Part shown: positions 1 through 64,000 of the stretch, piece after piece
How the letters are laid out: every line of letters begins with the position of its first letter
Numbering within the stretch: the stretch's first letter is position 1
Origin: Candidatus Omnitrophota bacterium
GTDB lineage: Bacteria; Omnitrophota; Gorgyraeia; Zapsychrales; Aceulaceae
Reading direction: 5' to 3'
Assembly (NCBI GenBank): GCA_029564765.1
Contig: JAKQPK010000013.1
Location: 125,753-189,752, forward strand
DNA: 64,000 nucleotides
The notes under the pieces: model-generated
Database searches by the model: none
What the model was told of the DNA's origin: nothing
The model's input: the letters and a program-made list of their open reading frames with translations, nothing else
Translations under genes and position numbers: made by a program

Positions 1-1
1 A

Positions 2-499
2 GATCTCTATCAGGTCTTAGAGGTCTGGTATCCTTTTTATCGGCTGCGCGAGGAAGGGCACGATGTTGTCATTATTGGGACAGGAACAAAGAAACAATAT
101 GGCAGCAAGGAAGGCTATCCTGTGGATGTTCATTTTTCGATCGATCAAGTTGTTGCGACGGATTTTGACGCTGTGGTCATTCCAGGAGGATGGGCTCCGG
201 ATATCATGCGGCGTTATGAAAAAATGGTGATGTTTGTCCGCGACCTTTATCAACAAGGAAAGGTCGTCGCCTCGATCTGTCATGGTGGTTGGATGTTGGT
301 TTCTGCTGGCATTTTAAAAGGAAAGAAAGCGACAAGTTTTTATGCGATCAAAGATGACCTGATCGCGGCTGGCGCGCATTTTGAGGATAAGGAAGTCGTG
401 GTCGACAGTAATCTTATCACCTCGCGCAAGCCTGACGACTTGCCGCGATTCACTCAAGAGATCATTCAACAGCTCAAGGGACCATATGTTAAAAGTTAA
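2..499 (+). CDS. DJ-1/PfpI family protein (5' end lies upstream of the window)
   Basis: The reading frame is open from nt 2 and translates as 'VVIIGTGTKK...ICHGGWMLVSAGILKGKKATS'. The conserved Cys-His nucleophile elbow ('ICHG') is typical of the DJ-1/PfpI class I glutamine-amidotransferase-like fold. Confidence 0.7.
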   Translation, partial: DLYQVLEVWYPFYRLREEGHDVVIIGTGTKKQYGSKEGYPVDVHFSIDQVVATDFDAVVIPGGWAPDIMRRYEKMVMFVRDLYQQGKVVASICHGGWMLVSAGILKGKKATSFYAIKDDLIAAGAHFEDKEVVVDSNLITSRKPDDLPRFTQEIIQQLKGPYVKS

Positions 500-2042
500 G
501 CGTGTTTTGATCAGTGTTTCAGATAAAGCGGGCTTGGTGGATTTTGCCAAGGGGCTGAGATCGTTAGGCGTCGAGATCCTGTCTACGGGGGGGACCGCTA
601 AGTTGTTGCGTAGCGCGCATATGGATGTTCAGGAGGTTTCGGATTACACAGGATTTCCTGAGATGCTTGATGGACGCGTAAAAACTTTGCATCCGGCTAT
701 TCATGGCGGCCTTTTAGCTGTTCGCGATAATCCCCAGCACATGAAGCAAGTTGCCCAGCAGCATATTGGCCTGATCGATATGGTCGTTATCAATCTTTAT
801 CCGTTCGAGAAGGTTAGCCAGAAGCCAAGCGTTCATCTGGATGAGGCGATCGAGAATATCGATATTGGCGGCCCTGCGATGTTGCGTTCCGCTTCTAAGA
901 ATTTTAAACATGTCGCGGTTGTTTGTAATCCTGAAAGATATAAAATGATCCTGCAGGAGCTGAATAACAATAGCGGGATCCTATCCGACCGCTTACTTTT
1001 TACCCTTGCTGTTGAAGCTTTTGAGCATACGGCCCGTTATGATAGTATTATCCATCATTTTCTTGACCAACGTTTGCAGGGGGCTGATCTATCATCTTTG
1101 CCTAAAAGCCTCGCGTTTCATTTTACGAAAATCCAGGATTTGCGCTATGGAGAGAACCCTCATCAGCCGGCTGCCTTTTATAGGGATGCCGGAGTTCCTA
1201 CGGGTCTTGCAAAAATGAAGCAGCTCCACGGCAAAGAGTTGTCGTATAACAATATCCTTGATCTAAATAGCGCTGTTATGGCGATCAAGGATTTTTCGAA
1301 TCCTGCTGCTGTTGTGATCAAACATAATAATCCTGCCGGTCTCGCCGAGGACAAAAATCTGGCCAAGGCTTATCGAGCCGCGTTCGCCTGCGATCCTCTT
1401 TCTGCTTTTGGTGGCATTATTGGGCTGAATCGTTGTGTTGACCTTGCGACCGCAAGATTGATATCAAAAAGTGGCTTCATGGAGTGCGTGATCGCTCCAG
1501 GTTTTGCCGTTGATGCTTTGAAATTATTGAAAGAAAAAAAGAATGTGCGCATGATCGAACTTGATTTTAATGATCTGAAAGCGAATGATTTTGATTTTAA
1601 GAAAGTAAAAGGCGGATTACTTTTTCAGAAAGAAGACGATATTCAGCTTAGCGCCTTAGATGTAAAGGTCGTTTCCAAAGCAAAGCCGACAAAAGCGCAG
1701 ATGATGTCTTTGTTGTTCGCCTGGAAAGTCGTTAAGATCGTGAAGTCCAACGCTATTGTCCTTGCCAAGGGGTGCCGTGTCGTTGGTATCGGAGCTGGTC
1801 AGACGAGCAGGGTGGGAAGCGTGGAGATCGCGATCAAGAAAGCCGGCAAAAATGTACGCGGTGCTGTTTTGGCATCAGACGCATTCTTTCCGAAGGTCGA
1901 CAATATTCAGCTCGCTGCCAAGGCTGGAATCAAAGCGATCATTCACAGCGGCGGATCTATCGCTGATGAAGAGGTGATCCGTGAAGCTGATCGCAAAAAG
2001 CTTGTGCTGATCGCAACGGGCGTTCGTCATTTCAAGCACTGA
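486..2042 (+). CDS. purH: bifunctional AICAR formyltransferase / IMP cyclohydrolase
   Basis: The N-terminus 'MLKVKRVLISVSDKAGLVDFAKGLRSLGVEILSTGGTAKLL' is the conserved MGS-like start of PurH, and the 519-aa length fits. The upstream in-frame Met at 381 would overlap the preceding gene by more than 100 nt and is unlikely. Confidence 0.85.
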   Translation: MLKVKRVLISVSDKAGLVDFAKGLRSLGVEILSTGGTAKLLRSAHMDVQEVSDYTGFPEMLDGRVKTLHPAIHGGLLAVRDNPQHMKQVAQQHIGLIDMVVINLYPFEKVSQKPSVHLDEAIENIDIGGPAMLRSASKNFKHVAVVCNPERYKMILQELNNNSGILSDRLLFTLAVEAFEHTARYDSIIHHFLDQRLQGADLSSLPKSLAFHFTKIQDLRYGENPHQPAAFYRDAGVPTGLAKMKQLHGKELSYNNILDLNSAVMAIKDFSNPAAVVIKHNNPAGLAEDKNLAKAYRAAFACDPLSAFGGIIGLNRCVDLATARLISKSGFMECVIAPGFAVDALKLLKEKKNVRMIELDFNDLKANDFDFKKVKGGLLFQKEDDIQLSALDVKVVSKAKPTKAQMMSLLFAWKVVKIVKSNAIVLAKGCRVVGIGAGQTSRVGSVEIAIKKAGKNVRGAVLASDAFFPKVDNIQLAAKAGIKAIIHSGGSIADEEVIREADRKKLVLIATGVRHFKH

Positions 2043-2047
2043 TCTTC

Positions 2048-3421
2048 ATGGCTGACTTTGCTACAACTTATCTTCGCTCCTTTATCAATTATGAACATGG
2101 CAATATCCCTTCCGATTTAAAAGCATTTCAGTTAGATCACATTCAAAAGCTTTTAGATCGTTTAGGTGATCCTCATAAGGCCTATCCTGTTATTCACATT
2201 GTTGGCACAAAAGGAAAAGGTTCGACAGCGATCTTCTTGGCTTCAGTCTTGAGAGAGGCGGGTCTTAAGGTAGGCCTTTATACCTCGCCACATTTGTATG
2301 ACGTCAAGGAGCGCATTCGCGTTTTAGCGCCACAAGCTGCGCGCAGGCGGAAAGAAACAGCGTTCGAAGGAAAGATCTCTTGCTCGGCTTTCGAAAGGAT
2401 TCTTAAGATCCTTAAGCCTCAGATCGATCATATGCTTCAGAGAGAAGCACTTGGACAGATAACGTTTTTCGAGGTCGTGACAGCGACGGCATTTTATTTC
2501 TTTGCGCAACAACAGGTCGATGTTGCTGTCCTTGAGGCGGGATTGGGAGGGCGCCTTGACGCTACGAATGTTAGCGCTTCTGATCTATGTGTCATAACAC
2601 CTATCAGCCTTGATCACATGGCGCAACTGGGAAAAACCAGGCAAAGCATTGCTCGCGAAAAGAGCGCTATTATTAAGAAAAGTACACAGGCTATTTTTCT
2701 TTCGCAGCAAACCCCGCAGGTGAATAAGGTCATCTATCAGGTGGCAGAAAAGTATCAGACCCCTGTTTTTCAGGTTGGCTGTCAGATCCGTTGCCGTGTT
2801 TTGCGACAAGGCTTGGACAGGACATGTTTTTCTTTGCGCATGCAAGATAAAGAGTGGCTAAAGCTTCAGGTTCCTCTTTTGGGTTCTCATCAGGCTCAGA
2901 ATGCTAGCTTGGCGGTAAGCGTGGCTTGGCATTTTTTAAAACAAAAAGGCATACAAGCCCGTAAGGCTATTGAAAGAGGGCTCGCGAACGCTGTTTGGCC
3001 TGGGCGCTGCGAGATCGTGAACCACCGCCCATATGTTATTGTTGATAGCGCGCATAATGAGGATTCTATGAGAAAATTTTTATCATCCATCAAAACTCTA
3101 TTTCCGGGGCGCAAGGCATGGATCATTTTTGGAGCGTCGCATGACAAAAATATTTCCAGCATGCTGTCCATGTTGGTCCCGCACGCCAAGGCTATTTGTT
3201 TAACGCGCTCCCGTCATCCGCGCTCATTTGATTTTAACGGCAAGATCCGGATGTTTAGGTCCTGGCAGAAGAATCCCGCAATTTTCTCTACAGCATCAAA
3301 TTGTTCTATTGCTTTGCATCGTTTTTTGAAGAAAGCCAGAAAACAGGATATAATCTTAGCGACAGGCTCTGTTTTTATCGCCAGTGAAATACGAAAATAT
3401 GCACATACTACACGTAAATGA
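2048..3421 (+). CDS. folC: folylpolyglutamate synthase / dihydrofolate synthase (Mur ligase family)
   Basis: The P-loop 'VIHIVGTKGKGST' and 'YTSPHL' match Mur ligase/FolC motifs. The gene sits 5 nt downstream of purH. Confidence 0.8.
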   Translation: MADFATTYLRSFINYEHGNIPSDLKAFQLDHIQKLLDRLGDPHKAYPVIHIVGTKGKGSTAIFLASVLREAGLKVGLYTSPHLYDVKERIRVLAPQAARRRKETAFEGKISCSAFERILKILKPQIDHMLQREALGQITFFEVVTATAFYFFAQQQVDVAVLEAGLGGRLDATNVSASDLCVITPISLDHMAQLGKTRQSIAREKSAIIKKSTQAIFLSQQTPQVNKVIYQVAEKYQTPVFQVGCQIRCRVLRQGLDRTCFSLRMQDKEWLKLQVPLLGSHQAQNASLAVSVAWHFLKQKGIQARKAIERGLANAVWPGRCEIVNHRPYVIVDSAHNEDSMRKFLSSIKTLFPGRKAWIIFGASHDKNISSMLSMLVPHAKAICLTRSRHPRSFDFNGKIRMFRSWQKNPAIFSTASNCSIALHRFLKKARKQDIILATGSVFIASEIRKYAHTTRK

Positions 3422-4799
3422 TACGATCGCCGCGATCGCGACACCGTCCGGTGAAGGCGGCATAGGCATTGTCCGTGTGAGCGGCGCTAAATCTTTTGAG
3501 ATCGCGGATAAGATCTTTATTGGTCCGTCCTTGAAGAAGCCTTCTTGTTTTTCAACGCACACCGTTCATTATGGGCGCATTGCTGCTCAATCCCAAGACA
3601 CATTTAATTTTGTTGATGAAGTTCTTTTGATCCCGATGCGCGCTCCTAAGACGTATACCCGCGAAGATATGATAGAGATCCATTGTCACGGAGGTCTTGT
3701 AGCCGTTCGCGCGGTATTGAATCTTGTTTTACAGCAGGGTGCCCGGTTAGCAGAAAGAGGGGAATTCACGAAAAGAGCTTTTTTAAGTGGCCGTATCGAC
3801 TTAGCCCAGGCAGAAGCTATTTTGGACATCATTCAGGCAAAAACAGATATCTCGTTACGATCGAGCGTTCGTCAGCTCAAAGGTGAACTTACCCTGGAGC
3901 TTGAAGCTTTAAGAGAGAACTTGGCGGATATTTATACTCAACTGGAGGCGATCGTTAATTTTCCTGAAGATGATATCGACACAACAGAGTATGAGAGTTT
4001 GCAAGAAAAGAATCGTGAAGCTTGTGTGCGCGTGCGAACGCTTTTTGAGTCAGGGCAGGAAGGACGGATCTTGAAAGAAGGGGCTAAGGTCGTGATCTGC
4101 GGCAAACCGAATGTTGGAAAGTCTTCTATTCTAAACGTTTTGCTGCGTCAGCCGCGAGCGATCGTAAGCCCTCTGGCTGGGACGACTAGGGATACGATCG
4201 AAGAGCTAGCCCAGATCAATGATGTCCCTGTTCAGCTCGTAGACACGGCGGGTATCCTTCAGCCGCGGGATGCAGTTGAGCAGGAGGCCGTGCATCGTAG
4301 TCGTTTGAATATCGAAAGCGCTGATCTTGTTCTTTTTGTCCTTGATATTTCAGAAAAGGTGGATAAGAGAGATGAAGAGATCATAAGGGCCATTGAGAAA
4401 AAGAATGTGATCCTGGTCTTTAATAAAAGTGATCGTCCTGTGGTCTTGGACATTGAGGAAGTGCAAAGAAAGTTGCCTGAGTGTCGATCGGTCAGCATTT
4501 CCGCTCTGCAAAAGAGCAATATTGAGCAGCTAAAAGAACAGGTCGTCAGCAATCTTTTGCATGGACACCCTTTGGATCCCCACCGCCTTTTCATTCATAA
4601 TGCTCGTCAGCTAGAAGCGCTTAGTCAGTGCCTTCAGGCTCTTCTTCGCGCTCAAGAAGCTTTCTGTGAACAGATCCCCCCTGAGTTTATCGCTGAAGAA
4701 ATAAGAACGGCCATTCATTACCTTGACCAGATCACAGGCAAGGATATCAGCCAAGATATTTTAGAGAGGATCTTTGAATCGTTTTGTATTGGAAAATAG
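3384..4799 (+). CDS. mnmE: tRNA modification GTPase MnmE
   Basis: 'DTIAAIATPSGEGGIGIVRVSG' is present, with G-domain motifs 'GKPNVGKSS' and 'DTAG', and the invariant C-terminal 'CIGK'. An alternative start at Met 3399 is possible; either start overlaps the folC 3' end. Confidence 0.85.
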   Translation: MKYENMHILHVNDTIAAIATPSGEGGIGIVRVSGAKSFEIADKIFIGPSLKKPSCFSTHTVHYGRIAAQSQDTFNFVDEVLLIPMRAPKTYTREDMIEIHCHGGLVAVRAVLNLVLQQGARLAERGEFTKRAFLSGRIDLAQAEAILDIIQAKTDISLRSSVRQLKGELTLELEALRENLADIYTQLEAIVNFPEDDIDTTEYESLQEKNREACVRVRTLFESGQEGRILKEGAKVVICGKPNVGKSSILNVLLRQPRAIVSPLAGTTRDTIEELAQINDVPVQLVDTAGILQPRDAVEQEAVHRSRLNIESADLVLFVLDISEKVDKRDEEIIRAIEKKNVILVFNKSDRPVVLDIEEVQRKLPECRSVSISALQKSNIEQLKEQVVSNLLHGHPLDPHRLFIHNARQLEALSQCLQALLRAQEAFCEQIPPEFIAEEIRTAIHYLDQITGKDISQDILERIFESFCIGK

Positions 4800-4801
4800 C
4801 G

Positions 4802-5551
4802 TCAGAAGTTTTCTTTGAGCGTGTGGTTGTAAAGATCCAAAAGTTTTTGGACAAAGGCTTTGTCTTTCAGAAGAGCTTGGATCTTAGGATTAGCGATAAG
4901 GCGCGCGACATCTTTTTCTTCGATCAGCTTTGTGATCCTTTCATCTTGCAGAATGGCCTGTAATTTTTCGTCATAATAGATCGCTTGTATATTTTCATCA
5001 GGCATGGTCCTGTCACCTTGAGCGCCTTCTATGCTCGATGCAGTCGATTGCAATAATAGATCAGGCTGCTCATGTATTTTCTTTAACGCTTGATAGATCG
5101 GATAGCGAGAGAAAATCTTGGATTCAGCTAGCGTGTATGTCCAGGACTGCTCCGTGATCCTTTTTGCTTTTTTAAAGAAAGGCTTATCGACGCGGACCAT
5201 AACGAACAAGAACATGATCGACAGCATCAGCGACAATGACCAGCCAAAGCCGATCATGGCACCTAGTCCGCGGCTCAGTAAGTTGCAACGTTTGGTCTTG
5301 GTGATTATGCGGTTCCAAACAGAAAGGCCGATCCATAAAAGGATCGACAGGCCGGTAGATAGCAAAAAGAATATCTTTAAGCTTTCTAGGATGTCGTAGT
5401 TGCCTCGAAAAGATGTCAGGGCGATCTGGCTGCTGATCAACAGTGCCGCAAATGCCAAAGCAAAGCGCATGATACCCTGCACCCAGCCTAAGCAAGTAAA
5501 GTAAAGGACTGCGAGAATAACGACAATATCCGCTTGGTTCATTATATCCAT
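4802..5551 (-). CDS. CvpA-family membrane protein with a C-terminal soluble extension
   Basis: The N-terminus 'ADIVVILAVLYFTCLGWVQG' and four predicted TM helices resemble the CvpA (colicin V production) fold. The C-terminal ~100 aa are hydrophilic. Confidence 0.45.
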   Translation of the reverse strand: MDIMNQADIVVILAVLYFTCLGWVQGIMRFALAFAALLISSQIALTSFRGNYDILESLKIFFLLSTGLSILLWIGLSVWNRIITKTKRCNLLSRGLGAMIGFGWSLSLMLSIMFLFVMVRVDKPFFKKAKRITEQSWTYTLAESKIFSRYPIYQALKKIHEQPDLLLQSTASSIEGAQGDRTMPDENIQAIYYDEKLQAILQDERITKLIEEKDVARLIANPKIQALLKDKAFVQKLLDLYNHTLKENF

Positions 5552-5691
5552 ATATTAGCTCCGCTCACTTTCACTATAACTGAAACATTGTATCCAATCA
5601 AGAAGCAAACGCTTAATCTCTGCGAAGATGTGTTATGAGATTTCTTGGAAAGGATTATCAATTAGTCTATAATATAAAAAAAGGAGGGTGT

Positions 5692-6009
5692 ATGCGTGCT
5701 CATTATTTCATTATGGTTGCTGTTTTCTTGATAAGCGTTAGCGCTTGCAGCCAGATGCAAGTTGGCTACCTTTCTGCAAAAGCGATATCTGCTACCAATG
5801 CTGGAAATTTCGCCAAGGCAGAAGAGTTATATTTAAAGATCATAGAACTTGAGCCAAATGTTGCAGATCATCATTGGCAGCTTGCGGGTGTTTATATCGC
5901 TTCTCGACAGAAAGCAAAGGCCCAGAAAGAGATCCAAGTCTTGCGACGCCTGGGAAGGGATGATCTCGCGGATCAGCTTTTTATTATTATGAATAAGCCA
6001 GATGAATAG
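5692..6009 (+). CDS. small lipoprotein with a TPR-like helix pair
   Basis: The RBS 'AAGGAGGG' sits 5 nt before the ATG at 5692. The signal peptide carries the lipobox 'VSAC'. A possible -10 'TATAAT' lies at 5667-5672. The earlier Met at 5635 lacks an RBS. Confidence 0.5.
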   Translation: MRAHYFIMVAVFLISVSACSQMQVGYLSAKAISATNAGNFAKAEELYLKIIELEPNVADHHWQLAGVYIASRQKAKAQKEIQVLRRLGRDDLADQLFIIMNKPDE

Positions 6010-6011
6010 TT

Positions 6012-6275
6012 TTAGGGTGCTGCTTGGGGTGCTGTGATCATTGAAAATGCAAAATAAAGGATCAGCGCGACAAAGGGAATGGCAAGGAGGATGAGGACCG
6101 CTTGAACGATCTTGCTTGTTGTTTTCGAGGTTTTTATCTTTTTGTTACGGATTTCTATGGATTTCTGATGTTGTGCACGATACTCTTCAAGGCTGACCTG
6201 TTCCAAACCCTTTGGTAAAGGCTTTTTTTTCTGATCTTTAGGGGATATCTCTTCTTTGGTCATCGGGCTCATCAT
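6012..6275 (-). CDS. small hypothetical membrane protein with a basic N-terminus and a C-terminal TM helix
   Basis: Known only from the ORF track. It has one strongly hydrophobic segment, 'VQAVLILLAIPFVALILYFAF'. Confidence 0.3.
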   Translation of the reverse strand: MMSPMTKEEISPKDQKKKPLPKGLEQVSLEEYRAQHQKSIEIRNKKIKTSKTTSKIVQAVLILLAIPFVALILYFAFSMITAPQAAP

Positions 6276-6440
6276 CTTTCTGGAAAAGTGGAATTACTAT
6301 ATCATAAGCAAAAAAATGCTTCAATATGAATTATGGTATTTTTTCCGGTCAACACCTTGATTCCACCTAAGAGATGTGTTATATTTAGCTTAGCCACGAA
6401 GCCACGAAAGAATTTAAAACCACAAAAGGATGGTTAGTCT

Positions 6441-6761
6441 ATGAATAAGCGGGAAAATCCACGCTACGATTGTCGTGTTCCGCTCATGGATGAGCGCAGG
6501 GAAACCCTGAGCAGCAGCTACACTACAGATATTAGCCGCACAGGGGTTGGCTTCGTTTCAACACGATTCATTCCTGTTAATAGCAAGCTTATGGTCGAGA
6601 TCGCTTTAACTCGAGAGGAAAACCCGATGCTGGTTCAGGGACGGGTTCAATGGATCGAAAAGATCCCTCATTCGTCCAATTTCCGGATCGGAATGAATTT
6701 TTCAGATATTTCGTCAAATGCGCAATCGCGCATTGCAGAGCATTTTAGCGTTTCTGCTTAA
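6441..6761 (+). CDS. stand-alone PilZ domain protein (putative c-di-GMP receptor)
   Basis: It carries the 'RxxxR' motif ('RYDCR') and the 'DxSxxG' motif ('DISRTGVGF') that define c-di-GMP-binding PilZ domains. Confidence 0.7.
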   Translation: MNKRENPRYDCRVPLMDERRETLSSSYTTDISRTGVGFVSTRFIPVNSKLMVEIALTREENPMLVQGRVQWIEKIPHSSNFRIGMNFSDISSNAQSRIAEHFSVSA

Positions 6762-6793
6762 TATTTAAAAGCCACGGGGAAAGAGAATGCCCC

Positions 6794-7132
6794 TTGAAAA
6801 ATCGACTCAGTAGCAACCAGCGCCTTTTTGAACGCGTAGAGGTTCGTTTTCCTGCCCGCTTAAAGACTCTCCAAGCCTCTGAAGAGCGTGATATCGTTGT
6901 CAAAGATTTCTCTCCTGAAGGCATCAAGGTTCTTACGCACCAACGCCTTTCATTGTTTGATCGTCTGTCACTTTCATTGACGCCCATTGACGGATCCAAT
7001 CCCGTCCTCATGGATGGTTATGTCGTGTGGACAGGCAAGGATAACTCTGATAATTGGCATGCGGGGATCAAATTTAACCAAGTTGACCTGTTAAAAGCCA
7101 ACCGCATCATTGAATTTTGTCAGCGCTCTTGA
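6794..7132 (+). CDS. stand-alone PilZ domain protein (second copy)
   Basis: It carries 'RLFERVEVRF' (RxxxR) and 'DFSPEGIKV' (DxSxxG). It is a tandem paralogue of the preceding gene. Confidence 0.65.
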   Translation: MKNRLSSNQRLFERVEVRFPARLKTLQASEERDIVVKDFSPEGIKVLTHQRLSLFDRLSLSLTPIDGSNPVLMDGYVVWTGKDNSDNWHAGIKFNQVDLLKANRIIEFCQRS

Positions 7133-7243
7133 CAGATATCCAGAATCAGAAATAAAATCTTGACCAGCCCCCAAGCATCGTGTTAAACTCACTTCTCAAT
7201 TTATATTAAATATACAATTTAACCCCTCAACCCACTATTACAT

Positions 7244-9664
7244 ATGCAATACGGTCATTTTTCTTCAGATAGCACAGAGTACATTATCACTAATCCTCAG
7301 ACGCCTTTCCCGTGGATCAATTATTTAACCAACGATCATTACTGTTCCATCATCTCTCAATGTGCCGGTGGTTATAGTTTTTATCGCGATTGCCGTACCA
7401 ATCGCGTAACACGCTGGGCTCCGGAAAATTATAATTTTGATCGACCCGGTAAATATATCTTTTTGCGCGACGAGAATGGCAAGGCTTGGTCAGCGACCTA
7501 TCAGCCTATCCGCCAAAAACCTACATCCTACGCCTGTCATCACGGATTAGGATATACGACCATTCGCTCAAAGAATTTTGGTGTTTTATCCGAAGTGACC
7601 TATTTTGTTCCCGAGGACGATGATTGTGAGCTTTGGATCGTCACGCTGGAGAATACGACATCCAAGACGAAAAAGCTCGAAGTTTTTCCCTATGTTGAAT
7701 TCTTGCTGGGCGATTATCAGGAAGAGTTGCGCTATCGCAATATCATGAATCTTTATAATCGTATTTGGTTTGATAAAAAGCAAAAAGCGATCTTTGCCAA
7801 GAAAACAGCTCAATGGGCGGGCATGAACATTCAGCCGTTCTCAAGCTTGATCTTTTTTGCTTCTTCGCTGAACCCGCAAGGTGCCTGTACGCAGAAGAGA
7901 GCTTTTTTAGGTCGTTATAATAACGAGGAAAGACCACAAGCCGTCCTAGAAGGCAAATTCCAGGATTTTCATCTTTGCTCTGGCGAAGATGGCATAGGAT
8001 CTTTTAAGCATACTGTTACACTAAAACCTGGCCAGCGCATGGAGTTTACGGTTGTTTTGGGCCAGACAGAGAAATTAAGCACTCTTAAAAAGCGTCTGGT
8101 TAATTATAAAAGCGTTGCCTATGCTAAAAAAGAGCTCACCAAGACTAAAAATATTTGGCGTGAACGTATTGTGGGTAACATTGAGGTTCAAACACCCGAT
8201 AACGAATTCAATACGATCGTTAATGTTTGGCTTAAATATCAGATGTATATTTGTAATATTTGGTCCCGTTCTCCGAGCTTCTTCCATGAAGGATCCGGCG
8301 GGCGAGGCTACCGAGATTCCTGCCAGGATTCTGAATCCATTGTTTCCATCAATTCAGCCTTAACGAGAAAAAAGATCTTGAAGATCGCTTCTTTGATCCG
8401 TCGCGACGGGACATCCGCGCCAGGGTGGTCAGAGACAGTTGGGCCGCACAAATTTCTGCCGAACAAAGATCATCAAGTTTGGCTTACGGCGACTGTTTGT
8501 GCGTATATCAAAGAAACAGGGGATGTGGACATTTTATCGGAGCAGGTTCCGTATATTCGCGATAAGTGGGTTGGCGGCTGGCACGAAGATAAGAATTGGA
8601 AAGGCCCGGCCAAAGAAGATGGCACAGGAACCCTTTTAGAGCACTTAGAAAAGAATCTTAGTTTTTGTTTTTCTGATACAGGTGCGCGAGGATTTCCTCT
8701 GATCGGTCACGCGGATTGGAATGATGCGATCGATGCTGCTGGGATCAAGCATAAAGGGGATAGCGTATGGCTGGCCCAAGCCTTGGTACGGTCTTTGCGT
8801 TTATTCGTTGACCTGTGCGAATTTATTGGCGAAACAGAAAAAGCGCGTAAATATTGTCAGATGGCTGACGTGATGGATAAACGTGTTAACGACAAGGGCT
8901 GGGATGGGGAATGGTATTCGAGAGGGTTCGATGATAACGGCCAGGTTTACGGCAGTCGCAAAGATAAGGAAGGGAAGATCTTTTTAAATACGCAAGCTTG
9001 GGCCGTTCTTTCAGGCGTCGCTAAGGACAAAAGGCTTAAGACGGTATTAAAGAGTGTTGATAAATATCTTAACGGACCTCATGGGCTGGCATTGTTCTAT
9101 CCAGCTTTTACTTCGTGGGTTAAGCGTTTAGGGCGTATTAGCATGTTCTCAGAAGGCACAAAAGAGAATGCGGCTGTTTTTTGTCACGCGGCAACGTTTA
9201 TGGCTGTTGCGTACGCAATGATCGGGCATGGTGATAAGGCTTATGAGGCGATGAAAAAGGTCATGCCTAACGCCCAAAAGGACATGGAGCTTTACAAAAC
9301 AGAACCTTACGCTTACGCTGAATATCTTGTCGGTCCTGGGAACCCCTATCGTTATGGTGAAGGAGCGTTCACATGGATCACCGGTACTGCTGGCTGGAGT
9401 TTTATGGCTGCGACAGAATGGGTCCTAGGTGCCCGTCGAGATTTTAATGGCTTACGTATCGACCCCTCGATCCCTCATCACTGGAAAAAATGCTTCATTC
9501 GCCGTCCATTTCGGGGCAGTGTCTACGAGATCACGATCGAAAACCCCAAAGGCAAAGAACATGGCGTCCAGGCTGTCTTTTTAGACGGAAAAGAGCTTGA
9601 TACTAACTTGCTTCCGGCTCTTAATGACGGCAAAACGCATCGCGTTAGGGTTGTTTTAGGATAA
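7244..9664 (+). CDS. GH94 glycoside phosphorylase (cellobiose/cellodextrin phosphorylase-like)
   Basis: It is collinear along its whole length with the Cellvibrio gilvus cellobiose phosphorylase sequence as I recall it (no search was run). The N-terminus reads 'YGHF...EYIIT.P.TP.PWINYL'. Shared internal blocks include 'FFHEGSGGRGYRDSCQD', the catalytic region 'GFPLIGHADWNDAID', 'PHGLALFYPAF', 'GTKENAAVFCH', 'EPYAYAEY' and the C-terminal 'VYEITIENPKG'. Length is 806 aa. Confidence 0.85.
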   Translation: MQYGHFSSDSTEYIITNPQTPFPWINYLTNDHYCSIISQCAGGYSFYRDCRTNRVTRWAPENYNFDRPGKYIFLRDENGKAWSATYQPIRQKPTSYACHHGLGYTTIRSKNFGVLSEVTYFVPEDDDCELWIVTLENTTSKTKKLEVFPYVEFLLGDYQEELRYRNIMNLYNRIWFDKKQKAIFAKKTAQWAGMNIQPFSSLIFFASSLNPQGACTQKRAFLGRYNNEERPQAVLEGKFQDFHLCSGEDGIGSFKHTVTLKPGQRMEFTVVLGQTEKLSTLKKRLVNYKSVAYAKKELTKTKNIWRERIVGNIEVQTPDNEFNTIVNVWLKYQMYICNIWSRSPSFFHEGSGGRGYRDSCQDSESIVSINSALTRKKILKIASLIRRDGTSAPGWSETVGPHKFLPNKDHQVWLTATVCAYIKETGDVDILSEQVPYIRDKWVGGWHEDKNWKGPAKEDGTGTLLEHLEKNLSFCFSDTGARGFPLIGHADWNDAIDAAGIKHKGDSVWLAQALVRSLRLFVDLCEFIGETEKARKYCQMADVMDKRVNDKGWDGEWYSRGFDDNGQVYGSRKDKEGKIFLNTQAWAVLSGVAKDKRLKTVLKSVDKYLNGPHGLALFYPAFTSWVKRLGRISMFSEGTKENAAVFCHAATFMAVAYAMIGHGDKAYEAMKKVMPNAQKDMELYKTEPYAYAEYLVGPGNPYRYGEGAFTWITGTAGWSFMAATEWVLGARRDFNGLRIDPSIPHHWKKCFIRRPFRGSVYEITIENPKGKEHGVQAVFLDGKELDTNLLPALNDGKTHRVRVVLG

Positions 9665-9699
9665 CACCCTCTTTTCGTTTCTAGCTTAAGATCAAGATC

Positions 9700-12600
9700 C
9701 TAGAAGTATTTTGTGTAGAACAAGCGGATAATGTGTTGCGTATCCACTGTTGGCGTTGAACTGCCGATATAGGGAGTGCCAGTAGCGTAGCCCGTGTAGA
9801 TCGATGGCCCGACACCGTAAGAAGCAGTGATCTTGCTTTCGTCCCTTAACAGATATTGTGTTTCAAAGAAAAAATTGTGATGGCTCTGAAAATCAATTTC
9901 CCCTCTGTTGTTGCCTAAAGAATCTAGATCAAGCAATTTAGTTAGACTGTTCCATCGGCTCCACGTGTATTTTGTGTACATTTGAAGATTTGCTGTTGGC
10001 ATGTAGCTAACAGCCAATCCGACATGGTTCATGTTGTCATCAATAGGCCCTGCAAATTCATTGGGATTGCGGGTGTAGTCCAGATAAATATTCCATTTGT
10101 CGTTGGGCCTGAAATCAAGTCCTGTGCGGAAGATATTGTGGTATTCGTACGGTGGTAGCGAGAAAAAACCTTGACTATAAAGGAAATTGTAGTCGCTGCG
10201 GTAGATCCTTCCATAAGAACTATTTGTGATCGTGCTTGTGTCATTTAATATGCCGCGTGGGAAGTTATCTGCAGCGACAGTAAAATCATTTGTACGTTCC
10301 CAGATACCGCTCCATGCAACCCAATCTGTGAGCCAGTATTTTAAGCCTAAAGATGTCGTATACAGATTGGCATCTTCATTGTCAGGGATAGCGGCATTGG
10401 CCATTTGACCACCGTCAAGACGTGTCATGTATGGATCAAACCCTCCCGTCGTGCGCGGAACATGATGGGCTAGCAAAAGCATTTTTGTTTCAAATCGCGA
10501 ATTTGGCTGCCAACCCCATTCTGTGCGAGCAACTGTTTCAACATATTTATTCGTGCTGGCTTGATGAACATTGCGGATATCTGCCAGACCTTTTAATTTT
10601 GCATCCCAGAATGAAAGATCTGTCCGCCAATTTGCGACATAGCGGTCATAGTCGATACCGTTACCGATGCGGAAAGCGTTAATATCATCCGAAGAGATCG
10701 TTTGAAAGCTAACGGGATCCCGGAAGGTCAGATGGCGCCCCCAGAATTCATCATCACGCGTTTCTAGGTATGTTGAGAGGCTGGATTGAAATCCTTTGTC
10801 CATACGTGAAAGACGAAGGCGTGTTTTATAAAAAGTAGATTGACCGTCTTCTGGCTTGATCAGGAAATAATCCTGATCAGCGCCTTCAAGATAAGAGGAC
10901 GTTTTCATTAATTGTAGATCATAGGCAGATCCTCGTTGCTGAGAATCGTAAAAATCATTGGTTAGATCTTGCTGTAGGTAGGAGAAAGCGTATTGAGCGG
11001 AAACTTTTGAGCTAGGGCTTATCATGAGGCCTGAATCAACACTAGTAACGATATTATAAGCATCTAAATCTTGATTGATAAATCCAAGATGGGCGTTATC
11101 TGTGATGCCGACATAGAACTGCTCAGAGAAGCTTTGTTTTGCGCGGACACTGGTCGCTAAAGCATCAAAGACATCATAGTCTTGCCAGAGCGTTTTTGGT
11201 GAAGCGACCGTTGCAAGGATCTCTGTATTTTCTTTGCTAAAATTTGCCGAAAAGCCGCGCAACGCTGTTAAGCGATTTCCTTCACTGTCGCGTGTTGCAA
11301 AAGCTAGGTCGTCATTCCATTCGCCTTTTGTAAAATCAACAGGGATAGCGCCGGCATTGACATGTCCTGGCTTCCAGTTCGCCAGCCAAGGGCTCTCTTC
11401 CCACCAGGTTCTGTTGTTGGAAAGGCGCAAAGGATCGTCTGAGGACAACGCCTTATCTTCAAGACCGAAGGGGAAGACTTGAAGCTTGATTGTATCGTTG
11501 GGCTCATAGTCTACCCACAACTCGCGTACAGGCTGAAACCACATGTTAAGTTTTGTATCAGGTAAGAGAAGCTTGTTCCCGAATTTTGTATTCAAGGATG
11601 TGCTGGCAACATGACCATTGACCACTTTTAGCTCGGGGATGGACATAAGGTCGCCAACGTACAGAGTGTCGGCATTCAGGCCCATGGTGTAGGCACTGTT
11701 GCCTGCGTATAGGATCTGTACGTCCGCATAATCTGTCCATGTTCCCAGTGCGCCACTATCACGCAATGTCATCTTTTTTGATTTTCCAACATAGCTCCAG
11801 GGGTCAAGGGCAATGTTCGTGTGAAACGAAAAAGGATTGCCAATAGGCTCGATATCAACATCAAATTTCATTTGGCTGTAAATGGCAGGGTCGTAGGTGT
11901 TGATGCGCTGGTTCAGCTGATCCCCGGAGAGAAGGCGATAATTCTTTTCATTGAGGTCAAAGTTCGCGCGTTTCCAGATAAACTCGCCACCCCCGGATGT
12001 TTCAAAGCCAAAGCCTGCGCGTACTTTACCGTGGACCATGACCTCTTCAGGCTTGGTTTCCTGATACTCTTTTTGCTTAGAAGAAAACGATCGATCATCA
12101 ACAGATTTCTGAGGAGCGATGTCTTCATCGCCGAAGGCTTCAAGCATTTTTGCTTCAGAGACAGTCTCAGCATTGAGCGCGGAAGCAAGGGTCTGACGAA
12201 CTGTCCGAGCAGGAGGATGGCTAGTGACCGCCTGCTGGCCTTTTGTATGCTGAGCGTATTCTTGCTCCAGCTCTTTGATCGCGTGAAATTTGTTGAGTTC
12301 GTCGTTAATAGCTTTGTCGCGGTTTTCAGCATATGATACTGAGGATCGCGCGTTTTCTATGGATTGTCGGCAGAGAGGAAGGTATTTGAGGGCATCAGGA
12401 TTGCCAGGTTCTCTGTTCAAGGCCGCTTCAAATTTCTTTGCGGCTTCAACATATTGTCCTTGGCCGTATAAAAAAAGACCCATTTCAGCATCGATATTGC
12501 TAGCTGTTGCTATGAAGGGAAACATGGAAAAAAGAACGAAAACAAAAAACCCTAACGAATAAATCGTTACCGACTTTATAGAGCGGTTCTTTTGGCTCAA
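9700..12600 (-). CDS. large outer-membrane protein with an N-terminal TPR-like region and a C-terminal aromatic-rich predicted beta-barrel
   Basis: It has a signal peptide and a TPR-like 'YGQGQYVEAAKKFEAALNREPGNPDALKYL'. About 700 aa follow with alternating aromatic/hydrophilic beta-strand character, ending in 'LFYTKYF', the C-terminal aromatic signature of an OM beta-barrel. It is transcribed divergently from the ABC sugar operon. Confidence 0.55.
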   Translation of the reverse strand: MSQKNRSIKSVTIYSLGFFVFVLFSMFPFIATASNIDAEMGLFLYGQGQYVEAAKKFEAALNREPGNPDALKYLPLCRQSIENARSSVSYAENRDKAINDELNKFHAIKELEQEYAQHTKGQQAVTSHPPARTVRQTLASALNAETVSEAKMLEAFGDEDIAPQKSVDDRSFSSKQKEYQETKPEEVMVHGKVRAGFGFETSGGGEFIWKRANFDLNEKNYRLLSGDQLNQRINTYDPAIYSQMKFDVDIEPIGNPFSFHTNIALDPWSYVGKSKKMTLRDSGALGTWTDYADVQILYAGNSAYTMGLNADTLYVGDLMSIPELKVVNGHVASTSLNTKFGNKLLLPDTKLNMWFQPVRELWVDYEPNDTIKLQVFPFGLEDKALSSDDPLRLSNNRTWWEESPWLANWKPGHVNAGAIPVDFTKGEWNDDLAFATRDSEGNRLTALRGFSANFSKENTEILATVASPKTLWQDYDVFDALATSVRAKQSFSEQFYVGITDNAHLGFINQDLDAYNIVTSVDSGLMISPSSKVSAQYAFSYLQQDLTNDFYDSQQRGSAYDLQLMKTSSYLEGADQDYFLIKPEDGQSTFYKTRLRLSRMDKGFQSSLSTYLETRDDEFWGRHLTFRDPVSFQTISSDDINAFRIGNGIDYDRYVANWRTDLSFWDAKLKGLADIRNVHQASTNKYVETVARTEWGWQPNSRFETKMLLLAHHVPRTTGGFDPYMTRLDGGQMANAAIPDNEDANLYTTSLGLKYWLTDWVAWSGIWERTNDFTVAADNFPRGILNDTSTITNSSYGRIYRSDYNFLYSQGFFSLPPYEYHNIFRTGLDFRPNDKWNIYLDYTRNPNEFAGPIDDNMNHVGLAVSYMPTANLQMYTKYTWSRWNSLTKLLDLDSLGNNRGEIDFQSHHNFFFETQYLLRDESKITASYGVGPSIYTGYATGTPYIGSSTPTVDTQHIIRLFYTKYF

Positions 12601-12772
12601 GATGACCTCAGAATTCTATTAAATAAGATTAATTAATATGTGAAACTAAATAAGTATAACATATAAAAAATAAAGAAAGCAAGACAGCTTTTGGATTTTT
12701 CGGTCTTTATATAAAGGATGATCTGGATAAAGGCGTTGTCTTTTTATGTCGAGAAAGTGCGAACCGTTGCTT

Positions 12773-12801
12773 TTGACAAGAAAAAGGCTTTATGTTATAC
12801 T
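12773..12801 (+). promoter_or_regulatory. near-consensus sigma70-type promoter (TTGACA, 17 nt spacer, TATACT) in front of the sugar ABC operon
   Basis: TTGACA lies at 12773-12778, followed by a 17-nt spacer and TATACT at 12796-12801. The element sits in a 270-bp AT-rich divergent intergenic region. Confidence 0.5.
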
Positions 12802-12870
12802 GCGATTTCTAATCAGCGCGCGGGGAAGGATACCTGCGGGTAATGTTAACCATCTGGAGTCCTCGGCTTC

Positions 12871-14151
12871 ATGAAAAGAATACTGCCTGTTGTTCTCGCT
12901 GTTTTTCTTCTTGCTGGCTGCTCTCCACTCATCGAACAAAAAGATACGATCACCATTTGGCATTGGATGACTGACCGCCAAGATGCTTTCACAAGACTTG
13001 CTCAGCAGTATGAGCAGAAAACAGGCGTGAAGGTTCGATTTGAGCTTTATGCGCCTTCTGATATTTATTCTAGAAAGATCGTTGCCGCGGCCCAGGCGAG
13101 GGCTTTGCCGGATATTTTTGGCATTCTTGGCGAGAAGAAAAGACTTGCGCTGTTCGTTGAAAGCGGGTTTGTGGCGGATCTGACCGACGAGTTCGAGAAA
13201 AACGATGCCTTGTGGGAAAAAAGCTTTTTTGAAAAAGCTTTGAACGTGAATCGTTTTGAACCTGACAACGCTTACAAAGTTAAGCCAGGCATTTACGGCG
13301 TTCCTTTGGATGTCACGAATATCCAGATGCTTTACAATGAAGAATTATTTGTGAAAGCCGGCATCAAAGAACCTCCTGAAACATTTGATCAGTTCTTGGA
13401 AAATATTGCTGTTCTTAATCGTCTTGGCATTGATGGGTTCGTTTCTGGGTGGGGCGAGAATTGGATGATCGACTGCTTTTCCTCGATTTATGCTCTGAAC
13501 ATAATGGGGGAAGAGAAAGTGATGGCTACTTATCGGGGAGAGGTTTCTTATACGGATGAAGATTGGATCAAGGTGCTATCTCTTTTTAAGACGATGCGTG
13601 ACCATAAAGCTTTGGTTCCCGGTATCGTAACGAAGGGCAACAAGTACGCAGAGCAAGATTTTGCTTTGGGACGTGCCGCTTTTGCTTTTAACGGGTCTTG
13701 GTGTGTTAATGTTTATGATAAAATGAATCCAGCGTTGCAGTATAAGGTTATGCTGCCTCCGCGCGTTGATCCCGATGTGCCCATGCAAATTTGGGGCGGC
13801 GCAGGGTCTTCTTTTGTTGTGAACCAGACGGCGGGTAACAGGCAACGGATCATTGATTTCTTAAAATGGCTGACCGGCAAGGAGCAACAGGTTTTCCTTT
13901 CCCAAGAAACAAAAAATCTGCCATCCAATCGCGAAGCCTTGTCTGAGATCCCGGATGTCTTGCTTCAGTTTGCTAAGGCAATGGACATCACCACGCATCC
14001 ATCGCTTTGGCCTTATAATGAGTCGCCCCTTGTCACGGAAGCATTTTGCAAAGGTATTCAAGCCATCATTATAGGTGAGGCAACCCCTGAGAAAGTCGCG
14101 ACTGATGTACAACGCCTTAAGGAACGTGAAATGAAAAGGGAGCGACAGTAA
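12871..14151 (+). CDS. ABC transporter substrate-binding lipoprotein for carbohydrates (family 1 solute-binding protein)
   Basis: The lipobox 'LLAGCSP' is present. Size and composition fit MalE/UgpB-type sugar-binding proteins. It is the first gene of an operon with two permeases. Confidence 0.7.
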   Translation: MKRILPVVLAVFLLAGCSPLIEQKDTITIWHWMTDRQDAFTRLAQQYEQKTGVKVRFELYAPSDIYSRKIVAAAQARALPDIFGILGEKKRLALFVESGFVADLTDEFEKNDALWEKSFFEKALNVNRFEPDNAYKVKPGIYGVPLDVTNIQMLYNEELFVKAGIKEPPETFDQFLENIAVLNRLGIDGFVSGWGENWMIDCFSSIYALNIMGEEKVMATYRGEVSYTDEDWIKVLSLFKTMRDHKALVPGIVTKGNKYAEQDFALGRAAFAFNGSWCVNVYDKMNPALQYKVMLPPRVDPDVPMQIWGGAGSSFVVNQTAGNRQRIIDFLKWLTGKEQQVFLSQETKNLPSNREALSEIPDVLLQFAKAMDITTHPSLWPYNESPLVTEAFCKGIQAIIIGEATPEKVATDVQRLKEREMKRERQ

Positions 14152-14157
14152 TCTGCC

Positions 14158-15084
14158 ATGCGTGTTGCTAGCGTGAAGAATCCATCTGCTGTGAACATCA
14201 AAGATCTTTTTGGTAATTATCTATTCATCTTACCAGCCGTTCTTATCTTCTCTCTTTTTTACGTCTATCCTTTCTTTGAAATCTTTTATCTTTCATTATA
14301 TGAGTGGAATGGTATTTCTACGACCCGTCATTTTATTGGGCTTGGTAATTTCTTTGAGATCATGCAGGATAAGGTTTGGTGGATGTCTGTATGGCATGCG
14401 GCATACATCACGCTCATTGCCCTGACCTTTCAGAATGCCCTAGCTTTCGCGTTAGCACTTTCCTGTGATAGGGATATCCGTATGCGCAGGTTTTATCGTT
14501 TTGTTTTCTATCTTCCTCCGGTTTTGTCAGAGGTTGTTGTTGGTCTGATCTGGCGTTGGATCCTGAGCGCGAGCATGCAGGGGGGGGAACCCGTTGGCCT
14601 GCTGAATTATTTCTTGACAAAAGCACATTTATATCATTTAATGCGAGATTGGCTGTCTGATCCTCGAACGGCGTTAACATCGATCGCCATTGTTCACAGC
14701 TGGAAAGGTTTTGGTTGGGGATTTATCATTTTGCTCGCTGGACTACAGACCATCGACCGCCAACTCTATGAGGCCGCACGCGTTGATGGCGCCAGTTCTC
14801 TGAGCATTTTGAAGAATATTACCATTCCCATGATGGTTCCGGTCTTCATCATGGTCATGATCCTGACGATCCTGGGTTCTATGCAGGTTTTTGTTCTGGT
14901 TCTCTCAATGGTGGGACAGGGTTTGGTCTATCATACAGAAGTTCCCGTTACGCGCATTCTTGATTCTATGATCGGAACAAGCCGTTTCGGCTACGCTTGC
15001 GCGCAAGGGATCGTCTTTGGTGGGATCCTGGTCGTTGGTTCTTTTATTTTACATAAATTCTCAAAGAAGGTAAGACAAGAATAA
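14158..15084 (+). CDS. sugar ABC transporter permease (MalF/UgpA-like)
   Basis: Six TM helices and the EAA-type motif region 'YEAARVDGASSLSILKNITIP' typical of CUT1 permeases. Confidence 0.75.
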   Translation: MRVASVKNPSAVNIKDLFGNYLFILPAVLIFSLFYVYPFFEIFYLSLYEWNGISTTRHFIGLGNFFEIMQDKVWWMSVWHAAYITLIALTFQNALAFALALSCDRDIRMRRFYRFVFYLPPVLSEVVVGLIWRWILSASMQGGEPVGLLNYFLTKAHLYHLMRDWLSDPRTALTSIAIVHSWKGFGWGFIILLAGLQTIDRQLYEAARVDGASSLSILKNITIPMMVPVFIMVMILTILGSMQVFVLVLSMVGQGLVYHTEVPVTRILDSMIGTSRFGYACAQGIVFGGILVVGSFILHKFSKKVRQE

Positions 15085-15095
15085 AAATAGGGATT

Positions 15096-15941
15096 ATGGC
15101 TGTTAGCAATTATAAATGGATCAGGGTCGTTCAGTCAGTGTTCTCGCACGTGTTCTTGATTTTTGTTGCTCTGACATGTTTGTTTCCCCTCCTATGGATG
15201 CTGCGGTCATCCTTAATGACCAATGAAACTATTTTTATTGATAAGGCCCTAATCCCGCAAACGCTTCATTTTAACAATTTTTATTTGGCCTGGACGCAGG
15301 GTAAGTTTGGGGTCTATTTTTTAAACAGCATCATCTATACTGCCAGCGCTGTTTTTGCCATCATTGTTATTGCCTCTCTGGCCGCTTATGCGTTCTCTCG
15401 ATTACAGTTCCCGGGAAAGAATTTCTTTTTTTATTTGTTTTTAGCTGCCATGATGATCCCTTTGCCCGGCAGCTTTGTCCCGCTGGTCGTTCTCATGAAC
15501 AAACTTCATTTAGCTAATACGCGCATCGGCTACATCCTGTGCATGATCAATGTCGGTTTATCGCTGAGCATTTATATTCTTAAGACGTTCTTTGATAAGA
15601 TGCCTTCAGCTTTAGAAGATGCGGCGCGTATAGACGGTTGCTCAAAGCTGGGGATCTGGTTCCATGTGGCCTTGCCATTGGCGCGTCCGGCGATCGCCGT
15701 TGTTGTTATTTTTAATACTTTAAATATTTGGAACGAGTATATTTTGGCAACATTGTTGCTGAATCATGAGCACCTGATGCCTTTGCAAAGAGGCTTAATG
15801 GTGTATCAGGGAGCGTACAGCGTTGACTATCCTATGCTGATGGCAGGATTGTCGATCACGGCTGCTCCGGTCGTTCTGGTCTATCTGTTCATGCAAAAAC
15901 ATATTATTAAAGGTCTCTCGGAAGGAGCTACGGCTGGATAA
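15096..15941 (+). CDS. sugar ABC transporter permease (MalG/UgpE-like)
   Basis: The EAA motif 'LEDAARIDGCSKLGIWFHVALPLARPAIA' is present. It is the second permease of the CUT1 importer. Confidence 0.75.
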   Translation: MAVSNYKWIRVVQSVFSHVFLIFVALTCLFPLLWMLRSSLMTNETIFIDKALIPQTLHFNNFYLAWTQGKFGVYFLNSIIYTASAVFAIIVIASLAAYAFSRLQFPGKNFFFYLFLAAMMIPLPGSFVPLVVLMNKLHLANTRIGYILCMINVGLSLSIYILKTFFDKMPSALEDAARIDGCSKLGIWFHVALPLARPAIAVVVIFNTLNIWNEYILATLLLNHEHLMPLQRGLMVYQGAYSVDYPMLMAGLSITAAPVVLVYLFMQKHIIKGLSEGATAG

Positions 15942-18253
15942 TGAAAAAAAATCTCTACCTATCGATCGTTGCAACTGTTCTTTTTTCTATGTTCTTTTTG
16001 TCTCAGGCCTCGGCACAAATTTTAAGCTCGCAAGAATATGTCCGCAAAGCCTGGGAGGCATCTTCACAGAATAACTTTGAAGAAGTTGACCGACTCACTG
16101 ATGAATGTGTGTTGCACTATAATGATCAAGCCAAGCAACAACAAGCGTCCTTAACGGGATTCGCTGACAAGGGGACCGAAAGCCAATATCAGGCGCTAAA
16201 CGATGTCGCAACAGCTTTGTTCATTCACGCAGAGTCTTTGATGAAGCAAGGAAAGACCGAAGACTCCAGAAAACTTTTTATGCGGATCATTGAGGAGTTT
16301 TCTTGGGCGCAAAGCTGGGATCCGCGCGGCTGGTATTGGGCTCCTGCTGAAAAAGCTCAAGCTAGTATCGATAAGCTCGACGGGAAATATGAACAAAAAC
16401 AGGTTGTCAAGGTCGACCGCGGACCAAAAACACTGCCGACCCTCAGCTTTCCAGGAGCAGAAAAGATCATTGACTATAAAAAATACGGACATTTTGTCGG
16501 TGTTGGAACTAAAGAGTATGAATATGTAATAGATGATCCTGAAGGCCTGATGAAGGCTGTGGGTCAATGCATCTATCCGAACACTAGCAGTCTTTTGAAA
16601 GATCCGGTTTACCGCCAGATGGTAAAGGATGGAAAGCTCGGGGGCAGCCATTGGGATTTTGTGCATACGGATGACTTGCAGAAAGCCGTTTATAAATGGG
16701 CTTCTTCATCAGAAAATTGGGGCGTTAAGCTTTTTTACATGGGCCTCTTGTTCGAACGAGCCCATATGTGGTATGAGGCTATCAAATGTTATCGCGCTAT
16801 TCAAATTCACTTTCCACAGTCTGTTGGACGTACTTATTGGAACACGCCTTGGTATCCAGGACAAGCTGCGATCGCGAAAATACGCCATTTGATCAATATC
16901 CGTCCTGAATTAGATCTCAAGTATGTTGGCGCGAAGATCCAGGTGATCAACGGTTTTGATAATGATGTGGCCAACGATATTGTTTTAACTTGGCCCGGGG
17001 AATTACGTAAAAAGAACATTTGGGACAAAGTCCAAGAGAAATTTGCTTCATTTTTTCCTGAGAAACAGTGTGTTTTTAGTCCATCTAATTCCAAGAAGGT
17101 TTTAGGAGCTGGTCGGGTGCGTCTTTTGCAATGCAAAGAAAGCGGACATTGGCAGCTTCAGATCGATGAGAAACCAGCCATGATCAAAGCTGTTACCTAT
17201 GTGGCAACAAAGGTCGGGCAAAGTCCAGACAATGGAACTTTGGCTGATTGGATGGTGGAGGATACGAACCATAATGGAAAACCCGATGGTCCTTTTGATA
17301 GCTGGGTAGACAAGAATCGCAATAATAAACAGGATAGCGATGAGCCAGTTGTTGGGGATTTCCAGCTTCTTAAGGAAATGGGTGTTAATGCGATCCGTAT
17401 TTATAAGCAGCCTTATAATGCTGACAAAGAGCTTTTACGCAAGTTGTATAATGACTATGGCATCATGGTCATTATGGGTGATTTCTTGGGAAAGTACGCT
17501 CTTGGTTCTGGCGCGAGTTGGTTCGAGGGAACGGATTACGATAATCCTGAACACAAAAAGAACATGATGGAGTCCGTTCGTAAAATGGTTGAGGAATTCA
17601 AGGATGAGCCTTATGTTCTTTTTTGGCTTTTAGGCAACGAAAATAATTATGGCTTAGGATGCAATGCGGATAAAAAACCAGAAAGCTATTTTAAATTCGT
17701 TGAAGAAGTTGCCCAGATGATCAAATCTATTGATAAGAATCATCTTGTGGCTGTTTGCAATGGAGATACCTTATTTTTGGATATTTTTGCTGAAAACTGT
17801 CCTTCTGTTGATATTTTTGGTGCGAACGCTTATCGTGGGGATTATGGATTTGGCTCTTATTGGGCGCAGGTTTTTGAACTTACCGGGCGCCCCGCCTTTA
17901 TTACAGAGTATGGATGTCCAGCATACGCAAATTTTCTTAGTCCGGAAGAAGCGGAGCAAGCTCAGGCTGATTATCATCAGGGAGCTTGGGAGGATATGCT
18001 TTTTAACGCGGCTGGATCGAAGGAAGGTGTCGGGAACGCTTTAGGTGGGGTTGTCTTTGAGTGGATGGACGAATGGTGGAAGAATTATGAACCCTATTAT
18101 CATGATAAAACCGCTGGCGCTAAAGGGCCTTTCCCGGATGGTTTTATGTATGAAGAGTGGTTTGGCATCATTGGACAGGGAGATGGCAGCCATAGCCCGT
18201 TCTTGCGGCAACTTCGTAAAGCTTATGAGTATTATAAGAAGGCCTGGAATTAA
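15941..18253 (+). CDS. secreted two-domain protein: N-terminal helical repeat domain plus C-terminal clan GH-A (TIM-barrel, GH5/GH2-like) glycoside hydrolase
   Basis: It has a signal peptide. The 'WLLGNENNYG' (acid/base NE) and 'AFITEYGCPAY' (nucleophile E) blocks are spaced as in clan GH-A retaining glycosidases. The N-terminal ~135 aa are homologous to the repeats of the following gene. Confidence 0.6.
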   Translation: MKKNLYLSIVATVLFSMFFLSQASAQILSSQEYVRKAWEASSQNNFEEVDRLTDECVLHYNDQAKQQQASLTGFADKGTESQYQALNDVATALFIHAESLMKQGKTEDSRKLFMRIIEEFSWAQSWDPRGWYWAPAEKAQASIDKLDGKYEQKQVVKVDRGPKTLPTLSFPGAEKIIDYKKYGHFVGVGTKEYEYVIDDPEGLMKAVGQCIYPNTSSLLKDPVYRQMVKDGKLGGSHWDFVHTDDLQKAVYKWASSSENWGVKLFYMGLLFERAHMWYEAIKCYRAIQIHFPQSVGRTYWNTPWYPGQAAIAKIRHLINIRPELDLKYVGAKIQVINGFDNDVANDIVLTWPGELRKKNIWDKVQEKFASFFPEKQCVFSPSNSKKVLGAGRVRLLQCKESGHWQLQIDEKPAMIKAVTYVATKVGQSPDNGTLADWMVEDTNHNGKPDGPFDSWVDKNRNNKQDSDEPVVGDFQLLKEMGVNAIRIYKQPYNADKELLRKLYNDYGIMVIMGDFLGKYALGSGASWFEGTDYDNPEHKKNMMESVRKMVEEFKDEPYVLFWLLGNENNYGLGCNADKKPESYFKFVEEVAQMIKSIDKNHLVAVCNGDTLFLDIFAENCPSVDIFGANAYRGDYGFGSYWAQVFELTGRPAFITEYGCPAYANFLSPEEAEQAQADYHQGAWEDMLFNAAGSKEGVGNALGGVVFEWMDEWWKNYEPYYHDKTAGAKGPFPDGFMYEEWFGIIGQGDGSHSPFLRQLRKAYEYYKKAWN

Positions 18254-18259
18254 CAATTT

Positions 18260-18289
18260 TTGGCAAACCCGAAGGTTTTATGCTATACT
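18260..18289 (+). promoter_or_regulatory. candidate sigma70 promoter (TTGGCA, 18 nt spacer, TATACT)
   Basis: -35 at 18260-18265 and -10 at 18284-18289. The RBS 'AGGAGG' follows before the ATG at 18351. Confidence 0.4.
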
Positions 18290-18350
18290 CACTTTTACAT
18301 TTGGCCCATAGATGATCTTTTATCAAAATCACAAAAGGAGGAGTAGCGGT

Positions 18351-19208
18351 ATGAGAAAAATTTTTATTGCGGCTTTGTTGATCCTTGGAATTGGGATCGT
18401 GAGCCCTGTCACGGCGTCAGCTTATAATTTTGGTGATTATCGCTCTGTGACATTGACGAGCAAGGCATGGGAAGCCCTTAATGCCGGTGACGTTGAAGCA
18501 GTTTTGGCTTACACCAAGAAATGTATTGAACTTTATGGTGAGCAAGCTAAGAAAATGCAAGCTTCTTTAAAAGATTATGTGAAGGGCACAAACGAGGAAG
18601 TGTTTAAGAACTGGGCGCTTAATGATGTTTCTGTCTGCCTTTTCATCCAAGGTGAAGCCTATCGTAAGGCAAAAATGATGGATGAAGCCAAAGAAGCCTA
18701 CCAGAAAGTTATTAATGATTATAAATTCGGTCAGTGCTGGGATAATGGCGGGTGGTTCTGGAAGCCAGCGGAAGCTGCCAAGGAACGCTTGGACGCGATC
18801 ATCAAGGGTATTAATGTTGATTTTGGTGACATGAAATCTTCCACCTTGACCACTAAGGCATGGGAGGCTTACAACAAAAACGATCTTGAATCCGTCCTTC
18901 TGTATACCAATAAATGTATCGCAACTTACGGTGAAGAAGCTAAGAAGATGCAGGCTTCTCTTTCGGAATATCCATGGGAAAATAATGAAAAGATCTTTTC
19001 TTATTGGGCATTAAACGATGTTGGGACCTGTTTCTTTATTCAAGGGGATGCATATAAAAAAGCAGGAAAGGCAAAGGAAGCAGAAAAAGCTTTTGGTCAA
19101 TTGATCAAGGAATATTATTTTGCTCAAGCATGGGATCCCCAGGGTTGGTTCTGGAAGCCTTCAGAAGCAGCTGAGCAAAGATTAGAAGAAATGAAGGAAA
19201 ACCAGTAA
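18351..19208 (+). CDS. secreted protein made of two tandem copies of a ~130-aa helical domain ('KAWEA...WALNDV...WDPQGWFWKP')
   Basis: The start was moved to the Met at 18351 (MRKIFIAALL...) because the RBS 'AGGAGG' sits 7 nt upstream, and the 18312 Met would lie upstream of that RBS. A signal peptide is present. The two internal repeats share long identical blocks with each other and with the N-terminus of the preceding gene. Confidence 0.6.
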   Translation: MRKIFIAALLILGIGIVSPVTASAYNFGDYRSVTLTSKAWEALNAGDVEAVLAYTKKCIELYGEQAKKMQASLKDYVKGTNEEVFKNWALNDVSVCLFIQGEAYRKAKMMDEAKEAYQKVINDYKFGQCWDNGGWFWKPAEAAKERLDAIIKGINVDFGDMKSSTLTTKAWEAYNKNDLESVLLYTNKCIATYGEEAKKMQASLSEYPWENNEKIFSYWALNDVGTCFFIQGDAYKKAGKAKEAEKAFGQLIKEYYFAQAWDPQGWFWKPSEAAEQRLEEMKENQ

Positions 19209-19273
19209 GTCTTTATATTCGAAAGACTTATTTTCCTTGTTAAATATTAAATATTTTAATGTAAAGGGCTTTT

Positions 19274-19906
19274 ATGCATAAAGTCGGCCATCTCTTTTTG
19301 ATCTTTTTCCTGGTTGCTCTTTTTGGTTGCGATCAAAATATTAAACCTCAGGACGGAGCGCGAGATAGCGGGAAACAAGGCGTTCATTTCGACCCTTTTC
19401 CTATTTACACAAACGTTGGCTCGCGAGACAATCATTATGTTCCATCAGGATTTATGCCTGACGGGCAATGTATCAGTCTTGATAATCGTTGGCAAGAGGG
19501 TTGCCATAGCGATCCTACCTGTATCAAGATTTCTTATGACGTTATCTGTTCTCAGAAAGGGGCTAGATGGGCTGGTATTTACTGGCAGAACCCCGCACAT
19601 AACTGGGGTGGCCGTAAAGGTGGCTTTAACCTGACAGGCGCTAAGAAATTGACGTTCTGGGCAAAAGGCGAAAAAGGTGGCGAGCGTATTGAAGAATTTA
19701 AGATGGGTGGTATCTCAGGAGATTATCCTGATACCGATACAGCCTTTATTGGACCTGTTATCCTAACGCCGGAATGGAAGCAATACAGCATTGATCTGCG
19801 AGGCAAGGACCTGTCTTACGTAAGTGGAGGTTTTTGCTTTACAACCAACGTTGAGGTCAATCCTGAGCCGATCGTATTCTTTCTAGACGATATGCGTTAC
19901 GAATAA
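19274..19906 (+). CDS. hypothetical secreted lipoprotein
   Basis: Lipobox 'LFGCDQ' is present. The body is Trp/Gly-rich ('GARWAGIYWQNPAHNWGGRKGG') and may be a carbohydrate-binding-like beta domain. It is the last gene before a terminator. Confidence 0.45.
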   Translation: MHKVGHLFLIFFLVALFGCDQNIKPQDGARDSGKQGVHFDPFPIYTNVGSRDNHYVPSGFMPDGQCISLDNRWQEGCHSDPTCIKISYDVICSQKGARWAGIYWQNPAHNWGGRKGGFNLTGAKKLTFWAKGEKGGERIEEFKMGGISGDYPDTDTAFIGPVILTPEWKQYSIDLRGKDLSYVSGGFCFTTNVEVNPEPIVFFLDDMRYE

Positions 19907-19933
19907 TTTTTTGCAAAAGATGTATTTTAAAGA

Positions 19934-19962
19934 AGAGGTAGAGCGATCTACCTCTTTTTTGT
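19934..19962 (+). terminator. Rho-independent terminator
   Basis: Perfect 9-bp stem 'AGAGGTAGA'/'TCTACCTCT' with loop GCGA, followed by TTTTTT. Confidence 0.7.
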
Positions 19963-20075
19963 TTTTAGTCATGTGAAAAAATTCTTTGTTTTGCCTTGAG
20001 TTCGTAAAAATTGTTTGATATAGTAAAATTGTTTCTTATATATAATATTTAACGCTCTAAACAAAGAGGGGAAAA

Positions 20076-21341
20076 ATGTCCAAAGCCGCGAAACAAGTGA
20101 TCATTATCTTAGGGCTGCTGTTGGTTGTAAGTATCTTTGTTGCCTTCTCGACATTCAGTCAGAAAGCCACAATAGAACAAACTGCCGCGCAACTCCAAGG
20201 AGAAGTTGCGGGATACAAAAAAGACATTGCCACTCTTGATCAGAAACAAAAAGAAATTTTAGGGGAAAACGATCGCATTAAGCAGCAAGCGTCTGATGTT
20301 GCGAAGCAAAAAAATAAATTACAGGAAGAAGTCGATAGCCTTGCAAAGAAATTAAAGGATTTTGAAAAACGTGTTAGCGACGCTATGAGCGAGAGAGACG
20401 AATTAAAAGATCGCTATAGTAAAGTAAGTCGTGAGCGCGACGAAGTGATGTCAAAGTTGCAGGAAACAGAGCGAAAACTCTCTGAGGCTCAGAAGAAGGC
20501 GGAGTCTGTGGTTGCTGCTGTTGCGCCAGCGTCAAGCTTGATCGATGAAAACAAACAACTTGAAAGTCATTGGGCTCAAGTGCTTAAAGAGAAAGCGGAT
20601 TTTAGCCTGCGTATTGCCAAGCTAGAAGACGAGTTGAATCAGAGCGCTTTGGATGTTACAGAATTGAAGAAAAAGAATTCTGACCTAACGCTTGAGATCA
20701 GCGCTCTTAAGCAGGAGCGAGAAGATCTACAGCAGCAGATCAAGCGTGGCCAGGATATCGCGGACAATGTTTCCTTAGATCTTGTGCGTGAGAAGAATGA
20801 CAAGAGATTCGTTGGCTCTCAGTTAGATAAGATAAAAGAGGAAAATCTAGCTTTGCGCGCACAGGTCAAAGAATTAGGCTCTATGAAGATCGTTCTTGAA
20901 AAAAGTATCGCGAAGCTACAAGAAGATAAATCCACCATTGAGAAAAAATTGGCTCAATCAGAGACTGTTATTCAAGAACGTCTCGATGATGTTCTCAAGC
21001 TAAAAGAAGATATCAATCGAAAAGTTCTATCAGATAACAAACCTCAAGAGGTCATCTTGCCGCCGATCATCGTCAACGGCTCTGGTCTCGTGTCAGATAA
21101 ACCTGCTGGATCTAGGCACGTGAACGTTTCCGGCGAGATCGTGAGTGTTAACCAAGAGAATAATTTTGTTATCGTAGACCTCGGACAGAAAACAGGGGTC
21201 AGCATCGGTGATCGCTTGAGCGTTTATCGAGGCTCAGCTTATCTTGGCGAAGTCGAGATCATTCAGGTCCGTGCGGATATTTCAGCAGCGGACATCAAAA
21301 AACAATCATCGCCGTTTCAAACAGGCGACCTTGTAAAATAA
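20076..21341 (+). CDS. membrane-anchored long coiled-coil protein with a C-terminal small beta domain
   Basis: It has an N-terminal TM helix and about 300 aa of heptad-rich, K/E/Q/L-dominated sequence. The C-terminal 'IVDLGQKTGVSIGDRLSVYR...GEVEII' looks globular. Function unknown. Confidence 0.4.
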   Translation: MSKAAKQVIIILGLLLVVSIFVAFSTFSQKATIEQTAAQLQGEVAGYKKDIATLDQKQKEILGENDRIKQQASDVAKQKNKLQEEVDSLAKKLKDFEKRVSDAMSERDELKDRYSKVSRERDEVMSKLQETERKLSEAQKKAESVVAAVAPASSLIDENKQLESHWAQVLKEKADFSLRIAKLEDELNQSALDVTELKKKNSDLTLEISALKQEREDLQQQIKRGQDIADNVSLDLVREKNDKRFVGSQLDKIKEENLALRAQVKELGSMKIVLEKSIAKLQEDKSTIEKKLAQSETVIQERLDDVLKLKEDINRKVLSDNKPQEVILPPIIVNGSGLVSDKPAGSRHVNVSGEIVSVNQENNFVIVDLGQKTGVSIGDRLSVYRGSAYLGEVEIIQVRADISAADIKKQSSPFQTGDLVK

Positions 21342-21346
21342 TTCCC

Positions 21347-22354
21347 GTGAGCGCTAAAAAAATTAGCATTGAAGATGTTGCGCAGCGCGCCGGCGTGTCC
21401 ATCACGACCGTTTCTCGTGTCATCAATAATTTCCCTACTGTTTCCAAAAAAAACCGCGCTAAGGTCGAAGAAGCGATCGCCCATCTTAATTTTAAGCCGA
21501 ATGTAAGCGCCCAGCGTCTTGCTCGAGGGCTTAATACCGCGGTCGGCCTGGTCATGCCTGGCTATCCTGGCATTTTTCATTCTTTTTACGCGATCGAGAT
21601 CATTCGCGGGATCGGGCACGCGTGCGAAACATTGCATTTGGACCTTGTCTTTCATATTACTAATGGCATGAACCCTCTAAACACCAGCAACGTCGGTGGT
21701 GTTATTTTTGCGGATATCATTGAAAACCGTAAACAGTTAGAGTCGATCCTTTCGGAAGGGATCCCATGCATGGTCATCAACAACATCGTAGATGACCTTA
21801 AGGTGAACTTTATCGCTGTTGATAATTTTAAGGGTGCAGAGATGGCGGTCGACTATCTATTTGGGTTAGGCCACACGAAGATCGCGACAGTGACCGGAAG
21901 CCTGCAAACGCAAGGCGGCGTTCATCGCTTTGATGGATATAAAAGCGGCCTGAAGCAAAAAGGCCTTATCTTTACGGAAGATTATGTCTATGAGGGGGAT
22001 TATTCTCGCCGGTCCGCGAGAATAGGATTAGAAAAGTTTTTATCTCTTAAAGAAGATCGTCCGACAGCTATCTTTGCCGCTAGCGATGATATGGCATCGG
22101 AGATCATCAACGTGGCTCTTGAGCAAGGGCTCAAGGTTCCCAAAGACCTTTCTGTGATCGGTTTTGATGACAACCCTATAGGTCTATATGGCTCTGTAAG
22201 TTTGACAACCATTCGACAACCTCTTTTTAAAATGGCCGAAGAGGCTGTGAAGCAGCTGAACGCGATCGTTTCTGGACGTCGTCATTCGCCTGTTAAACAA
22301 GTCTTGGCGCCTGAGTTAGTGGTCCGAGAGTCGTGCGCATCCCCAGGCGCTTAA
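21347..22354 (+). CDS. LacI-family transcriptional regulator (GTG start)
   Basis: The HTH 'ISIEDVAQRAGVSITTVSRVINN' is followed by a periplasmic-binding-protein-like sugar-binding domain. The start codon is GTG at 21347. Confidence 0.8.
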   Translation: MSAKKISIEDVAQRAGVSITTVSRVINNFPTVSKKNRAKVEEAIAHLNFKPNVSAQRLARGLNTAVGLVMPGYPGIFHSFYAIEIIRGIGHACETLHLDLVFHITNGMNPLNTSNVGGVIFADIIENRKQLESILSEGIPCMVINNIVDDLKVNFIAVDNFKGAEMAVDYLFGLGHTKIATVTGSLQTQGGVHRFDGYKSGLKQKGLIFTEDYVYEGDYSRRSARIGLEKFLSLKEDRPTAIFAASDDMASEIINVALEQGLKVPKDLSVIGFDDNPIGLYGSVSLTTIRQPLFKMAEEAVKQLNAIVSGRRHSPVKQVLAPELVVRESCASPGA

Positions 22355-22459
22355 AACGACCTATTTTCTCCCGAACTGAATGATTGACAATCTCTGATTA
22401 AAAAGTTATTCTGTTTAGCACTTATCATTGAGATAAAATATATTTTATGGGGACTTATT

Positions 22460-22627
22460 ATGAATAAGCTCATCATGATCATGATGTACGCGCTGTGGAC
22501 CCTGACCTTGATTGGGATCCTGGTCGTGACGTTCACAAGCTTTCAATATCCGGACCTCAATATCGTTGTCCTCTTGTTGGCCGTTTTCGCTTTGATCAAC
22601 ACCTATTTCTCCCTTAAACATAAATAG
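22460..22627 (+). CDS. small hydrophobic protein of 55 aa (below the ORF-track cutoff)
   Basis: ATG at 22460. It translates as 'MNKLIMIMMYALWTLTLIGILVVTFTSFQYPDLNIVVLLLAVFALINTYFSLKHK' with two predicted TM helices. It lies between a candidate promoter (TTGACA 22384-22389, TATTCT 22407-22412) and mnmG. Confidence 0.35.
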   Translation: MNKLIMIMMYALWTLTLIGILVVTFTSFQYPDLNIVVLLLAVFALINTYFSLKHK

Positions 22628-22636
22628 AGTCATTTT

Positions 22637-24520
22637 ATGAAGCAGTATGAATGCATAGTCGTTGGCGCTGGCCATGCAGGTATTGAAGCTGCCTTAGCGG
22701 CAAGCCGCATGGGATGCAAGACGCTCATGGTCAATATGTCGTTTGATACCATTGGCGAGATGAGCTGCAATCCGGCGATCGGTGGGGTCGGAAAGGGCCA
22801 GCTCGTTAAGGAAATCGACGCTCTTGGCGGAGAAATGGGGAAGGCTGCTGACGCAACAGGCATTCAATTCCGCCGACTTAACGCCTCCAAGGGTGCCGCT
22901 GTAAGATCCTCCCGCTGTCAGTCAGATCGCAAAAGATACAGGTTATACATGCAGGATGTCGTTAAGCATCAGAAGAACTTAGAGTTCTGCGAGGGCAAGG
23001 TCAGCGACGTGCTGGTGCAGGACGATAAAGTTATCGGCATTAAGACAGAAGATGGCACGTCTATCTTGACTGTGTCGGTCATATTGACCCCAGGGACTTT
23101 TCTAAACGGCAAGGTCCATATCGGGCCAAAAACATTTCCTGCTGGGCGCATCAACGAAGAGAGCGCGACGTTTCTCGCGCGCTCTTTGAAAGATAATGGT
23201 TTTCGCTTGATGAGCTTTAAGACCGGAACGCCGCCGCGGATAGACGGCGAGACGATCGATTTTCAGCATTTAACGCGTCAAGATTCAGATGACCCTCCGT
23301 TGCCATTCTCGTTCGCGACCACAAGGATCCCATTAGAGCAGAAATTATTGCCTTGCTACATAACGACGACCAATGAGAAGACGCACGATATTATTCGGGC
23401 TAACCTTCATTTGTCTCCTATGTATTCAGGAAAGATCCAATCAACGGGTGTGCGGTATTGCCCCTCCATTGAAGATAAACTTGTTAAATTCGCAAGCAAG
23501 CAGCAGCACCATGTTTTTCTAGAACCCGAAGGATTGGATACGAATCTTTATTATCCGAACGGCATTTCAACGGGGTTGCCGGAGGATGTCCAGAAAGCGA
23601 TGGTTCATTCGATCAAAGGATTAGAGCGCGCGAAGATCGCTCGCTTCGGTTACTCGATTGAGCATGATGTCATTGACGCCACACAGCTGAACGCTAGCCT
23701 GGAAAGCAAACATCTTTCGGGGCTGTTCTTTGCGGGGCAGATCAATGGAACGACCGGATATGAGGAGGCTGCCGCGCAAGGGATCATCGCTGGGATCAAT
23801 GCCGCGCTGAGGGTCAAAGGCCGAGGCCCTTTTGTCTTGGGCCGTGATGAGGCGTATATTGGCGTCCTGATCGATGACCTTGTTACCAAGGGAACACAAG
23901 AACCCTATCGCATGTTCACGTCGCGCGTAGAATATCGCTTGGTTGTTCGAGAAGACAACGCTGATAAGCGCATGGCCGGTTACGCGTATCAATTTGGCCT
24001 TGTATCTGAAGCGCAGTATAGGAAGGTTGAGAAAAAATATGCCGCGATCGATCAGATGATCAATCAGTTAAAAGAAAAAAAGGTGGCACCAGGGCCGCAA
24101 ATAGACCTTATTCTTCAAGAACATAAAAGCGCGCCCTTGCGCCGCGTTACGACCCTAAACGAGATCCTTAAGCGCCCTGAGATGACTTTTGACGCGATCG
24201 CTGATCTCATAGGGGATGGGGCAGGATCTTCGCGGGAGCTGATCGATCAGGTCGAATATGATATTAAGTACGAAGGCTTTATTGCCCGTCAGAAAAAAGA
24301 CATTGAGAAATTTAAATATTTGGAAAAGATCAAGCTTCCCGCTGAGATCAATTATGAAGAGATCTTTAGCTTGTCCATTGAAACGCGGCAGAAGTTACAA
24401 CGTTTTAAGCCAGCTACCTTGGGTCAGGCTAATCGCATTTCAGGGGTAACGCCAGCTGCCATCTCAATTTTAATGGTATATCTCAAGAAGCGCTCTCTAG
24501 AACAAGAGGAAAGGAAATGA
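22637..24520 (+). CDS. mnmG: tRNA uridine 5-carboxymethylaminomethyl modification enzyme MnmG (GidA)
   Basis: The FAD-binding 'YECIVVGAGHAGIEAALAASRMG' and 'QINGTTGYEEAAAQG' motifs are present. Length is 627 aa. Confidence 0.9.
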   Translation: MKQYECIVVGAGHAGIEAALAASRMGCKTLMVNMSFDTIGEMSCNPAIGGVGKGQLVKEIDALGGEMGKAADATGIQFRRLNASKGAAVRSSRCQSDRKRYRLYMQDVVKHQKNLEFCEGKVSDVLVQDDKVIGIKTEDGTSILTVSVILTPGTFLNGKVHIGPKTFPAGRINEESATFLARSLKDNGFRLMSFKTGTPPRIDGETIDFQHLTRQDSDDPPLPFSFATTRIPLEQKLLPCYITTTNEKTHDIIRANLHLSPMYSGKIQSTGVRYCPSIEDKLVKFASKQQHHVFLEPEGLDTNLYYPNGISTGLPEDVQKAMVHSIKGLERAKIARFGYSIEHDVIDATQLNASLESKHLSGLFFAGQINGTTGYEEAAAQGIIAGINAALRVKGRGPFVLGRDEAYIGVLIDDLVTKGTQEPYRMFTSRVEYRLVVREDNADKRMAGYAYQFGLVSEAQYRKVEKKYAAIDQMINQLKEKKVAPGPQIDLILQEHKSAPLRRVTTLNEILKRPEMTFDAIADLIGDGAGSSRELIDQVEYDIKYEGFIARQKKDIEKFKYLEKIKLPAEINYEEIFSLSIETRQKLQRFKPATLGQANRISGVTPAAISILMVYLKKRSLEQEERK

Positions 24521-25140
24521 TCCTCAGAGGTTTTTATTTTATCACGGATCACGTCTTGACGCGGCAAGGGGTTCTAAGGGATGTCCAGAGCGCTTTGACG
24601 GCAGGCGTAGCGGCCATCCAGTACCGCAAGAAAGACGGTGATAAGGATCTGATGATCGCTGAGGCTAAAGAGATCCGCCATCTTTGCCAGAAGGTCCCGT
24701 TCATTGTCAATGATCTCCTTGACGTAGCTGAGGCTTCTCAGGCAGACGGGCTGCATATTGGCCAGAGAGACATTTCTTACGCTCAGGCGCGCGCGGCCCT
24801 TGGCCGAGAGAAGATCATTGGCATAAGCGTCACCAGCCTTGATCAAGCGCAGCGCGCCTGTGACGTAGGAGCTGATTATCTTGGGGTTGGCCCGATCTTC
24901 GCGACAGCGACCAAGAAAGACGCTGCTTTGCCTTGTGGCACCGCATTGATCCGCAGCATTAAAAAGATATGTCCTTTGCCAATTGTGGCGATCGGCGGCA
25001 TTACGCTTGAAAATGCGGCAGAAGTCCTTGAGGCGGGGGCGGACAGCCTTTGCGCTATTTCTGCAACGGTCGCAAGCGCAAGCGTCCAGGAGAGCATCCA
25101 GCTTTTTAATAAGGCCTTTGAGAGGAAGGATAGCCGGTAA
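24517..25140 (+). CDS. thiE: thiamine-phosphate synthase
   Basis: 'GFYFITD', 'DGLHIGQ' and 'DYLGVGPIFAT...K' match ThiE TIM-barrel motifs. Its start overlaps the mnmG stop by 4 nt (ATGA). Confidence 0.8.
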   Translation: MILRGFYFITDHVLTRQGVLRDVQSALTAGVAAIQYRKKDGDKDLMIAEAKEIRHLCQKVPFIVNDLLDVAEASQADGLHIGQRDISYAQARAALGREKIIGISVTSLDQAQRACDVGADYLGVGPIFATATKKDAALPCGTALIRSIKKICPLPIVAIGGITLENAAEVLEAGADSLCAISATVASASVQESIQLFNKAFERKDSR

Positions 25141-25307
25141 TTCTTTTTATCGTCGGCAAAAGGATAAAGAACTGGTACCAAAAAAAATCTTGATTATTTT
25201 TGTTTTGCGGATATACTTTTAAACAATCTTTTGATAATAAATGTCACAGATGGCTTAAAAAATATTATTTTTTCTTGCATTTTAATCACGTTTTTATAAC
25301 ATAAGTA

Positions 25308-25805
25308 GTGAAAGCATTACTTAGCGATCAGAAAGGAAGGATACAATCGATGGCCAATCAAGTTTTTGGTTATCAGCTGTTGCTCGATCTTTACGGATGC
25401 AAAGAGGGAACATGTGACGATCTTTCATTATGCTATCAGTTTCTCGATGAGATCGTTGAGAAGTTGGGCATGGAAAAACAGTCACCGCCAAGCATTTTTC
25501 GAAGCGATGCTACACGTTTTCCCGATAAGGCCGGTCTTTCGGGTTGGGCGCCTTTGATCGAAAGTTCGATCGTTATCCATACGCTATCCCCTAAGAATTA
25601 TATTTCTGTTGATGTCTATTGTTGCAAGGCCTTTGATTCTGAGGTAGCGCGTGAGATGTGCCGTAAATTTTTTAATCCTTCCAAGATCGATGATCAGTAT
25701 ATCGAGCGCGGCTTGGATTATTACAAAACAGATAGCACGTATCATACGATGACCGTTACCAGAAATACCAGCGAAGAACCTGAGGTCGTTCTAAGCCGTA
25801 AATAG
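25308..25805 (+). CDS. pyruvoyl-dependent decarboxylase of the S-adenosylmethionine decarboxylase (SpeH/SpeD class 1) fold
   Basis: 'VFGYQLLLDLYGC' and the 'ESSIVIHTLSP..YISVDVYCC' block match the AdoMetDC proenzyme self-cleavage region (ES|S...IHTWPE...VDVFTCG). The true start may be the Met at 25350. At 165 aa it is longer than typical SpeH. Confidence 0.55.
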   Translation: MKALLSDQKGRIQSMANQVFGYQLLLDLYGCKEGTCDDLSLCYQFLDEIVEKLGMEKQSPPSIFRSDATRFPDKAGLSGWAPLIESSIVIHTLSPKNYISVDVYCCKAFDSEVAREMCRKFFNPSKIDDQYIERGLDYYKTDSTYHTMTVTRNTSEEPEVVLSRK

Positions 25806-25827
25806 TTTTGTAGATAGATGTGAGTAA

Positions 25828-25866
25828 GGGCCCCGCAGGATCTCTGCGGGGCCCTTTTCATTTTTG
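25828..25866 (+). terminator. Rho-independent terminator
   Basis: 11-bp GC-rich stem 'GGGCCCCGCAG'/'CTGCGGGGCCC' with a 5-nt loop, then a T-run. Confidence 0.7.
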
Positions 25867-25950
25867 CAAGATTCCTTTTACTCGCAAAGATCACCGTGAT
25901 ACAATCAAGTCGCTTTTTAAATGAGGCCATTTTTTAACAGAAGGACGTCC

Positions 25951-26175
25951 ATGCCTAAGATCAATGAGCTTATTGAGTGGGATTATTTGGGATCACATTG
26001 CAGTCTGTATATAAAACATTTCCGTGACGAGGAAGGCAATAAAGGTGTTACGATGATCTTTGAGGATGTCACGCACGATAAGGTCACGGAGATCGTTATC
26101 CCCGCGCGGAAATTTCCGACATTTTTACGCGTTATCAATGACAGCAATCGGTATTCCAACAGCATTCTCCCGTAA
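25951..26175 (+). CDS. hypothetical small protein
   Basis: The ATG at 25951 is preceded by 'AAGGACG'. The ORF-track start at 25921 has no RBS. No recognisable motif. Confidence 0.3.
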   Translation: MPKINELIEWDYLGSHCSLYIKHFRDEEGNKGVTMIFEDVTHDKVTEIVIPARKFPTFLRVINDSNRYSNSILP

Positions 26176-26222
26176 CCGGCCTTAGCTAACACAGGACACG
26201 TTAACGCGAAAGGATCCCCATT

Positions 26223-26831
26223 ATGTGTTGTTCTGGATCAAAGATCGTTTTTGTTGTTGCCTGGTGTTCTTTATTTGCCGCAGGCCTATTTCTTTTTTAT
26301 TTTCTTAAAAGCCGTCATCATTTTATTTTATTGCAAGCCCAAGCGATCAAGCGCGGCGGCATGGTGGGCTCTCACGCGCTGATCTTTCCTAAGCTTATTT
26401 TTCACTGGCAGAATTATCAGATCACATCGTTTATTACCTTACCGGCAAAAACAAATCCAACTTTTGTCGTTGTGTCTGTCGCTGTACATCCCATCAAGCC
26501 GTGTGGTTTTGTTGTTGAACGTAGAAATCCTTGGATCCCAGGCCTGAACATTGTTTTTGGATCAAAGAAAATACCCACAGGATCTCTTATTTTTGATCAA
26601 GAGTTCACTGTTTTTAGAAGAGGCGACGAAGATCTCGGATCAATCCTTGATCCGCAGGTCCAAGAGATGCTGTTGACTATCAAAGCACAGAACCCTTTGA
26701 TCAGCCTTGAGAAGAATGTCCTGACCATCCGTGCGCCACACTCAGCGCACAACGCGCAAGAGATCGACGCGCTGATCGATCTTACGATCGTTTTCCTTCA
26801 GCGATTGAAAGACCTGTCTTTTATTGTTTAG
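26223..26831 (+). CDS. hypothetical membrane-anchored protein
   Basis: N-terminal TM helix. No recognisable domain. Confidence 0.3.
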   Translation: MCCSGSKIVFVVAWCSLFAAGLFLFYFLKSRHHFILLQAQAIKRGGMVGSHALIFPKLIFHWQNYQITSFITLPAKTNPTFVVVSVAVHPIKPCGFVVERRNPWIPGLNIVFGSKKIPTGSLIFDQEFTVFRRGDEDLGSILDPQVQEMLLTIKAQNPLISLEKNVLTIRAPHSAHNAQEIDALIDLTIVFLQRLKDLSFIV

Positions 26832-26840
26832 GCCGGATTT

Positions 26841-27740
26841 ATGGCTTATAAGTCAACGAACAATCTTTTTAGGATCCTTGGCGTTACCATTACCGCTGCG
26901 TGCTTATTTTCTTATATCTTTATGAACAATAAGGATCTTCTGAGGAAGGCCTTTTTAAGGGTCAAGGGCCAGCCTATTGATGTTCATTTACAAACTCGCC
27001 AGACCCAAGGAGCAGCCGCTATTATCAAAACAGAGCGATGGGGTCCTGGGCAGACAGCTATTGTGGTCATTGATATGTGGGATCAGCATTGGCATCAATG
27101 TCGCATCGGCGATCGTATCCAGGAATTAGCGCCAGCTATCAACTGTTTTCTTGTTGCGGCACGAAAGAAAAATATCCTCGTTATCCATGCCCCCAGCGAC
27201 GTCGTGTGGCATTATGAAAGTCATCCCGCGCGCAAAAAAGTCCAGAAAATTCCTCAAGCAAAAAGCTTAAGGGATCTTTTTGGCAAGGAAAACAAAGGCC
27301 TGCCCATTGAAAGTCGAGGAGAAGAGCCGCAAATAGATGCTTTGGTCCAGGACTGTTCATGGGGCTGTGTCCGAGGCCAGCCTTGGACGCAACAAAGCGA
27401 AGTGATCAAGATAAGGGATCATGATCTCATAACAGCCAAGGGTGGCGAGATCTGGAGCATCCTTGAGTTTTATGGCATCAAAAATATTATCGTTGTCGGA
27501 GTTCATGCGGATGGCTGTATTCTTTCGCGCAGCTTTGGCTTGCGTAATCTTGTGCGATCAGGCAAGAGGGTTGTCCTGTGCCGCGACCTTACGGACGTCC
27601 TTTGCGATGACCAGGGCAGGATAGGCGTTCATGCTCAAGCTCTCCAGAAGGCCCTTGCGTATATTGAAGAGAATATTTGTCCAACGATGTTATCAAGCGA
27701 CATTACGTATAAACCTCCGTTCCGATTTGTTGATCGGTGA
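26841..27740 (+). CDS. isochorismatase-family (cysteine hydrolase) protein with an N-terminal membrane anchor
   Basis: 'AIVVIDMWDQHW' (the substrate-binding D..W/F block) and 'IIVVGVHADGCILS' (the catalytic Cys block) are as in isochorismatase/nicotinamidase-family hydrolases. Confidence 0.5.
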   Translation: MAYKSTNNLFRILGVTITAACLFSYIFMNNKDLLRKAFLRVKGQPIDVHLQTRQTQGAAAIIKTERWGPGQTAIVVIDMWDQHWHQCRIGDRIQELAPAINCFLVAARKKNILVIHAPSDVVWHYESHPARKKVQKIPQAKSLRDLFGKENKGLPIESRGEEPQIDALVQDCSWGCVRGQPWTQQSEVIKIRDHDLITAKGGEIWSILEFYGIKNIIVVGVHADGCILSRSFGLRNLVRSGKRVVLCRDLTDVLCDDQGRIGVHAQALQKALAYIEENICPTMLSSDITYKPPFRFVDR

Positions 27741-27816
27741 CGTGTTTGTTCTTGGCTTATTGTTTTGCGTGGAACTTTTTGCTCCTAAGGCTTGTCTAAG
27801 ATAATGAGGAAGAGAT

Positions 27817-28380
27817 ATGGTCGACATCGCTCGCGAAACAATAGAACGCGCCGCACGCAACGATATGGCAGCTTTTAAGGAGATCTATCAAGCCGCAAGC
27901 CCTTTTGTTTATAGCCTTGCTTTGCGTATCGTGCCTAATAGCGCGGACGCGCAAGAGGTTACCCAGGATGTTTTTATTAAGATCTATCATCATCTTTCCA
28001 GTTTTCGTTTTTCTTCAGCTTTTAAAACGTGGATCTATCGCATCACGGTGAATACAGCGATCAATTATCATCGTAAGTACGCGAAGGAAAAACAAAGGCG
28101 CGTAAATAATGAGCATGTGCTAGACCTTGCTTCCTCAAGCTCTTCCAGCGATGAAAAGGCGCTTCAAGGCGACCATGAGGCACAGCTGAATATGTTGCTA
28201 GGATCGCTAACGCTAGAACATAGAGCTTGTATCGTTCTTCGCGAGATCGAAGGATTGAACTATCAACAAATGGCATCTGCTTTGAGCATTCCAGTGAACA
28301 CGGTGCGTTCGCGGCTTAAGCGCGCTCGGCAAGCATTGTTACAGGCCGCGAGAAAGGAGTCGCCCTATGAATTGCGATAA
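27817..28380 (+). CDS. ECF (sigma-70 group 4) RNA polymerase sigma factor
   Basis: Region 2 ('FKEIYQAASPFVYSLALRIV...QDVFIKIY') and region 4 ('LREIEGLNYQQMASALSIPVNTVRSRLKRAR') are recognisable. An RBS precedes the ATG. Confidence 0.8.
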   Translation: MVDIARETIERAARNDMAAFKEIYQAASPFVYSLALRIVPNSADAQEVTQDVFIKIYHHLSSFRFSSAFKTWIYRITVNTAINYHRKYAKEKQRRVNNEHVLDLASSSSSSDEKALQGDHEAQLNMLLGSLTLEHRACIVLREIEGLNYQQMASALSIPVNTVRSRLKRARQALLQAARKESPYELR

Positions 28381-28849
28381 GATAAAGAATATGTTGATGA
28401 CCGATCATTTGGACCATGAGCTTGGCGATAAAAAGCGGGAACTTGTTGACCAGCATGTATCCCACTGCAAATCTTGTCAAGAGCTTGTCAGGGCGTTGCA
28501 GGATCAGCGTAGCGCTTTTTCTCAGATAACGCCACATACGCCGCCAGTTCAAGTGTGGCAGAACATTCATGATGCTATTACAAATAAAGAAAGCTGTCTT
28601 AAAGGCTGGAAGGGCCGCTTGATAGATACGATAGGCTCTTTGCTGGCGCCTAAGCCGATCCTTGCCTTGGGTAGTGTCTTTGCCATGATGTTGATCTTGA
28701 TGGCAGTTGGTACAACTCATATTGCAGGGCGCTCTCAACACGCGTATGAGGCTGAGGCCTTGACGATCCTTGCTAGCTATAGCGCTAGCTTAGATCAGGT
28801 TGACGTGCCAACAGATTTTGGGACGGATATCGAGAAGTTCCTTTTGTAG
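28367..28849 (+). CDS. anti-sigma factor (zinc-binding anti-sigma domain plus one TM helix)
   Basis: The 'HVSHCKSCQELV' H-x3-C-x2-C ZAS-like motif is followed by a TM segment. It overlaps the sigma gene by 14 nt. Confidence 0.65.
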   Translation: MNCDKIKNMLMTDHLDHELGDKKRELVDQHVSHCKSCQELVRALQDQRSAFSQITPHTPPVQVWQNIHDAITNKESCLKGWKGRLIDTIGSLLAPKPILALGSVFAMMLILMAVGTTHIAGRSQHAYEAEALTILASYSASLDQVDVPTDFGTDIEKFLL

Positions 28850-28898
28850 GGAACTTCTGGCCAAGAGAGGTTGTCAAAGTGAGCAAAGGAGGTGTTCG

Positions 28899-29432
28899 AT
28901 GAGAATAATGAAAATAGTGGCGGGTGTTGTCGTTGGGGTCCTTGTCGCGTCTGGGATCGCTTTTGCCCAGCAGAATGAAAAAGGGGGCGCATTTTCTAAG
29001 AAAGATTTTAAGGAGGCTATGCGCGAAAAGCTTGGCATCACGCAAGAACAGCATCAGCAACTGGAGTCCAATCGTCAACTTCAGGAAGAAACTGTTAAGG
29101 GCTTACGCGAAGCTATAAAACAGCAGCGCGGCAAACTGCAGCAGGCCTTAAAGGATCCGCAAGCTACCCGTGAGAGCGTGGAGCCCATCGTTGCTCAGAT
29201 GAAAGCGCTCCAGGGGCAGTTGATCGAACAGCGCGTGGATGCAATTTTTACAGCTAAGACGATCCTGACGCCGGAACAATTCGCGCAGTTCAACGAAATG
29301 GCTGGAAAACATTCAGCAGCAGAGAAGGGAAGAATGCGCGAAAGATCAAAACAGCGCAAAGGAACGTGGCTCATGAAGGGCGATGACGATCTTTTTGGTG
29401 GGCCGCCGTTTCCACCGCCACAGGAGGAATAA
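28899..29432 (+). CDS. periplasmic Spy/CpxP-family (LTXXQ) envelope-stress protein
   Basis: An RBS 'AAGGAGG' sits 6 nt before the ATG at 28899. A signal peptide is present. Two LTXXQ-like motifs occur ('ITQEQHQQL', 'LTPEQFAQF'). The earlier ATG at 28800 lacks an RBS. Confidence 0.6.
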   Translation: MRIMKIVAGVVVGVLVASGIAFAQQNEKGGAFSKKDFKEAMREKLGITQEQHQQLESNRQLQEETVKGLREAIKQQRGKLQQALKDPQATRESVEPIVAQMKALQGQLIEQRVDAIFTAKTILTPEQFAQFNEMAGKHSAAEKGRMRERSKQRKGTWLMKGDDDLFGGPPFPPPQEE

Positions 29433-29473
29433 ATTCGATCAAGGGATATTGCAGGGGATCGTGCAGAAAAGAA

Positions 29474-29507
29474 AGGCCAAGGAGAGTTGTTCTCCTTGGC
29501 CTTTTTA
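29474..29507. terminator. bidirectional Rho-independent terminator between convergent genes
   Basis: 12-bp stem 'AGGCCAAGGAGA'/'TCTCCTTGGCCT', followed by TTTTT. The reverse strand also carries a weak T-run. Confidence 0.6.
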
Positions 29508-29516
29508 AAGACGGAT

Positions 29517-30473
29517 CTATACGCCCAGCAGGGCTCTTAAGGTCGTTCGGGCGGTATCCATGATACCGTTGGACTTTGTGAAAAGATGATCGTATTCGTT
29601 GCTAAAGACAATATATTGCTTTTCAAATTCTTTATCGTTGAGGTTATCCATTTTCTTAGGCTGTTTGATCTCTCGCCAGAGCAATGATAACATCCGTTCG
29701 ATCCGCTCGATCTGGTCGATACAGCTTCGGTAATTTCTGAACGATTTGTTATCGGACAGGGTTCCCAAAAGAGGCGTGGCGATATTGTACCGCCATTTGG
29801 CCTCATCATAATTCCAGCTTTTAATAAGAAAATTTAATGTTTGCTCATAAGCAAAGTTTCGATGATTGATGATCAGATCGCGCAGGACAGATGTCTTGAT
29901 GTTCAAGAATTCTGACCTTGGCCTGTTCAGAGGTAACGATTTAATGCTCTTCGATATTTCCGGGAACCAGTTAGCCAGAAGAGAATATGTCCCGTACGTG
30001 TCAACCAAACTTTTAGCGCTATATTGATCACCGGTACGAAAATCCCCGATCGCGATATCCGCTTCCGAGGTTTCGATAAAACTGCTGAGATTCTCGTAAA
30101 AGTCCGTGTCTTCTTCCACAAAGTCAATATCGCCAGGTATCTGAACGATCCTTTCAACGTTGGGGTGATTATCTAGGATGTGCCCCCACCCCGCGAGCCA
30201 TGTCTGGCATGTATCCACGGACCATGTCTGCAGGATCTCGAGATTTCCACATCGTTCATCTTTTAGGAAAGACGCGGCATGCTGGCGGATAATAGTATCT
30301 CTGGGCAGGACAACGATCGGTTTTGGGTCGATCTCTTTGCACTTATCGATGGTCCACCAGAAATACCATTCACACTTTTTATTGTTCTCATACCCCAGAT
30401 AGGGGAAGATGATCAATGGTTTTGCGTTCATATGTTTTGAGTTAGTCTTTTTAACCATGCTGTTATCGATCAA
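29517..30473 (-). CDS. hypothetical cytoplasmic protein, co-transcribed with a glycoside transporter
   Basis: 318 aa with no motif I can place. It is Trp/Asp-rich ('WYFWWTIDKC', 'IPGDIDFVEEDTDFYENL') and starts 6 nt after the GPH transporter stop. Confidence 0.3.
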   Translation of the reverse strand: MIDNSMVKKTNSKHMNAKPLIIFPYLGYENNKKCEWYFWWTIDKCKEIDPKPIVVLPRDTIIRQHAASFLKDERCGNLEILQTWSVDTCQTWLAGWGHILDNHPNVERIVQIPGDIDFVEEDTDFYENLSSFIETSEADIAIGDFRTGDQYSAKSLVDTYGTYSLLANWFPEISKSIKSLPLNRPRSEFLNIKTSVLRDLIINHRNFAYEQTLNFLIKSWNYDEAKWRYNIATPLLGTLSDNKSFRNYRSCIDQIERIERMLSLLWREIKQPKKMDNLNDKEFEKQYIVFSNEYDHLFTKSNGIMDTARTTLRALLGV

Positions 30474-30478
30474 TGGTT

Positions 30479-31933
30479 TTAAGCCTTTCCTCTGCGTTGT
30501 TCAAGCTGCTTGCGAATATCATACGCCTTTTCTTCAGAGATTTCAAATCGCATGATAATAAAGATCGCCACGAGCGATGTGACGATCGGAATGCCAACAT
30601 CGCAAACCCTCATCCAGAATAAAGCGTTGACCGACTGCCCAAGCCCTAGAGATTCTTTGAATCCTATAACATTGAACATGACCCCTGCAATCAGCGAGGC
30701 GAGCGCCACGCCCAATTTGACCATCCACCAGTAGACGGCGCTAAACGTCCCTTCACGTCGTTCGCCGGTATTGAGCTCATCCAGATCGCAGACATCGGCG
30801 ACCATGGAATTCATCAAGGTAAAAAGCGAACCTAAGCCGAAGGTGACAAAAGGAGCCGCGATGAATAGTAGATAAGGATTGTTCGGGTTGTATCCGATCC
30901 ATTTTAAGGCATAACCGATGATCGAAAGAGGAATGGTAATAAAGAAAGTATTACGCTTTCCTATGCGAGCAGAGAAACGAGCGGTTAGATAAATAACACC
31001 CATACTGCATAGCGCGCTAAATGACCCATACCACCCCAGCAATGTTCCACCTTTGGAATAGGCTTCGCCAATAGAGGCAGCCCCCTGATAAACATAAAAG
31101 AAAACAATGTACGCGGTAAAAGAGGACGCCAGCATAAAGCCGCCAAAGATCAGCAAAGTCGCTAGGCACAATTTGACGAACGGCCAGCATTGCAAGGCGA
31201 TACCTACGCCCTTGAAAAATTTTTTCATGACATTTAAGGCACCGCCGACATCAGGTTTTGGCAGTTTACCAAAATGTTCTTTGTTAAAAAGAGCTGGGAA
31301 AACACCTCCAAAGATCAAGCAGGCCCCAATAATGATCGCCAGAACGCGCACACCATGCACGCCATCTTTAAACCACGCGGCATTATGCATGATTGGCCAG
31401 CTCCAGGGAGCGATGAACCATGGCAGCTGCCCGACAAAACTGCTGGCCGCCTGCAGACGGGTGCGTTCATGATAATCAGGCGTCATTTCATATCCCAGCG
31501 CGATCCACGGAATAGAGAAGCACGTAAAGCAAATAAAGAATAAAAGCTGGAAGGATAGAAAATAAGTAAAATAGAACATTTCGCTATGCCCTTTGTGAAG
31601 CTGGAACATCAGGGCAAAGAGGATGCCTCCGGTGATCGCGCCAAACAAGATCAAAGGCCTGCGGCGGCCCCAAGGAGTCCTTAGATTATCAGAAAAATAG
31701 CCTGTGACTGGGTCTGATACCGCGTCAAAGATGCGGGGAAGAAATCCGATAAAGCCGACCAGGGCAGGGTTGATCCCAAGCCCAAGGTTCAAGATCATGA
31801 CCATTTGTCCCGCGAATGCGGATTGAGCAGTGTTGGCAAAAGCTCCCATGCTATAGGCGGCTTTCTGGAAGAACGAGATACGGTCTTCCTTCGCGGTGAC
31901 ATGGTGCGCTGCCTGGTGAGCTGCATTTCCCAT
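30479..31933 (-). CDS. MFS transporter of the glycoside-pentoside-hexuronide:cation symporter (GPH/MelB-like) family
   Basis: It carries the GPH signature 'D..SD..G..SD....PWGRRRP' in loop 2-3 and 12 predicted TM helices. Confidence 0.75.
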   Translation of the reverse strand: MGNAAHQAAHHVTAKEDRISFFQKAAYSMGAFANTAQSAFAGQMVMILNLGLGINPALVGFIGFLPRIFDAVSDPVTGYFSDNLRTPWGRRRPLILFGAITGGILFALMFQLHKGHSEMFYFTYFLSFQLLFFICFTCFSIPWIALGYEMTPDYHERTRLQAASSFVGQLPWFIAPWSWPIMHNAAWFKDGVHGVRVLAIIIGACLIFGGVFPALFNKEHFGKLPKPDVGGALNVMKKFFKGVGIALQCWPFVKLCLATLLIFGGFMLASSFTAYIVFFYVYQGAASIGEAYSKGGTLLGWYGSFSALCSMGVIYLTARFSARIGKRNTFFITIPLSIIGYALKWIGYNPNNPYLLFIAAPFVTFGLGSLFTLMNSMVADVCDLDELNTGERREGTFSAVYWWMVKLGVALASLIAGVMFNVIGFKESLGLGQSVNALFWMRVCDVGIPIVTSLVAIFIIMRFEISEEKAYDIRKQLEQRRGKA

Positions 31934-32218
31934 CCATTACCTCTTTTCTGTTTAAGATGAATACGATATTGATCCTGTGCGGCAAATAAGTTTTGATTAT
32001 AACAAACTAATTTCACGCGCACAACCAATTTATCACAAAGCGTGTAAGGCCGTAGGTGATAGGCTCTTACCGTGAAAAAAGACTTCCAATATATATATAT
32101 TGATATAAAATATATAAATATTTTATAAATCGTTCCATGTCTTTAGCCCCTTAGGCTAAGAAGTGGTATTAGCGATAAACAGATCAAAGAAAGCCCTTGA
32201 ACATTTAACGAGAGACCT

Positions 32219-34690
32219 ATGAGCTACGATATCAACGAGATAAAGAAAATTGAATCTAAATGGCAAAAGGCCTGGAAAGACAATAAGACCTTTAGCGCCA
32301 CAAACGACACCTCCAAGCCTAAATATTATTGTTTAGAGATGTTCCCGTATCCATCGGGCAAGATCCATATGGGTCATGTACGCAATTACACGATCGCCGA
32401 TGTCATTGCCCGCATGAAGAAAATGCAAGGCTTTAATGTCTTGCACCCTATTGGCTATGATGCCTTTGGCCAGCCGGCCGAGAATGCCGCCATCAAGCAT
32501 AAGACCGATCCTGCCAAGTGGACCTATCGCTGTATCAGCGAAATGCATGAAGGTTTTGAAAAAATGGGATTTTCCTATGATTGGGATAGAGAGATCGCCA
32601 CTTGCGATAAGGCCTATTACAAATGGAATCAATGGATATTCTTAAAGATGATGGAAAAAGGCCTTGCGTACAAAAAGGCTTCCGCTGTTAACTGGTGTCC
32701 AAGCTGTGAAACAACGCTTGCCAACGAAGAAGTCATTAATGGCGGATGTTGGCGTTGTAAATCAGAAGTTGTGCAAAAAGATCTCGATCAGTGGTACTTG
32801 AAGATCACGCATTACAGCGAAAAACTTTTGGAAGACCTTGATACATTAAAAGAATGGCCTTCACGTGTTGTTGCAATGCAAAAGAATTGGATCGGCAAAA
32901 GTCTGGGCGTAGAGATTTTCTTTAAAGTGGAAAAGACCGGTGAGACTCTGCCGGTTTTCACGACACGCCAGGACACGATCTTCGGGGCGACCTATGTCGT
33001 TTTAGCGCCGGAGCATCCTCTGGTTGCCAAGCTTGTTAAAGGTACTCCTAAAGAAAAAGAAGTTTTTGATTTTATTAAAAAGATCAGTCTTGTCAGTAAA
33101 GCTGACCGTGTGGCCGAAGGCTTGAAAAAAGAAGGGATCTTTACCGGGCTTTACGCGATCAATCCGGTCAATAATGAACACATTCCGATCTGGATCGCGG
33201 ATTATGTTTTGATGGAATATGGCACTGGGGCTATCATGGCTGTCCCGACGCATGACCAGCGTGATTTTCTTTTTGCCAAAGAGCACGGATTGCCGATGCG
33301 TATTGTTATTCAAGACCCTAAGCGGCCTAATATCGCTTCAGAAGGCCTGACAGAAGCCTATACAGCTGAAGGCGCGCTTGTCAATAGCGCGCGATTTAAC
33401 GGCATGAACAATGTCGAGTCGTTGCAAAAAATTGCCGAATGGATGGAGCAAGAAAAAATCGGCAAAGCTGTGACACATTGGCGTTTGCGTGATTGGCTTA
33501 TCTCCCGTCAGCGGTATTGGGGAACGCCGATTCCTGTTGTTTATTGCGATGCCTGCGGTATTGTTCCTGTGCCGGAAAAAGACCTGCCGGTTGTCTTGCC
33601 AGAAGATATCAAGATCACGGGTGAAGGCGGAAGTCCTTTGGCTAAGAGTGAGAAGTTCGTTCATGTTAAGTGTCCTAAGTGCGGTAAGCCAGCCCATCGC
33701 GAGACCGACACCATGGCGACATTCTTTGATTCCTCTTGGTATTTTTTGCGTTATACGGACGCGCACAACGACAAAGAGATATTTAACAAGGCGTTGGCCA
33801 AATATTGGATGCCGGTAGATCAATACATTGGCGGTATTGAGCATGCGATCTTGCATCTTTTGTACTCTCGTTTCTTCACGAAATTCTTTAAAGATCTTGG
33901 TCTTATCAATTTCGATGAGCCTTTTACGCGATTGCTCACTCAAGGCATGGTCTTAAAAGACGGCGAGGTCATGAGCAAGTCCAAGGGCAACACCGTTGAT
34001 CCTGATGCCGTGATCAGCAAATACGGTGCGGATACGCTGCGGCTTTTTATTTTGTTTGCCGCACCTCCTGAAGATCAGCTGGAGTGGAACGACGGCGCGA
34101 TTGATGGTTCATGGAGATTTTTAGCCCGCGTTTGGAGTTTAATTGAAAATGGTTATGTTAAGGGCGCCCTGTCGGGCGCCCCAGATAACAGTTCAAAAGC
34201 CCTTGAACGTGAACGCCACATCGCTATCAAAAAGTTTACCGAAGACATTGAGCGCGGATTTAAATTTAACACCTCTATCAGTAGTCTTATGGTTTTCCTC
34301 AACAAGCTTGAGCAATATGTGAAGGAGAAAAAAGACAACGTTGATCAGCCGACGTTAAACAAAAGCCTTGAGACCCTGGTGCTGCTGTTGTCTGTCATGA
34401 CGCCTTTTATGTGCGAAGAGATGTGGCAGAAGATGGGTCATAAAGATAAGAGTATTAGTGATGTGCCATGGCCTCAAGTAGATGAAAAAGCTCTACAGCT
34501 TGAGAATGCCTCGATCGTTGTCCAGATCAATGGCAAGCTGCGCGGTAAATTCGATGTGCCGCTTGATTGCCCTGAAGATAAGCTTAGAGAAATTATTTTT
34601 GCCGATGAGAAGATCAAAACACACCTTGCCGGCAAGGACATCAAGCGTTTCATCGTTGTTGCGAACAAGATCGTGAATATTGTGGCGTGA
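32219..34690 (+). CDS. leuS: leucyl-tRNA synthetase
   Basis: HIGH motif '[15 protein letters not shown]' and KMSKS motif 'VMSKSKGN'. Length is 823 aa. Confidence 0.95.
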
Positions 34691-34707
34691 TCAAGAAAGC
34701 CCCGCGG
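34644..34707 (+). repeat. direct repeat copy 1 (last 47 nt of leuS plus 17 nt downstream)
   Basis: It matches 61 of 64 nt with the repeat at 35234-35297. Patchy similarity continues for about 60 nt further ('CTGGGGTAAATTC' is shared). Confidence 0.85.
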
Positions 34708-34818
34708 TTATTTGTCTGCCTTTTGGCAGGAAAGTAGTCTGGGGTAAATTCAGCCAGATAGCTTAGGAAGCGCTGGCGCTTCGTAAGCTATGGTTTTTTA
34801 AAAGGATCGAGGAGAAGC

Positions 34819-35235
34819 ATGTCAACATTTCTTTGGGAGCCCAGTTTTGAAGTTAATATTAAGATTATTGATGAGCAACATAAGAAATTAGTGGAAACCG
34901 TTAACATCCTTTATGATTCGATCGTTTCAGGCGAAAGCTCAAAAGTTTTATTTACCATTTTTGAGCGTATGGTGGAATACGTAACGTTTCATTTTGAAAC
35001 TGAAGAAGAGCTAATGGTTAGGCTAAGCTTTCCAGGCTTCCAAGAACACAAGCATGAGCACGAGGAATGCACAAAAAAAGTTCTAGAATTTAAACATAAA
35101 TTCGAGAATGGAGAAAAAACGATCTCCATTGAATTAATTTCTTTTTTAGTTGATTGGATTCACCACCACCTTTTGTGTGTAGATATGAAGTACGCTGCAT
35201 TTTTTAAAGAAAAAGGAATTACTCCAAGAGCGTAG
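34819..35235 (+). CDS. bacteriohemerythrin-like protein
   Basis: 'WEPSFEVNIKIIDEQHKKLVETVN' is present. The His/Glu ligand pattern (H..HF..EE, HEHEEC, H.HL) matches hemerythrin four-helix-bundle iron ligands. An RBS 'GGAGAAG' precedes the ATG. Confidence 0.75.
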   Translation: MSTFLWEPSFEVNIKIIDEQHKKLVETVNILYDSIVSGESSKVLFTIFERMVEYVTFHFETEEELMVRLSFPGFQEHKHEHEECTKKVLEFKHKFENGEKTISIELISFLVDWIHHHLLCVDMKYAAFFKEKGITPRA

Positions 35236-35297
35236 CGTTTCATCGTCGTTGCGAACAAGATCGTGAATATTGTGGCGTGATCAAGGAAGCCCCGTGG
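35234..35297 (+). repeat. direct repeat copy 2 (pseudo-3'-end of leuS immediately after the hemerythrin stop)
   Basis: See copy 1. In frame it would encode '...[14 protein letters not shown]'. Confidence 0.85.
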
Positions 35298-35372
35298 TCG
35301 CTGGCGTTCCCTGGGGTAAATTCGCTCAGCAAACTTATGTTCGCTGACGCTCCATAAGATTGGACCTCATTT

Positions 35373-36659
35373 ATGAAATTTATCGCTGATCTCCACATCC
35401 ACTCTAAATACTCCCGCGCGACGAGCAAAGACCTCACTCCTGAACAACTATATTTCTGGGCGCAACTCAAAGGCATAACCGTCGTTGGCACAGGGGATTT
35501 TTTGCATCCGGGTTGGCTAAAAGAATTAAAGACAAAGCTTGAGCCGGCAGAAGAAGGGCTTTTTCAGCTCAAAAAAGAATACGCAAGCGAGATAGATATG
35601 CAGGTCCCGGCTTCTTGCAAAGCTCCCGTGCGTTTTATTTTAAGCGCAGAAGTCGCCAATATTTATAAACGTTTAGATAAGGTGCGCAAAGTTCATAATG
35701 TTATTTTCGCGCCCAGCTTTGATGTCGCGCAGAATTTACAAAAACGTATTGAAAAGATTGGCAACATCCGCTCTGACGGACGTCCTATTTTAGGATTAGA
35801 TTCGCGAGATCTCTTGGAAATTACCCTCGAATCACATCCGCAATCTTTTTTAGTGCCGGCACACATTTGGACACCGTGGTTTTCCATGCTTGGCTCCAAA
35901 GGGGGTTTTGATAAGATGGAAGATTGCTATGGAGATCTCACGAAATATATTTTCGCGTTGGAAACAGGACTTTCATCAGACCCTCTGATGAATTGGCGCC
36001 TAAGCCAGCTGGACCAATGTGTCTTGATTTCAAATTCTGATGCGCATTCAGCGCCCAAGCTTGGCCGCGAAGCGAATATTTTTGACACAGAACTATCGTA
36101 TGCGGGGATCTTTCTAGGCTTATCCCAAGATAGCAACAAAGGATTCTTAGGCACGATCGAATTTTTTCCTGAGGAAGGGAAGTATCATTACGATGGCCAT
36201 CGGGATTGCGATGTGTGTTTAACTCCCAAAGAAACAATTAAAAATAAAGGGCTGTGCCCTAAATGCGGTAAGCCTGTGACGGTGGGGGTCATGGCGCGGG
36301 TGGAAGAACTGGCGGATCGCCCTGAAGGCCAGAAGGGTGCGCGCTCGCGTCCTTATAAGAGTTTGATCCAGCTTGAAACAATTATTGCCGAAGGCAAGGG
36401 CGTCGGGCCGGCATCCAAGCCTGTTCAGGAACTTTTTTACCGCATGCTGTCAAAGATAGGCAATGAACTCAGTATTTTAAATGAGGTTCCTTTAGAGGCA
36501 ATTAAAAAAACTGGTGGCGCGCTTTTGGCCGAAGGTATTTCTCGCATGCGCCAAGGCAAAGTTTCCATCGCTCCCGGTTATGATGGCGAGTACGGCGTGA
36601 TCAGTTTGTTTTCTGATAAAGAGCGAGCGACAAAAAAAGAACAGCTGACGTTGTTTTAA
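35373..36659 (+). CDS. PHP-domain protein of the endonuclease Q (EndoQ / TIGR00375-like) family
   Basis: The N-terminal 'MKFIADLHIHSKYSRATSKDLTPEQL...KGITVVGTGDFLHP' matches the PHP metal-binding start of EndoQ. The C-terminal 'CPKCGKPVTVG' is the EndoQ zinc-finger. Confidence 0.65.
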   Translation: MKFIADLHIHSKYSRATSKDLTPEQLYFWAQLKGITVVGTGDFLHPGWLKELKTKLEPAEEGLFQLKKEYASEIDMQVPASCKAPVRFILSAEVANIYKRLDKVRKVHNVIFAPSFDVAQNLQKRIEKIGNIRSDGRPILGLDSRDLLEITLESHPQSFLVPAHIWTPWFSMLGSKGGFDKMEDCYGDLTKYIFALETGLSSDPLMNWRLSQLDQCVLISNSDAHSAPKLGREANIFDTELSYAGIFLGLSQDSNKGFLGTIEFFPEEGKYHYDGHRDCDVCLTPKETIKNKGLCPKCGKPVTVGVMARVEELADRPEGQKGARSRPYKSLIQLETIIAEGKGVGPASKPVQELFYRMLSKIGNELSILNEVPLEAIKKTGGALLAEGISRMRQGKVSIAPGYDGEYGVISLFSDKERATKKEQLTLF

Positions 36660-36951
36660 ATGTAGTTGTCTGAGGGCATGTTAGCATTATCCTTCGCTCA
36701 GACAACCTTCGTCGTCATTTTTCTAAGAAATTAAGAAAAGTAGACGACTATGGAAACTCCCGAGAGGACAAAGTTAGTATGCCTTTTAATGCAGACAGCA
36801 ACAAAGAGATTGCGTTGATTCAAGAAGGCAAGTGTTCCAAGAAAAGACTGGGCAAGCTCACAGGCAGTTGCGAAAAGATTTCTATTGTGTTTTTTGCGAT
36901 TCTTGATATTTTTAAGGCGTTCTTTTGAGCCAGAGCAAGCGAGAGTGATAT

Positions 36952-38631
36952 ATGCAGCGACCGATTGATGTTAATGCCACGCAGTGGCAAGCCGTAACCC
37001 ATACGGCGCAAAACCTTCTGATCGTTGCCGGCCCCGGCACAGGAAAAACCCACACCCTTATTTATCGTATTCTTTACGCGTTCGAAAGCCTTTCTGACGA
37101 TAAAAGAATTCTCGCTGTCACTTTCACTAATAAATCCGCGCAAGAAATGCGTACACGCCTTGCTCGCTATTTGCCATCATCCGCCCAACGCGTGGATGTT
37201 GGGACATTCCATAGTTTTTGCCTATCTCTGTTGCGTGAACATACCCGCAAAGCAAAGCTGCCCGAAGGTTTTCGTGTGGCTGGACGAAATGAAACGGTCC
37301 AGATCGCTAAGAAAATATGGCGAGGCAAGAAGGTAAAAGAAATTGAGGAGATCCTTAAAAGTATATCTTGGCAAAAGAATACGCAAGAAGGCGAGATGTC
37401 TTCGCGCGCGGTTACTTTGTGGGAGGCGATGCGGCAAGAAAAGCTTTTGGACTTTGACGATATTCTCTTTGATGCCGTTCAGTTGTTGCGTGATAACGGT
37501 GAGATTCGAGCGCAAATGCAAGCACAATACAGTTGTATTTGTGTTGATGAATATCAAGATATCAATTTTATCCAACATCAATTGCTCAAGTTTTTGAAAG
37601 GGTCTCAATGCGCTTTGACTGCGATCGGGGATCCGCGGCAAGCCATTTATGGATTTCGAGGAAGCGATGTCAAATTTTTTCACTCGTTCACTGAGGATTT
37701 CGCGCCCGCGCGAACCTTATCGCTATCTGATAATTATCGCGCCAGTGAAAACCTGCTGAAAGCCGCTGGCCAGGTCATTGAACGATCGAGTACCGTAAAT
37801 TTTACTCCGCTTGTCGCGCGTATCCATGCCCAGGGGCGTCTGACCGTCTATCAAGCTGCGAGCGAGCGGGCTGAAGCGGAATATATTGTCCACGAGATCG
37901 AAAAATTGATCGGAGGCACGAGCTTTTTTTCGAAAGATTCTAAGCGTGTTGGCGTGTGCGAGGCAGAAGGTTTTACTTTCGCGGATACCGCGATCCTCTG
38001 CCGATTAAAGAGCCAGCAGCGCGTGATCATCGAAGCCTTGGAGCGAAGCGGTATCCCTTATCAGGTTTGCGGCGCGCGGCCTTTATTCGAAGAGCCTGAG
38101 ATCGCGGATATGATCGAAGCTCTTTGCGCGATGTCAGAGCAACCCCTAGAAAAAATTACGCAGTATCTTTCTATCCGCAAGAACGACAGCAAAGCTTACG
38201 CACGCTTGGTCGAGCTTGCGCAAGGCGCGGCCGATACTCCGCAATTCCTTTCCGAGATATTCCTGCAGCGTGAGGATGATAACTATGAGGTGAAAGCCGA
38301 GAAGGTATCTGTTCTGACGATGCACGCGGCCAAGGGGCTGGAGTTTGCCGTCGTGTTTATCGCGGGCTGCGAAGAGAACATTATCCCTTTAAGCCAAGAT
38401 CTTGCTGGCCTTGAAGAGGAGAGGCGCTTATTCTATGTCGCTATGACGCGCGCGAAAACTCTGTTGTATCTGACGCGTACTGCTCAACGACTGCGCCATG
38501 GTAAAATTCGGGCCGCGCAAACCTCGCGTTTCTTGGCGGACATTGAAGACCAGCTAAAAGACCTGCAGCAGAGGCCAGCACGTAAGCCCACAGACAAACA
38601 CAGCCAATTAGACTTTTTTGGGAAGCGATGA
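36952..38631 (+). CDS. short UvrD/Rep-type superfamily 1 DNA helicase (559 aa)
   Basis: Walker A 'AGPGTGKTHTL', motif II 'CVDEYQD', 'GDPRQAIYGFRGS' and 'LTMHAAKGLEF...YVAMTRAK' are all SF1 UvrD-family motifs. It is shorter than canonical UvrD/PcrA. Confidence 0.7.
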   Translation: MQRPIDVNATQWQAVTHTAQNLLIVAGPGTGKTHTLIYRILYAFESLSDDKRILAVTFTNKSAQEMRTRLARYLPSSAQRVDVGTFHSFCLSLLREHTRKAKLPEGFRVAGRNETVQIAKKIWRGKKVKEIEEILKSISWQKNTQEGEMSSRAVTLWEAMRQEKLLDFDDILFDAVQLLRDNGEIRAQMQAQYSCICVDEYQDINFIQHQLLKFLKGSQCALTAIGDPRQAIYGFRGSDVKFFHSFTEDFAPARTLSLSDNYRASENLLKAAGQVIERSSTVNFTPLVARIHAQGRLTVYQAASERAEAEYIVHEIEKLIGGTSFFSKDSKRVGVCEAEGFTFADTAILCRLKSQQRVIIEALERSGIPYQVCGARPLFEEPEIADMIEALCAMSEQPLEKITQYLSIRKNDSKAYARLVELAQGAADTPQFLSEIFLQREDDNYEVKAEKVSVLTMHAAKGLEFAVVFIAGCEENIIPLSQDLAGLEEERRLFYVAMTRAKTLLYLTRTAQRLRHGKIRAAQTSRFLADIEDQLKDLQQRPARKPTDKHSQLDFFGKR

Positions 38632-38969
38632 TCGTTTTAACGCGTAAAGAACGTTTGGTCCTTGTTGTTTTGAGCGTGTCGATCGCGGCAGGGTCTTTGG
38701 CCAGATACCTTTTTAGATCTTTTCCTGCTAGTCAAAAGATCTTTAATGTTGCTAATGATTATCATGAGCACTTGAGGCTTGATGTCAACCGCGCCAGCGT
38801 TGATGATCTGAAGGCGATCCCGTATTTAGGCGAACAACTTGCCAGGCGCATCATCGCTTATCGTCAACAAAAAGGACACATTCAGGGCCTTAATGAGCTG
38901 AGCACGATCAAAGGCGTTGGCACTTTTAAATGGCAGATCATCAAAAAACATCTCATGGTCCGTCCCTGA
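38628..38969 (+). CDS. comEA: ComEA-type helix-hairpin-helix DNA-binding competence protein
   Basis: 'LDVNRASVDDLKAIPYLGEQLARRIIAYRQQKGHIQGLNELSTIKGVG' is the ComEA tandem HhH motif. An N-terminal TM anchor is present. It overlaps the helicase stop (ATGA). Confidence 0.75.
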   Translation: MIVLTRKERLVLVVLSVSIAAGSLARYLFRSFPASQKIFNVANDYHEHLRLDVNRASVDDLKAIPYLGEQLARRIIAYRQQKGHIQGLNELSTIKGVGTFKWQIIKKHLMVRP

Positions 38970-38970
38970 T

Positions 38971-40509
38971 ATGGAATTTCGCAAGAAACCCTTCGCGTTC
39001 TTGTTCTGTTTTTTGTCAGCGGGTATCGTGATCGGATACGGCACGCGTTGGCCCATCACTGGGGTGCTTGGGGCCTACGCGTTCTTTATTATCTTGAGCC
39101 TCGCGTTGTCTTATCGTTATCCGCGGGTGTCATTTCTTTTTCTCGCGGTTTCCTTTGTGGTGCTGGGGATGTTATTGTTCCAAGCGCATGGACCTATGCC
39201 GCGCAAGGCCCGGCGTAACGACCTAAGACCTTATTACTATCGAACAGCCGCTGTGCAGGGTGTCATTGTTTCCCATGTTCAGAAAAGAAAATTCTTAAGA
39301 TCGGATAAATATGTTTTTATCCTTGATGTCTGGCGCGTCAAACAAGATGGCGTGTGGCGTGAGCGTCGAGAGAAAGTGTTGGCATCGGCCTTTGGGCCCC
39401 GAGATCTTTTTTATGGGGATGTGATCGAGACAAGCGGTAAGCTTTATCCGCCGTTCAATTTTTTCAAGGATACGTTCTCCTATAAAGATCATCTCGCGCG
39501 CAAGGGGATCCACACGCTTTTGAGCGTGAAAGCCAAGGCTCCTGTTGTGATCTTGGCGCGGCGCAAAGGAGGCAGGGTCATGCAGGCCGCGATGTGGGTC
39601 AAGGAGCGATGTAAAGATGTGTTCGTCCGTTATTTAACGGCTAACGAATCCGCGATCGCCCAAGCCATTTTGTTGGGGGATCGTTATCTGGTCCCCAAGG
39701 AGCTTAAAGCCCTTTTCGTATCGACAGGAACAATGCATATCCTGGTCATCAGCGGTATGCATATCGGGGTCATGGCATTCTTGATATTGTTTTTATTTCA
39801 AGCGTTATCGATCAAGCGTAGCGTGCGTATTATTTTGACGATCCTTTCTTTAAGCTTTTACGCGCTGTTGACCGGAGCTCAGCCGCCGGTCTTGCGGGCC
39901 ACCTTGATGGCGTGTGTTTTTCTTTGCGGGATGCTCTTGGAGCGTCAGGAAGACCATGTGAATTCCTTGGCCTTAGCGGGTGTTGTTTTATTGTTGGTCA
40001 ATCCATGGAATTTGCTTGATGCCGGGTTCCAACTTTCCTTTATGAGCGTTCTTTCGATCCTTTGTTTTTATCCATCGACCTATCGATTGGCTCGGCGTGT
40101 TTTACGCCTAAAGGTCCTTCCGCGCTGGGCGGATTTTTTTCTGCAGTCTCTGATCGTCTCTATCGTTGTGTGGATCAGTATCGCGGGGATCATCGCGTAT
40201 TATTTTCGCCTTGTAACGCCTGTGACTGTGATCGCGAACGTGCTGCTGGTACCGCTGTTAGCTCCTATGATGATCTCTTGCGCGGGCCTTGTGATATCGG
40301 GGATCACGGTGCCTGTGATCGCGCCGGCATTCGCGGCCTTGACAAAAATCACTTTCAATACTATGGTCGCGATTGTATTATGGTTAAGCAAGGTACCTTT
40401 TGGATCGATGCGTCTTCCTGTTTTTTCTCTGTGGCAGGTCATTGGTTATAGCGTCGCGGGGATACTTTTCTTTGTCCTGATAGGGCGGCTTGCCAAGCGC
40501 CTCACTTAA
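38971..40509 (+). CDS. comEC: ComEC/Rec2-family DNA internalisation channel protein (lacks the C-terminal metallo-beta-lactamase domain)
   Basis: The competence domain 'FVSTGTMHILVISGMHIGV' and multiple TM helices are present. The start is taken at ATG 38971, 1 nt after the comEA stop. At 513 aa it is too short to include an MBL domain. Confidence 0.7.
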   Translation: MEFRKKPFAFLFCFLSAGIVIGYGTRWPITGVLGAYAFFIILSLALSYRYPRVSFLFLAVSFVVLGMLLFQAHGPMPRKARRNDLRPYYYRTAAVQGVIVSHVQKRKFLRSDKYVFILDVWRVKQDGVWRERREKVLASAFGPRDLFYGDVIETSGKLYPPFNFFKDTFSYKDHLARKGIHTLLSVKAKAPVVILARRKGGRVMQAAMWVKERCKDVFVRYLTANESAIAQAILLGDRYLVPKELKALFVSTGTMHILVISGMHIGVMAFLILFLFQALSIKRSVRIILTILSLSFYALLTGAQPPVLRATLMACVFLCGMLLERQEDHVNSLALAGVVLLLVNPWNLLDAGFQLSFMSVLSILCFYPSTYRLARRVLRLKVLPRWADFFLQSLIVSIVVWISIAGIIAYYFRLVTPVTVIANVLLVPLLAPMMISCAGLVISGITVPVIAPAFAALTKITFNTMVAIVLWLSKVPFGSMRLPVFSLWQVIGYSVAGILFFVLIGRLAKRLT

Positions 40510-40537
40510 TGAGCGTGACCATATTCAAGGAGAGAAA

Positions 40538-42811
40538 ATGAAGCAAAAATACCTTTATCTGTTGGCTGTGATCATTTTTGTTGTTGCCGCGTCCATTAGC
40601 TATCGCGCAAATGAACGGGCCGCGGGTTTTCACGTATCAGGGTCTTCCTCTCAGGTCTTAAGCCGCGCGCAAGAATTCTTTCCTCAAGCACAGTTCATCA
40701 CGTCCGCGGACAGTCCTGATCAGTGGGTGCTGTGCCTGGACGCGGACAGAAAGCCTGTGGGCAAGATCCTTTTGACCAAACCGTTCGTGAATGAGCAGGG
40801 CTACAGCGGCGCTGTGCATTTGCTGATCGCCGCGGACCTAAAGGAAAAGATCCTCGGCGTTCAATTGATCGAGCACACGGAAACAGAGGATGTGATCCGT
40901 TTTCTAGATGAGAAAGAATTCTTTCGCGCTTGGAATGGTATTTCTGTCCAGGAGGCTTTGCGCAAGGATGTGGACGCCGTATCGGGGGCGACGCTGACGA
41001 CGCAGGCGATCGCGCGCGCGTTTAAGAAACGCTTGGCCCTGCTTACGCCGGCGGCACCGATTGTGTCTGCGCCGCCTATTTCTTTTCGCGTGTTAGGGGC
41101 CAATCTGCTGGCTTTGGCGGCGCTAGCTTTTTCTTTGTTCGTTTTTTTCCGTCGCAGGGAGAGCCGCATGTGGAGAAATCTTTCGCTGGCAGTCAATGTT
41201 GTTATTCTGGGGTTCATCACGGCGAAGATGCTTTCTTTCGCGCTTTTTTATGGATGGATCAGATCAGGCATTAACTTTGCGGACGCGATCTTTGTCATTT
41301 GGGTGGCCGCGATAGCGTCTATTTTTATTTACAACAAAAATATTTACTGCCAATGCCTTTGTCCGTTCGGCGCCGCGCAGCAGCTCCTAGGGCAGCTGAC
41401 GCGCCAAAAGTTTTCTTTACGTTTATTGCCGGTCTTTCAGTGGATAGGGTTTGTTTATTTTTCCATGATCTTAGGTCTTTTGTTGGCGTCCGCTCCTTTG
41501 CGGCTTGAATCAACGGAGCCGTTCGCCGCGTTCTTATGGTACAACTTTTTATCGCCAGCGGGGATCATGTTCGGGTTGTGGCTTTTTGTTTCTATTTTCT
41601 GCGGGCGGTTTTGGTGCAACTTTTTATGTCCCACCGGAAGGGCCTTGAATGGATTTTTGGCAAGGACAGGACAAAATCGTGTGTTGTCCATAATCGTCTT
41701 TGTTGTGTGTGTCGCGTCCGCCGTGACCTTGACCCGTTGGCCGCGCGCGGCTACTGTCGCGCCGCAAGAGGCAGCGGCGCCTACCCAGCAGGCAGAAATA
41801 CCTTTTCATATGGCCGCATTTTTTCGATCTTTAGCGGATAATATTGTGCAATGCACATTATGCCCAAGGCAATGTACGCTGAAACCTAACGAAGCAGGAT
41901 TTTGCCGGGCGCGTAAGAACATCCAGGGCAATCTGTATGCCTTGACCTATGGCCAGCCTGTGGCGGTCCATGTGGATCCGGTCGAGAAAAAACCTTTTTC
42001 CCACGTTTATCCCGGGACAAAGTCTTTTTCGATCGCGACAGCCGGATGTAATCTGCGTTGTAAATTCTGCCAGAATTGGGAGATCTCTCAGCTGGATGCT
42101 GAGAAGGTCAAGGCAGAATTTGTCGCTCCAGAACAGATCGTGGCCAAAGCCAAAGAGACGGGTTCCAAGACCATCGCGTTCACCTATACGGAACCTGTGA
42201 TCTTTTATGAATACATGATGGATATCGCGAAAGCCGCGAAAGAACAAGGAGTCGCCTGCGTGATGCATTCAGCTGGGTTCGTGAACGAAGAACCTTTGCG
42301 CGCGTTGGCCCAATACCTTACAGCCGCCAATATTGACCTTAAAGGATTTGATGAAAAATTTTACACAACGTTCACCAGCGGTGACCTGAACGTTGTATTG
42401 CGCACGCTGAAAGTGCTCAAAGAGGAAGGTGTGTGGGTAGAGATCACGACCTTGCTTATCCCCGGCGCTAACGATAGCGATCAGGAGATCCGTAAGCTTT
42501 GCGCTTGGGTCAGGGATCATCTTGGGCCAGAAACACCGATACATTTCTCTAGGTTCTATCCGATGTATAAACTTACCAACCTATCCCCGACACCGGTAGC
42601 GACGCTTTTGCGGGCGCAGGATATTGCCAAGAGCGAAGGCCTGCAGTTCGTCTATATCGGTAATGTTCCCAGTCAAACAGGAGAGAATACCGTTTGTCCG
42701 CATTGTGGTAAACTGCTGATCAAGCGTAAAGGGTATCATGTCCTTGAGGATCATTTGATCGACGGGAAATGCCCGGGTTGCGGCCATGAGATCCCAGGGG
42801 TCTGGCGCTAA
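40538..42811 (+). CDS. tripartite fusion: FMN-binding domain, NosR/NapH-like CxxxCP polytopic membrane domain, and AmmeMemoRadiSam/PflX-type radical SAM enzyme
   Basis: The start is taken at ATG 40538, with the RBS 'AAGGAGAG' 5 nt upstream. After a signal anchor, 'DAVSGATLTTQAIARA' is the RnfG/NqrC/NosR FMN-attachment motif. About six TM helices carry 'CQCLCPFG' and 'CNFLCPTG' (CX3CP). The C-terminal 330 aa carry 'CTLCPRQC...GFCRAR', the radical SAM 'CNLRCKFC' (CX3CX2C) with 'QNWEIS', and a C-terminal Zn ribbon 'CPHCG...CPGCG'. No stop codon or frameshift interrupts the 757 codons. Confidence 0.65.
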   Translation: MKQKYLYLLAVIIFVVAASISYRANERAAGFHVSGSSSQVLSRAQEFFPQAQFITSADSPDQWVLCLDADRKPVGKILLTKPFVNEQGYSGAVHLLIAADLKEKILGVQLIEHTETEDVIRFLDEKEFFRAWNGISVQEALRKDVDAVSGATLTTQAIARAFKKRLALLTPAAPIVSAPPISFRVLGANLLALAALAFSLFVFFRRRESRMWRNLSLAVNVVILGFITAKMLSFALFYGWIRSGINFADAIFVIWVAAIASIFIYNKNIYCQCLCPFGAAQQLLGQLTRQKFSLRLLPVFQWIGFVYFSMILGLLLASAPLRLESTEPFAAFLWYNFLSPAGIMFGLWLFVSIFCGRFWCNFLCPTGRALNGFLARTGQNRVLSIIVFVVCVASAVTLTRWPRAATVAPQEAAAPTQQAEIPFHMAAFFRSLADNIVQCTLCPRQCTLKPNEAGFCRARKNIQGNLYALTYGQPVAVHVDPVEKKPFSHVYPGTKSFSIATAGCNLRCKFCQNWEISQLDAEKVKAEFVAPEQIVAKAKETGSKTIAFTYTEPVIFYEYMMDIAKAAKEQGVACVMHSAGFVNEEPLRALAQYLTAANIDLKGFDEKFYTTFTSGDLNVVLRTLKVLKEEGVWVEITTLLIPGANDSDQEIRKLCAWVRDHLGPETPIHFSRFYPMYKLTNLSPTPVATLLRAQDIAKSEGLQFVYIGNVPSQTGENTVCPHCGKLLIKRKGYHVLEDHLIDGKCPGCGHEIPGVWR

Positions 42812-44910
42812 AGGATGTCTTTAAGCCCGAGAACGATGATCACAGCGAAGACAATAAGACAGGCCAGGTTGATGCCTAAGAACGGGATTAGGATCATCGA
42901 AGCAAGAAGAGTTGCCGCGCAAGCGCCTAAAAGGTCCGCGGCGTATAAAGTCGGTGCGATCTTTTCAACCGCAACCGTGTTGTCCTGACGCCACAAAGCG
43001 CTTAAGAGAGGGTAGCCGAATCCGGTCAAAAGCCCATTTTCAAAAGCAAGTACCATCCAGGCCACTTGATGCCACGCGTTGTGCCCACGATAGTTAGCCC
43101 AGAAAAATATTTCAAGGAAAAAGATGAACCACACAAGAAAAAGCCCCGCGACATAATGTTTTGTGACCGCGCGCGATGAGATGGCGCGGCTTAAGAAAAA
43201 GCTACCCGCGGCCAATCCTGCCATGAACACTCCTACCAGGATCCCCAGCTTCCAGAAAAGCCCTCCGAAAAGCAGTTGAAAGCAAAAAAAGATGACGGCA
43301 CTGGCGCTCATGGACAAAAACCCCATGACCGCCGCCTGACTTTTCAGCCAGAGCGTTGGACGTCCTAGAAAAACAAAGGCCCCCAACCCGATAAAGGCGA
43401 GGCTCACAAGAAAGATGATTGGTTTTAAGGCTAGAGGATCGATGCGCGCGTGCGCGGTAAACCGTGCCTGGTCCATCAAGGTGTAATAAAGAAAACCATA
43501 AGGCATTAGGTCCGTGTTAATGCCTGATGGGAAAGAGAGCATGCGCTGGATATAAGCCGCGCGCGTTGGATCGAGCATGTCGCGCAGATGAAAGACTGTT
43601 ATAAACTGAGCCGAGATCTGGCCGCGCTCAAAACGATTGAGGATTTCTTGCGCCGTAATCTCTTGCTGGGAAGCAACTACGATCATAGCGTCGCCAGGAA
43701 TAAGGAACACCTGAGGGAAGGCGCGCTGTAGCGATCGAATGATACAGGCATTAAAGTCACGGATCACAGGGCTTAGGATATCCGCTTTGGACGGGATCGT
43801 AAAGATAAGGTTTCCTTGCGGCTTAAGGCGCTTTTTCGCTTCTTGAAAGAATTCAACAGTGTAAAAACGGTTAAAGATAAGTGCTGAAGGCGCGGGGATG
43901 TTGAGCACGATCAGATCGTAGAGCGCTGGATCGTTGTTCAAAAAAGAGCGCGGATCCTGATCTTTAAAAGTGATGTTCTTGCCAGGCGCGTAGAATGAAG
44001 GCAGGTGGCGTGGCCGGGGATTGCTGTCGACCGCTGTCACTGCCAAGAGAGGATATTTTTCAAGTTCTTGCACCTGTGATCTTAAGCATGGCCCAATCCA
44101 GAGCATGTCGCGCGCGCCTGCGTGCGTGGCTAGGGCTGTATGGATAAAGACCTCGTGAGTTTCTTTGTCTTCGCTGGTCGCGATCAAACTCCCGTTGACA
44201 TACAAGGAACGAGCGTGGCCGTCATCTGTCAGGATGATAGGGCCCTGCGCCGAGCCTTGCGTGAAGACGATAGATGAGGCGGCAAATTCTTTTTGTAGGA
44301 TCGCCGGAAAGCTGTTGGTCAAAGAAATGGACAAAAGCATTAATGCCGCGGCTATGACCGCCTTGGGGCGTCGGGATATTTTTAAGGCCGGGACCATCAA
44401 TAAAGGTAAGGCCGTAAAGGATAGTGGATTTTGATAAACGTAAAGCCCTAGCGTAAAAACGATCCCTCCTAAAAAGACCCCCAGCGCTTCGCACGCGAAA
44501 AGATAGCCCAGAGAGTGATCTTTGTCCGCGAGCCGTTGGGCATGATGGGCACTTAGGTGGGAGAACGCGTAACCGCTGACCGCGCCTGTCGGCCCAAGGA
44601 CAACGACCGCGGCAAATAAAGAAAAGACTCCGCCGACACTTTCATAATAGGGAATGCTAAAGAGGATCTTCAAGGTGTGCGCCAGAATAATGCCGATACC
44701 AAAGGATAGAGGAAGGGCGATCATCAGTCCTGTATCAGAAAGTATTTGCCTGCGCTTGCGTGTGAGGGATGCTAGTGCGCAGAACAAAGCCCAGATCCCA
44801 ACGCCGGCGATGAGGGCGAGCTCGTTCTTGGCAATGGAAAATGTGAATTCTCGTACCAAGACGAGTTGAAAAATACAACTGACAAAACCAAGAATGATGA
44901 ATATAATCAT
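42808..44910 (-). CDS. spermidine-synthase-like (aminopropyltransferase fold) protein fused to N- and C-terminal polytopic membrane domains
   Basis: The central 'YDLIVLNIPAPSALIFNRFYTVEFFQEAKKRLKPQGNL' matches the SpeE methyltransferase-fold core (D.I..D...P......L.T.EF.......L...G). It is flanked by about 12 TM helices. Confidence 0.55.
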   Translation of the reverse strand: MIIFIILGFVSCIFQLVLVREFTFSIAKNELALIAGVGIWALFCALASLTRKRRQILSDTGLMIALPLSFGIGIILAHTLKILFSIPYYESVGGVFSLFAAVVVLGPTGAVSGYAFSHLSAHHAQRLADKDHSLGYLFACEALGVFLGGIVFTLGLYVYQNPLSFTALPLLMVPALKISRRPKAVIAAALMLLSISLTNSFPAILQKEFAASSIVFTQGSAQGPIILTDDGHARSLYVNGSLIATSEDKETHEVFIHTALATHAGARDMLWIGPCLRSQVQELEKYPLLAVTAVDSNPRPRHLPSFYAPGKNITFKDQDPRSFLNNDPALYDLIVLNIPAPSALIFNRFYTVEFFQEAKKRLKPQGNLIFTIPSKADILSPVIRDFNACIIRSLQRAFPQVFLIPGDAMIVVASQQEITAQEILNRFERGQISAQFITVFHLRDMLDPTRAAYIQRMLSFPSGINTDLMPYGFLYYTLMDQARFTAHARIDPLALKPIIFLVSLAFIGLGAFVFLGRPTLWLKSQAAVMGFLSMSASAVIFFCFQLLFGGLFWKLGILVGVFMAGLAAGSFFLSRAISSRAVTKHYVAGLFLVWFIFFLEIFFWANYRGHNAWHQVAWMVLAFENGLLTGFGYPLLSALWRQDNTVAVEKIAPTLYAADLLGACAATLLASMILIPFLGINLACLIVFAVIIVLGLKDIL

Positions 44911-45018
44911 AAGGAGAAGGTAAAAGTAAAGGTCGATAGTCGGTAGTATTTAGCATATAGTCAAACTAACGACTAAATACCAACGACTATATACTGTTTT
45001 TTATATCTTACTTAATCC

Positions 45019-45660
45019 ATGTCCGAAAATCTATATTATTTATTTGTTAGCGGTATGATCCTGAGTTCTGGGCCGTGCTTGGCTTCCTGCGCGCCGTTTT
45101 TGGCCGCGTATACTGCCGGCCGTCGGTCAGGGGTGCGGGATTCGTTCCTTTCCTATTTTGTTTTTTCTTTTTTTAAGATCTTAGCGTATCTTGTCCTAGC
45201 GGGGATCTGCGCGTTGGGTTCATCGCTGATCCGCGTCGAGCAGTTGTTGCCTTATCGGTCGTGGATCTATGGGGCGCTGGGCATTTTGATCATGGGTATC
45301 GGCATCGCCATGCTCGTTGACCGCAAGGAGAACAATGCTTTTTGCGCATGCTTGTGCCGTCAACATGCAACGAACATCGCGCTCTTTGGTTTTTTGATCG
45401 GCCTTGCGCCGTGCTTACCGCTTGTGGGGATCCTCAATTATGTGATGGTTATTTCTAAAACACCGATGGACGCGTTCTTGTACGTATTTGTTTTTGGGCT
45501 GGGGACGGTCCTTTCTCCTTTGATGATCGTGATGGTCGTTTCGGCAAAGGTGTCCTCGATGCTGGCGCGCTTTGCGATGCTCAAGAGCCTGTTGCGCGTG
45601 TTCTGCGCGATCGTGTTGATCTTCTTGGGGCTCATAACGGTCACGCGGGTGATCGGGTAA
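45019..45660 (+). CDS. polytopic membrane protein with paired cysteines in TM helices (CcdA/DsbD-like thiol-disulfide transporter, tentative)
   Basis: 'SSGPCLASCAPF' lies in TM1 and 'LAPCLPLVG' in a later TM helix, reminiscent of CcdA 'SPC..P' motifs. The family assignment is uncertain. Confidence 0.35.
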   Translation: MSENLYYLFVSGMILSSGPCLASCAPFLAAYTAGRRSGVRDSFLSYFVFSFFKILAYLVLAGICALGSSLIRVEQLLPYRSWIYGALGILIMGIGIAMLVDRKENNAFCACLCRQHATNIALFGFLIGLAPCLPLVGILNYVMVISKTPMDAFLYVFVFGLGTVLSPLMIVMVVSAKVSSMLARFAMLKSLLRVFCAIVLIFLGLITVTRVIG

Positions 45661-45707
45661 TGATCATGCAAGATGTGCATAACAACTGATAGGAAAGGAG
45701 TCAAACG

Positions 45708-45875
45708 ATGTTTGAGATCTTGATCATTGTGGCGTGGTTCTTGGGGATCTTTTTAGGGATCTTGTGGTTGTTCTTGCCGTGGATCATTGTTTCAAAATTG
45801 GATGAGGTTATCGCGGAATTGCGCAAGATCAACGCTCAAAGATCTTCTAACGCGCAAGAAAGGAGGGTGTTATGA
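45708..45875 (+). CDS. small membrane protein of 55 aa (not in the ORF track)
   Basis: The RBS 'AGGAAAGGAG' sits 7 nt before the ATG at 45708. It translates as 'MFEILIIVAWFLGIFLGILWLFLPWIIVSKLDEVIAELRKINAQRSSNAQERRVL'. Its stop overlaps the next start (ATGA). Confidence 0.4.
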   Translation: MFEILIIVAWFLGIFLGILWLFLPWIIVSKLDEVIAELRKINAQRSSNAQERRVL

Positions 45876-46057
45876 TTCTCGGTTTTCTTTATATCTTAGC
45901 AGGGGTTGTGCTGTTCATTTTTCCGCAGTTGTTGGCATTCTTTGTGGCCGCGCTATTCATCCTTATCGGAGCTGTCATCATGTACATCAGCCTGTATTAT
46001 CGGCGTATGGCAAGGCGTTTTGACGATCCGATCATGGATTTTATTTTCCGGCTGTAG
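45872..46057 (+). CDS. small two-TM membrane protein (61 aa)
   Basis: An RBS 'AAGGAGGG' precedes it. It is translationally coupled to the previous small ORF and followed by a terminator. Confidence 0.4.
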   Translation: MILGFLYILAGVVLFIFPQLLAFFVAALFILIGAVIMYISLYYRRMARRFDDPIMDFIFRL

Positions 46058-46151
46058 GGTTTGGCAGAAGGTTTCAGGTTTTTGTTGCCTGCAAGCCGTT
46101 GGAAGAGTAAAATATTTCCATGCCGCGCGTGAAAAGATAAGGGGAGTTCAA

Positions 46152-46189
46152 GGGCAGTCCCGTCTGTGGCGGGACTGCCCTTTTCTTTC
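46152..46189 (+). terminator. Rho-independent terminator
   Basis: 11-bp stem 'GGGCAGTCCCG'/'CGGGACTGCCC' with a 7-nt loop, followed by TTTTCTTTC. Confidence 0.7.
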
Positions 46190-46392
46190 AATGGGTAAGC
46201 CATTACACCACTTAATTTTATTAAGCTAACGCTTAGATGCTAACGACCGGATACTCCAACAAGTTGATGGTGGGCTCATTTAGCCCCGTTCTTCGAACGG
46301 GACAAATTCGCGCATACAAGTTATGCGCGCTTACGCTCCATAACTTGTGCGCTCATTTGACTTTGATTTCCAACTATGATAAAGTGGACGGC

Positions 46393-47343
46393 ATGAGAAA
46401 ATATATCTTATTAATTATTAGTATTATAGTTTTGTCATGCGCCACGCCCAGTTTTGCCTTTTGGGTATGGACCCCGGAAACCAACAAGTGGGTCAATCCC
46501 AAATATGCCGTCAAAGACACGCCGCAAGAACAGCTTGAATTCGCCAAGCAATATTACGTTCAAAAAGATCATAAAAAAGCTCTCCAGGAATTAGAAAAGC
46601 TTATTAAGTTCTACCCAAAAGCCAAAGAAGCGCCGATCGCGCAGAAATATATCGGCCTTTGCTTTGAAGCCCAGAATAAGAATTATCGCGCGTTCCAGGA
46701 ATACCAGAAAGTCATTGAAAAATACCCTTTTAGCGATCTGGCCCCTGAAGTCGTGGAGCTTCAATACAAGCTTGGCGAGAAGATGCTGCAGAATCCCAGC
46801 AAAAGCCAGTTCGTGACAACCTTGACCGGCGGTGAATATGATGTCATTGATGTTTTCCGCACCGTGATCAAAAATGCTCCTTACGGCCCTCACGCGGCTG
46901 TAGCTCAATATAAGATCGGGCTTTACCTCTCCGAGAAAAAAATGTACCAAGAAGCGCGTGATGAGTTCGAAAAGGTCGTCAATGATTATCCGCAAAGCGA
47001 ATGGGTCAAGCCTGCCAAATACCAGATGGCGCTTGTCGACTCTGCCCGCTCTTCCAGGGCGCAATATGACCAAAAGGTCACTCAGTCTGCTGTTGAGGAA
47101 TTCAAGGAATTCGTGAAGAATTATCCCGACGCGGAGTTGTCCGCCAAGGCCAAAAAAGAGATCGCTGCTTTGAACGAAAAGGAAGCAGAGAATAATTTTC
47201 TCGTTGCCAAGTTCTATGCCAAACACAAAAAATATCAGTCCGCCAGGATCTATTACAATACCATTATCGAAGAATTTCCAAGCAGCACATGGGCGGCTGC
47301 TGCTTTAGAACAGTTGCGTATCCTGGATAAAAAAGCAAAATGA
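46393..47343 (+). CDS. TPR-repeat outer-membrane lipoprotein (BamD/YfiO-like)
   Basis: The start is at the Met at 46393, giving signal peptide 'MRKYILLIISIIVLSCA' with a lipobox. Repeated 'A...Y..G......Y..A...F..........P.S.....A' TPR units follow. Its gene-order context with LptE and HolA is typical. Confidence 0.55.
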   Translation: MRKYILLIISIIVLSCATPSFAFWVWTPETNKWVNPKYAVKDTPQEQLEFAKQYYVQKDHKKALQELEKLIKFYPKAKEAPIAQKYIGLCFEAQNKNYRAFQEYQKVIEKYPFSDLAPEVVELQYKLGEKMLQNPSKSQFVTTLTGGEYDVIDVFRTVIKNAPYGPHAAVAQYKIGLYLSEKKMYQEARDEFEKVVNDYPQSEWVKPAKYQMALVDSARSSRAQYDQKVTQSAVEEFKEFVKNYPDAELSAKAKKEIAALNEKEAENNFLVAKFYAKHKKYQSARIYYNTIIEEFPSSTWAAAALEQLRILDKKAK

Positions 47344-47876
47344 AAAGAGCGTATTTTTTTGCCATCCTTGCCTGTATCGCCTGCGTCTCTGGATGCGGAT
47401 ACACGACCCGGTCCATTTCGCCGAATATCGCGGTATTCAAGACGATCTATGTCCAGCCTTTTAAGAATAGTGTTGATTACAGTTCGGAACGCGGAAGCAA
47501 GAATCTGTACATCCCGATGATGGAGGTCAAGGTTTCCAATGCGGTTATCAACAGGTTCGTCCATGATGGCGTCCTGAAGGTCGCCAAAGGGCATGAGGCT
47601 GACCTGGTCCTCAAAGGCGAGCTGATCAATTATCGCCGGGATGAATTGCGACGCGATGACGATGATAATGTCCAGGAATACCGTATCACGGTCACGGTCT
47701 CGCTTGTTCTATGGGATGTTGCCAAAGAAGAGCCGATGTGGACAGAGTCGAGCTTTTCAGGAGATACGACGTATTTTCTAGCAGGTCCCGCGGCACGCTC
47801 AGAGAGCGCCGCGATCGATGACGCGGTCAATGACCTGGCCCAGCGTATTATCGAGAGAACCGTTGAAGACTGGTAA
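47340..47876 (+). CDS. LptE-like LPS-assembly lipoprotein
   Basis: Lipobox 'VSGCGY' is present. Size is 178 aa. It sits in the conserved position upstream of holA (the leuS-lptE-holA order occurs in many diderms). Confidence 0.5.
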   Translation: MKRAYFFAILACIACVSGCGYTTRSISPNIAVFKTIYVQPFKNSVDYSSERGSKNLYIPMMEVKVSNAVINRFVHDGVLKVAKGHEADLVLKGELINYRRDELRRDDDDNVQEYRITVTVSLVLWDVAKEEPMWTESSFSGDTTYFLAGPAARSESAAIDDAVNDLAQRIIERTVEDW

Positions 47877-48514
47877 TGATCTATTTTCTTATCGGCTTAG
47901 ATCACGCCGCCAAAGAGCAGAAGATCGCTGACATCAAAGCCAAAGCCCTCCTTTCAGCGGAAGCCCTTTCCTTTGACCATCAAATCTTGCATGGATATCG
48001 TTTAGACCGCGATGAATTACAAAAAGCGTTGATCGCGCTTCCTGTTGTTTCCAAGTCGCGCGTTGTCCTTATTCGGCAGGCGAATGAACTGACAGCCAAA
48101 CACAAAGAGCTCATCTTAAAAGCTGATAAAGCTTTCCCGCAAGGGTTGATCCTGATCCTGGACGCGGATGCGATGGATGAAAAAAGTTCTTGGTTCCAGA
48201 AAGGAAATGGCGTTCAACTGCTTTCTTTTAAGCCACGGACACAGCATAATGTTTTTGACCTGATGCGAGAAGTCGTGGCAGGCCGTCAGGCCAGGGCGCT
48301 GGAACTCCTTGATGAACTTCTTAAGAACGGTGAGATGCCGACCATGATCATAGGCGGAATGGTTTGGTCATGGAAAAAAGAGCGCAGCAAAATGCCCTTG
48401 CAAAAATTTTTACAAGGGCTTTTAGCGTTCCAACAAGCGGATTTTCGTGTTAAACGAAGTCAAATGCGGCCGGAATACACTCTTGAGATGCTGGTCGTTA
48501 AGCTTTCTTCGTAA
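47876..48514 (+). CDS. holA: DNA polymerase III delta subunit-like protein (short)
   Basis: The N-terminal 'MIYFLIGLDHAAKEQKI' resembles the HolA start ('MIYLLYGEE..L'). 'VVLIRQANEL' resembles the HolA clamp-loader region. At 212 aa it is shorter than canonical HolA. Confidence 0.4.
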   Translation: MIYFLIGLDHAAKEQKIADIKAKALLSAEALSFDHQILHGYRLDRDELQKALIALPVVSKSRVVLIRQANELTAKHKELILKADKAFPQGLILILDADAMDEKSSWFQKGNGVQLLSFKPRTQHNVFDLMREVVAGRQARALELLDELLKNGEMPTMIIGGMVWSWKKERSKMPLQKFLQGLLAFQQADFRVKRSQMRPEYTLEMLVVKLSS

Positions 48515-48761
48515 GAAGGCGGCTATAGTAGGATTTGCGGCGTGAGGCGGTGTTTTTCTTCAAGAGGCCTACTTTGGCAGCTTTATCGATCTTTTTGTAG
48601 ACAGCTGTGAGTAATGATTTGGCTTCTTGGGTCTTTTTGGCCTCGATAGCTGTTGTGAAGCTTTTGACGGTCTTGCGCAACTCTGTTTTGATATCGAGAT
48701 TATGTAAACGGCGTTTGTGAGTTAGTCGTAACTCTTGAATACCAGAACGTCTTTGGGGCAT
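48498..48761 (-). CDS. rpsT: 30S ribosomal protein S20
   Basis: Only the C-terminal 87 codons of the 219-aa track ORF are real: 'MPQRRSGIQELRLTHKRRLHNLDIKTELRKTVKSFTTAIEAKK...KNTASRRKSYYSRLL' matches bS20. The ATG is at 48761. Confidence 0.8.
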   Translation of the reverse strand: MPQRRSGIQELRLTHKRRLHNLDIKTELRKTVKSFTTAIEAKKTQEAKSLLTAVYKKIDKAAKVGLLKKNTASRRKSYYSRLLTKKA

Positions 48762-48813
48762 AAACTTGATCCTTTCTTTTCCAAGTGAGCCAATATAGCA
48801 GAGAGAAAAGTGT

Positions 48814-50382
48814 ATGTCAACTAATAAATATTCCAAACATGACAGCAACCAGGGGATCCTTAAGACGACGTCCGTTCTTTCTTTAGGGACCTTAAGCTCT
48901 CGCGTTCTGGGCTTTGTCCGGGACATGATCTTGGCGAAATTCCTGGGAACAAGCTTCCGAGCGGATGCTTTTTTTGTCGCTTTTCGCATCCCTAATCTCT
49001 TTAGGGATATTTTGGGGGAAGGGGGAATGAATTCCTCGGTCGTTCCGGTCATCGCGGAGTACGCCCAAAAGGATAAAAAAGATCTCATGGTCTTTTTGAA
49101 CGCGGTCTTTGTTCTGTTAATGATGGCCTTAAGCCTTTTGACGGTCGTTGGGATCATTCTTGCCCCTGTGATCGTTCGCCTGATCGCGCCCGGTTTTATG
49201 GAAGACCCGGAAAAGTTGCAGTTGACGATCCGGTTGACCCGTATTATGTTCCCGTACCTTATTCTGATCGGTTTGACCGCCTATGGCATGGGTGTCTTGT
49301 TCGTCTTTCGCTCTTTTATGATACCGGCATTCAGCCCATGTCTTTTGAATGTGTCGATCATCACAAGCGCTTTGATCGCGGTGAAGCTGCCGGTAGACCA
49401 GGTCTTTTGCCTGGCTGGTGGTGTTTTGTTCGGTGGTGTGTTGCAGTTGGGCGCCCACATTGTTCCGATCCTGCGTCAAGGGGTCCGCCTAAGGATCCCG
49501 CGCGTCTTGGACCATCCCGGGGTTCGGCAGGTGGGACGGCTGATCGTTCCACGATTGTTTGGTTCCGCGGTCTATCAACTGTCCGTTTTTGTGGATACCT
49601 TTTGCGCTTCCTTATCTTCCGTTGTCGGGCTTGGCGGGATCTCAGCCATTTATTACGCGAACCGCATTTTGCAGTTTCCCATGTCGATCTTTGGGATCGC
49701 CATTGCTTCCGCGATCCTTCCGACCTTATCTGGTTTCGCGGCAGGCCAGAACATGGAAGAATTCCGGCGGACACTGATCTTTGCCTTGAAAAGTATTTTG
49801 CTTGTCATGATGCCGATGGCGGTATTCTTGGTCCTTTTCGCGACGCCGATCGTGCGCCTTTTGTTCGAGCGGGGAGCGTTCGACGCATACTCCACGGCCA
49901 TTACAGCGCAGGCGTTGTTGTTCTTTGCCCTTGGCCTTTTTTGGTTTGCGGGGGCGAAGATCCTGGTAACCGCGTTCCATTCGCTGCAAGACACAGCCAC
50001 CCCGGCAAAGGTGGCGGCGCTGTGTTTGCTGGTGAACGCCGCCCTTAATTTTATCTTAATGGGCCCGCTGAAGGTTGGCGGCATCGCCTTGGCGAGCGCG
50101 ATCTCATCGGGGATCAACTTTTTTGTTCTGTTGAGCATTTTAAGTGATCGCCTTAAGGGGCTTGGCGACGGGCTTTTGGAGTACAGCAGCAAGGTCTTCC
50201 TTTCCGCGATCGTAATGGGCGGGGCTTGTTATTTGTTGTGGCATTATTTGGCGATCGCGCAGGAACTCGTGCGGTTGATCATTGTCACCGCTATGGGCGT
50301 GATCATATTCTTTCAGATGTGCGCTATCTTTAGGATCCAACAAGCGCAAAGGATCCTCGCATGGATATTAAGACGGCCGTAA
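48814..50382 (+). CDS. murJ: lipid II flippase MurJ (MviN)
   Basis: 'LSLGTLSSRVLGFVRDMILAKFLGTS...DAFFVAFRIPNLFRDILGEG' is the conserved MurJ N-terminus. 14 TM helices. Confidence 0.85.
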   Translation: MSTNKYSKHDSNQGILKTTSVLSLGTLSSRVLGFVRDMILAKFLGTSFRADAFFVAFRIPNLFRDILGEGGMNSSVVPVIAEYAQKDKKDLMVFLNAVFVLLMMALSLLTVVGIILAPVIVRLIAPGFMEDPEKLQLTIRLTRIMFPYLILIGLTAYGMGVLFVFRSFMIPAFSPCLLNVSIITSALIAVKLPVDQVFCLAGGVLFGGVLQLGAHIVPILRQGVRLRIPRVLDHPGVRQVGRLIVPRLFGSAVYQLSVFVDTFCASLSSVVGLGGISAIYYANRILQFPMSIFGIAIASAILPTLSGFAAGQNMEEFRRTLIFALKSILLVMMPMAVFLVLFATPIVRLLFERGAFDAYSTAITAQALLFFALGLFWFAGAKILVTAFHSLQDTATPAKVAALCLLVNAALNFILMGPLKVGGIALASAISSGINFFVLLSILSDRLKGLGDGLLEYSSKVFLSAIVMGGACYLLWHYLAIAQELVRLIIVTAMGVIIFFQMCAIFRIQQAQRILAWILRRP

Positions 50383-51605
50383 AACAATTGCCGCTCACTA
50401 GCGGTGTCTATCTGATGAAGGACGCTAGCGGGCGTATTATTTATATTGGCAAAGCGGTGTCGTTGCGCAAGCGTGTGCAGTCTTATTTTCGCAAAACCGC
50501 TCATCCGATCTCAAAGACAGATTCTTTGGTCGCGGATATTCGCTCGATCGACCATATCGTAGTCGCCAGCGAAGCCGAGGCGCTGCTGCTGGAAGCCAGC
50601 CTGATCAAGAAATATCAACCCAAATATAATGTTGACCTTCGGGATGACAAAAGCTACCCATCGATCATGATCAGTGATGAGGCCTATCCGCGGATCGCGG
50701 TCGTGCGGCCGCGGTCACAAGGCAAAGAAAAGATCCTTGGAAGGCTGTTCGGTCCGTACGTGGACGCGAAGCTGATCCGCGAGGCATTGACGATCATCCG
50801 TCGGATCTTTCATTATCGGGTGTGCCCGCGGATGCCTCAGAAGCCTTGTCTGGATCATCATATCGGGCTTTGTGACGCGCCTTGCGTTGAGAATATCAGC
50901 GTAAAAGAATATCGAAAGGTCATCCGTCATGTTGTTTGTATCCTGGAAGGGCGCAAAGATGAACTTTACAAGGATCTGCATGAAGAGATGGCGTTGTGCG
51001 TACGCGTCAAAGATTTTGAAAGGGCCGCTGTTATCCGAGATCAGATCCGGGCGATCGGCGCTTTGTATTCAGGAACGAAAGATATTAATTATTTTAAGGA
51101 AGCAGAGCAGTTGCAGCGTGCTTTGAGTTTGCCGAAAGCCCCTGAGCGTATTGAAGCCTTTGATATATCTAACATCATGGGTGCGTACGCGGTCGGGTCC
51201 ATGGTGTCGTTCTTTAATGGCCAGCCGGATAAAAAGAATTATCGGCGTTTTCGCATCAAAGACATCTCCGGCGCCGATGATCCCGCGATGATCGCGCAGG
51301 TCGTGCGTCGGCGCTATAAAAGGCTCAAGGATGAGGGCGCTTTGTTCCCGGACCTGATCCTCATTGACGGCGGCAAGGGACAGCTGTCAGCGGCGCATCA
51401 AGAACTGCAGAAATTACAGATCACGATCCCTTTGATCTCCTTAGCCAAGCGCGAGGAAGAGATCTTTGTCCCGCAGCGAAAAAGATCGATCGTTTTGCCT
51501 AAGGATTCATTAGGGCTGAAGATGTTGCAACGCGTTCGGGATGAAGCACATCGCTTTGCCGTCAGCTATCATCGATCGTTACGCGATAAGAGCGCGTTAA
51601 AGTGA
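50361..51605 (+). CDS. uvrC: excinuclease ABC subunit C homologue lacking the C-terminal HhH domain (414 aa)
   Basis: GIY-YIG 'GVYLMKDASGRIIYIGKAVSLRKRVQSYF', UVR domain 'FERAAVIRDQIRAI', and the RNase H-like endonuclease domain 'IEAFDISNIMG...VGSMVSFFNG.PDKKNYRRFRIKD'. The ORF ends before any HhH region. Confidence 0.7.
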   Translation: MDIKTAVKQLPLTSGVYLMKDASGRIIYIGKAVSLRKRVQSYFRKTAHPISKTDSLVADIRSIDHIVVASEAEALLLEASLIKKYQPKYNVDLRDDKSYPSIMISDEAYPRIAVVRPRSQGKEKILGRLFGPYVDAKLIREALTIIRRIFHYRVCPRMPQKPCLDHHIGLCDAPCVENISVKEYRKVIRHVVCILEGRKDELYKDLHEEMALCVRVKDFERAAVIRDQIRAIGALYSGTKDINYFKEAEQLQRALSLPKAPERIEAFDISNIMGAYAVGSMVSFFNGQPDKKNYRRFRIKDISGADDPAMIAQVVRRRYKRLKDEGALFPDLILIDGGKGQLSAAHQELQKLQITIPLISLAKREEEIFVPQRKRSIVLPKDSLGLKMLQRVRDEAHRFAVSYHRSLRDKSALK

Positions 51606-51606
51606 C

Positions 51607-51900
51607 ATGACAAAGAAAAGGCCTCTGACAAATTTTCAGGTTAAGGTTTTGCGCGCCGTCAGCCAGATCCCTTTGGGGCAGACGCGTTCGTATGCCTGGG
51701 TCGCGCGCAAGATCGGGCGCCCTAAGTCCGCGCGCGCGGTGGGGCAGGCGCTTAACAAGAACCCTTATCTTCTTTTGATCCCTTGTCATCGCGTTGTTCA
51801 TCAGGATGGTTCTCTGGGCGGTTTTGCCTTGGGTGTGAAAACGAAAAAAGCGCTTCTTGAGCTTGAACAGAGGATCGCCAAGCAATTTTCTGGAAAATAA
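51607..51900 (+). CDS. methylated-DNA-protein-cysteine methyltransferase catalytic domain only (97 aa)
   Basis: 'IPCHRVVHQDGSLGGF' contains the PCHRV active-site cysteine motif of Ogt/Ada. No N-terminal domain is present. Confidence 0.7.
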   Translation: MTKKRPLTNFQVKVLRAVSQIPLGQTRSYAWVARKIGRPKSARAVGQALNKNPYLLLIPCHRVVHQDGSLGGFALGVKTKKALLELEQRIAKQFSGK

Positions 51901-51977
51901 TTTTTTCAAAGGGTTTTTTAAGGTAGAATAATTTCGTCGACAGCCTTTAACTTACTTGACTACGGAAGGACAACAGC

Positions 51978-53066
51978 ATGAAACTTCAGAAATATTTTAA
52001 GATCATGGCAGAGCGTGAGGCTTCAGACCTGTTCTTGTCAACCAATACCGAGCCGCGCGCGCGTATCCATGGCGCGGTGCATTTTTTGTGCGACGAAAAG
52101 GTCGCGCGTCAAGACATGGATGAATTGATCAGCGCGATCCTGCCAGAGGCTTCCAAGCGTGAACATTATCATAAGAATTGGGATATTGATTTTATCTATG
52201 TGGATCCAGATGTGGGGCGTTTTCGTATCAGCCTTTTTTGCCAGCGGGCGAATCCAGCTCTTGTTGCCAGATATGTGCGCAACCAAACAAAAACATTTCA
52301 GGAGCTTGGGCTTCCAGTCGAGTTGTTCGAAAGCTTCGCGCAGGAACCGCGCGGCCTGATCCTCACGTGCGGCCCAGCCGGCAACGGAAAGACCACCTCG
52401 ATCGCGAGCATGATTGATCATATTAATGAGCGCCAGGAAAAGCATATCATCACGCTCGAAGATCCTATCGAATATTTGTTCAAGAATAAAAAGAGCATGG
52501 TCAATCAGCGCGAGCTGGGGATCGATTTTCATTCGTACCCGACGGCTTTACGGCACGCGACCCAGCAAAGCCCGGACATTTTGTTCATTGGGACGATTCG
52601 TGATGAAGACACGATGCGCGCCGCTTTGCAGGCAGCTGAGCTTGGGACCCTTGTCCTGGCGACATTCCACACTAACAACGCTGTTCAGACCGTAGAGCGT
52701 ATCGTTAACTTTTTTCCCCCACATTTGCATTTAGAGGTCAGCCTGCAGCTCTCTTTACTTCTGAAGGGGACGATCTCGTTACGCTTACTCGCGCGCAAGG
52801 ATGGAACAGGGCGCGTACCTGCTTATGAGTCCATGGTCGTGACACCCACGATCGCGCGCCTTATCAGGGAACAGAAGCCAAGAGAGATCCAGACCTTTAT
52901 TGATGATGGCAAGCTTTTCGGTATGAAATCATTCAAACAAACATTAGCCCAGCTTGTCAAAGAGGGGGCCGTGGAAGAAGAGACCGCTCGGATCGCTTCA
53001 GACAGTCGTGATGAATTCAACTTAGAGCTTCGCGGTCTACGCAGTATTTCACGGCGGTCAACTTAA
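51978..53066 (+). CDS. pilT: type IV pilus retraction ATPase PilT/PilU family
   Basis: Walker A 'GPAGNGKTTS', 'ITLEDPIEY', the Asp box and His box ('TFHTNNA') are present. Length is 362 aa. Confidence 0.8.
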   Translation: MKLQKYFKIMAEREASDLFLSTNTEPRARIHGAVHFLCDEKVARQDMDELISAILPEASKREHYHKNWDIDFIYVDPDVGRFRISLFCQRANPALVARYVRNQTKTFQELGLPVELFESFAQEPRGLILTCGPAGNGKTTSIASMIDHINERQEKHIITLEDPIEYLFKNKKSMVNQRELGIDFHSYPTALRHATQQSPDILFIGTIRDEDTMRAALQAAELGTLVLATFHTNNAVQTVERIVNFFPPHLHLEVSLQLSLLLKGTISLRLLARKDGTGRVPAYESMVVTPTIARLIREQKPREIQTFIDDGKLFGMKSFKQTLAQLVKEGAVEEETARIASDSRDEFNLELRGLRSISRRST

Positions 53067-53085
53067 AAGTATCACAAGAGAGGAA

Positions 53086-53727
53086 GTGACCATGTGGGGA
53101 CGGATAACAGCTGAACTTAAAGATCACGCGCCTTTCACGTTGTTCGGCGCCTTGACCGGGATCCTGTTAATGATGGTCTTTCGTGATGTGCCTCATGAGA
53201 CCGCGCACACATTGTTCTATATTTTTCATCCGCTGCATATTTGCTTGAGCGCTGTTGTTACCGCGGCCTTATACAAGAAATATTTTGCCGGACAGAAGCC
53301 TGGCGTGAGCATGTTCTTAAAAGTTTTGGCGGTGGGGTATGTCGGCTCCGTGACCGTCGGGACCATTAGTGATTCTGTGATCCCTTTTTGGGGCGAGGTC
53401 TTGCTTGATATGCCGCATCGGCACGCGCATATTGGATTTATCGATAAGTGGTGGCTGATCAATCCGCTGGCCGTTGCCGCGATCGTGATCGGCTATTATA
53501 AACCGATAACAAAATTTCCTCACGCAGGGCACGTATTGATTAGTACGTGGGCTTCATTGTTCCATATGCTGATGGCCTCTGATCATGGGCATGCAGTGCC
53601 GTATTTTGGTATATTCATCTTTTTGTTCCTGGCCGTGTGGATCCCTTGCTGTTTTAGCGATATTATTTTTCCGTTATTGTTCGTGCGAGGAAAAGACTTT
53701 CCTTGTTCCTGCGGGCATCATGGCTGA
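53086..53727 (+). CDS. histidine-rich polytopic membrane protein (possible metal transporter)
   Basis: Several TM helices each carry His pairs ('HETAH', 'HPLH', 'HRHAH', 'HAGH', 'DHGHAVPY'). The C-terminus is 'CSCGHHG'. No family assignment. Confidence 0.35.
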   Translation: MTMWGRITAELKDHAPFTLFGALTGILLMMVFRDVPHETAHTLFYIFHPLHICLSAVVTAALYKKYFAGQKPGVSMFLKVLAVGYVGSVTVGTISDSVIPFWGEVLLDMPHRHAHIGFIDKWWLINPLAVAAIVIGYYKPITKFPHAGHVLISTWASLFHMLMASDHGHAVPYFGIFIFLFLAVWIPCCFSDIIFPLLFVRGKDFPCSCGHHG

Positions 53728-53845
53728 CCGTTTAGGACGATCTTTCGCTGATCACTACCGTTGGACAAAAAATTGTAAATCCTTTCGATTGTGTTATAAT
53801 ACACATCACTTTGTTTCCCTATAATATTAATATTTATATTTTCTA

Positions 53846-54932
53846 ATGATAGACGAGATCAATAAGCATATTCAACGTTTGGAAAAGAGATTCCACGAAC
53901 TTCGGGGGTTTCTTTGACCTGTCCACGAAGATCCGATCCATAGAGCAGATCCAAGAGCAGATGGCCTCGCCAAATTTTTGGGACAATACGGCTCATGCGA
54001 ACAAGCTGATGCGTGAACTGAAAGTATTGAAAAATACGGTCGAGCCTTTTGATGTGGGCCTGGCCAAGCTCGATGAGCTTAAAGAGTTCGCGATGATCGC
54101 CGCCGAAGATACGGTTTTGTTGCAGCAGATCCAACAGAGCCTTCAGGCCCTTGAGCAGACAGTTGACCAACTTGAGGTGCAGACACTTTTGAGCGGAGAG
54201 TTCGATCATAATAACGCGCTGCTGAGCATTAACGCGGGTGCTGGCGGGACAGAGTCTTGTGATTGGGCCAGCATGTTGTTGCGGATGTATACGCGCTGGG
54301 CGGACGACAAGCAATTCAAGGTAAATATGATCGATGTTTTACCTGGCGAAGAAGCGGGGATCAAAAACGTAACACTGCGTATTTCCGGTGATATGGCCTA
54401 TGGGCTTTTAAAATCTGAAAAAGGCGTGCATCGTTTGGTGCGTATATCGCCTTTTGACGCGAACAAACGTCGCCACACATCTTTTGCTTCGGTCGATGTG
54501 ATCCCTGAGGTTGAGGATGATATCGATATCCAGATCAATCCTGAGGAATTGCGCATCGATGTTTACCGCGCCTCAGGGCCCGGCGGACAAGGTGTTAACA
54601 CGACGGATTCCGCCGTGCGGATCACGCATATCCCCACAGGGACCGTTGTCCAGTGTCAGAGCGAACGCTCGCAGCTACAGAACAAAGAGACCGCGATGAA
54701 GGTCTTGCGCGCCAAGCTTTATGAGCAAAAGGAAAAAGAACAACAGGACCGTATGGCCAGCGAGTATGGAGAAAAGCAAAAGATCGAATGGGGAAGTCAG
54801 ATCCGTTCCTATGTTTTTCAGCCCTATTGCATGGTCAAAGACCATCGCACGGATGTGGAAGAAGGTAATGTCGCCAAGGTAATGGACGGCCATCTCGATA
54901 CGTTCATTGAGGCTTATTTAAAAAGGAAATAA
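53846..54932 (+). CDS. prfB: peptide chain release factor 2 with a programmed +1 ribosomal frameshift (join 53846..53914, 53916..54932)
   Basis: Frame 0 encodes '[23 protein letters not shown]' then an in-frame TGA at 53915-53917, inside the classical 'AGG GGG xxT CTT TGA C' shift site (here CGG GGG TTT CTT TGA CCT). The +1 frame continues '[11 protein letters not shown]...' into the 323-aa RF2 body, which has the SPF and GGQ motifs. Confidence 0.85.
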
Positions 54933-54937
54933 TTTTT

Positions 54938-57925
54938 ATGTGGAAAATGTTTTTTGGGAAAACCATCATTCGTCAGGTGCAAAAGCATATTGACCGTCTT
55001 GAGCCGAAAGTGAACATTCAGCTTCCGATGGACCTGCCTTTGTCTTCGATCGGCTTGGTCAAAAAAATGGCGGCTCTCGTCGCTAAGGTTAACGCGCTCG
55101 AATCCCAGGTCCAGGCCCTCAGCGACGCGCAATTACGGTCAAAGACCCAAGAATTTCAACAGCGTATCCGCCAGGGGACATCGTTGGCGCAGCAAGAGTT
55201 GGATACGCTTATCCAGCAGCATCGCGAAGAAAAAGACCAGCAGACCCGTGAATCCTTGATCAACGAGATCGACCGTGCTAAGAAAAACCTTTTTGACCAG
55301 CGCGAAAAAGCGCTCGATGAGATCCTGCCGGAAGCCTTCGCGATCGTCCGGGAAGCGAGCCGCCGCACGATCGGCCTGCGGCATTTTGATATTCAATTGT
55401 TAGGCGGCATGATCTTGCATAAAGGCAACATCGCTGAAATGGCCACGGGAGAAGGAAAGACATTGGTGGCGACATTGCCGGCGTACTTGAACGCTTTGAC
55501 AGGCAAGGGCGTGCATGTTGTGACCGTCAACGATTACCTCGCGCGCCGCGACAGGGACTGGATGGGGCCTGTGTATGAATTCTTAGGCTTGAGCGTCGGC
55601 GTTATCCAGCATGAAAAACATCCCAGGGAACGCCAATGTGATTACGGTTGCGATATTACTTATGGCACGAATAATGAATTTGGGTTCGATTATTTGCGCG
55701 ACAATATGGTGAGTTTTAAGGAAGAGATGGTGCAGCGCGGCCATTATTTCGCGATCGTGGATGAGGTTGACAGCATTTTGATCGACGAGGCGCGCACACC
55801 TTTGATCATTTCCGGCCCTGCCGAGGAATCCACCGATAAGTATTATACGGCCAATGGTATCGCCAAACAGTTAAAAGGCCGGCGCATCACGGAAAAAGAA
55901 GAGATCGACGCGAAATATAAAGGCCAGGACCTTTCTGTCGGCTTTGATTATGTGGCCGACGAAAAGGCGAGATCGATCTCGATGACCGAGCAAGGTGAGT
56001 CAAAAGCGGCACGCATGTTTGGCGTTGACAATTTGCATGATATGGAAACGATCGAGTATCGACACCACATTCTGCAGGCATTGAAGGCCAGAGAGTTCTT
56101 TAAAGTCGATGTGGATTATGTTGTGCGGGACGGGCAGGTCATTATCGTTGATGAGTTTACGGGGCGTATGATGCCGGGCCGCCGATGGTCAGACGGGCTG
56201 CATCAGGCGGTTGAGGCCAAAGAAGGCATTAAGATCGAACGCGAGAATCAGACCCTGGCGACGGTCACTTTTCAGAATTATTTTCGTATGTATGAAAAAC
56301 TTTCGGGGATGACCGGTACCGCCTTTACTGAAGCCAATGAGTTCAAGCAGATCTATAAAGTGGATTGCGTCGTTTTGCCGACGAACAGGATCTTGCAGCG
56401 GAAAAATCATCCTGATTGTATCTATAAGACAGAACATGAGAAATTTAACGCGGTCGTTGCTGAGATCGCTGAGCTGCACAAGAACGGTCAGCCGGTCCTG
56501 GTCGGTACGATCTCGATCGAGCGATCCGAACTGTTATCGCAAATGCTTAAGCAGCGCGGTATCGAACATCAGGTGTTGAACGCTAAATATCATGACCTGG
56601 AAGCGCATATCGTCGCGCAAGCGGGACGCTACAAGGCTGTTACGATCGCCACGAACATGGCTGGCCGCGGGACGGATATCGTCCTTGGCGGCAATGCCGA
56701 GTATTTAGCGCGAAGTTTCGCGGAGAATATCGCCAAGCAAGAGAAACAAGGCGAAAAGGATCCAGACAATAAGGACGCGTATAAAGAATTTCTGGATCGT
56801 TTCCGCAAGCAGGTCGCTGAAGAGCATGAGAAGGTGGTTGCCGCCGGAGGTTTGCATGTTTTGGGCACGGAAAGGCATGAATCGAGACGTATCGATAATC
56901 AGCTGCGCGGCCGTTCAGGCCGTCAAGGTGACCCGGGATCGTCGCGTTTCTATGTTTCCCTGCAGGATGAGCTGATGCGGCTTTTTGGCTCGGACCGAAT
57001 GATGGGCTTGATGAACACCTTGGGTATGGAAGAAGGCCAGGTCATTGAACATCCTTGGGTCTCGCGCGCCATTGAGATCGCTCAAAAACGCGTGGAAACC
57101 CATAACTTTGAGATCCGCAAACAGCTTCTTGAATACGACAACGTTATGAACCGTCAGCGTGAGGTCATCTACGCGATGCGCCGTTCGATCCTCGAAGGAG
57201 AAGATATCAAAGAGCGCATTTTGGATGCTTTGGACGCCGCGATCCGAGAGATGGTGGCACAGTATCTTTTTGCCAACGGCGATCAAGGGCAGTGGGATGT
57301 GGAAGGGCTTAAGGCGTCTTTAAAAAGTGTTTTTGGTTTTGACGTGACACCTTTTAAAGAAGATCTCCCGCAGATGGGCCAGCCTCAGATCGAGGACCTG
57401 CTGTATGAAAAGATCCTCGCGCTTTATCAGGCGCGGGAGCAGATCGTCGACCCGCAAGCTATTCGGGGCCTGGAGCGCATGGTCCTGCTGCAGACGATCG
57501 ATACAAAATGGAAAGACCATCTTTATGCCATGGATCAGCTCAAGGAGGGGATCGGCTTGCGAGCTTTCGCCCATCGTGATCCCTTGGTTGAATATCAGCA
57601 TGAAGCATTCGGGATGTTCGAATCGATGTATGATTCTATTATGAGGGAAGTTGTCGAAACGGTCTTCAAGGTAGAACCTGTGGCCGAGCCTCGGAGAGTG
57701 CGCGGCGTTTTCTCGTCCTTGCCGCAACAATTCGTTCACGCGCAGCATTCCAGCCTTTCCGCGGCGCCCGCGGCAGATCCAAGTCAACCATTGCCCCAGC
57801 AGGCACGGCAAGCCCCATCCGCCCATCCGCAAAGGCGTGCTATGGAAAAGGTCGGGCGCAACGATCCGTGTCCATGCGGCAGTGGAAAAAAATATAAGAA
57901 ATGCTGCGGTCAGAGCGCGTCTTGA
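54938..57925 (+). CDS. secA: preprotein translocase ATPase SecA
   Basis: Walker A '[13 protein letters not shown]', DEAD-like '[20 protein letters not shown]', and the C-terminal zinc-binding '[14 protein letters not shown]'. Length is 995 aa. Confidence 0.95.
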
Positions 57926-57928
57926 TCC

Positions 57929-59473
57929 ATGAAAAGGCGAACATTTTCTTCTATGCTCTCATCATCATTTTTTCTCTACGTCCTGTCAGCTGTTTTACTT
58001 ATCCTGTCTTTTCCGCGTTTTAATTTCTGGCCTTTAGCCTGGGTCGCCTTAGTCCCTTTGATGTTCGCTTTGGACGGTCGAGGACGGGGTATGTCATTTC
58101 GCATCGGCTATCTTTGCGGGATCCTTTTTTTTGGCGCGATGCTTCTGTGGCTCTGTTTTGTGACATGCCTTGGAACAGTTCTTTTCGTCCTTTATTTAGC
58201 GCTGTATTTTGGGCTCTTTAGCTTAGGTTACCATTATTGTTCACGCACGCATTTTTCAGCGCGGCTTATTTTGATTCCTTGCTTGTGGGTGGCCTTAGAA
58301 TACGCGCGCGCTCAGGTGCTCACGGGATTTGGATGGGTCCTTTTAGGGCACACACAATCTTCCAACCTTGCTATGATCCAGATCGCGGATACCGTTGGTG
58401 TCTATGGTATCTCGTTTTTGATCGTGATGGTCAATGTGTGGGTCAAAGAGGGCTGGTCACGCGCGGCAGAGCGCCGATCATATGATCGATTATTTCTTGC
58501 TGCCAGCGCGTTCGTTATTTTATTATTAGCTATAAGCTATGTGTATGGCGTGTTCCAGCTAAGAAAAGAATATCAAGGGCCTTCATTGAGGGTTGGATTG
58601 GCCCAGGGTAACATTTCTCTTGAAAAGCGTTGGCATCCCAAGGCTTGGCCTCTGATCCTCAAAGATCATCTTGATCTTTCAGAAAGGTTGGCTGATCAGG
58701 GAGCAGATCTGATCGTTTGGCCTGAATCCGCGTACCCTGGTTATCCCTGGGAAGATCCAAAGCTTTTCGAGGCGCTGCAGGATTCTATCCGTCAGCAAGG
58801 CGTAGCGCACTTGATCGGTGTCGTTACAAAGGAGGGCGCGGATTATTTTAACGCGGCGATCGCCTTTGATCCTCAAGGGCGCATCGTTGATAGCTATCAT
58901 AAAATGCGTCTTGTTCCTTTCGGAGAATTTATCCCGCTGCGCGAACGATTACCTTTTTTATCTCAGATCGTGCCGATCGATGATTTTACTCCCGGCCAGG
59001 AGTTCGTTGTTCTCGAGGCTTTGGATGGACAAAAGAAAGCAAAGTATCTTTATTCTGTTTTGATCTGTTTTGAGGACACTGTGCCGGATGTGGCGCGAAA
59101 TTTTGTGCGTAAGGGTGCTCATTTTCTGGTCAATATCAGCAATGACGCCTGGTTCGGGGATACCCGGGAGCCATGGTTGCATTTGCAGAATGCTGTCTTC
59201 CGCAGCATTGAGAATCGAAGGTTCTTGGTGCGCTGCGGCAATGTCGGTATTAGCTGTCTTGTGGACCCTTGGGGCCGCGTCACATCAGCGGTTGCGGATT
59301 CCGCGGGCAAAATGACCTACGTGCCAGGCGTGAGCGTCGCGGATGTTGGCGTGCTCAGATCCCAGACGCTGTACACAAAGTTTGGAGATTGGTTTGCATA
59401 TTTTTGTATAAGCGGTATACTAATGTGGATAGTCACGGTTATTCTCCGATATCAAAAGAAAAAGAATGCGTAA
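57929..59473 (+). CDS. lnt: apolipoprotein N-acyltransferase
   Basis: An N-terminal polytopic membrane domain is followed by a CN-hydrolase domain with the catalytic E-K-C triad region ('WPESAYPG', 'CFEDTVPD'). Confidence 0.8.
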   Translation: MKRRTFSSMLSSSFFLYVLSAVLLILSFPRFNFWPLAWVALVPLMFALDGRGRGMSFRIGYLCGILFFGAMLLWLCFVTCLGTVLFVLYLALYFGLFSLGYHYCSRTHFSARLILIPCLWVALEYARAQVLTGFGWVLLGHTQSSNLAMIQIADTVGVYGISFLIVMVNVWVKEGWSRAAERRSYDRLFLAASAFVILLLAISYVYGVFQLRKEYQGPSLRVGLAQGNISLEKRWHPKAWPLILKDHLDLSERLADQGADLIVWPESAYPGYPWEDPKLFEALQDSIRQQGVAHLIGVVTKEGADYFNAAIAFDPQGRIVDSYHKMRLVPFGEFIPLRERLPFLSQIVPIDDFTPGQEFVVLEALDGQKKAKYLYSVLICFEDTVPDVARNFVRKGAHFLVNISNDAWFGDTREPWLHLQNAVFRSIENRRFLVRCGNVGISCLVDPWGRVTSAVADSAGKMTYVPGVSVADVGVLRSQTLYTKFGDWFAYFCISGILMWIVTVILRYQKKKNA

Positions 59474-59882
59474 GAATTCCCTGGTGTTAGTTATTCTTTT
59501 CTGGTGTGAGATCATTTTCGCGGCACGGATCCTGGCCGGCGCGCTTGGGTTTTGGTGGGCGCGCAGTGTTGGTGTTGAGCATCTAGCTTTTGCGCCGGAT
59601 GCTGTTACGCTGACCCTTGTTAGCTTGTTGGCCGCTCTTTATTTTTTGGCAGGATCCGCGGGCCTGCAAGGGCGAGCGGCGGTCCGTTTTCTTCATGTAG
59701 CAGCGGCTTTGGCCACGCTGGTGGTCTGTTCGCGCTGGCTTTCCGTGAGCATCATGAACAATAGGTCTGTGAATATCTTTTCTTTAGCCTTTATTTTTTA
59801 TTCTTTGTGGGCCATTTATTTTTTCACTTTCCGGCCCTTAAAAGGGATGTCCGTTAACCAAGGAGCAAGAGAACATGCCTAA
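59466..59882 (+). CDS. hypothetical four-TM membrane protein
   Basis: Four hydrophobic segments. It overlaps lnt by 8 nt and the following REC gene by 8 nt. Confidence 0.35.
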   Translation: MRKNSLVLVILFWCEIIFAARILAGALGFWWARSVGVEHLAFAPDAVTLTLVSLLAALYFLAGSAGLQGRAAVRFLHVAAALATLVVCSRWLSVSIMNNRSVNIFSLAFIFYSLWAIYFFTFRPLKGMSVNQGAREHA

Positions 59883-60246
59883 AACAATTTTGGTTGTTGA
59901 CGATGATAAGGGTTTGATCAAGATGCTGGAAACAGGCCTTGGCGCTAAAGGGTATACTGTCTTGGCTGCCAATACAGGAGAAGGTGGTTTGCAGATCGCC
60001 CAGAACAAAGCCGTGGATTTGATCCTGCTGGATGTGATCTTGCCGGGCGTCAAGGGCCGGCAGGTGTGCGCGACGCTGAAAGCAAACCCCGCGACCAAGG
60101 ATATTCCGGTCGTTTTTCTGACATCAAAGAATTCTCCGGATGACGTAAAGGCTGAGTTAGCGGCTGGAGCGATTGCGCATATTACAAAGCCGGTGGACCT
60201 AAACGAACTTTTTAAGAAACTGGAAGAAGTGCTTCCGGCGAAATAA
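59875..60246 (+). CDS. single-domain response regulator (CheY-like receiver)
   Basis: 'ILVVDDD' (acidic pocket), the phospho-acceptor 'LILLDVILPGVKG', 'VVFLTSK' and 'HITKP' make up a complete REC domain. There is no output domain. Confidence 0.8.
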   Translation: MPKTILVVDDDKGLIKMLETGLGAKGYTVLAANTGEGGLQIAQNKAVDLILLDVILPGVKGRQVCATLKANPATKDIPVVFLTSKNSPDDVKAELAAGAIAHITKPVDLNELFKKLEEVLPAK

Positions 60247-60263
60247 TAAATTGAGGTATTTGT

Positions 60264-60746
60264 ATGGAGATCCAAGCGGTCAATGTTCAAAAGCCTGATG
60301 ATGTGAACGTGATCATCGGGCAGGCGCATTTTATCAAGACAGTTGAAGACCTTTATGAGGCGATCATCGCAGCGGCGGCGGGAATACAATTCGGGATCGC
60401 GTTTTGTGAGGCTTCGGGCGCGTGCAAGATCCGCGTCGAAGGGAATAATGACGCCTTAAAGAAGGTCGCCGCTGATAACGCGCTTGCGATCGGAGCTGGA
60501 CACAGCTTTGTGGTGGCCTTAACCCAAGGATTTCCTATTAATATTTTAAACCAGATCAAAAATCTGCAGGAAGTTTGCACCATCTTTGCCGCGACCGCCA
60601 ATCCACTACAAGTGATCGTTGCTGATAACGGTAGCGGCCGGGGGATCCTAGGTGTCATCGACGGCTTGAAGCCTCAAGGTGTGGAGGGGCCTCAGGACGC
60701 GCAGTGGAGGCATGATCTTCTGCGCAAGATCGGCTATAAAAGATAA
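60264..60746 (+). CDS. PF04008-like ('adenosine-specific kinase' family) protein
   Basis: By my recollection of the mainly archaeal family, it is collinear ('VNVIIGQAHFIKTVEDL', 'GIAFCEASG', 'GAGHSFVV', 'ATANPLQVIVAD', 'GRGILGVIDG'). The assignment is from memory only. Confidence 0.4.
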   Translation: MEIQAVNVQKPDDVNVIIGQAHFIKTVEDLYEAIIAAAAGIQFGIAFCEASGACKIRVEGNNDALKKVAADNALAIGAGHSFVVALTQGFPINILNQIKNLQEVCTIFAATANPLQVIVADNGSGRGILGVIDGLKPQGVEGPQDAQWRHDLLRKIGYKR

Positions 60747-60751
60747 TATCC

Positions 60752-61684
60752 ATGACTATTAACGAACGTATCAAGATGTTTAAGCGGGCGATAGCCCGTC
60801 AAGGGCTTTACGCGACAACTTTTGTTTTAACGCGCCTTCCGTATCCTTTTGTTCGGGTAATGACACGATGGTTCATCGCTCTGGGTTTTTTGTTCGTTGT
60901 GCGGCAGAAACAGATCGCCCGAGAAAGTTTAACGATCGCTTTTGGCCAGGAAAAGAGCCCGCAGCAAATAAAGTCGATCTTAAGGGAATGCTTCTCGAAT
61001 CTGGGTAAGGGCATGATCGAGCTGATCTATTTCATGGCGCACCCTGAGCTGATCACGCGTAATGTTGCGATCGAAGGAAAACATTATTTAGACGAAGCTT
61101 TCGCGCAAGGCAAAGGTGTTGTGGCCGTGAGCGCGCATTTTGGTAATTTTCCTTTGATGTTGTTATATCTGGCGCAGAGCGGTTACGGCACGCACGCGAT
61201 CATCCGCCAGACGCGGGATGAAAAGATCGAGAAATATTTTCAGAACCTGCGCAGCTCACTGGGGCTTCACACGATCTACAGTCACCCTAGGCAAGAATGC
61301 GTTTTGCAGTCGATCAAGGCCCTGCGCGGCAATGAACTTGTTTTTATTCCATTAGATCAGAACTTTGGGACGGGTGCGGGGGTTTTTGTTAATTTTTTTG
61401 GCCAGAAAGCCGCGACAGCCACGGGGCCGGTCGTCTTTGCTTTGCGCACAGGCTCTCCGATCGTGCCGATGTTCATTGTCCGAGAGAAGGACGACACCCA
61501 CAGGCTCATCATTGATGCGCCGTTGACCATTGAAAAACAAGTTGATGAAAAGCAAACGATAGCGCATAATGTTGCGCGTATCACACAGGTGATCGAGCGG
61601 TATATTCGTCAGTATCCTCAGGAATGGGGCTGGATGCATCGGCGATGGAAGAGCCGCCCGTCAGGAGAGAATACGCATGAATAA
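60752..61684 (+). CDS. lipid A biosynthesis acyltransferase of the LpxL/HtrB family
   Basis: An N-terminal TM anchor. The HX4D-like acyltransferase region 'VSAHFGNFP', 'DQNFG' and 'FGQKAATATGP' resemble LpxL/LpxM. Confidence 0.65.
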   Translation: MTINERIKMFKRAIARQGLYATTFVLTRLPYPFVRVMTRWFIALGFLFVVRQKQIARESLTIAFGQEKSPQQIKSILRECFSNLGKGMIELIYFMAHPELITRNVAIEGKHYLDEAFAQGKGVVAVSAHFGNFPLMLLYLAQSGYGTHAIIRQTRDEKIEKYFQNLRSSLGLHTIYSHPRQECVLQSIKALRGNELVFIPLDQNFGTGAGVFVNFFGQKAATATGPVVFALRTGSPIVPMFIVREKDDTHRLIIDAPLTIEKQVDEKQTIAHNVARITQVIERYIRQYPQEWGWMHRRWKSRPSGENTHE

Positions 61685-61838
61685 GATCTTATTGGGTTTG
61701 GCTGGATTAGCTGTCCTTATATTCGGCTTGGTGTTGATCGTTAAATTTTGGCCGCAGACCGTTATGCTATTTCAGGCTGTGGTTGGTATATTGGTCGCGA
61801 TCATTGGTCTTGTTATGATGTCGGTCGCGCGCGATTAA
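61677..61838 (+). CDS. small two-TM membrane protein of 53 aa (not in the ORF track)
   Basis: ATG at 61677 overlaps the stop of the LpxL-family gene. It translates as 'MNKILLGLAGLAVLIFGLVLIVKFWPQTVMLFQAVVGILVAIIGLVMMSVARD'. Confidence 0.35.
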   Translation: MNKILLGLAGLAVLIFGLVLIVKFWPQTVMLFQAVVGILVAIIGLVMMSVARD

Positions 61839-61875
61839 TTGAACATTGATCATTATTAATCATAAGGAGACAAAG

Positions 61876-61959
61876 ATGGGAAAAAGACAAAGACGTGGAA
61901 AATTAGCTTGGCGTTCTAAGAAAGCCCGCCATGGCAAAAGCCCTTCCAAGGGGCATTAA
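61876..61959 (+). CDS. 27-aa highly basic peptide, possibly a bTHX-like small ribosomal protein
   Basis: The RBS 'AAGGAGA' sits 8 nt before the ATG. It translates as 'MGKRQRRGKLAWRSKKARHGKSPSKGH'. It resembles Thermus ribosomal protein Thx ('GKGDRRTRRGKIWRG..GK') in length and in the GK/RR/RGK/W pattern. Confidence 0.3.
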   Translation: MGKRQRRGKLAWRSKKARHGKSPSKGH

Positions 61960-62131
61960 AGACCGTTTTTAGGTTGCGCGTTCTAGCTGGGAGAGCATAA
62001 TAAATATTTATGATCTTCCAGAAAGAACAAAAAGATAATGCTACAATATTTTCTGCTTGCATGATAGCAGTGCGCAGGCAATATCATCCAGATGAATTCA
62101 GTTGAATCTGCAAGATCGTCAGGGAGGGCGT

Positions 62132-62533
62132 ATGGATCGAAAAAAGAAAATGAGAAGCATTTTAGGAGCCATTGTTCTTGGGCTTTTTTGCCTGGGGACA
62201 ACAGGGTGCATCTATCTGGTCGCGGGAAGCGTGGGGGCCTTGGGCGGTTATGCCGTTAGCCCTGATACGGTCGAAGGCGAATCAGAATCTGATTATGAAA
62301 CCCTTTGGGACGCGGCTAATGAAGTGATCGGGATCATGGGGACCGTGAACCGTAAAGATTATAAGATGGGAACGATCGACGGGACCATCAGCAGCGCGCG
62401 GATCAGTGTTGACATGTCGCAGATCTCCTCAACCCAAGTCCGCTTGCGCGTCAAGGCGCGGAAAAACATGCTTCCGAACATTAAGATCGCTCAGGATGTG
62501 TTCGTGAAGATCAAGAACAGGGCAAGCCAGTAG
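62132..62533 (+). CDS. hypothetical lipoprotein
   Basis: An RBS 'AGGGAGGG' precedes the ATG at 62132. The signal peptide has the lipobox 'LGTTGC'. Confidence 0.45.
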   Translation: MDRKKKMRSILGAIVLGLFCLGTTGCIYLVAGSVGALGGYAVSPDTVEGESESDYETLWDAANEVIGIMGTVNRKDYKMGTIDGTISSARISVDMSQISSTQVRLRVKARKNMLPNIKIAQDVFVKIKNRASQ

Positions 62534-62568
62534 GGTTGTTATTCTTCAAGAAAGCTTTGATCCAGCCG

Positions 62569-62596
62569 TTGACAAGTTAAGTAACTTTGGTACAAT
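62569..62596 (+). promoter_or_regulatory. strong sigma70-type promoter (TTGACA, 16 nt spacer, TACAAT) for tRNA-Phe
   Basis: -35 at 62569-62574 and -10 at 62591-62596. The tRNA starts 33 nt downstream of the -10. Confidence 0.55.
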
Positions 62597-62628
62597 GGGT
62601 ACTTTAATAACGGATCTGTATCGTGATT

Positions 62629-62701
62629 GCCGAGGTAGCTCAGTTGGTAGAGCGAAGGCCTGAAAAGCCTTGCGTCCCCAGTTCAATTCTGGGCCTCGGC
62701 A
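62629..62701 (+). tRNA. tRNA-Phe (anticodon GAA)
   Basis: Manual cloverleaf: 7-bp acceptor GCCGAGG/CCTCGGC, D-arm GCTC-AGTTGGTAG-AGC, anticodon stem AAGGC/GCCTT with loop CTGAAAA, T-arm CCCAG-TTCAATT-CTGGG. The CCA end is not encoded. Confidence 0.85.
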
Positions 62702-62917
62702 TTTAATTTCCTTAGTGCGCGATCAGGCGAGATTAAAAGCCGTGCCATCGACCTTGGATAAAAGCTGAGGAAAGACGGCTCGGCACTTTTTCTTTAATGA
62801 AGGGTTTAGGGAGAAAAGCGCCGTGCAGTTTACCATAATTTAGGCTTGGGGAAACAGCTCGGCACTTTTTATTTTTGGTATTTTTCTTTTAAAAGTGATC
62901 AAAAAAAAGGGGATAAC

Positions 62918-63376
62918 ATGATCAAGCGTATGGGTCGATCGTTGGTCGGATGTGGAATCATGCTGCTATGCTCGCTCTGCGCTTTCGCGCAAAACGATGT
63001 GTTCGAAGACCTGCGCGGCCATTGGATCGTTGATATGGAAAAAACATTGGAATTGGTCAAGACCAGTCCGAAATACAGGCCAGAGGAAGAAGAGCGCATG
63101 CCCCAGATGATCAGGGCCATCATGGAGCGCATGTCTATCGAGGTCCAGGACAATAAGATCCTTTATTATCGAGGGATGTCAAAGGCAGAATCCGCAATGG
63201 TAACACCTTTTGAGGTGGACTCTGTCGACGGGAATGCGGTTCGATTAAGATGTGTAGATCCTTCCGGCCAGGATGTTTTTCTGACGTTGACATTGTTAAG
63301 CCCTGGACAGATGAATTTTAAGTCAAGCCAAACGAATGATTTTGATTATTATATCTGGAAAAAGGCGGAAGAATAA
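62918..63376 (+). CDS. hypothetical secreted protein/lipoprotein
   Basis: The ATG at 62918 is preceded by a purine-rich 'AAAAAAGGGGATAAC'. Signal peptide 'LVGCGIMLLCSLCAFA'. The earlier Met at 62846 is less plausible. Confidence 0.45.
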   Translation: MIKRMGRSLVGCGIMLLCSLCAFAQNDVFEDLRGHWIVDMEKTLELVKTSPKYRPEEEERMPQMIRAIMERMSIEVQDNKILYYRGMSKAESAMVTPFEVDSVDGNAVRLRCVDPSGQDVFLTLTLLSPGQMNFKSSQTNDFDYYIWKKAEE

Positions 63377-63407
63377 CGGCTTGTGCTAAGAGATTGAAAG
63401 GTAATTC

Positions 63408-63760
63408 GCTGGCGCCCCGAATTCTTCTGGAAAGAAAATAAGGAAATTCGGGACTGGCAAGCTTTTCAGAATTAATTGCGTGAATTGCTGGCGTGCCGAC
63501 TTTCTGAAGAAAAAGTGGAAGTACTTTTGCTGGCGCCCCGCACTTTTCTGGGAAAAATTTAGTAGTCGTGCGGGACTTGCAAATCTTTCTAGGCAAAAGA
63601 TTTTTGTAAATTTGCTGGCGTAGCTCAGTTGGCACCGACTTTTCCGAAAAAGATTTAGAAGGAAGTCGGCGCGCCAACTACTTCTCTGAAAAAAGAATTT
63701 AGGAAGAGTTGGCGTAGAGCAGCGCTTAAATAGCTTATACCGTAATTAGTCTGTAGTGGG
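63408..63760 (+). repeat. array of about five degenerate repeat units, each a tRNA-Thr 5' fragment ('GCTGGCG...') followed by a hairpin with a 'TTCTGR-AAAG' motif
   Basis: Units start at 63408, 63487, 63529, 63614 and about 63709. Unit 4 reproduces the first 19 nt of tRNA-Thr (GCTGGCGTAGCTCAGTTGG). Unit 5 is an internally deleted copy (GGCGTAG/AGAGCAGCGC). Each unit holds an 7-8 bp hairpin, e.g. CCCGAATT/AATTCGGG, CCCGCAC/GTGCGGG, CCGACTT/AAGTCGG. Confidence 0.6.
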
Positions 63761-63767
63761 TTATCAC

Positions 63768-63840
63768 GCTGGCGTAGCTCAGTTGGTAGAGCAGCGCATT
63801 CGTAATGCGCGGGTCGGGGGTTCGATTCCTCTCGCCAGCT
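63768..63840 (+). tRNA. tRNA-Thr (anticodon CGT)
   Basis: Manual cloverleaf: acceptor GCTGGCG/CGCCAGC, D-arm GCTC-AGTTGGTAG-AGC, anticodon stem GCGCA/TGCGC with loop TTCGTAA, T-arm GGGGG-TTCGATT-CCTCT (two G-U pairs), discriminator T. Confidence 0.8.
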
Positions 63841-64000
63841 TAATTTGCGCTTAGGGTTGACAACGGTAAGTGTCGGGGGTCATCGTCTTTTCTAGCTGAA
63901 AGATTAGGATGAAGACGATGCGTCAGTTTCCGCCCGAAAAGAACTTGCGGAAAAACTGACGTCTCCCCGCTTCTTCTGGGTTTAAAGAGGAAGGATAGCG

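Follow-up and report, generated by a model that had tools for sequence, protein, structure and literature searches.

The gene cluster analysed here, from a Candidatus Omnitrophota metagenome-assembled genome (MAG), is a genuine set of sugar-scavenging genes that is conserved across the phylum. Our results suggest that the locus serves binding-protein-dependent scavenging of beta-glucan oligosaccharides, and we consider a beta-1,3-glucan of the laminarin or curdlan type to be the most likely substrate, a reading that we favour with some reserve. The original prediction was of a coherent locus, in a diderm outside the Bacteroidetes, with which a beta-linked gluco-oligosaccharide would be captured in the periplasm, imported by an ABC system and phosphorolysed in the cytoplasm, and this part of it is supported. 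The cellobiose or cellodextrin framing that came with it is not: beta-1,3-glucan is the better guess because the secreted hydrolase is GH158-like, the acceptor site of the GH94 phosphorylase has the Arg/Phe pair of laminaribiose phosphorylase (LBP), and an LBP orthologue fills the PilZ-PilZ slot in sister lineages. Sugar fermentation, with ABC sugar importers and phosphorolytic enzymes, has been inferred for Omnitrophota (PMC8542988, PMC10066038).

Conservation of the cluster

All of the predicted genes are present as open reading frames at the predicted coordinates of the window, by which we mean the whole 64-kb stretch of DNA that was analysed; domains were assigned by Pfam and PDB searches. 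A core of GH94 gene, solute-binding protein (SBP) gene, two permease genes and secreted glycoside hydrolase (GH) gene recurs in that order in all six contigs from other Omnitrophota that were anchored on GH94 homologues (64-74% identity). Because of this recurrence the clustering is not due to chance, and the functional grouping first read from this one sequence is real. The core genes are also adjacent in loci L003, L005 and L006. The GH (~58% identity) and GH94 (at least 62%, for each of the best 120 homologues) are very strongly conserved phylum-wide. A peripheral nutrient locus is not usually conserved to this extent. This hints that the role is more central, and it counts against our preferred explanation.

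GH94 phosphorylase and PilZ pair

The phosphorylase gene (7244-9664, plus strand) encodes a cytoplasmic GH94 disaccharide phosphorylase of 806 amino acids, with supersandwich and catalytic domains (Pfam GH94, E 1e-108) and residues 1-806 collinear with residues 1-811 of the Clostridium thermocellum cellobiose phosphorylase (CtCBP). Bit scores in the PDB search were 512 for CtCBP, 435 for chitobiose phosphorylase (ChBP), 254 for CBAP and 148 for LBP, placing the enzyme by sequence in the CBP/ChBP clade. It was rightly predicted to be a glycan phosphorylase, and it retains the catalytic Asp494 and the phosphate-site Arg and His. A promoter-like site 5' of the gene (TTGACA-18-TAAAAT, 11/12 matches in a consensus scan; 7129-7158, plus strand) is a candidate only.

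The acceptor site tells a different story from the overall scores and is of a non-cellobiose type. The enzyme retains neither residues E649 and Y653 (CgCBP positions) of the cellobiose acceptor site nor the Gln-Arg loop; all have substitutes that do not vary among the GH94 orthologues, and the LGRISMFSEGTKEN motif is invariant there too. E649 is among the residues known to determine the acceptor (PMC7896129). Arg and Phe stand at the E649 and Y653 positions, exactly as in PsLBP (LGRAFGFAFGHKEN). In L028, L030 and L043 the PilZ-PilZ slot is filled by a true LBP orthologue (896 bits to 6ggy). Two points count against reading the enzyme as a laminaribiose phosphorylase: overall it is far nearer CBP and ChBP than LBP, and for LBP itself there is no acceptor complex to show that the Arg/Phe pair sets 1,3 specificity (PMC6771811). 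In the pathway that we propose, the enzyme would convert the imported disaccharide to glucose-1-phosphate and glucose without spending ATP.

A pair of PilZ genes lies directly 5' of GH94 here and in five of the six GH94-anchored relatives, and is a fixed accessory of the phosphorylase gene. PilZ protein 1 (6441-6761, plus strand; 106 amino acids; Pfam PilZ, E 1e-12) is a predicted c-di-GMP receptor with RENPR and DISRTG motifs; PilZ protein 2 (6794-7132, plus strand; 112 amino acids, TTG start; Pfam PilZ, E 1.2e-11) has RLFER and DFSPEG. Both translations therefore keep RxxxR and DxSxxG, and the pair probably couples the system to c-di-GMP signalling.

Secreted hydrolase and its partners

The hydrolase gene (15941-18253, plus strand) encodes a secreted protein of 770 amino acids. 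Its signal peptide (ASA|Q) is followed by ~120 residues that form a helical module, then by a mixed domain and a beta-sandwich, and the C-terminal domain is a clan GH-A TIM barrel of GH158-like type; the best PDB sequence matches are 9oro (E 4e-15) and 6pal (E 2e-14). As predicted, the GH-A catalytic fold is intact, and its NE and TEYG catalytic motifs do not vary. E567, as acid/base, aligns with Glu143 and E656, as nucleophile, with Glu229, residues whose roles in GH158 have been described (PMC13195107, PMC7157763). Identity to GH158 endo-beta-1,3-glucanases is 27-30%, and these are the sole families with significant similarity at that level, so that the enzyme appears closest to them. A second, small GH found in distant loci matches GH158 only. 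The product of GH158(Pro) is mainly laminaribiose (PMC13195107). We propose that the Sec-exported enzyme, acting as a retaining glycanase in the periplasm or at the cell surface, cuts beta-1,3-glucan to short oligosaccharides, probably laminaribiose.

Two further genes follow. One (18312-19208, plus strand) encodes a secreted protein built from two copies of the N-terminal helical module of the GH, each 35-38% identical by BLASTP to GH residues 27-146, and with a weak Pfam match to TPR_6 only; its true start is probably M14, at 18351, and three such modules occur on metagenome contig L001. The other (19274-19906, plus strand) encodes a lipoprotein of 210 amino acids (lipobox LFGC) with no match in Pfam, NCBIfam or the PDB. 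It is co-conserved with the GH, being present in 12 of 14 GH-carrying loci, and also occurs in L085 and L086. Both proteins may be co-encoded exported partners of the glycanase.

Importer, promoters and regulator

The importer consists of a CUT1-type solute-binding lipoprotein (12871-14151, plus strand; 426 amino acids, lipobox LLAGC; Pfam SBP_bac_8 and SBP_bac_1) and two BPD_transp_1 permeases of 308 (14158-15084, plus strand) and 281 amino acids (15096-15941, plus strand). The nearest PDB entries to the SBP are maltose-, xylo-, arabino- and chitin-oligosaccharide binding proteins, weak matches that give no clue to specificity. The ABC ATPase signature LSGGQ was found nowhere within the 64-kb window, which bears out the ATPase-less importer of the original prediction. 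In CUT1 systems the ATPase is commonly encoded elsewhere. The SBP and permeases would import the oligosaccharides with the help of an ATPase encoded outside the window. A pair of genes on the minus strand (29517-31933), coding for an MFS_2 (GPH-family) glycoside transporter (30479-31933; Pfam MFS_2, E 4e-60) and a conserved 318-aa protein (29517-30473), is outlying here and found inside the cluster in some relatives: in L087 a pair with 57% and 74% identity to them lies between the permease 2 and GH genes, and an MFS_2 gene occupies the same slot in L084 and L085.

From SBP through both permeases to GH the gaps are 6, 11 and -1 bp, the last being a 1-nt overlap of permease 2 with the GH start codon. 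The predicted near-consensus promoter, which is that of the ABC/GH operon (TTGACA-17-TATACT with an upstream TG, 11/12 in the consensus scan; 12773-12801, plus strand), is real: four species share its TTTTGACAA and TATGnTATACTGC without change, and it lies in a 270-bp divergent spacer of 35.9% GC, against 46.9% for the window. The spacer also holds a promoter-like element for the divergent outer-membrane gene (12651-12683, minus strand), with an extended -10 (TGtTATACT), a weak -35 (TTGCTT) and 18 nt between them. This element is absent from the consensus scan list because its -35 matches at only 3/6 positions; its TAAGTATAnCAT and AGCAAG blocks are likewise invariant in the four species.

A single operon extending to the LacI gene had been proposed, but the LacI gene falls outside it. 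An intrinsic terminator (15-bp stem followed by a T run; 19928-19961, plus strand) ends the ABC/GH operon between the lipoprotein gene and a coiled-coil gene, and the coiled-coil and LacI genes therefore form a separate unit. The coiled-coil gene (20076-21341, plus strand) encodes a protein of 421 amino acids that is anchored in the membrane at its N-terminus and, after a long coiled coil, ends in a small beta domain; it gives only coiled-coil noise in Pfam. The LacI-family regulator (21347-22354, plus strand; 335 amino acids, GTG start; Pfam LacI and Peripla_BP_3) begins 5 bp further 3'. The coiled-coil gene is co-conserved with the LacI and outer-membrane genes, the string of outer-membrane gene, (ROK), coiled-coil gene and LacI gene occurring in 18 of 80 species; in L086 a LacI gene has the same position after the cluster. 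The regulator is likely to repress the system from its separate downstream unit. A search for a LacI operator found none, which counts against our explanation, as do the missing ATPase gene in the window and the uninformative SBP matches.

The outer-membrane protein

Between GH94 and the SBP gene lies a gene (9700-12600, minus strand) for a 966-aa outer-membrane protein, of a phylum-wide Omnitrophota family that has no Pfam model. The protein has a signal peptide, one or two TPR repeats, a disordered linker, a beta-rich region and a large beta-barrel. Its AlphaFold model (pLDDT 71.6) matches only outer-membrane barrels, the best being TonB-dependent transporters/SusC, LptD and Deinococcus SlpA, which are of the same size class and share an N-terminal periplasmic extension. 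The original prediction made this barrel the dedicated uptake channel of the locus. That role is not supported, because the neighbours of the gene are mostly housekeeping genes, with no sugar gene within 10 kb in about 50 of 80 species, and because none of the six GH94-anchored contigs, which come from more distant relatives, has the gene in its cluster. Most probably the protein is a general large channel of the outer membrane in this phylum, or its major outer-membrane protein, and it may admit oligosaccharides without being a dedicated component.

Alternative explanations

If the substrate were a beta-1,4-glucan, the GH-A enzyme would be a cellodextrinase or endoglucanase and GH94 a cellobiose phosphorylase. 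CtCBP is indeed the best match of the phosphorylase and collinear with it, JGI annotates the GH94 homologues as cellobiose phosphorylase, and many cellulases belong to clan GH-A, with GH5 endoglucanases among the matches of the GH. However, the cellulase matches reach only E ~1e-3 at 12-14% identity, well short of those to GH158, and the invariant loss of the cellobiose acceptor residues and the LBP in the same slot of sister lineages also speak against cellobiose; we regard this reading as rather unlikely. Another reading is turnover of an endogenous glucan: the cell would make a periplasmic or capsular beta-glucan of its own, the GH would remodel it, and the fragments would be recycled through the ABC system and GH94, with c-di-GMP control exerted via the PilZ pair. 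This reading invokes the weak similarity of the GH to GH72 glucanosyltransferases. This similarity amounts to 17-20% identity, far below that to GH158. Neither the annotated locus genes nor the partly annotated rest of the window showed a GT2 or GT84 glucan synthase, and catabolic loci are where LacI and ROK regulators and an SBP importer are typically met. Hence, we think endogenous turnover very improbable.

West-Roberts et al. (10.1101/2023.11.21.568195, section 11) hypothesized that predatory or epibiotic Omnitrophota, equipped with giant surface proteins and a secretion system, degrade the envelope polysaccharide of prey or host and import the products, and the neighbourhood has been so read in the literature (10.1101/2023.11.21.568195; 10.64898/2026.06.07.730766). 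A giant gene (9,332-44,129 aa) lies directly 5' of PilZ-PilZ-GH94 in four of the six GH94-anchored relatives, and phylum-wide conservation of the GH, GH94 and PilZ pair would fit a lifestyle-defining trait. The cluster does not depend on a giant gene, however, because the window organism, L003, L005, L006 and L086 all keep it with none adjacent. The GH94 route yields ordinary glycolytic fuel, and no gene of the locus encodes a product that would lyse peptidoglycan or pseudomurein. To our knowledge, linear beta-1,3-glucan is not usual in bacterial or archaeal walls. Harvesting of prey glycans is, in our judgement, distinctly improbable for this locus, and scavenging of beta-1,3-glucan is preferred.

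Comparison with known systems

Reportedly, as described by Kitaoka and colleagues in 2012 (cited in PMC8950772), the laminaribiose phosphorylase of Paenibacillus sp. YM-1 is encoded in an operon with ABC transporter genes. Gram-positive and thermophile laminaribiose or cellobiose operons share with the Omnitrophota locus an SBP-dependent import of beta-glucobiose or oligosaccharides, their subsequent phosphorolysis by a GH94 enzyme, which spares ATP, as well as a nearby LacI-type regulator and an ATPase often encoded elsewhere. The Omnitrophota locus differs in belonging to a diderm, in the translational coupling of a Sec-exported GH158-like enzyme to the permeases, in the fixed PilZ pair 5' of the phosphorylase, in a phylum-specific helical module and in the mosaic acceptor site of its GH94, with LBP-type Arg/Phe on a CBP-clade backbone.

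The neighbourhood itself is not new. West-Roberts et al. (2023; 10.1101/2023.11.21.568195) reported that pilZ genes are conserved 3' of Omnitrophota giant genes together with glycosyl hydrolases and carbohydrate transporters of the binding-protein-dependent kind, and an earlier study by Williams et al. (2021; PMC8542988) inferred that Omnitrophota import sugars by ABC systems and have phosphorolytic enzymes. The neighbourhood in Fig. 7C of West-Roberts et al. is the same cluster, and in L084, L085, L087 and L088 it directly follows giant genes, whereas the window organism has no adjoining giant gene and has the opposite-strand barrel gene between GH94 and SBP. Their description leaves GH94 unnamed, makes no GH158-like assignment and reads the cluster as prey-wall degradation; a later preprint calls the GH genes of the giant-gene neighbourhood GH2.

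The Bacteroides 1,3GUL with BuGH158 (PMC7157763) follows the same logic of a dedicated, co-regulated glycan locus, in which a GH158-type endo-beta-1,3-glucanase outside the cytoplasm feeds an uptake system. The Omnitrophota locus lacks SusC/SusD, a TonB-dependent transporter, a hybrid two-component sensor and a periplasmic GH3; uptake across the inner membrane would be by the ABC system and the final cleavage phosphorolytic. Compared with BuGH158, the Omnitrophota GH has its domains arranged in another order, with additional ones at the N-terminus.

Organization of the locus

Our results suggest that the genes at 6441-22354 serve the use of a glycan, which would be cut outside the cytoplasm by a glycanase, taken in by an ABC importer and split by a GH94 enzyme through phosphorolysis; we regard this general scheme as very probable. 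All of the ORFs in the original prediction were found where it had placed them, and domain searches agree with its account of the gene content. The PilZ proteins, at 6441-6761 and 6794-7132, are followed by a full-length phosphorylase of family GH94 (7244-9664). The gene for a 966-aa outer-membrane (OM) protein runs in the other direction (9700-12600). Next, at 12871-15941, come a solute-binding lipoprotein (SBP) of family 1 and two BPD_transp_1 permeases, then a secreted 770-aa protein that contains a clan GH-A barrel (15941-18253), another secreted protein, TPR_6-like and made of helical modules (18312-19208), a 210-aa lipoprotein without a domain match (19274-19906), a membrane-anchored coiled-coil protein (20076-21341) and the regulator LacI (21347-22354). 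Housekeeping genes flank the locus, mnmE upstream and mnmG, then thiE, downstream. Between mnmE and the PilZ pair lie a small TPR protein (5635-6009) and a CvpA-like membrane protein (4802-5551, minus strand), which are conserved with the locus only in its closest relatives (loci L003, L005 and L006).

The importer and hydrolase genes are tightly packed, with gaps of 6 bp between the SBP and the first permease, 11 bp between the permeases and -1 bp between the second permease and the hydrolase; another 58 bp separate the hydrolase from the helical-module gene, and 65 bp lie between that gene and the lipoprotein gene. Directly 3' of the lipoprotein gene is a terminator with a 15-bp stem and a T run (19928-19961). 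The coiled-coil gene begins 169 bp past the lipoprotein gene, and LacI lies 5 bp past the coiled-coil gene. The terminator and this spacing place LacI in a separate unit and not, as had been proposed, within the ABC/hydrolase operon. The predicted near-consensus promoter in the divergent 270-bp spacer (35.9% GC versus 46.9% for the window) is present as TTGACA-17-TATACT with an upstream TG (12773-12801), and it is unchanged when four species, with proteins at 50-92% identity, are aligned. A second unchanged block in this alignment, a minus-strand extended -10 element (TGtTATACT, 12653-12661) with a weak -35, is likely to be the promoter of the OM gene. The GH94 gene has a promoter-like site of its own at 7129-7158. 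LacI carries both a helix-turn-helix domain (PF00356, E 1e-18) and a periplasmic-binding-protein-like sugar domain (PF13377, E 1.5e-32). No inverted repeat that might be its operator was found in five intergenic regions of the window, and a custom palindrome scan of promoter regions from the window and six relatives gave none that was conserved or shared.

The importer has the core of a CUT1 system, a family-1 SBP (SBP_bac_1/8) and two permeases of the MalF/MalG type (BPD_transp_1). As predicted, it comes without an ATPase gene: the LSGGQ signature of a MalK/MsiK-type ATPase is absent from every frame of the whole 64-kb window, and the gene presumably lies in another part of the genome. Both PilZ proteins carry the RxxxR and (D/N)xSxxG motifs of c-di-GMP receptors (RENPR with DISRTG in the protein at 6441-6761, RLFER with DFSPEG in its neighbour), and both are predicted to bind this messenger. 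The public call of permease 2 (241 aa) omits window 15096-15215 and with it the first transmembrane helix; the longer ORFs used here for this permease (281 aa) and for the OM protein (966 aa) agree with their homologues. About 8 kb off the locus (29517-31933, minus strand) are an MFS_2/GPH-family glycoside transporter and a 318-aa protein, 57% and 74% identical to the products of a gene pair that contig L087 carries within the cluster, after permease 2 and before the hydrolase. The 318-aa partner is strongly conserved; neither it nor the 210-aa lipoprotein has a Pfam, NCBIfam or PDB match at E values up to 10.

The secreted hydrolase

An AlphaFold model of the hydrolase, built with 26 homologues (pLDDT 79), predicts a signal peptide, a helical module (30-146), a mixed domain, a beta-sandwich (326-419) and a TIM barrel (473-770). 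The catalytic clan GH-A fold that had been claimed is borne out: the protein has a (beta/alpha)8 barrel in which the acid/base, in an Asn-Glu pair, follows beta-4 and the nucleophile, also a Glu, follows beta-7. The motifs LLGNENNYG (E567) and FITEYG (E656) are unchanged in the 26 homologues and align with Glu143/Glu229 of GH158(Pro) and E137/E220 of BuGH158, whose catalytic roles have been described (PMC13195107, PMC7157763). Strong PDB sequence matches are to GH158 enzymes only (E 4e-15 and 2e-14, 27-30% identity), and characterised GH158 members are themselves just ~29-30% identical to one another (PMC7157763, PMC13195107). A second, smaller hydrolase in the cluster of distant relatives has GH158 as its sole match. 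The evidence points to a GH158-like enzyme, a predicted beta-1,3-glucanase. However, solved GH158 enzymes have a C-terminal Ig-like domain packed on the barrel, whereas in our model the barrel is C-terminal and the beta-sandwich precedes it; hence, we label the enzyme GH158-like and not a proven member of the family.

The product of the next gene contains two modules, and each is 35-38% identical to the helical module at the N-terminus of the hydrolase. This module is phylum-specific, and Pfam shows for it only a weak TPR_6 match, in keeping with the original view of the domain fused to the hydrolase as novel. In the window, the helical-module gene encodes two modules of 131 aa, against three in L001, a near-identical JGI contig (21069-22358, +393 bp); this reflects either copy-number variation between strains or a repeat collapsed in one of the assemblies. 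Tandem Repeats Finder (TRF) detected no tandem repeat in this gene at the nucleotide level, the repeat being visible in the protein only. In relatives, the helical-module protein is 285-469 aa long.

The phosphorylase and its acceptor site

[quoted passage not shown] It retains the WND-loop catalytic Asp, the Arg and His of the phosphate site and the motifs of the -1 site: HADWND (D494), SRS, GGRGYRDS, the VFCH His and TGTAGW are all shared with the cellobiose phosphorylase of C. thermocellum (CtCBP) and with chitobiose phosphorylase (motif roles in PMC6771811). Among PDB entries, bit scores were 512 for CtCBP, 435 for chitobiose phosphorylase, 409 for C. gilvus cellobiose phosphorylase, 377 for the GH94 domain of cyclic glucan synthase, 254 for cellobionic acid phosphorylase, 148 for laminaribiose phosphorylase and 60 for cellodextrin phosphorylase.

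The acceptor (+1) site tells a different story. We take the C. gilvus acceptor residues to be Glu649, Tyr653 and the Gln165/Arg166 loop, a numbering that we matched to the spacing of the motifs. The CtCBP segment GEISTYPPGYKEN corresponds to GRISMFSEGTKEN in the window protein, such that E649 becomes Arg and Y653 becomes Phe (GEISTY to GRISMF), while the Gln-Arg loop contributed by the neighbouring subunit is replaced (NFQRNF to RNIMNL). These changes are invariant in Omnitrophota orthologues at 62-93% identity. The window protein lacks the acceptor residues of the cellobiose phosphorylase subgroup (EC 2.4.1.20), among which E649 is an experimentally established acceptor determinant (PMC7896129). 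Arg and Phe occupy exactly the same two positions in the laminaribiose phosphorylase of Paenibacillus (PsLBP; LGRAFGFAFGHKEN), which reads LGRAFGF where the window protein reads LGRISMF. As no acceptor complex of a laminaribiose phosphorylase exists (PMC6771811), this likeness is a lead and not proof. Nor is the window protein an orthologue of the laminaribiose phosphorylases (EC 2.4.1.31) PsLBP and AlLBP: it scores 148 bits to 6ggy versus 896 for a 900-aa protein that follows PilZ-PilZ in three other Omnitrophota lineages (L028, L030 and L043) and that is clearly orthologous to the Paenibacillus enzyme. Two other activities were considered and rejected. Chitobiose phosphorylase scores below CtCBP and has a different acceptor motif (GFVTRV). 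Cellobionic acid phosphorylase came into question through an Arg that presumably maps to the E649 position; it scores only 254 bits, and the window protein lacks the partner Lys. Taken together, the motifs point to a phosphorylase with a laminaribiose-type acceptor site, though cellobiose may still be its substrate.

Conservation of the cluster

Database searches gave more than 422 matches to the OM protein (36-83% identity), 1411 to the hydrolase (the best 120 at least 56% identical over the full length) and 3257 to the GH94 protein (the best 120 at least 62% identical); an identical GH94 protein is encoded on metagenome contigs at JGI (288 kb and 17 kb). Wherever a source is named, nearly all homologues are from Omnitrophota, so the three are phylum-wide families. 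At these identities, the GH94 protein and the hydrolase are among the most conserved non-housekeeping proteins of the phylum, and they lie beside giant genes.

Six contigs with GH94 homologues at 64-74% identity were compared. GH94, the SBP, both permeases and the hydrolase follow one another in the same direction in all six, with extra genes in some, namely an MFS_2 transporter or, in L087, a 1076-aa repetitive protein. The helical-module protein follows the hydrolase in four, the PilZ pair immediately precedes GH94 in five, and L086 runs on with lipoprotein, coiled-coil and LacI genes in exactly the window's arrangement. We therefore take the conserved unit to be (PilZ-PilZ-)GH94, the ABC importer and the hydrolase, usually with the helical-module protein and the lipoprotein. 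The OM gene is inside the cluster in none of the six, and in genome UBA6210 the OM gene (L032) and the cluster (L088) are on separate contigs; its insertion in opposite orientation between GH94 and the SBP is peculiar to the clade of the window, L003, L005 and L006. The secreted protein of L087 (12755-15985), between GH94 and the SBP, has repeated GFENGLNDW units and a CBM-like look; it was tested as a homologue of the OM barrel and found to be unrelated. In L084, a GH116 family gene after the helical-module gene (21318-22439) suggests that some lineages add a beta-glucosidase step.

Substrate and alternative explanations

The original prediction of a beta-glucan utilisation locus stands with respect to gene content and the logic of import and phosphorolysis; LacI in the same operon and the cellobiose/cellodextrin framing are not supported. 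The laminaribiose-like acceptor site and the GH158-like hydrolase together make a beta-1,3-linked disaccharide our best guess. A locus for scavenging beta-1,3-glucan, as a complete explanation, seems to us somewhat favoured, while for the beta-1,3 linkage of the substrate by itself the balance is even. Use of beta-1,4-linked cellodextrins would fit the top PDB score of CtCBP and is harder to reconcile with the invariant acceptor changes; we think it unlikely. Turnover of an endogenous glucan appears highly improbable.

A further alternative is a module for harvesting prey glycans tied to giant proteins. West-Roberts et al. (10.1101/2023.11.21.568195) described conserved pilZ genes, binding-protein-dependent carbohydrate transporters and glycosyl hydrolases downstream of giant genes in Omnitrophota and read them as serving degradation of prey cell walls, and from their study and related reports the cluster as such has been seen before. 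A giant gene lies directly before the PilZ pair in four of the six contigs, encoding 15,650 aa in L084 (1-8739), 9,332 aa in L085 (1-8828), 44,129 aa in L087 (1-795) and 23,032 aa in L088 (1-8724). However, no ORF of the window exceeds 1,000 aa, and its PilZ pair is not preceded by a giant gene but stays with the phosphorylase even so; a prey-harvesting role tied to giant proteins is very unlikely in our view. The outcome bears on whether the giant-gene neighbourhood serves prey-wall degradation at all.

The system is an ordinary sugar locus of an ABC importer plus a phosphorylase, in an unusual phylum-specific variant that has been described in part. Williams et al. (2021; PMC8542988) inferred that Omnitrophota import di- and oligosaccharides via ABC transporters and split them with beta-glucosidases and phosphorolytic enzymes, and remarked on an apparent absence of polysaccharide depolymerases. 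Seymour et al. (2023; PMC10066038) describe most Gorgyraia and Velamenicoccia as capable of glycolysis and of transporting sugars. A 2026 preprint (10.64898/2026.06.07.730766) named recurrent flanking hydrolases 'GH2' and found SusC/D-type import architecture absent from Omnitrophota genomes. As expected, the locus is built from other parts than a Bacteroidetes-type PUL: such loci have an adjacent SusC-like TonB-dependent transporter and SusD-like lipoprotein, whereas no protein of this locus has a Plug, TonB_dep_Rec or SusD match in Pfam. What is new is the identity of the parts (a GH94 enzyme whose acceptor site is not of the cellobiose type, and a hydrolase resembling GH158), the hypothesis that the substrate is beta-1,3-glucan, the persistence of the PilZ pair with the phosphorylase where there is no giant gene, and the characterisation of the OM barrel family. 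Public annotations call the proteins 'hypothetical' (at NCBI, 'hypothetical protein [Candidatus Omnitrophota bacterium]'), 'GH2 beta-galactosidase/glucuronidase' or 'cellobiose phosphorylase'. Omnitrophota are ubiquitous, uncultured and mostly ultra-small, and their food source and lifestyle are debated; a substrate hypothesis of laminarin or curdlan-type glucan and laminaribiose could guide enrichment and cultivation.

The outer-membrane protein

From its TTG start the OM protein has a proper signal peptide (cleavage ATA|S), which is lost in the public call of 941 aa from M26 (window 12526-12600 omitted). Its model (pLDDT 71.6, pTM 0.65) has a short TPR, a disordered linker (118-183), a beta-rich region and then no fewer than 24 long strands, which span residue 447 to the C-terminal YTKYF. 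Pfam gave a weak N-terminal TPR match only, with no Plug/TonB box or OstA/LptD jelly-roll that would mark a TonB-dependent receptor or LptD. A profile of 29 homologues matched only TPR proteins in the PDB, and fold matches were confined to the barrel at TM <= 0.3. Exopolysaccharide export of the BcsC/PgaA/PelB type, which combines a TPR and a barrel with PilZ, was considered and rejected: those proteins have a long TPR array, a 16-18-strand barrel and an adjacent synthase, whereas the TPR here is not long enough, the barrel exceeds that size and no synthase is present. The family is a phylum-wide barrel of about 900 aa without a known relative.

We examined the OM gene's neighbourhood in 80 species of the GTDB genome collection by tblastn with the window proteins and clustering of neighbouring ORFs; no genome gave two OM loci. 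In about 12 species and three close relatives the gene comes after the SBP, two permeases, the hydrolase, (the helical-module protein) and a lipoprotein or second small hydrolase, and before a ROK regulator, the coiled-coil protein, LacI and RNR. In about 11 it is preceded by Lnt and an LpxL-like gene and followed by the coiled-coil protein and LacI, or forms the series OM, ROK, coiled-coil, LacI. It follows LepA, LepB, PgsA and PlsY in about 20, and in about 12, including Ca. Velamenicoccus archaeovorus, it sits between a response regulator and HD-GYP/GAF, MshEN, MarR and TolC genes. Four species have radical-SAM, OM, purH, folC, mnmE, PilZ, PilZ and laminaribiose phosphorylase. Some sugar-related gene is within 10 kb in about 28 of the 80, the remainder having housekeeping or envelope-biogenesis neighbours.

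A general core OM channel or structural protein fits better than a dedicated component of the locus, and a specific uptake role for the barrel is doubtful. Its proximity to LacI/ROK regulators in about a quarter of species makes a sugar-related role possible. It is quite unlikely, though worth stating, that the protein founds a phylum-specific class of TonB-independent large-bore glycan channels, a SusC/D counterpart that would admit beta-glucan chains to the GH158-like enzyme in the periplasm, with the membrane-anchored coiled-coil protein as partner, LacI/ROK control and gating by c-di-GMP through PilZ; if so, PilZ gating would link sugar harvest to an attached or predatory state. As the barrel's partner, the coiled-coil protein might span the envelope. 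Coiled-coil and LacI genes follow the OM gene in 18 of 80 species, often with ROK and with no ABC or hydrolase genes nearby; loci of this triad include window 20076-22354, L037, L046, L053, L056, L059-L061, L068, L072 and L073. In the lineage with the OM gene after LepA, LepB, PgsA and PlsY, a conserved protein of ~1078 aa without a Pfam match lies on the opposite strand right after the OM gene (5920-9156, minus strand, in L020, and ~16 further loci).

What the first reader, a model, noticed from the sequence alone, without database searches (positions are those of the whole stretch)
9700..12600. 966-aa TPR plus aromatic-rich beta-barrel outer-membrane protein of unknown family at the heart of the glycan locus
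Seen in sequence: a signal peptide is followed by an N-terminal TPR-like helix pair. About 700 aa of strand-like, Tyr/Trp/Phe-rich sequence follow, ending in the OMP C-terminal signature '...LFYTKYF'. There is no TonB box, plug-domain motif or POTRA repeat that I recognise, so it is not an obvious SusC/TonB-dependent transporter, BamA or LptD. It sits between the GH94 gene and the ABC operon, sharing a divergent promoter region with the latter. Inference: it may be a large oligosaccharide-specific porin/uptake channel of a new family.
Basis: partly seen in the sequence, partly recalled or inferred. Interest (0 to 1): 0.55.

Follow-up and report, generated by a model that had tools for sequence, protein, structure and literature searches.

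The report
New Omnitrophota outer-membrane barrel, beta-glucan locus
This gene encodes a very large outer-membrane beta-barrel protein of a family seen so far almost only in the uncultured phylum Omnitrophota, and it repeatedly sits inside a beta-glucan uptake gene cluster, so it is most likely that cluster's outer-membrane gate.

Summary
ORF 9700-12600 (-) encodes 966 aa: a Sec signal peptide, one TPR-like helix pair, a poorly conserved helical/disordered linker, and a ~780-aa beta-rich body ending in an invariant Phe.

In 31 of 79 species-level loci, and next to the most divergent members (29-31% identity), it lies beside the same genes:
- a sugar ABC importer;
- a secreted GH158-like glucanase;
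- a CBM-fold lipoprotein;
- ROK and LacI regulators;
- GH94 or GH161 beta-glucan phosphorylases.

These occur in three orientations, sometimes with 1-4 bp gaps.

Best reading (about 0.5): a TonB-independent outer-membrane channel or platform for beta-gluco-oligosaccharides. Transport itself is untested.

Caveats:
- 34 of 79 loci show no glycan genes within 8 kb.
- The Velamenicoccus orthologue is a low-abundance protein.
- The long loops are more conserved than the strands, which is unusual for a porin.

The parts
9700..12600 (-). Gene for the 966-aa outer-membrane protein (TTG start, stop at 9700-9702)
   Evidence: A 100%-identical protein is in public metagenome and MAG data. A member of its 90% cluster (HOD11978.1, 941 aa) is annotated only as 'hypothetical protein', Candidatus Omnitrophota.
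12502..12600 (-). Sec signal peptide, aa 1-33 (n-region K/R, hydrophobic core, ATA|S cleavage motif)
   Evidence: AF2 helix 4-25.
12361..12504 (-). TPR-like helix pair, aa 33-80
   Evidence: AF2 pLDDT 88-94. Pfam TPR hits are sub-threshold here and significant in relatives. PDB profile hits to consensus TPR proteins.
12046..12360 (-). Low-confidence helix (aa 81-118) plus a disordered Ala/Glu/Ser/Gln-rich linker (aa 113-184). Poorly conserved and variable in length across the family.
   Evidence: AF2 pLDDT 28-59. Mean conservation 0.19 for aa 1-185. The N-terminal region before the body is 57-250 aa in relatives.
9703..12045 (-). Conserved beta-barrel body, aa 186-966: about 30 DSSP strands. 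Long, highly conserved loops at aa 201-242, 266-357, 380-445 and 601-652.
9703..9732 (-). C-terminal strand IIRLFYTKYF with invariant terminal Phe (OMP beta-signal-like)
12601..12870 (.). Divergent intergenic region. OMP side: TTGCTT-18-TATACT with TG extension (-10 at 12653-12661 on the minus strand) and SD GAGG (12606-12609). ABC side: TTGACA-17-TATACT at 12773-12801 (+).
   Evidence: The ABC promoter and the OMP -10 element are conserved in relatives L006, L008 and L009. These are consensus matches, not shown to function.
7244..9664 (+). GH94 disaccharide phosphorylase, full-length relative of cellobiose and chitobiose phosphorylases; convergent with the OMP gene
   Evidence: Pfam. PDB 3qde E 2e-152 and 1v7v E 5e-129.
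12871..15941 (+). Sugar ABC importer: solute-binding protein (12871-14151) and two permeases (14158-15084, 15096-15941). No ATPase gene in the cluster.
15941..18253 (+). Secreted 770-aa glycoside hydrolase: signal peptide, N-terminal helical module, clan GH-A TIM barrel. Nearest solved relatives are GH158 endo-beta-1,3-glucanases.
18312..19208 (+). Secreted 298-aa protein made of two copies of the helical module found at the N-terminus of the 770-aa hydrolase
19274..19906 (+). 210-aa lipoprotein (lipobox LFGC) with a CBM-type beta-sandwich fold
20076..22354 (+). Coiled-coil protein (20076-21341) and LacI-family regulator (21347-22354). In other lineages these directly follow the OMP gene.
6441..7132 (+). 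Two small PilZ-domain proteins upstream of GH94, which recur near the OMP in other lineages

Best explanation
The protein is the outer-membrane component of a beta-glucan (beta-1,3 and/or beta-1,4 gluco-oligosaccharide) utilisation system that is widespread in Omnitrophota.

Proposed pathway (inferred):
1. A secreted GH158-like endo-glucanase and a CBM-fold lipoprotein capture and cut beta-glucan at the envelope.
2. The oligosaccharides cross the outer membrane through this very large barrel (up to about 30 strands). It works without TonB. Its long, highly conserved, aromatic- and acid-rich loops probably fold over or into the lumen to form a specific constriction or binding path.
3. The periplasmic binding protein and ABC permeases import the sugars.
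4. Cytoplasmic GH94 or GH161 phosphorylases cleave them.
5. ROK and LacI repressors control the genes.

The short N-terminal TPR and flexible linker would hang in the periplasm as a docking arm. They are not part of the conserved core.

Shown: the gene, signal peptide, TPR, terminal Phe, barrel-type model, family limits, and the recurrent gene neighbourhood.

Inferred: passage of sugar through the barrel, the position of the loops, and the role of the TPR.
For: Envelope location.
- Signal peptide and invariant C-terminal Phe.
- AF2 model with about 30 strands; body pLDDT mostly 85-97.
- OMP_b-brl and Porin_2 exceed their gathering scores inside the body of relatives.

Gene linkage.
- Among 79 species-representative loci the family occurs once per locus. 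31 loci carry at least one glucan enzyme or transport family within 8 kb, 25 of them immediately adjacent. 45 do so when ROK, LacI, the coiled-coil protein and PilZ are counted.
- The linkage occurs in 4 of 7 sequence groups.
- It appears in three arrangements: ABC-GH-lipoprotein > OMP > ROK-CC-LacI; OMP > ABC-GH; and OMP <> ABC-GH.
- Gaps of 4, -10 and 1 bp to the upstream hydrolase gene occur in L078, L083 and L084.
- The most divergent members (29-31% identity) keep the same operon.
- In 16 loci the convergent neighbour is a GH161 beta-1,3-glucan phosphorylase (PDB 9qqk E 2e-243).
- In one contig a GH116 beta-glucosidase ORF runs straight into the OMP gene.

Partner identities.
- GH94, close to cellobiose phosphorylase.
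- GH158-like secreted hydrolase.
- CBM30/CBM11-like lipoprotein.
- CUT1-type binding protein and permeases.
- It is the only outer-membrane protein in the cluster.

Loops.
- 30 of 50 invariant residues lie in the long loops (L1-L4, L7, L9, L11, L13, L15). Many are Trp, Tyr, Asp, Glu or Arg, the residue types that line sugar channels and sugar-binding sites (the link to sugar binding is inference).

Field data.
- Omnitrophota GH161 transcripts were reported in laminarin-amended sediment (PMC11919646).
- The Velamenicoccus orthologue QAT16845.1 is detected as protein (PMC12583861 supplement).
Against: - No direct evidence of transport, and I could not inspect model coordinates. Strand number (30 is an upper bound), pore size and loop position are therefore unverified.
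- 34 of 79 loci show none of the glycan genes within 8 kb. These include the Velamenicoccus-type context.
- In some lineages the neighbours are envelope-biogenesis genes: lnt and lpxL, or lepB, pgsA and plsY.
- Part of the linkage could be inherited synteny rather than functional coupling.
- The Velamenicoccus orthologue is scarce: riBAQ about 12-14 ppm, against 100-1400 ppm for the abundant proteins seen in the same table. That culture was not fed glucan.
- A ~780-aa barrel is far larger than known sugar porins (14-18 strands).
- Loops more conserved than strands is atypical for diffusion porins.
Confidence: 0.5

Rival explanations
1. It is a housekeeping outer-membrane protein of Omnitrophota: a general diffusion pore, a structural protein or an envelope-biogenesis component. 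Its proximity to glucan genes is inherited synteny with no functional coupling.
For: - The family occurs once per locus and across the phylum, with 50 invariant columns.
- 34 of 79 loci lack glycan neighbours.
- In other lineages it follows lnt-lpxL or lepB-pgsA-plsY.
- Low abundance in Velamenicoccus would fit a machine-like component.
Against: - The linkage to the same gene set survives three different rearrangements. It also reaches the most divergent members.
- Near-zero intergenic gaps to glucanase and ROK genes.
- Low abundance argues against a major structural protein or general porin.
Confidence: 0.22
2. It is a surface platform rather than a pore. The barrel anchors and organises the secreted glucanase, the helical-module protein and the CBM lipoprotein at the outer membrane, and sugars enter by another route.
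For: - The long loops are highly conserved, as expected for protein-protein interfaces.
- The N-terminal TPR is a protein-binding motif.
- One relative carries a 1950-aa N-terminal extension with Beta_helix/NosD, CarboxypepD_reg and SdrD_B domains.
Against: - No other outer-membrane protein is encoded in the cluster to serve as the channel.
- The N-terminal region is the least conserved part and is nearly absent in many members.
- The OMP TPR shows no similarity to the helical module of the hydrolase.
Confidence: 0.13
3. It is an exporter for a beta-glucan exopolysaccharide, analogous to the TPR-plus-barrel proteins BcsC, PgaA and PelB. The phosphorylases would act in the synthetic direction, and the PilZ proteins would supply c-di-GMP control.
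For: - TPR followed by a barrel.
- PilZ genes recur nearby.
- GH94 and GH161 reactions are reversible (established enzymology, from my own knowledge).
Against: - Only one to one-and-a-half TPR repeats are present, and many members lack them.
- No glycosyltransferase or synthase gene is in the cluster.
- The transporter has a periplasmic binding protein, which marks an importer.
- LacI and ROK repressors, a secreted endo-glucanase and a CBM lipoprotein all indicate catabolism.
Confidence: 0.07
4. It is a highly divergent LptD-like lipopolysaccharide insertase.
For: - Large barrel, one copy per locus, phylum-wide, low abundance.
- lpxL lies immediately upstream in six loci.
- LptD chains appear among the Foldseek hits.
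Against: - No OstA_N or LptD family hit in this protein at E<=1, and none among the 25 most frequent families in 48 members.
- The N-terminus is helical and disordered, not a beta-jellyroll.
- Whether Omnitrophota also have a canonical LptD could not be checked here.
Confidence: 0.04

Closest known systems
Vibrio chitoporin (ChiP) with the (GlcNAc)2 ABC importer and GH94 chitobiose phosphorylase; maltoporin LamB and sucrose porin ScrY with their ABC or PTS partners
   Different: - The known sugar porins are 16-18-strand proteins of 350-450 aa. This body is ~780 aa with up to 30 strands.
- No sequence-family match.
- The loops are more conserved than the strands.
- It has an N-terminal TPR and linker.
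SusC/SusD-type polysaccharide utilisation loci of Bacteroidota (including beta-1,3-glucan loci with GH158)
   Same: A gene cluster combining an outer-membrane barrel, a glycan-binding lipoprotein, a secreted endo-glucanase (GH158-like here) and regulators. The lipoprotein model also hits Bacteroides surface glycan-binding proteins.
   Different: - No plug domain, TonB box or TonB-dependent-receptor family match.
- Foldseek TM to TonB-dependent transporters is 0.21-0.23.
- The lipoprotein has a CBM-type sandwich, not the SusD fold.
- Inner-membrane step is an ABC importer.
TPR-plus-barrel exopolysaccharide exporters (BcsC, PgaA, PelB; AlgK/AlgE)
   Same: Domain order: signal peptide, TPR, C-terminal barrel. 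Glycan context.
   Different: - Those proteins carry long TPR arrays and 16-18-strand barrels, and they sit in synthase operons (my own knowledge).
- Here there is one helix pair, no synthase, and an importer.
Deinococcus SlpA and Negativicutes OmpM (periplasmic domain, stalk, large barrel)
   Same: - Order of parts: periplasmic module, long helix or linker, very large barrel.
- SlpA has the best query-normalised Foldseek TM (0.27-0.28 over about 970-1000 columns).
- Its 30-strand barrel (my own knowledge of the published structure) matches the DSSP strand count here.
- One member gave a weak SlpA_C hit (E 0.01, not significant).
   Different: - No SLH domain.
- The helix is low-confidence and not a clear coiled coil.
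- SlpA and OmpM are very abundant, whereas the Velamenicoccus orthologue is scarce.
LptD
   Same: A large barrel that occurs once per locus; it appears in Foldseek hits.

Membership tests
Outer-membrane beta-barrel proteins (general class) | Sec signal peptide, no lipobox, no other hydrophobic helix | tested here: met
Outer-membrane beta-barrel proteins (general class) | C-terminal strand ending in an aromatic residue (beta-signal) | tested here: met
   Terminal Phe is invariant in 48 of 48 aligned members and 56 of 57 scored.
Outer-membrane beta-barrel proteins (general class) | Closed transmembrane beta-barrel fold | tested here: inconclusive
   The AF2 model is all-beta with about 30 strands. 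All top fold hits are OM barrels. OMP_b-brl and Porin_2 exceed their cut-offs in relatives. Closure and strand number could not be checked without coordinates. A co-evolution test was swamped by gap artefacts.
LptD/OstA | N-terminal beta-jellyroll (OstA_N) domain | tested here: not met
   The AF2 N-terminus is helical and disordered. There is no such Pfam or NCBIfam hit in this protein, and none among the top 25 families in 48 members.
LptD/OstA | C-terminal LptD barrel family (PF04453) and specific structural similarity | tested here: not met
LptD/OstA | Absence of another LptD in the genome, and an LptE partner | not testable with these tools
   Whole Omnitrophota genomes could not be scanned.
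TonB-dependent transporters / SusC | N-terminal plug domain and TonB box | tested here: not met
   No Plug or TonB_dep_Rec hit at E<=1, and none among the top 25 families in 48 members. The N-terminus is TPR plus linker.
TonB-dependent transporters / SusC | 22-strand barrel with specific structural match | tested here: not met
Omp85 (BamA/TamA) | POTRA repeats plus the Bac_surface_Ag barrel | tested here: not met
Type Va autotransporters | 12-strand C-terminal Autotransporter barrel with an N-terminal passenger | tested here: not met
TPR-porin exopolysaccharide exporters (BcsC/PgaA/PelB) | Long TPR array, 16-strand barrel, synthase operon | tested here: not met
   A single helix pair, absent in many members. 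No synthase in the neighbourhood.
SLH-anchored barrels (OmpM/SlpA) | N-terminal SLH domain and coiled-coil stalk | tested here: not met
   No SLH hit. Helix 68-118 has pLDDT 42-59.
Sugar-specific porins (LamB, ScrY, OprD/ChiP, CymA families) | Membership of those sequence families; 14-18 strands | tested here: not met

The most novel reading that the evidence does not exclude
This family is a third kind of outer-membrane glycan gate, besides small sugar porins and TonB-dependent SusC-like transporters. It would be a roughly 30-strand, TonB-independent barrel whose conserved loops form the specificity filter. It would work with a CBM lipoprotein and a secreted GH158-like glucanase as a phylum-specific 'utilisation locus'. 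If so, beta-glucan scavenging would be a core trait of Omnitrophota, possibly using host or prey glucans.
Probability: 0.3. Interest if true: 0.75.

Novelty: new variant of a known kind. Interest (0 to 1): 0.6.

Why it matters
Omnitrophota are abundant, uncultured, mostly ultra-small bacteria whose nutrition and envelope are poorly understood. I found no description of their outer-membrane proteins or glucan use in the papers I could search.

If correct, the finding matters in three ways:
- It adds a phylum-wide, unnamed outer-membrane family with no specific structural relative, and so a new entry in the small catalogue of very large barrels.
- Its conserved partnership with a compact beta-glucan uptake cluster gives a concrete, testable hypothesis for what many of these organisms eat.
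- It suggests how sugars could cross their outer membrane without TonB.

The family and its partners (the CBM lipoprotein and the GH158-like hydrolase with its helical module) could be defined as new annotation models. That would turn hundreds of 'hypothetical' or 'TPR repeat' proteins into interpretable genes.

Tried and rejected
- Sequence-family searches. Pfam, NCBIfam and PDB sequences gave only TPR matches, both for the single protein and for 48 members or a 56-sequence profile.
- Fold search of AFDB50. The library was not available. PDB searches gave only generic barrel matches.
- Simple neighbour counting. I first read the context as not conserved, because no neighbour family is present in more than 17 of 79 loci. 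Mapping the arrangements onto a sequence tree reversed that reading.
- Shared operator. A palindrome search of the divergent spacer found no convincing LacI-type operator, only AT-rich repeats.
- TPR similarity. The OMP TPR and the helical module of the hydrolase and 298-aa protein are not significantly similar (E 0.5).
- GH116-OMP 'fusion' (P0297). Probably two adjacent genes read as one ORF, because a signal peptide sits at the junction. I count it as adjacency only.
- Co-evolution test. Mean-field DCA on 265 sequences (effective number 191) was meant to test barrel closure. The top couplings were gap and indel artefacts, so it was uninformative.
- Literature. I found no paper naming this protein or its Velamenicoccus orthologue.
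- Other candidates in the window. The 700-aa ORF with no family at 42808-44910 was checked as a possible second OMP. It is an alpha-helical membrane protein.
Full report
**1. The observation**

- ORF and start. The minus-strand ORF 9700-12600 encodes 966 aa from a TTG start, preceded by a GAGG ribosome-binding site.
- Signal peptide. The first 33 residues form a normal Sec signal peptide ending in A-T-A|S. It is the only strongly hydrophobic segment, and the whole protein has a single Cys.
- TPR. AF2 places two confident helices at 33-46 and 50-63 (pLDDT 88-94). These match TPR models weakly here. The match is clear in relatives (28 of 48 members, best E 3e-8) and at profile level (E 4e-21 to consensus TPR designs).
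- Linker. Residues 81-185 are a low-confidence helix plus a disordered Ala/Glu/Ser/Gln-rich linker.
- Body. Residues 186-966 are beta-rich and 14.5% aromatic. They end in ...LFYTKYF, and the last Phe is invariant across the family.
- Position. The gene lies tail-to-tail with a GH94 gene and head-to-head with an ABC operon across 270 bp.

**2. What fold and what family**

Structure prediction.
- An AF2 model built from 56 homologues has mean pLDDT 80.8 and pTM 0.73. The body is mostly at 85-97.
- DSSP gives about 30 strands in the body. An even number is consistent with both barrel ends lying in the periplasm.
- Some of these strands are short or polar, so 30 is an upper bound.

Fold searches.
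- Foldseek agrees: E down to 5e-11 but TM only 0.21-0.28.
- In some relatives the Pfam models OMP_b-brl and Porin_2 exceed their gathering scores inside the body.

Sequence families.
- No Pfam, NCBIfam or PDB-sequence family other than TPR matches this protein. None is consistently matched across 48 members.
- A phmmer search with the body alone against 1.84 billion representative proteins finds only 162 sequences. All listed hits align in register along the query body as full-length members or fragments.

The protein therefore belongs to a closed, unnamed family of very large outer-membrane barrels.

**3. Distribution**

- The word-indexed search found at least 422 relatives. Nearly all are annotated 'hypothetical' or 'tetratricopeptide repeat protein' from Candidatus Omnitrophota.
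- 152 species-representative genomes carry the family, and 80 loci were fetched.
- A few carry other labels: an automated 'Planctomycetales/-ia' series, one Elusimicrobia, one Deltaproteobacteria. Those that yielded a scorable sequence nest among the Omnitrophota ones; the Deltaproteobacteria locus (L048) did not. For example, L006 is labelled Planctomycetales but is 92-93% identical to the window protein, whose cluster-mates are labelled Omnitrophota.
- The family occurs once per locus.
- Identity across the phylum stays near 40% over the body, with 50 invariant columns.
- The N-terminal region is the variable part. It is 57-250 aa long with mean conservation 0.19, and TPR is detected in only about 60% of members.
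- The complete genome of Ca. Velamenicoccus archaeovorus encodes an orthologue, QAT16845.1 / BU251_03395. It is transcribed (10 TPM) and detected in metaproteomes at about 12-14 ppm riBAQ. That shows a real protein of low abundance (supplement of PMC12583861).

**4. Gene neighbourhood: the informative result**

I clustered all ORFs from the 80 fetched loci (79 of which yielded the OMP) and laid the arrangements on a sequence tree.

| Type | Arrangement | Where seen |
|---|---|---|
| Window type | GH94 > < OMP \| SBP > permease > permease > 770-aa hydrolase > 298-aa helical protein > 210-aa lipoprotein > coiled-coil protein > LacI | Window, L006, L008, L009; L007 partly (short contig) |
| A | SBP > permease > permease > hydrolase > (helical protein) > lipoprotein > (hydrolase paralogue) > OMP > ROK > coiled-coil > LacI | Eight distant loci; some show the operon only partly (e.g. 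L078) |
| A2 | PilZ > OMP > SBP > permeases > hydrolase > lipoprotein | L021 |
| E | lnt > lpxL > OMP > coiled-coil > LacI | Six loci |
| B | lepB-pgsA-plsY > OMP > < 1080-aa protein (GH161 beta-1,3-glucan phosphorylase, PDB 9qqk E 2e-243) | 16 loci with the GH161 neighbour |
| D | OMP > purH-folC-mnmE-CvpA-PilZ-PilZ-GH94 | Five loci (GH94 within reach in two) |
| C, F, G | No recognisable glycan gene within 8 kb | Remaining loci, including the Velamenicoccus type |

- In type A the same strand is used throughout. Gaps from the hydrolase paralogue to the OMP gene are 4, -10 and 1 bp in three loci. Gaps to the following ROK gene range from 2 to about 200 bp.
- Counts: 31 of 79 loci have at least one glucan enzyme or transporter family nearby, 25 of them immediately adjacent. 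The figure is 45 of 79 with regulators and PilZ counted, and 34 of 79 have none.
- The linkage occurs in 4 of 7 sequence groups.
- It holds for the most divergent family members I could place. P0327 (29% identity) and P0314 (31%) sit at the end of the same SBP-permease-permease-hydrolase-lipoprotein operon. In P0314's locus a PilZ protein, GH161 and ROK follow.
- In another contig a GH116 beta-glucosidase ORF runs in frame into the OMP gene, with the OMP signal peptide at the junction, followed by GH161.

Adjacency that survives inversion and transposition over this depth is good evidence for functional coupling. It is not proof.

**5. The partners**

- GH94 gene. A full-length relative of cellobiose phosphorylase (3qde, E 2e-152) and chitobiose phosphorylase (1v7v, E 5e-129).
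- 770-aa protein. It has a signal peptide, an N-terminal helical module and a clan GH-A TIM barrel. Its nearest solved relatives are GH158 endo-beta-1,3-glucanases (E 1e-14).
- 298-aa protein. Secreted, and made of two copies of that helical module.
- 210-aa protein. It has a lipobox (LFGC) and belongs to a very conserved Omnitrophota family with at least 1491 members. My Pfam scan of it returned no family, and neither did the precomputed domains of the listed homologues.
- Transporter. A binding protein and two permeases of the carbohydrate ABC type.
- Regulators. LacI and ROK-with-wHTH are sugar regulators.

Together these make a compact beta-glucan capture, import and phosphorolysis system, in which this protein is the only outer-membrane component. 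Independent field data report Omnitrophota GH161 transcripts in laminarin-amended sediment (PMC11919646).

**6. How it most likely works**

I propose that the barrel is the outer-membrane gate of this system and that it works without TonB.
- There is no plug, TonB box or TonB-dependent-receptor match.
- The long loops are more conserved (0.65-0.76) than the strands (0.5-0.68) and the short turns (0.3-0.5). These loops fall after odd-numbered strands, so they would be extracellular if all 30 strands span the membrane.
- These loops hold 30 of the 50 invariant residues. Many are Trp, Tyr, Asp, Glu or Arg.
- That is the opposite of a typical diffusion porin. It suggests loops that pack into or over the lumen as a specificity filter or gate, or that form a fixed docking surface for the lipoprotein and hydrolase.
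- The N-terminal TPR and flexible linker would reach into the periplasm. Because they are weakly conserved, they are accessory.

These mechanistic steps are inference. I could not inspect coordinates, measure a pore or model complexes.

**7. Rivals**

- A housekeeping outer-membrane protein whose glycan neighbours reflect inherited synteny remains plausible (about 0.2). Supporting points are the 34 of 79 loci without glycan genes, the neighbouring lnt/lpxL or lepB/pgsA/plsY genes, and the low abundance in Velamenicoccus.
- A platform-only role (about 0.13) is a variant of the main idea.
- An exopolysaccharide exporter of the BcsC/PgaA type is unlikely. There is no synthase, the transporter is an importer, the regulators are catabolic, and the TPR is minimal.
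- A divergent LptD is unlikely on domain and fold grounds. The presence of a canonical LptD in these genomes could not be checked.

**8. Comparison with known systems**

- In function it most resembles chitoporin or maltoporin-type systems coupled to ABC importers and GH94 phosphorylases.
- In gene-cluster logic it resembles Bacteroidota utilisation loci.
- In architecture it is closest to SlpA-like giant barrels.
- It fails the defining tests of every named family I considered (see the membership table).

I rate it a new variant of a known kind: an outer-membrane beta-barrel glycan gate, unusual in size, loop conservation, lineage restriction and partner set.

**9. Verdict**

- Interest 0.6. 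A specialist in outer-membrane proteins or in candidate-phyla physiology would find a phylum-wide, unnamed, roughly 30-strand barrel tied to a novel beta-glucan locus worth pursuing.
- The transport role still needs structural and experimental confirmation.

Noticed in passing
window 19274-19906 (+): The 210-aa lipoprotein belongs to a very conserved family (57-80% identity among the listed hits). It has at least 1491 members, named Omnitrophota wherever a source gives a name. My Pfam scan of it returned no family, and none is precomputed for the listed homologues. Its AF2 model has a CBM30/CBM11-like sandwich. The residue after the lipid-modified Cys is Asp.
   Followed up: yes
window 15941-18253 (+) and 18312-19208 (+): A ~120-aa helical module (weak TPR_6 hits) sits at the N-terminus of the secreted GH158-like hydrolase. 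It occurs twice in tandem in the next gene (38% and 31% identity). Shorter paralogues of the hydrolase occur next to the OMP in other lineages.
   Followed up: partly
window 20076-21341 (+): A 421-aa coiled-coil protein with no family is paired with the LacI regulator in at least 15 Omnitrophota loci, usually right after the OMP or ROK gene. Its role is unknown.
   Followed up: partly
window 6441-6761 and 6794-7132 (+): Two tandem PilZ-only proteins lie upstream of GH94, and the pair recurs in related loci. Larger PilZ-containing proteins (593-648 aa) flank the OMP in L086 and L090. This hints at c-di-GMP control of the glucan system.
   Followed up: no
window 12653-12661 (-) and 12792-12801 (+): Both divergent promoters carry the same extended -10 element, ATGTTATACT. 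No shared palindromic operator was found in the spacer.
   Followed up: partly
window 12526-12600 (-): A member of the same 90% cluster in NCBI (HOD11978.1) is annotated as 941 aa. This is consistent with a start at Met26, which would cut through the signal peptide. The TTG start with its GAGG site gives a complete signal peptide and looks like the better call.
   Followed up: partly
L087 8001-16166 (P0320): A 2721-aa relative has a signal peptide, Beta_helix/NosD, CarboxypepD_reg and SdrD_B domains, then the barrel body at its C-terminus. This is an autotransporter-like layout on a giant barrel.
   Followed up: partly
P0308 (1090 aa, no locus fetched): One relative has a Protochlamydia Pom-family barrel (PF17251, E 1e-56) directly in front of the OMP body. 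It is either a tandem-barrel protein or two merged gene calls.
   Followed up: no
L089 14886-18349 and onward: The contig carrying the most divergent placed member also encodes a 23,417-aa giant protein, a known Omnitrophota hallmark.
   Followed up: no
window 12871-15941 (+): The sugar ABC operon has a binding protein and two permeases but no ATPase gene, here and in related loci. A shared ATPase encoded elsewhere is implied.
   Followed up: no
window 42808-44910 (-): A 700-aa multi-pass alpha-helical membrane protein with no Pfam match at E<=1e-5. It is unrelated to the finding.
   Followed up: partly

Follow-up and report, generated by a model that had tools for sequence, protein, structure and literature searches.

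The 64-kb stretch of Omnitrophota DNA analysed here (the window) encodes two adjacent secreted proteins that share an autonomous unit of about 130 residues, and this unit is a variant of the tetratricopeptide repeat (TPR) fold comprising about 2.5 TPRs. Three copies were found, one at the N-terminus of protein A, a 770-aa secreted hydrolase, and two in tandem in protein B. We propose that the unit acts in the cell envelope as a non-catalytic module for multivalent binding, most likely of the beta-glucan substrate, a role resembling that of carbohydrate-binding modules (CBMs) or surface glycan-binding proteins (SGBPs), and we give this reading a probability of about 0.4.

Results

Three module copies in two adjacent proteins

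Copy A spans 16019..16396 on the plus strand (protein A residues 27-152) and was located using tblastn and BLASTP. Copies B1 (18420..18812, protein B residues 24-154) and B2 (18813..19205, residues 155-285) lie on the same strand. Using BLASTP with compositional adjustment, residues 1-180 of protein A matched B2 with an E value of 2e-30 and 38% identity and B1 with an E value of 2e-25 and 31% identity. B1 and B2 were 57.6% identical to each other by tblastn (E ~5e-47), and no fourth copy was detected when the whole 64-kb window was searched by tblastn. Alignment and both searches place the three copies across the two proteins as originally predicted. The three-way alignment of A, B1 and B2 contained 36 invariant columns, including KAWEA, QASL, ALNDV and WD..GW.W.P, and successive modules are connected by a conserved DFGD..S linker. 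The original prediction had described the stretch WDPxGWFWKP as invariant; the WD..GW.W.P pattern is conserved, but the Trp-rich hairpin reads WDPRGWYWAP in copy A (16316..16345, plus strand, residues 126-135), WDNGGWFWKP in B1 (18738-18767) and WDPQGWFWKP in B2 (19131-19160).

The module is a TPR-fold variant with a Trp-rich hairpin

The module begins with a non-canonical helix pair whose long second helix has 24 residues, followed by one canonical TPR, a Trp-rich beta-hairpin (WDxxGWxW) at the position expected for the first helix of a third TPR, and a capping helix. In the AlphaFold2 model the helices of copy A were at residues 30-42, 46-69, 80-102 and 106-119, followed by the hairpin at 125-133 (beta strands at 125-127 and 131-133) and a helix at 135-146, and the models of A and B predicted the same pattern for all three copies. 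Pfam TPR_6 (PF13174) scored 27.8 bits in A and 39.6 bits in B against a gathering cut-off of 26.3, and TPR_2 (PF07719) scored 31.1 bits in B against a cut-off of 27. The TPR_6 match in copy A covered residues 92-120, which is the second helix pair, and TPR_6 matched 35 of 38 sampled modules (E <= 0.01). The Pfam TPR models recognise only about 29 of the roughly 130 module residues. One canonical TPR was detected per module and an array of at least three contiguous canonical 34-residue repeats was absent; the module is a TPR-fold variant and not a textbook TPR array. Its antiparallel stacked helix pairs superimposed on solved TPR domains, with YbgF/CpoB and BamD as the closest folds. Placement in the PDB came from this fold comparison alone, as no PDB chain matched the B family profile significantly by sequence (best E 0.38).

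NCBI and JGI records already label these proteins 'tetratricopeptide repeat protein', and the claim that the module was unannotated did not hold. Nor did the claim that it is not a canonical TPR, given the TPR_6 matches above gathering score in A, B and most sampled modules and the TPR_2 match in B. The novelty of the segment, which had been predicted to fall if it mapped to an existing Pfam or TPR family, was thus largely refuted. What survives is the distinctive self-contained unit of about 2.5 TPRs, Trp-rich hairpin and capping helix, which as a whole has no dedicated Pfam or NCBIfam model and is described by no PDB sequence entry. NCBIfam holds no family for B, and its Ycf3 and YbgF models scored far under their cut-offs.

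Conservation was calculated by position from 228 modules in 150 clusters with no more than 50% identity. The most conserved positions, which are candidate binding residues, were W17, A43, L67-N68-D69-V70, W107-D108, G111 and W114, and W126, D127, G130 and W133 of protein A were invariant among 77 homologues. Because the side chains of a two-stranded hairpin alternate between its faces, the conserved hairpin tryptophans should lie on both faces, with at least one exposed to solvent. The hairpins of the most distant members (P0268 and P0300) were missing most aromatic residues. The fold can therefore form without the aromatic cluster, which may serve packing in a single subfamily.

Protein B and the gain or loss of module units

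Protein B (285 aa) is encoded at 18351..19208 on the plus strand and consists of a signal peptide leading straight into two tandem modules. The open reading frame and a Shine-Dalgarno sequence place its start at 18351, an ATG 8 nt downstream of AAAGGAGGAG, and not at the ATG at 18312. Sec-type signal peptides ending in ASA, read from the sequence, open both A and B. A promoter-like site lies upstream of B at 18260..18289 on the plus strand (TTGGCA, an 18-nt spacer and TATACT, with TG; consensus match only). B had 1519 homologues, the named ones being Omnitrophota 'tetratricopeptide repeat protein' entries, and was 60-70% identical across sampled loci. The AlphaFold2 model of B had a pLDDT of 88.8 and a pTM of only 0.63, and this low pTM despite high pLDDT fits modules strung along the chain like beads.

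The window differed from four further assemblies of its own population by 393 nt, the length of one module unit. The B gene of the window was the same as the L002 gene over the first 612 nt and the last 573 nt, and in the three-module gene the 327-nt overlap of these matching ends is perfectly repeated. Comparison with the L002 gene bounds the difference from the three-module allele to 18636..18962 (plus strand). These sequences indicate that one module unit was gained or lost recently between near-identical strains. Together with a range of 1-7 copies per protein across the family, the one-unit difference bears out the tandem duplication that had been predicted.

Protein A is a probable endo-beta-glucanase with a module at its N-terminus

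Protein A is an open reading frame at 15941..18253 on the plus strand and is 100% identical to P0121, named by NCBI 'glycoside hydrolase family 2 TIM barrel-domain containing protein [Candidatus Omnitrophota]'. It is composed, in order, of a signal peptide, the TPR module, a small alpha/beta region, a second TPR-like region, a beta-sandwich and a clan GH-A TIM barrel. The AlphaFold2 model (pLDDT 86.2, pTM 0.83) suggests rigid packing of copy A onto the remainder of the enzyme, as opposed to a freely hanging module. The N-terminal fusion was kept in 77 of 77 aligned full-length relatives and in at least 65 of 80 species-level loci, in agreement with the predicted recruitment of the module by a hydrolase.

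The catalytic (beta/alpha)8 barrel (17339..18250, plus strand, about residues 467-770) was closest to GH157 and GH158. In the AlphaFold2 model the beta-sandwich (residues 326-419) precedes the barrel, with which the protein ends. The catalytic motifs GNENNYG (E567) and ITEYG (E656) were invariant in 77 homologues and aligned with the GH158(Pro) motifs, giving protein A the clan GH-A barrel, Asn-Glu acid/base and Glu nucleophile of GH158. In BuGH158 the acid/base N136/E137 follows strand 4 and the nucleophile E220 follows strand 7, and the activity of GH158 is endo-beta-1,3-glucanase (PMC7157763). We infer that protein A is a secreted or periplasmic GH157/158-like endo-beta-glucanase, and it looks beta-1,3-specific.

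A cryptic, diverged half-module was tentatively assigned within A at 16730..16891 (plus strand, residues 264-317), with one TPR, a TYWNTPWYP hairpin and a helix. The module profile matched a profile of A residues 160-330 in hhalign with 83% probability (E 8.8e-6), Pfam TPR_2 matched weakly at residues 264-292, and the AlphaFold2 model had helices at 260-273 and 277-290, bridges at 296-304 and a helix at 306-320. Against the single sequence of residues 235-323 the hhalign probability was 5%. The assignment is tentative because the A-type N-terminal module profile alone missed this segment (hhalign probability 2%).

The module genes belong to a conserved import operon

Directly upstream of A is a sugar ABC importer (12871..15941, plus strand) made up of a lipoprotein solute-binding protein and two permeases (ORFs; Pfam SBP_bac_1/SBP_bac_8 and BPD_transp_1), and the stop of the second permease gene and the start of A overlap. 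A cytoplasmic GH94 disaccharide phosphorylase is encoded at 7244..9664 on the plus strand (Pfam GH94, E 1.9e-108); it is closest to cellobiose phosphorylase, with an E value of 2e-152 to PDB 3qde compared to only 3e-42 to laminaribiose phosphorylase. Downstream of B on the plus strand is a 210-aa lipoprotein (19274..19906, lipobox LFGC) for which Pfam, NCBIfam and PDB sequence searches returned no family match and nothing significant, followed by a terminator-like hairpin (19928..19961, plus strand; 15-bp stem, then a T run; consensus match only). Next comes a 421-aa protein (20076..21341, plus strand) in which an N-terminal transmembrane helix precedes a long coiled coil and a small C-terminal domain; by synteny it is a conserved operon member, and its Pfam and NCBIfam matches were of coiled-coil type only. 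A LacI-family regulator (21347..22354, plus strand; Pfam LacI and Peripla_BP_3) closes the cluster. A PDB sequence search with a 966-aa minus-strand protein gave nothing useful.

Synteny was assessed in the 80 best-matching species-level genomes or loci. The order of solute-binding protein, permeases, module-bearing hydrolase, tandem-module protein, lipoprotein, coiled-coil protein and LacI was kept in at least 65 of the 80. The lipoprotein gene directly followed the module protein in 74 of 80 loci, and the coiled-coil gene followed in most loci whose contig reaches that far. Neither operon nor module was described in the Omnitrophota literature that we searched (Seymour 2023, PMC10066038; bioRxiv 10.64898/2026.06.07.730766; literature search including West-Roberts 2023).

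The module family extends beyond the operon

The module profile matched 1326 protein clusters, 903 of them at E <= 1e-10, and the named matches were from Omnitrophota and one Auribacterota. The module also occurs alone in secreted proteins of about 150 aa such as P0290, as would be expected of the secreted, helical and autonomous module that had been predicted. Other proteins combine it with GT2, RHS or Ig-like domains. In P0300 two modules accompany a GH158-like domain and a cellulose-synthase-like GT2, P0327 has a GH, He_PIG and DUF4082 alongside the module, P0268 has CHB_HEX_C, and giant multidomain Omnitrophota proteins also bear the module (P0371/P0394 and P0325/P0393). Stand-alone paralogues sit in unrelated gene surroundings (L052), and those at L040 and L052 are without the lipoprotein or the coiled-coil protein. 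Given these clusters, paralogues and fusions, the module is not specific to this glycan locus as had been suggested.

Discussion

In the mechanism we propose, one module copy is built into the glucanase and two or three copies form the adjacent stand-alone protein, by which enzyme and partner would be held on the same target. Beta-glucan would stack on the exposed hairpin aromatics and be hydrogen-bonded by nearly invariant N, D and Q residues. Once the glucanase had cleaved the bound polymer, the oligosaccharides would enter through the ABC importer and be split by the cytoplasmic GH94 phosphorylase, with the gene set under the control of LacI. Polymer binding is suggested because an enzyme and its non-catalytic neighbour share the module, which the neighbour has in tandem, and because of the variable copy number, the recent unit gain or loss and the beads-on-a-string pTM of B. 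A glycan as the polymer is suggested by the syntenic importer operon, by a hydrolase near GH158/GH157 with invariant catalytic residues, and by the glycan-related domains that accompany the module in P0300, P0327 and P0268. PgaA/PgaB provides a precedent for a polysaccharide-binding TPR domain working with a glycoside hydrolase (PMC9384988). Several observations argue against glycan binding. TPRs, including the closest folds YbgF/CpoB and BamD, by default mediate protein-protein interaction, and sequence and fold searches matched the module to no known CBM or SusD family. The hairpin aromatics are mostly lost in P0268 and P0300, the pTM of A hints at rigid packing of its module, stand-alone paralogues occur in unrelated neighbourhoods (L052), and GH94 resembles cellobiose phosphorylase whereas the secreted hydrolase looks beta-1,3-specific.

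A serious possibility, though at less than even odds, is that the module is a TPR adaptor for proteins, with the B and A copies docking on the lipoprotein or coiled-coil protein and holding the enzyme beside the ABC importer. The lipoprotein and coiled-coil genes follow B with great regularity, the promoter-like site before B and the terminator-like hairpin after the lipoprotein gene suggest that these two genes are cotranscribed, and the pTM of 0.83 suggests that the module of A may be in fixed contacts. CpoB binds TolA, and the coiled-coil protein has a TolA-like topology, which is an analogy only. Yet 1-7 copies with strain-level gain and loss of units would be unusual for a stoichiometric adaptor, the paralogues at L040 and L052 lack both partners, and the giant multidomain proteins carry the module where no such partner is apparent. 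In other bacteria SLH, LysM and PG-binding repeats anchor proteins to the envelope, and the module might likewise bind the cell's own peptidoglycan or surface polysaccharide and retain exported proteins. The variable copy number on enzyme and non-enzymes, the giant proteins and the small secreted single-module proteins are compatible with this; it is nonetheless improbable, as Pfam, NCBIfam and fold searches gave no similarity to known wall-binding families and tight linkage to a LacI-regulated catabolic import operon better suits substrate handling.

A purely intramolecular role, in which the module only stabilises or gates the catalytic domain of A and B is a derived decoy or chaperone, would agree with the rigid multidomain arrangement implied by the pTM of A and with the cryptic half-module, which suggests a single structural platform built from the TPR parts. 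It does not account for the wide occurrence of stand-alone proteins with 1-7 modules, the other domain partners or the strong conservation of B, and we regard it as quite unlikely. Chance similarity or biased composition, with no real repeated domain, has next to no likelihood: it is refuted by the compositionally adjusted BLASTP values, by tblastn, by the clusters matched at E <= 1e-10 and by the shared predicted secondary structure of the three copies, and no point in its support was found.

Our finding refines an existing annotation and does not amount to a system of a new kind. Little is understood of the Omnitrophota, which are uncultured, and this operon is among their most consistently conserved gene clusters. 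A shared TPR-based unit in two unexplained secreted proteins offers a handle on how Omnitrophota capture beta-glucans, and the 131-position profile separates the unit from generic 'TPR protein' annotations. If glycan binding is true, the carbohydrate-binding modules, most of which are beta-sandwiches, gain a helical-repeat scaffold; if protein binding is true, the unit is the hub of a new envelope complex. It is a more speculative and rather doubtful proposition that the Trp-hairpin TPR unit is a new helical carbohydrate-binding module family found mainly in Omnitrophota, and that the hydrolase, tandem-module protein, lipoprotein and coiled-coil protein form an undescribed glucan-harvesting envelope apparatus, which would be a core trait of bacteria that are ultra-small and possibly host-dependent and could act on partner-cell glycans.

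Comparison with known systems

A barrel of clan GH-A with an N-E acid/base and an E nucleophile is common to protein A, GH158 and GH157. BuGH158 lacks the approximately 460 extra N-terminal residues of A (TPR module, alpha/beta region, second TPR-like part and beta-sandwich) and has a C-terminal Ig-like domain that A does not (PMC7157763). The Bacteroides beta(1,3)-glucan locus with BuGH158 has a similar layout, grouping an importer and a non-catalytic binding protein with a GH158-like endo-glucanase (PMC7157763), although binding is presumed for the protein here, and uptake is by an ABC system in place of a SusC-type TonB-dependent transporter. As with CBMs, SGBP-A and SGBP-B, the module is present on the enzyme and, multiplied, on a non-enzyme. 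SusD is also a TPR scaffold with aromatic loops, but the module matches neither SusD nor any CBM family in sequence or fold.

The second helix pair resembles YbgF/CpoB (PDB 2xev) and TPR_6/TPR_2 above Pfam gathering thresholds, and YbgF/CpoB, like the module proteins, is exported into a diderm cell envelope. The module differs from these in its elongated second helix, in the beta-hairpin replacing the first helix of the third TPR, and in that its units are separate beads with DFGD linkers and not one continuous superhelix. B was rejected as a YbgF/CpoB orthologue: NCBIfam TIGR02795 (tol_pal_ybgF) scored 16.7 bits against a cut-off of 90.1, there was no tol-pal neighbourhood and B has no N-terminal trimerising coiled coil.

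In PgaA, BcsC, PelB and AlgK, periplasmic TPR domains function together with a glycoside hydrolase, and the TPR domain of PgaA itself binds the polysaccharide (PMC9384988). The relative P0300 comes near to these exopolysaccharide systems by fusing a GH158-like domain, two modules and a GT2. The locus described here has neither an outer-membrane barrel nor a synthase and is of catabolic, import type (solute-binding protein, permeases, GH94 phosphorylase and LacI), and where PgaA-type systems have long continuous TPR superhelices its proteins are built from independent 130-aa units.

A repeated module in two adjacent secreted proteins

The gene for the hydrolase, protein A (15941-18253, forward strand, 770 aa), has a start codon overlapping the stop codon of the preceding ABC permease gene and is followed in the same direction by the gene for protein B (18351-19208, forward strand, 285 aa), whose ATG lies 8 nt downstream of AAAGGAGGAG. 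A longer open reading frame from 18312 provides an alternative start for B that its homologues do not use. Both proteins carry an N-terminal Sec-type signal peptide ending in ASA. The original prediction placed one repeated segment once in A and twice in B, and BLASTP and tblastn confirmed this arrangement along with the conserved blocks quoted for it. Residues 1-180 of A matched the second half of B (E 2e-30, 38% identity) and the first half (E 2e-25, 31%) by BLASTP, and the two halves of B were 57.6% identical to each other. Three-way alignment of the copies gave 36 invariant columns, and chance similarity among them is excluded. Searching with the three segments by tblastn detected no further copies in the whole 64-kb window. 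The Trp-rich stretch was indeed conserved, but as WD..GW.W.P rather than as the strictly invariant WDPxGWFWKP that had been proposed.

Between its module and its catalytic barrel, the AlphaFold2 model of A contains a small alpha/beta region, a second TPR-like part and a beta-sandwich. Residues 264-317 (16730-16891) run from one TPR through a TYWNTPWYP hairpin to a helix, and hhalign of family profiles aligned them with the module's second half (probability 83%, E 8.8e-6). This segment was missed when the A-type module profile was used alone and is tentatively assigned as a diverged half-copy of the module.

The module is a variant of the TPR fold

Pfam TPR_6 matched both proteins above its gathering cut-off of 26.3 bits (B, 39.6 bits; A, 27.8 bits), TPR_2 was likewise above threshold in B, and in a sample of 38 modules drawn from proteins of both types TPR_6 matched 35. 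These matches cover the second helix pair only, about 29 of the roughly 130 residues; no model spanning the whole module was found in Pfam or NCBIfam, and the B-family profile found no relatives among PDB sequences. AlphaFold2 modeling of B with 85 homologues as input (mean pLDDT 88.8, pTM 0.63) gave each module the order helix, long helix, short helix, helix, helix, two-stranded beta-hairpin (WDxxGWFW) and capping helix, and the N-terminal module of A showed the identical pattern in its own model (pLDDT 86.2, pTM 0.83). The Pfam matches together with this helix pattern demonstrate that the module is a TPR, a variant of a fold already known, and the above-threshold matches largely remove the ground for calling it a new domain family. 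What is distinctive is the packaging, a self-contained unit of about 2.5 TPRs in which a Trp-rich hairpin takes the place of the third repeat's first helix. The best-conserved positions across 228 modules (150 diverse clusters) were W17, A43, L67-N68-D69-V70, W107-D108, G111 and W114. Modules are joined by a conserved DFGD..S linker, and the modest pTM of the B model despite its high pLDDT fits modules arranged as independent beads rather than as one superhelix. The module is non-catalytic, exported and autonomous; it recurs in varying numbers and forms part of both a predicted glucanase and the protein encoded next to it, inside a conserved sugar-import operon.

Module copy number varies

Protein B of the window has two modules, while four other assemblies of the same population (L001, an NCBI MAG; L002, a JGI 288-kb contig; L003, an ENA contig; and L007) encode a 416-aa B with three. 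The three-module gene was identical in the first three (10001-11251 in L001 and L002, 1451-2701 in L003) and the L007 protein was about 98% identical over the module matched. Up to position 18962 the window and L002 were 100% identical; beyond it, exactly 393 nt are missing from the window. The window B gene equals the three-module gene across its first 612 nt and last 573 nt, and therefore the junction falls inside a 327-nt perfect repeat (18636-18962). Either the repeats recombined and a real deletion resulted, or the assembly collapsed here. Three modules are also found in more distant relatives (68-75% identity), where the middle one is the same kind of hybrid, resembling module 3 in its first half and module 1 in its second. 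Within the genus Aceula the count is two in one species and three in another. These differences among relatives indicate that gain and loss of the tandem unit is real in this family, bearing out the proposed tandem duplication.

Distribution and domain partners

Searching with B returned 1519 homologues, and those with a source name were all from Candidatus Omnitrophota and all titled 'tetratricopeptide repeat protein'. A public protein 100% identical to A is titled 'glycoside hydrolase family 2 TIM barrel-domain containing protein' at NCBI, and the full architecture of A, including the N-terminal module, was kept in 77/77 aligned full-length relatives at about 58% identity. With a single-module profile as query, a search of 1.84 billion cluster representatives matched 1326 clusters at E <= 0.001, 903 of them at E <= 1e-10, in proteins of 133 to 1998 aa carrying 1 to 7 modules; a Candidatus Auribacterota protein was present in one cluster. 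Secreted single-module proteins also occur, for example one of 149 aa (P0290). Elsewhere the module accompanies a GH barrel, He_PIG and DUF4082 (P0327), CHB_HEX_C and Ig-like domains (P0268), or RHS repeats (P0325). In the most distant members the hairpin is reduced to AQ..D..G..[WYF], which makes the full Trp cluster characteristic of a subfamily.

In the 1202-aa relative P0300, from a 5.9-kb ENA contig, one polypeptide carries a transmembrane helix, a GH158-like domain and a cellulose-synthase-like GT2 along with two modules whose hairpins are degenerate, a fusion that hints at module use in glucan synthesis or processing instead of catabolism in some lineages.

The module is tied to a conserved operon

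Scanning one genome per GTDB species gave 544 stretches encoding a relative, of which the best 80 were annotated with our own profiles; all 80 were from Omnitrophota metagenome-assembled genomes. Many operon-bearing loci (L007, L012, L014 and others) are titled 'uncultured Planctomycetales bacterium' (binchicken co-assembly MAGs), which looks like a submitter placeholder and not a real taxonomic placement. Among these best 80 loci the fused hydrolase lay immediately upstream of the tandem-module protein in at least 65 and was truncated by the contig end in 5 more, and a lipoprotein of about 210 aa followed immediately downstream in 74. The usual order was GH94, solute-binding protein, two permeases, GH with one module, protein with 2-3 modules, lipoprotein, coiled-coil membrane protein, LacI and MnmG, and independent gene calls on three distant contigs gave the same order. 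A few genomes encode additional stand-alone tandem-module paralogues elsewhere, one of them (locus L052) with acetyl-CoA synthetase, Sir2 and a response regulator as neighbors. The module is therefore linked to the operon without being confined to it, contrary to the suggestion that it was specific to this glycan locus.

In the window the conserved lipoprotein (19274-19906, 210 aa) and the coiled-coil protein (20076-21341), which has an N-terminal transmembrane helix, a coiled coil of about 300 residues and a small C-terminal domain, both have no family assignment. By consensus match only, a promoter-like site (18260-18289; TTGGCA, 18-nt spacer, TATACT, with TG) lies 5' of the B gene and a strong terminator-like hairpin (19928-19961) lies 3' of the lipoprotein gene, suggesting possible transcription of this pair as a separate unit within the cluster. 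A 966-aa open reading frame on the minus strand (9700-12600) had no match in Pfam and PDB sequence searches. Its homologue in two other loci (L049 and L050) is on the plus strand within the operon, between the lipoprotein and coiled-coil genes, and the product may be an additional component of the system.

Protein A is a predicted endo-beta-glucanase

The catalytic domain of A (17339-18250) is a clan GH-A barrel closest to families GH158 and GH157. The top Foldseek ranks were GH158 structures (E about 3e-14), including BuGH158, an endo-laminarinase from a Bacteroides uniformis beta(1,3)-glucan locus. The A-family profile matched GH158(Pro) with E 2e-15, GNENNYG and ITEYG aligned with the catalytic motifs, and E567 and E656 were invariant in 77 homologues. 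GH158 is a characterised family of retaining endo-beta(1,3)-glucanases (PMC7157763). Because of this closeness to GH158, the aligned motifs and the invariant glutamates, A is probably an endo-beta-glucanase, with beta-1,3 its most likely predicted specificity. The cytoplasmic GH94 (7244-9664) matched cellobiose phosphorylase (E 2e-152) far better than laminaribiose phosphorylase (E 3e-42), not an obvious fit for a purely beta-1,3-linked substrate; the operon substrate could be a mixed-linkage glucan. The GH94 homologue of another locus (L005) is 908 aa long and differs in its N-terminal domain.

Novelty and proposed function of the module

The repeat is real and biologically meaningful yet a variant of a known fold, and its host proteins already carry a generic TPR-protein annotation. 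What is new here is that a distinct TPR unit of 130 residues, marked by a Trp hairpin, has been delimited, that it is associated across the phylum Omnitrophota with a GH157/158-like glucanase operon, and that its copy number varies.

We propose that the module would bind one common target and so keep A and the tandem-module protein together there. The target we tentatively favor, with a probability of about 40%, is the glucan substrate. A strong competitor, itself short of even odds, is an ordinary protein-protein scaffold docking onto the adjacent lipoprotein or the coiled-coil protein, which fits the usual role of the TPR fold and the closest structural matches; the promoter-like site 5' of B and the terminator-like hairpin 3' of the lipoprotein gene would also fit. 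The topology of the coiled-coil protein is TolA-like beside a CpoB-like TPR fold, by analogy only. A role in attaching proteins to one of the cell's own envelope polymers is unlikely, and a purely intramolecular role even less probable. Binding to the glucan is favored because a module present on an enzyme, in tandem on a non-enzyme and changing quickly in copy number is the usual signature of polymer binding, and because the domains that accompany it are mostly glycan-related. Its conserved residues are also aromatic and polar, and the hairpin geometry should put at least one conserved Trp on the exposed face. Glucan binding by such a fold would further have a precedent in PgaA, where a TPR domain binds polysaccharide beside a hydrolase (PMC9384988).
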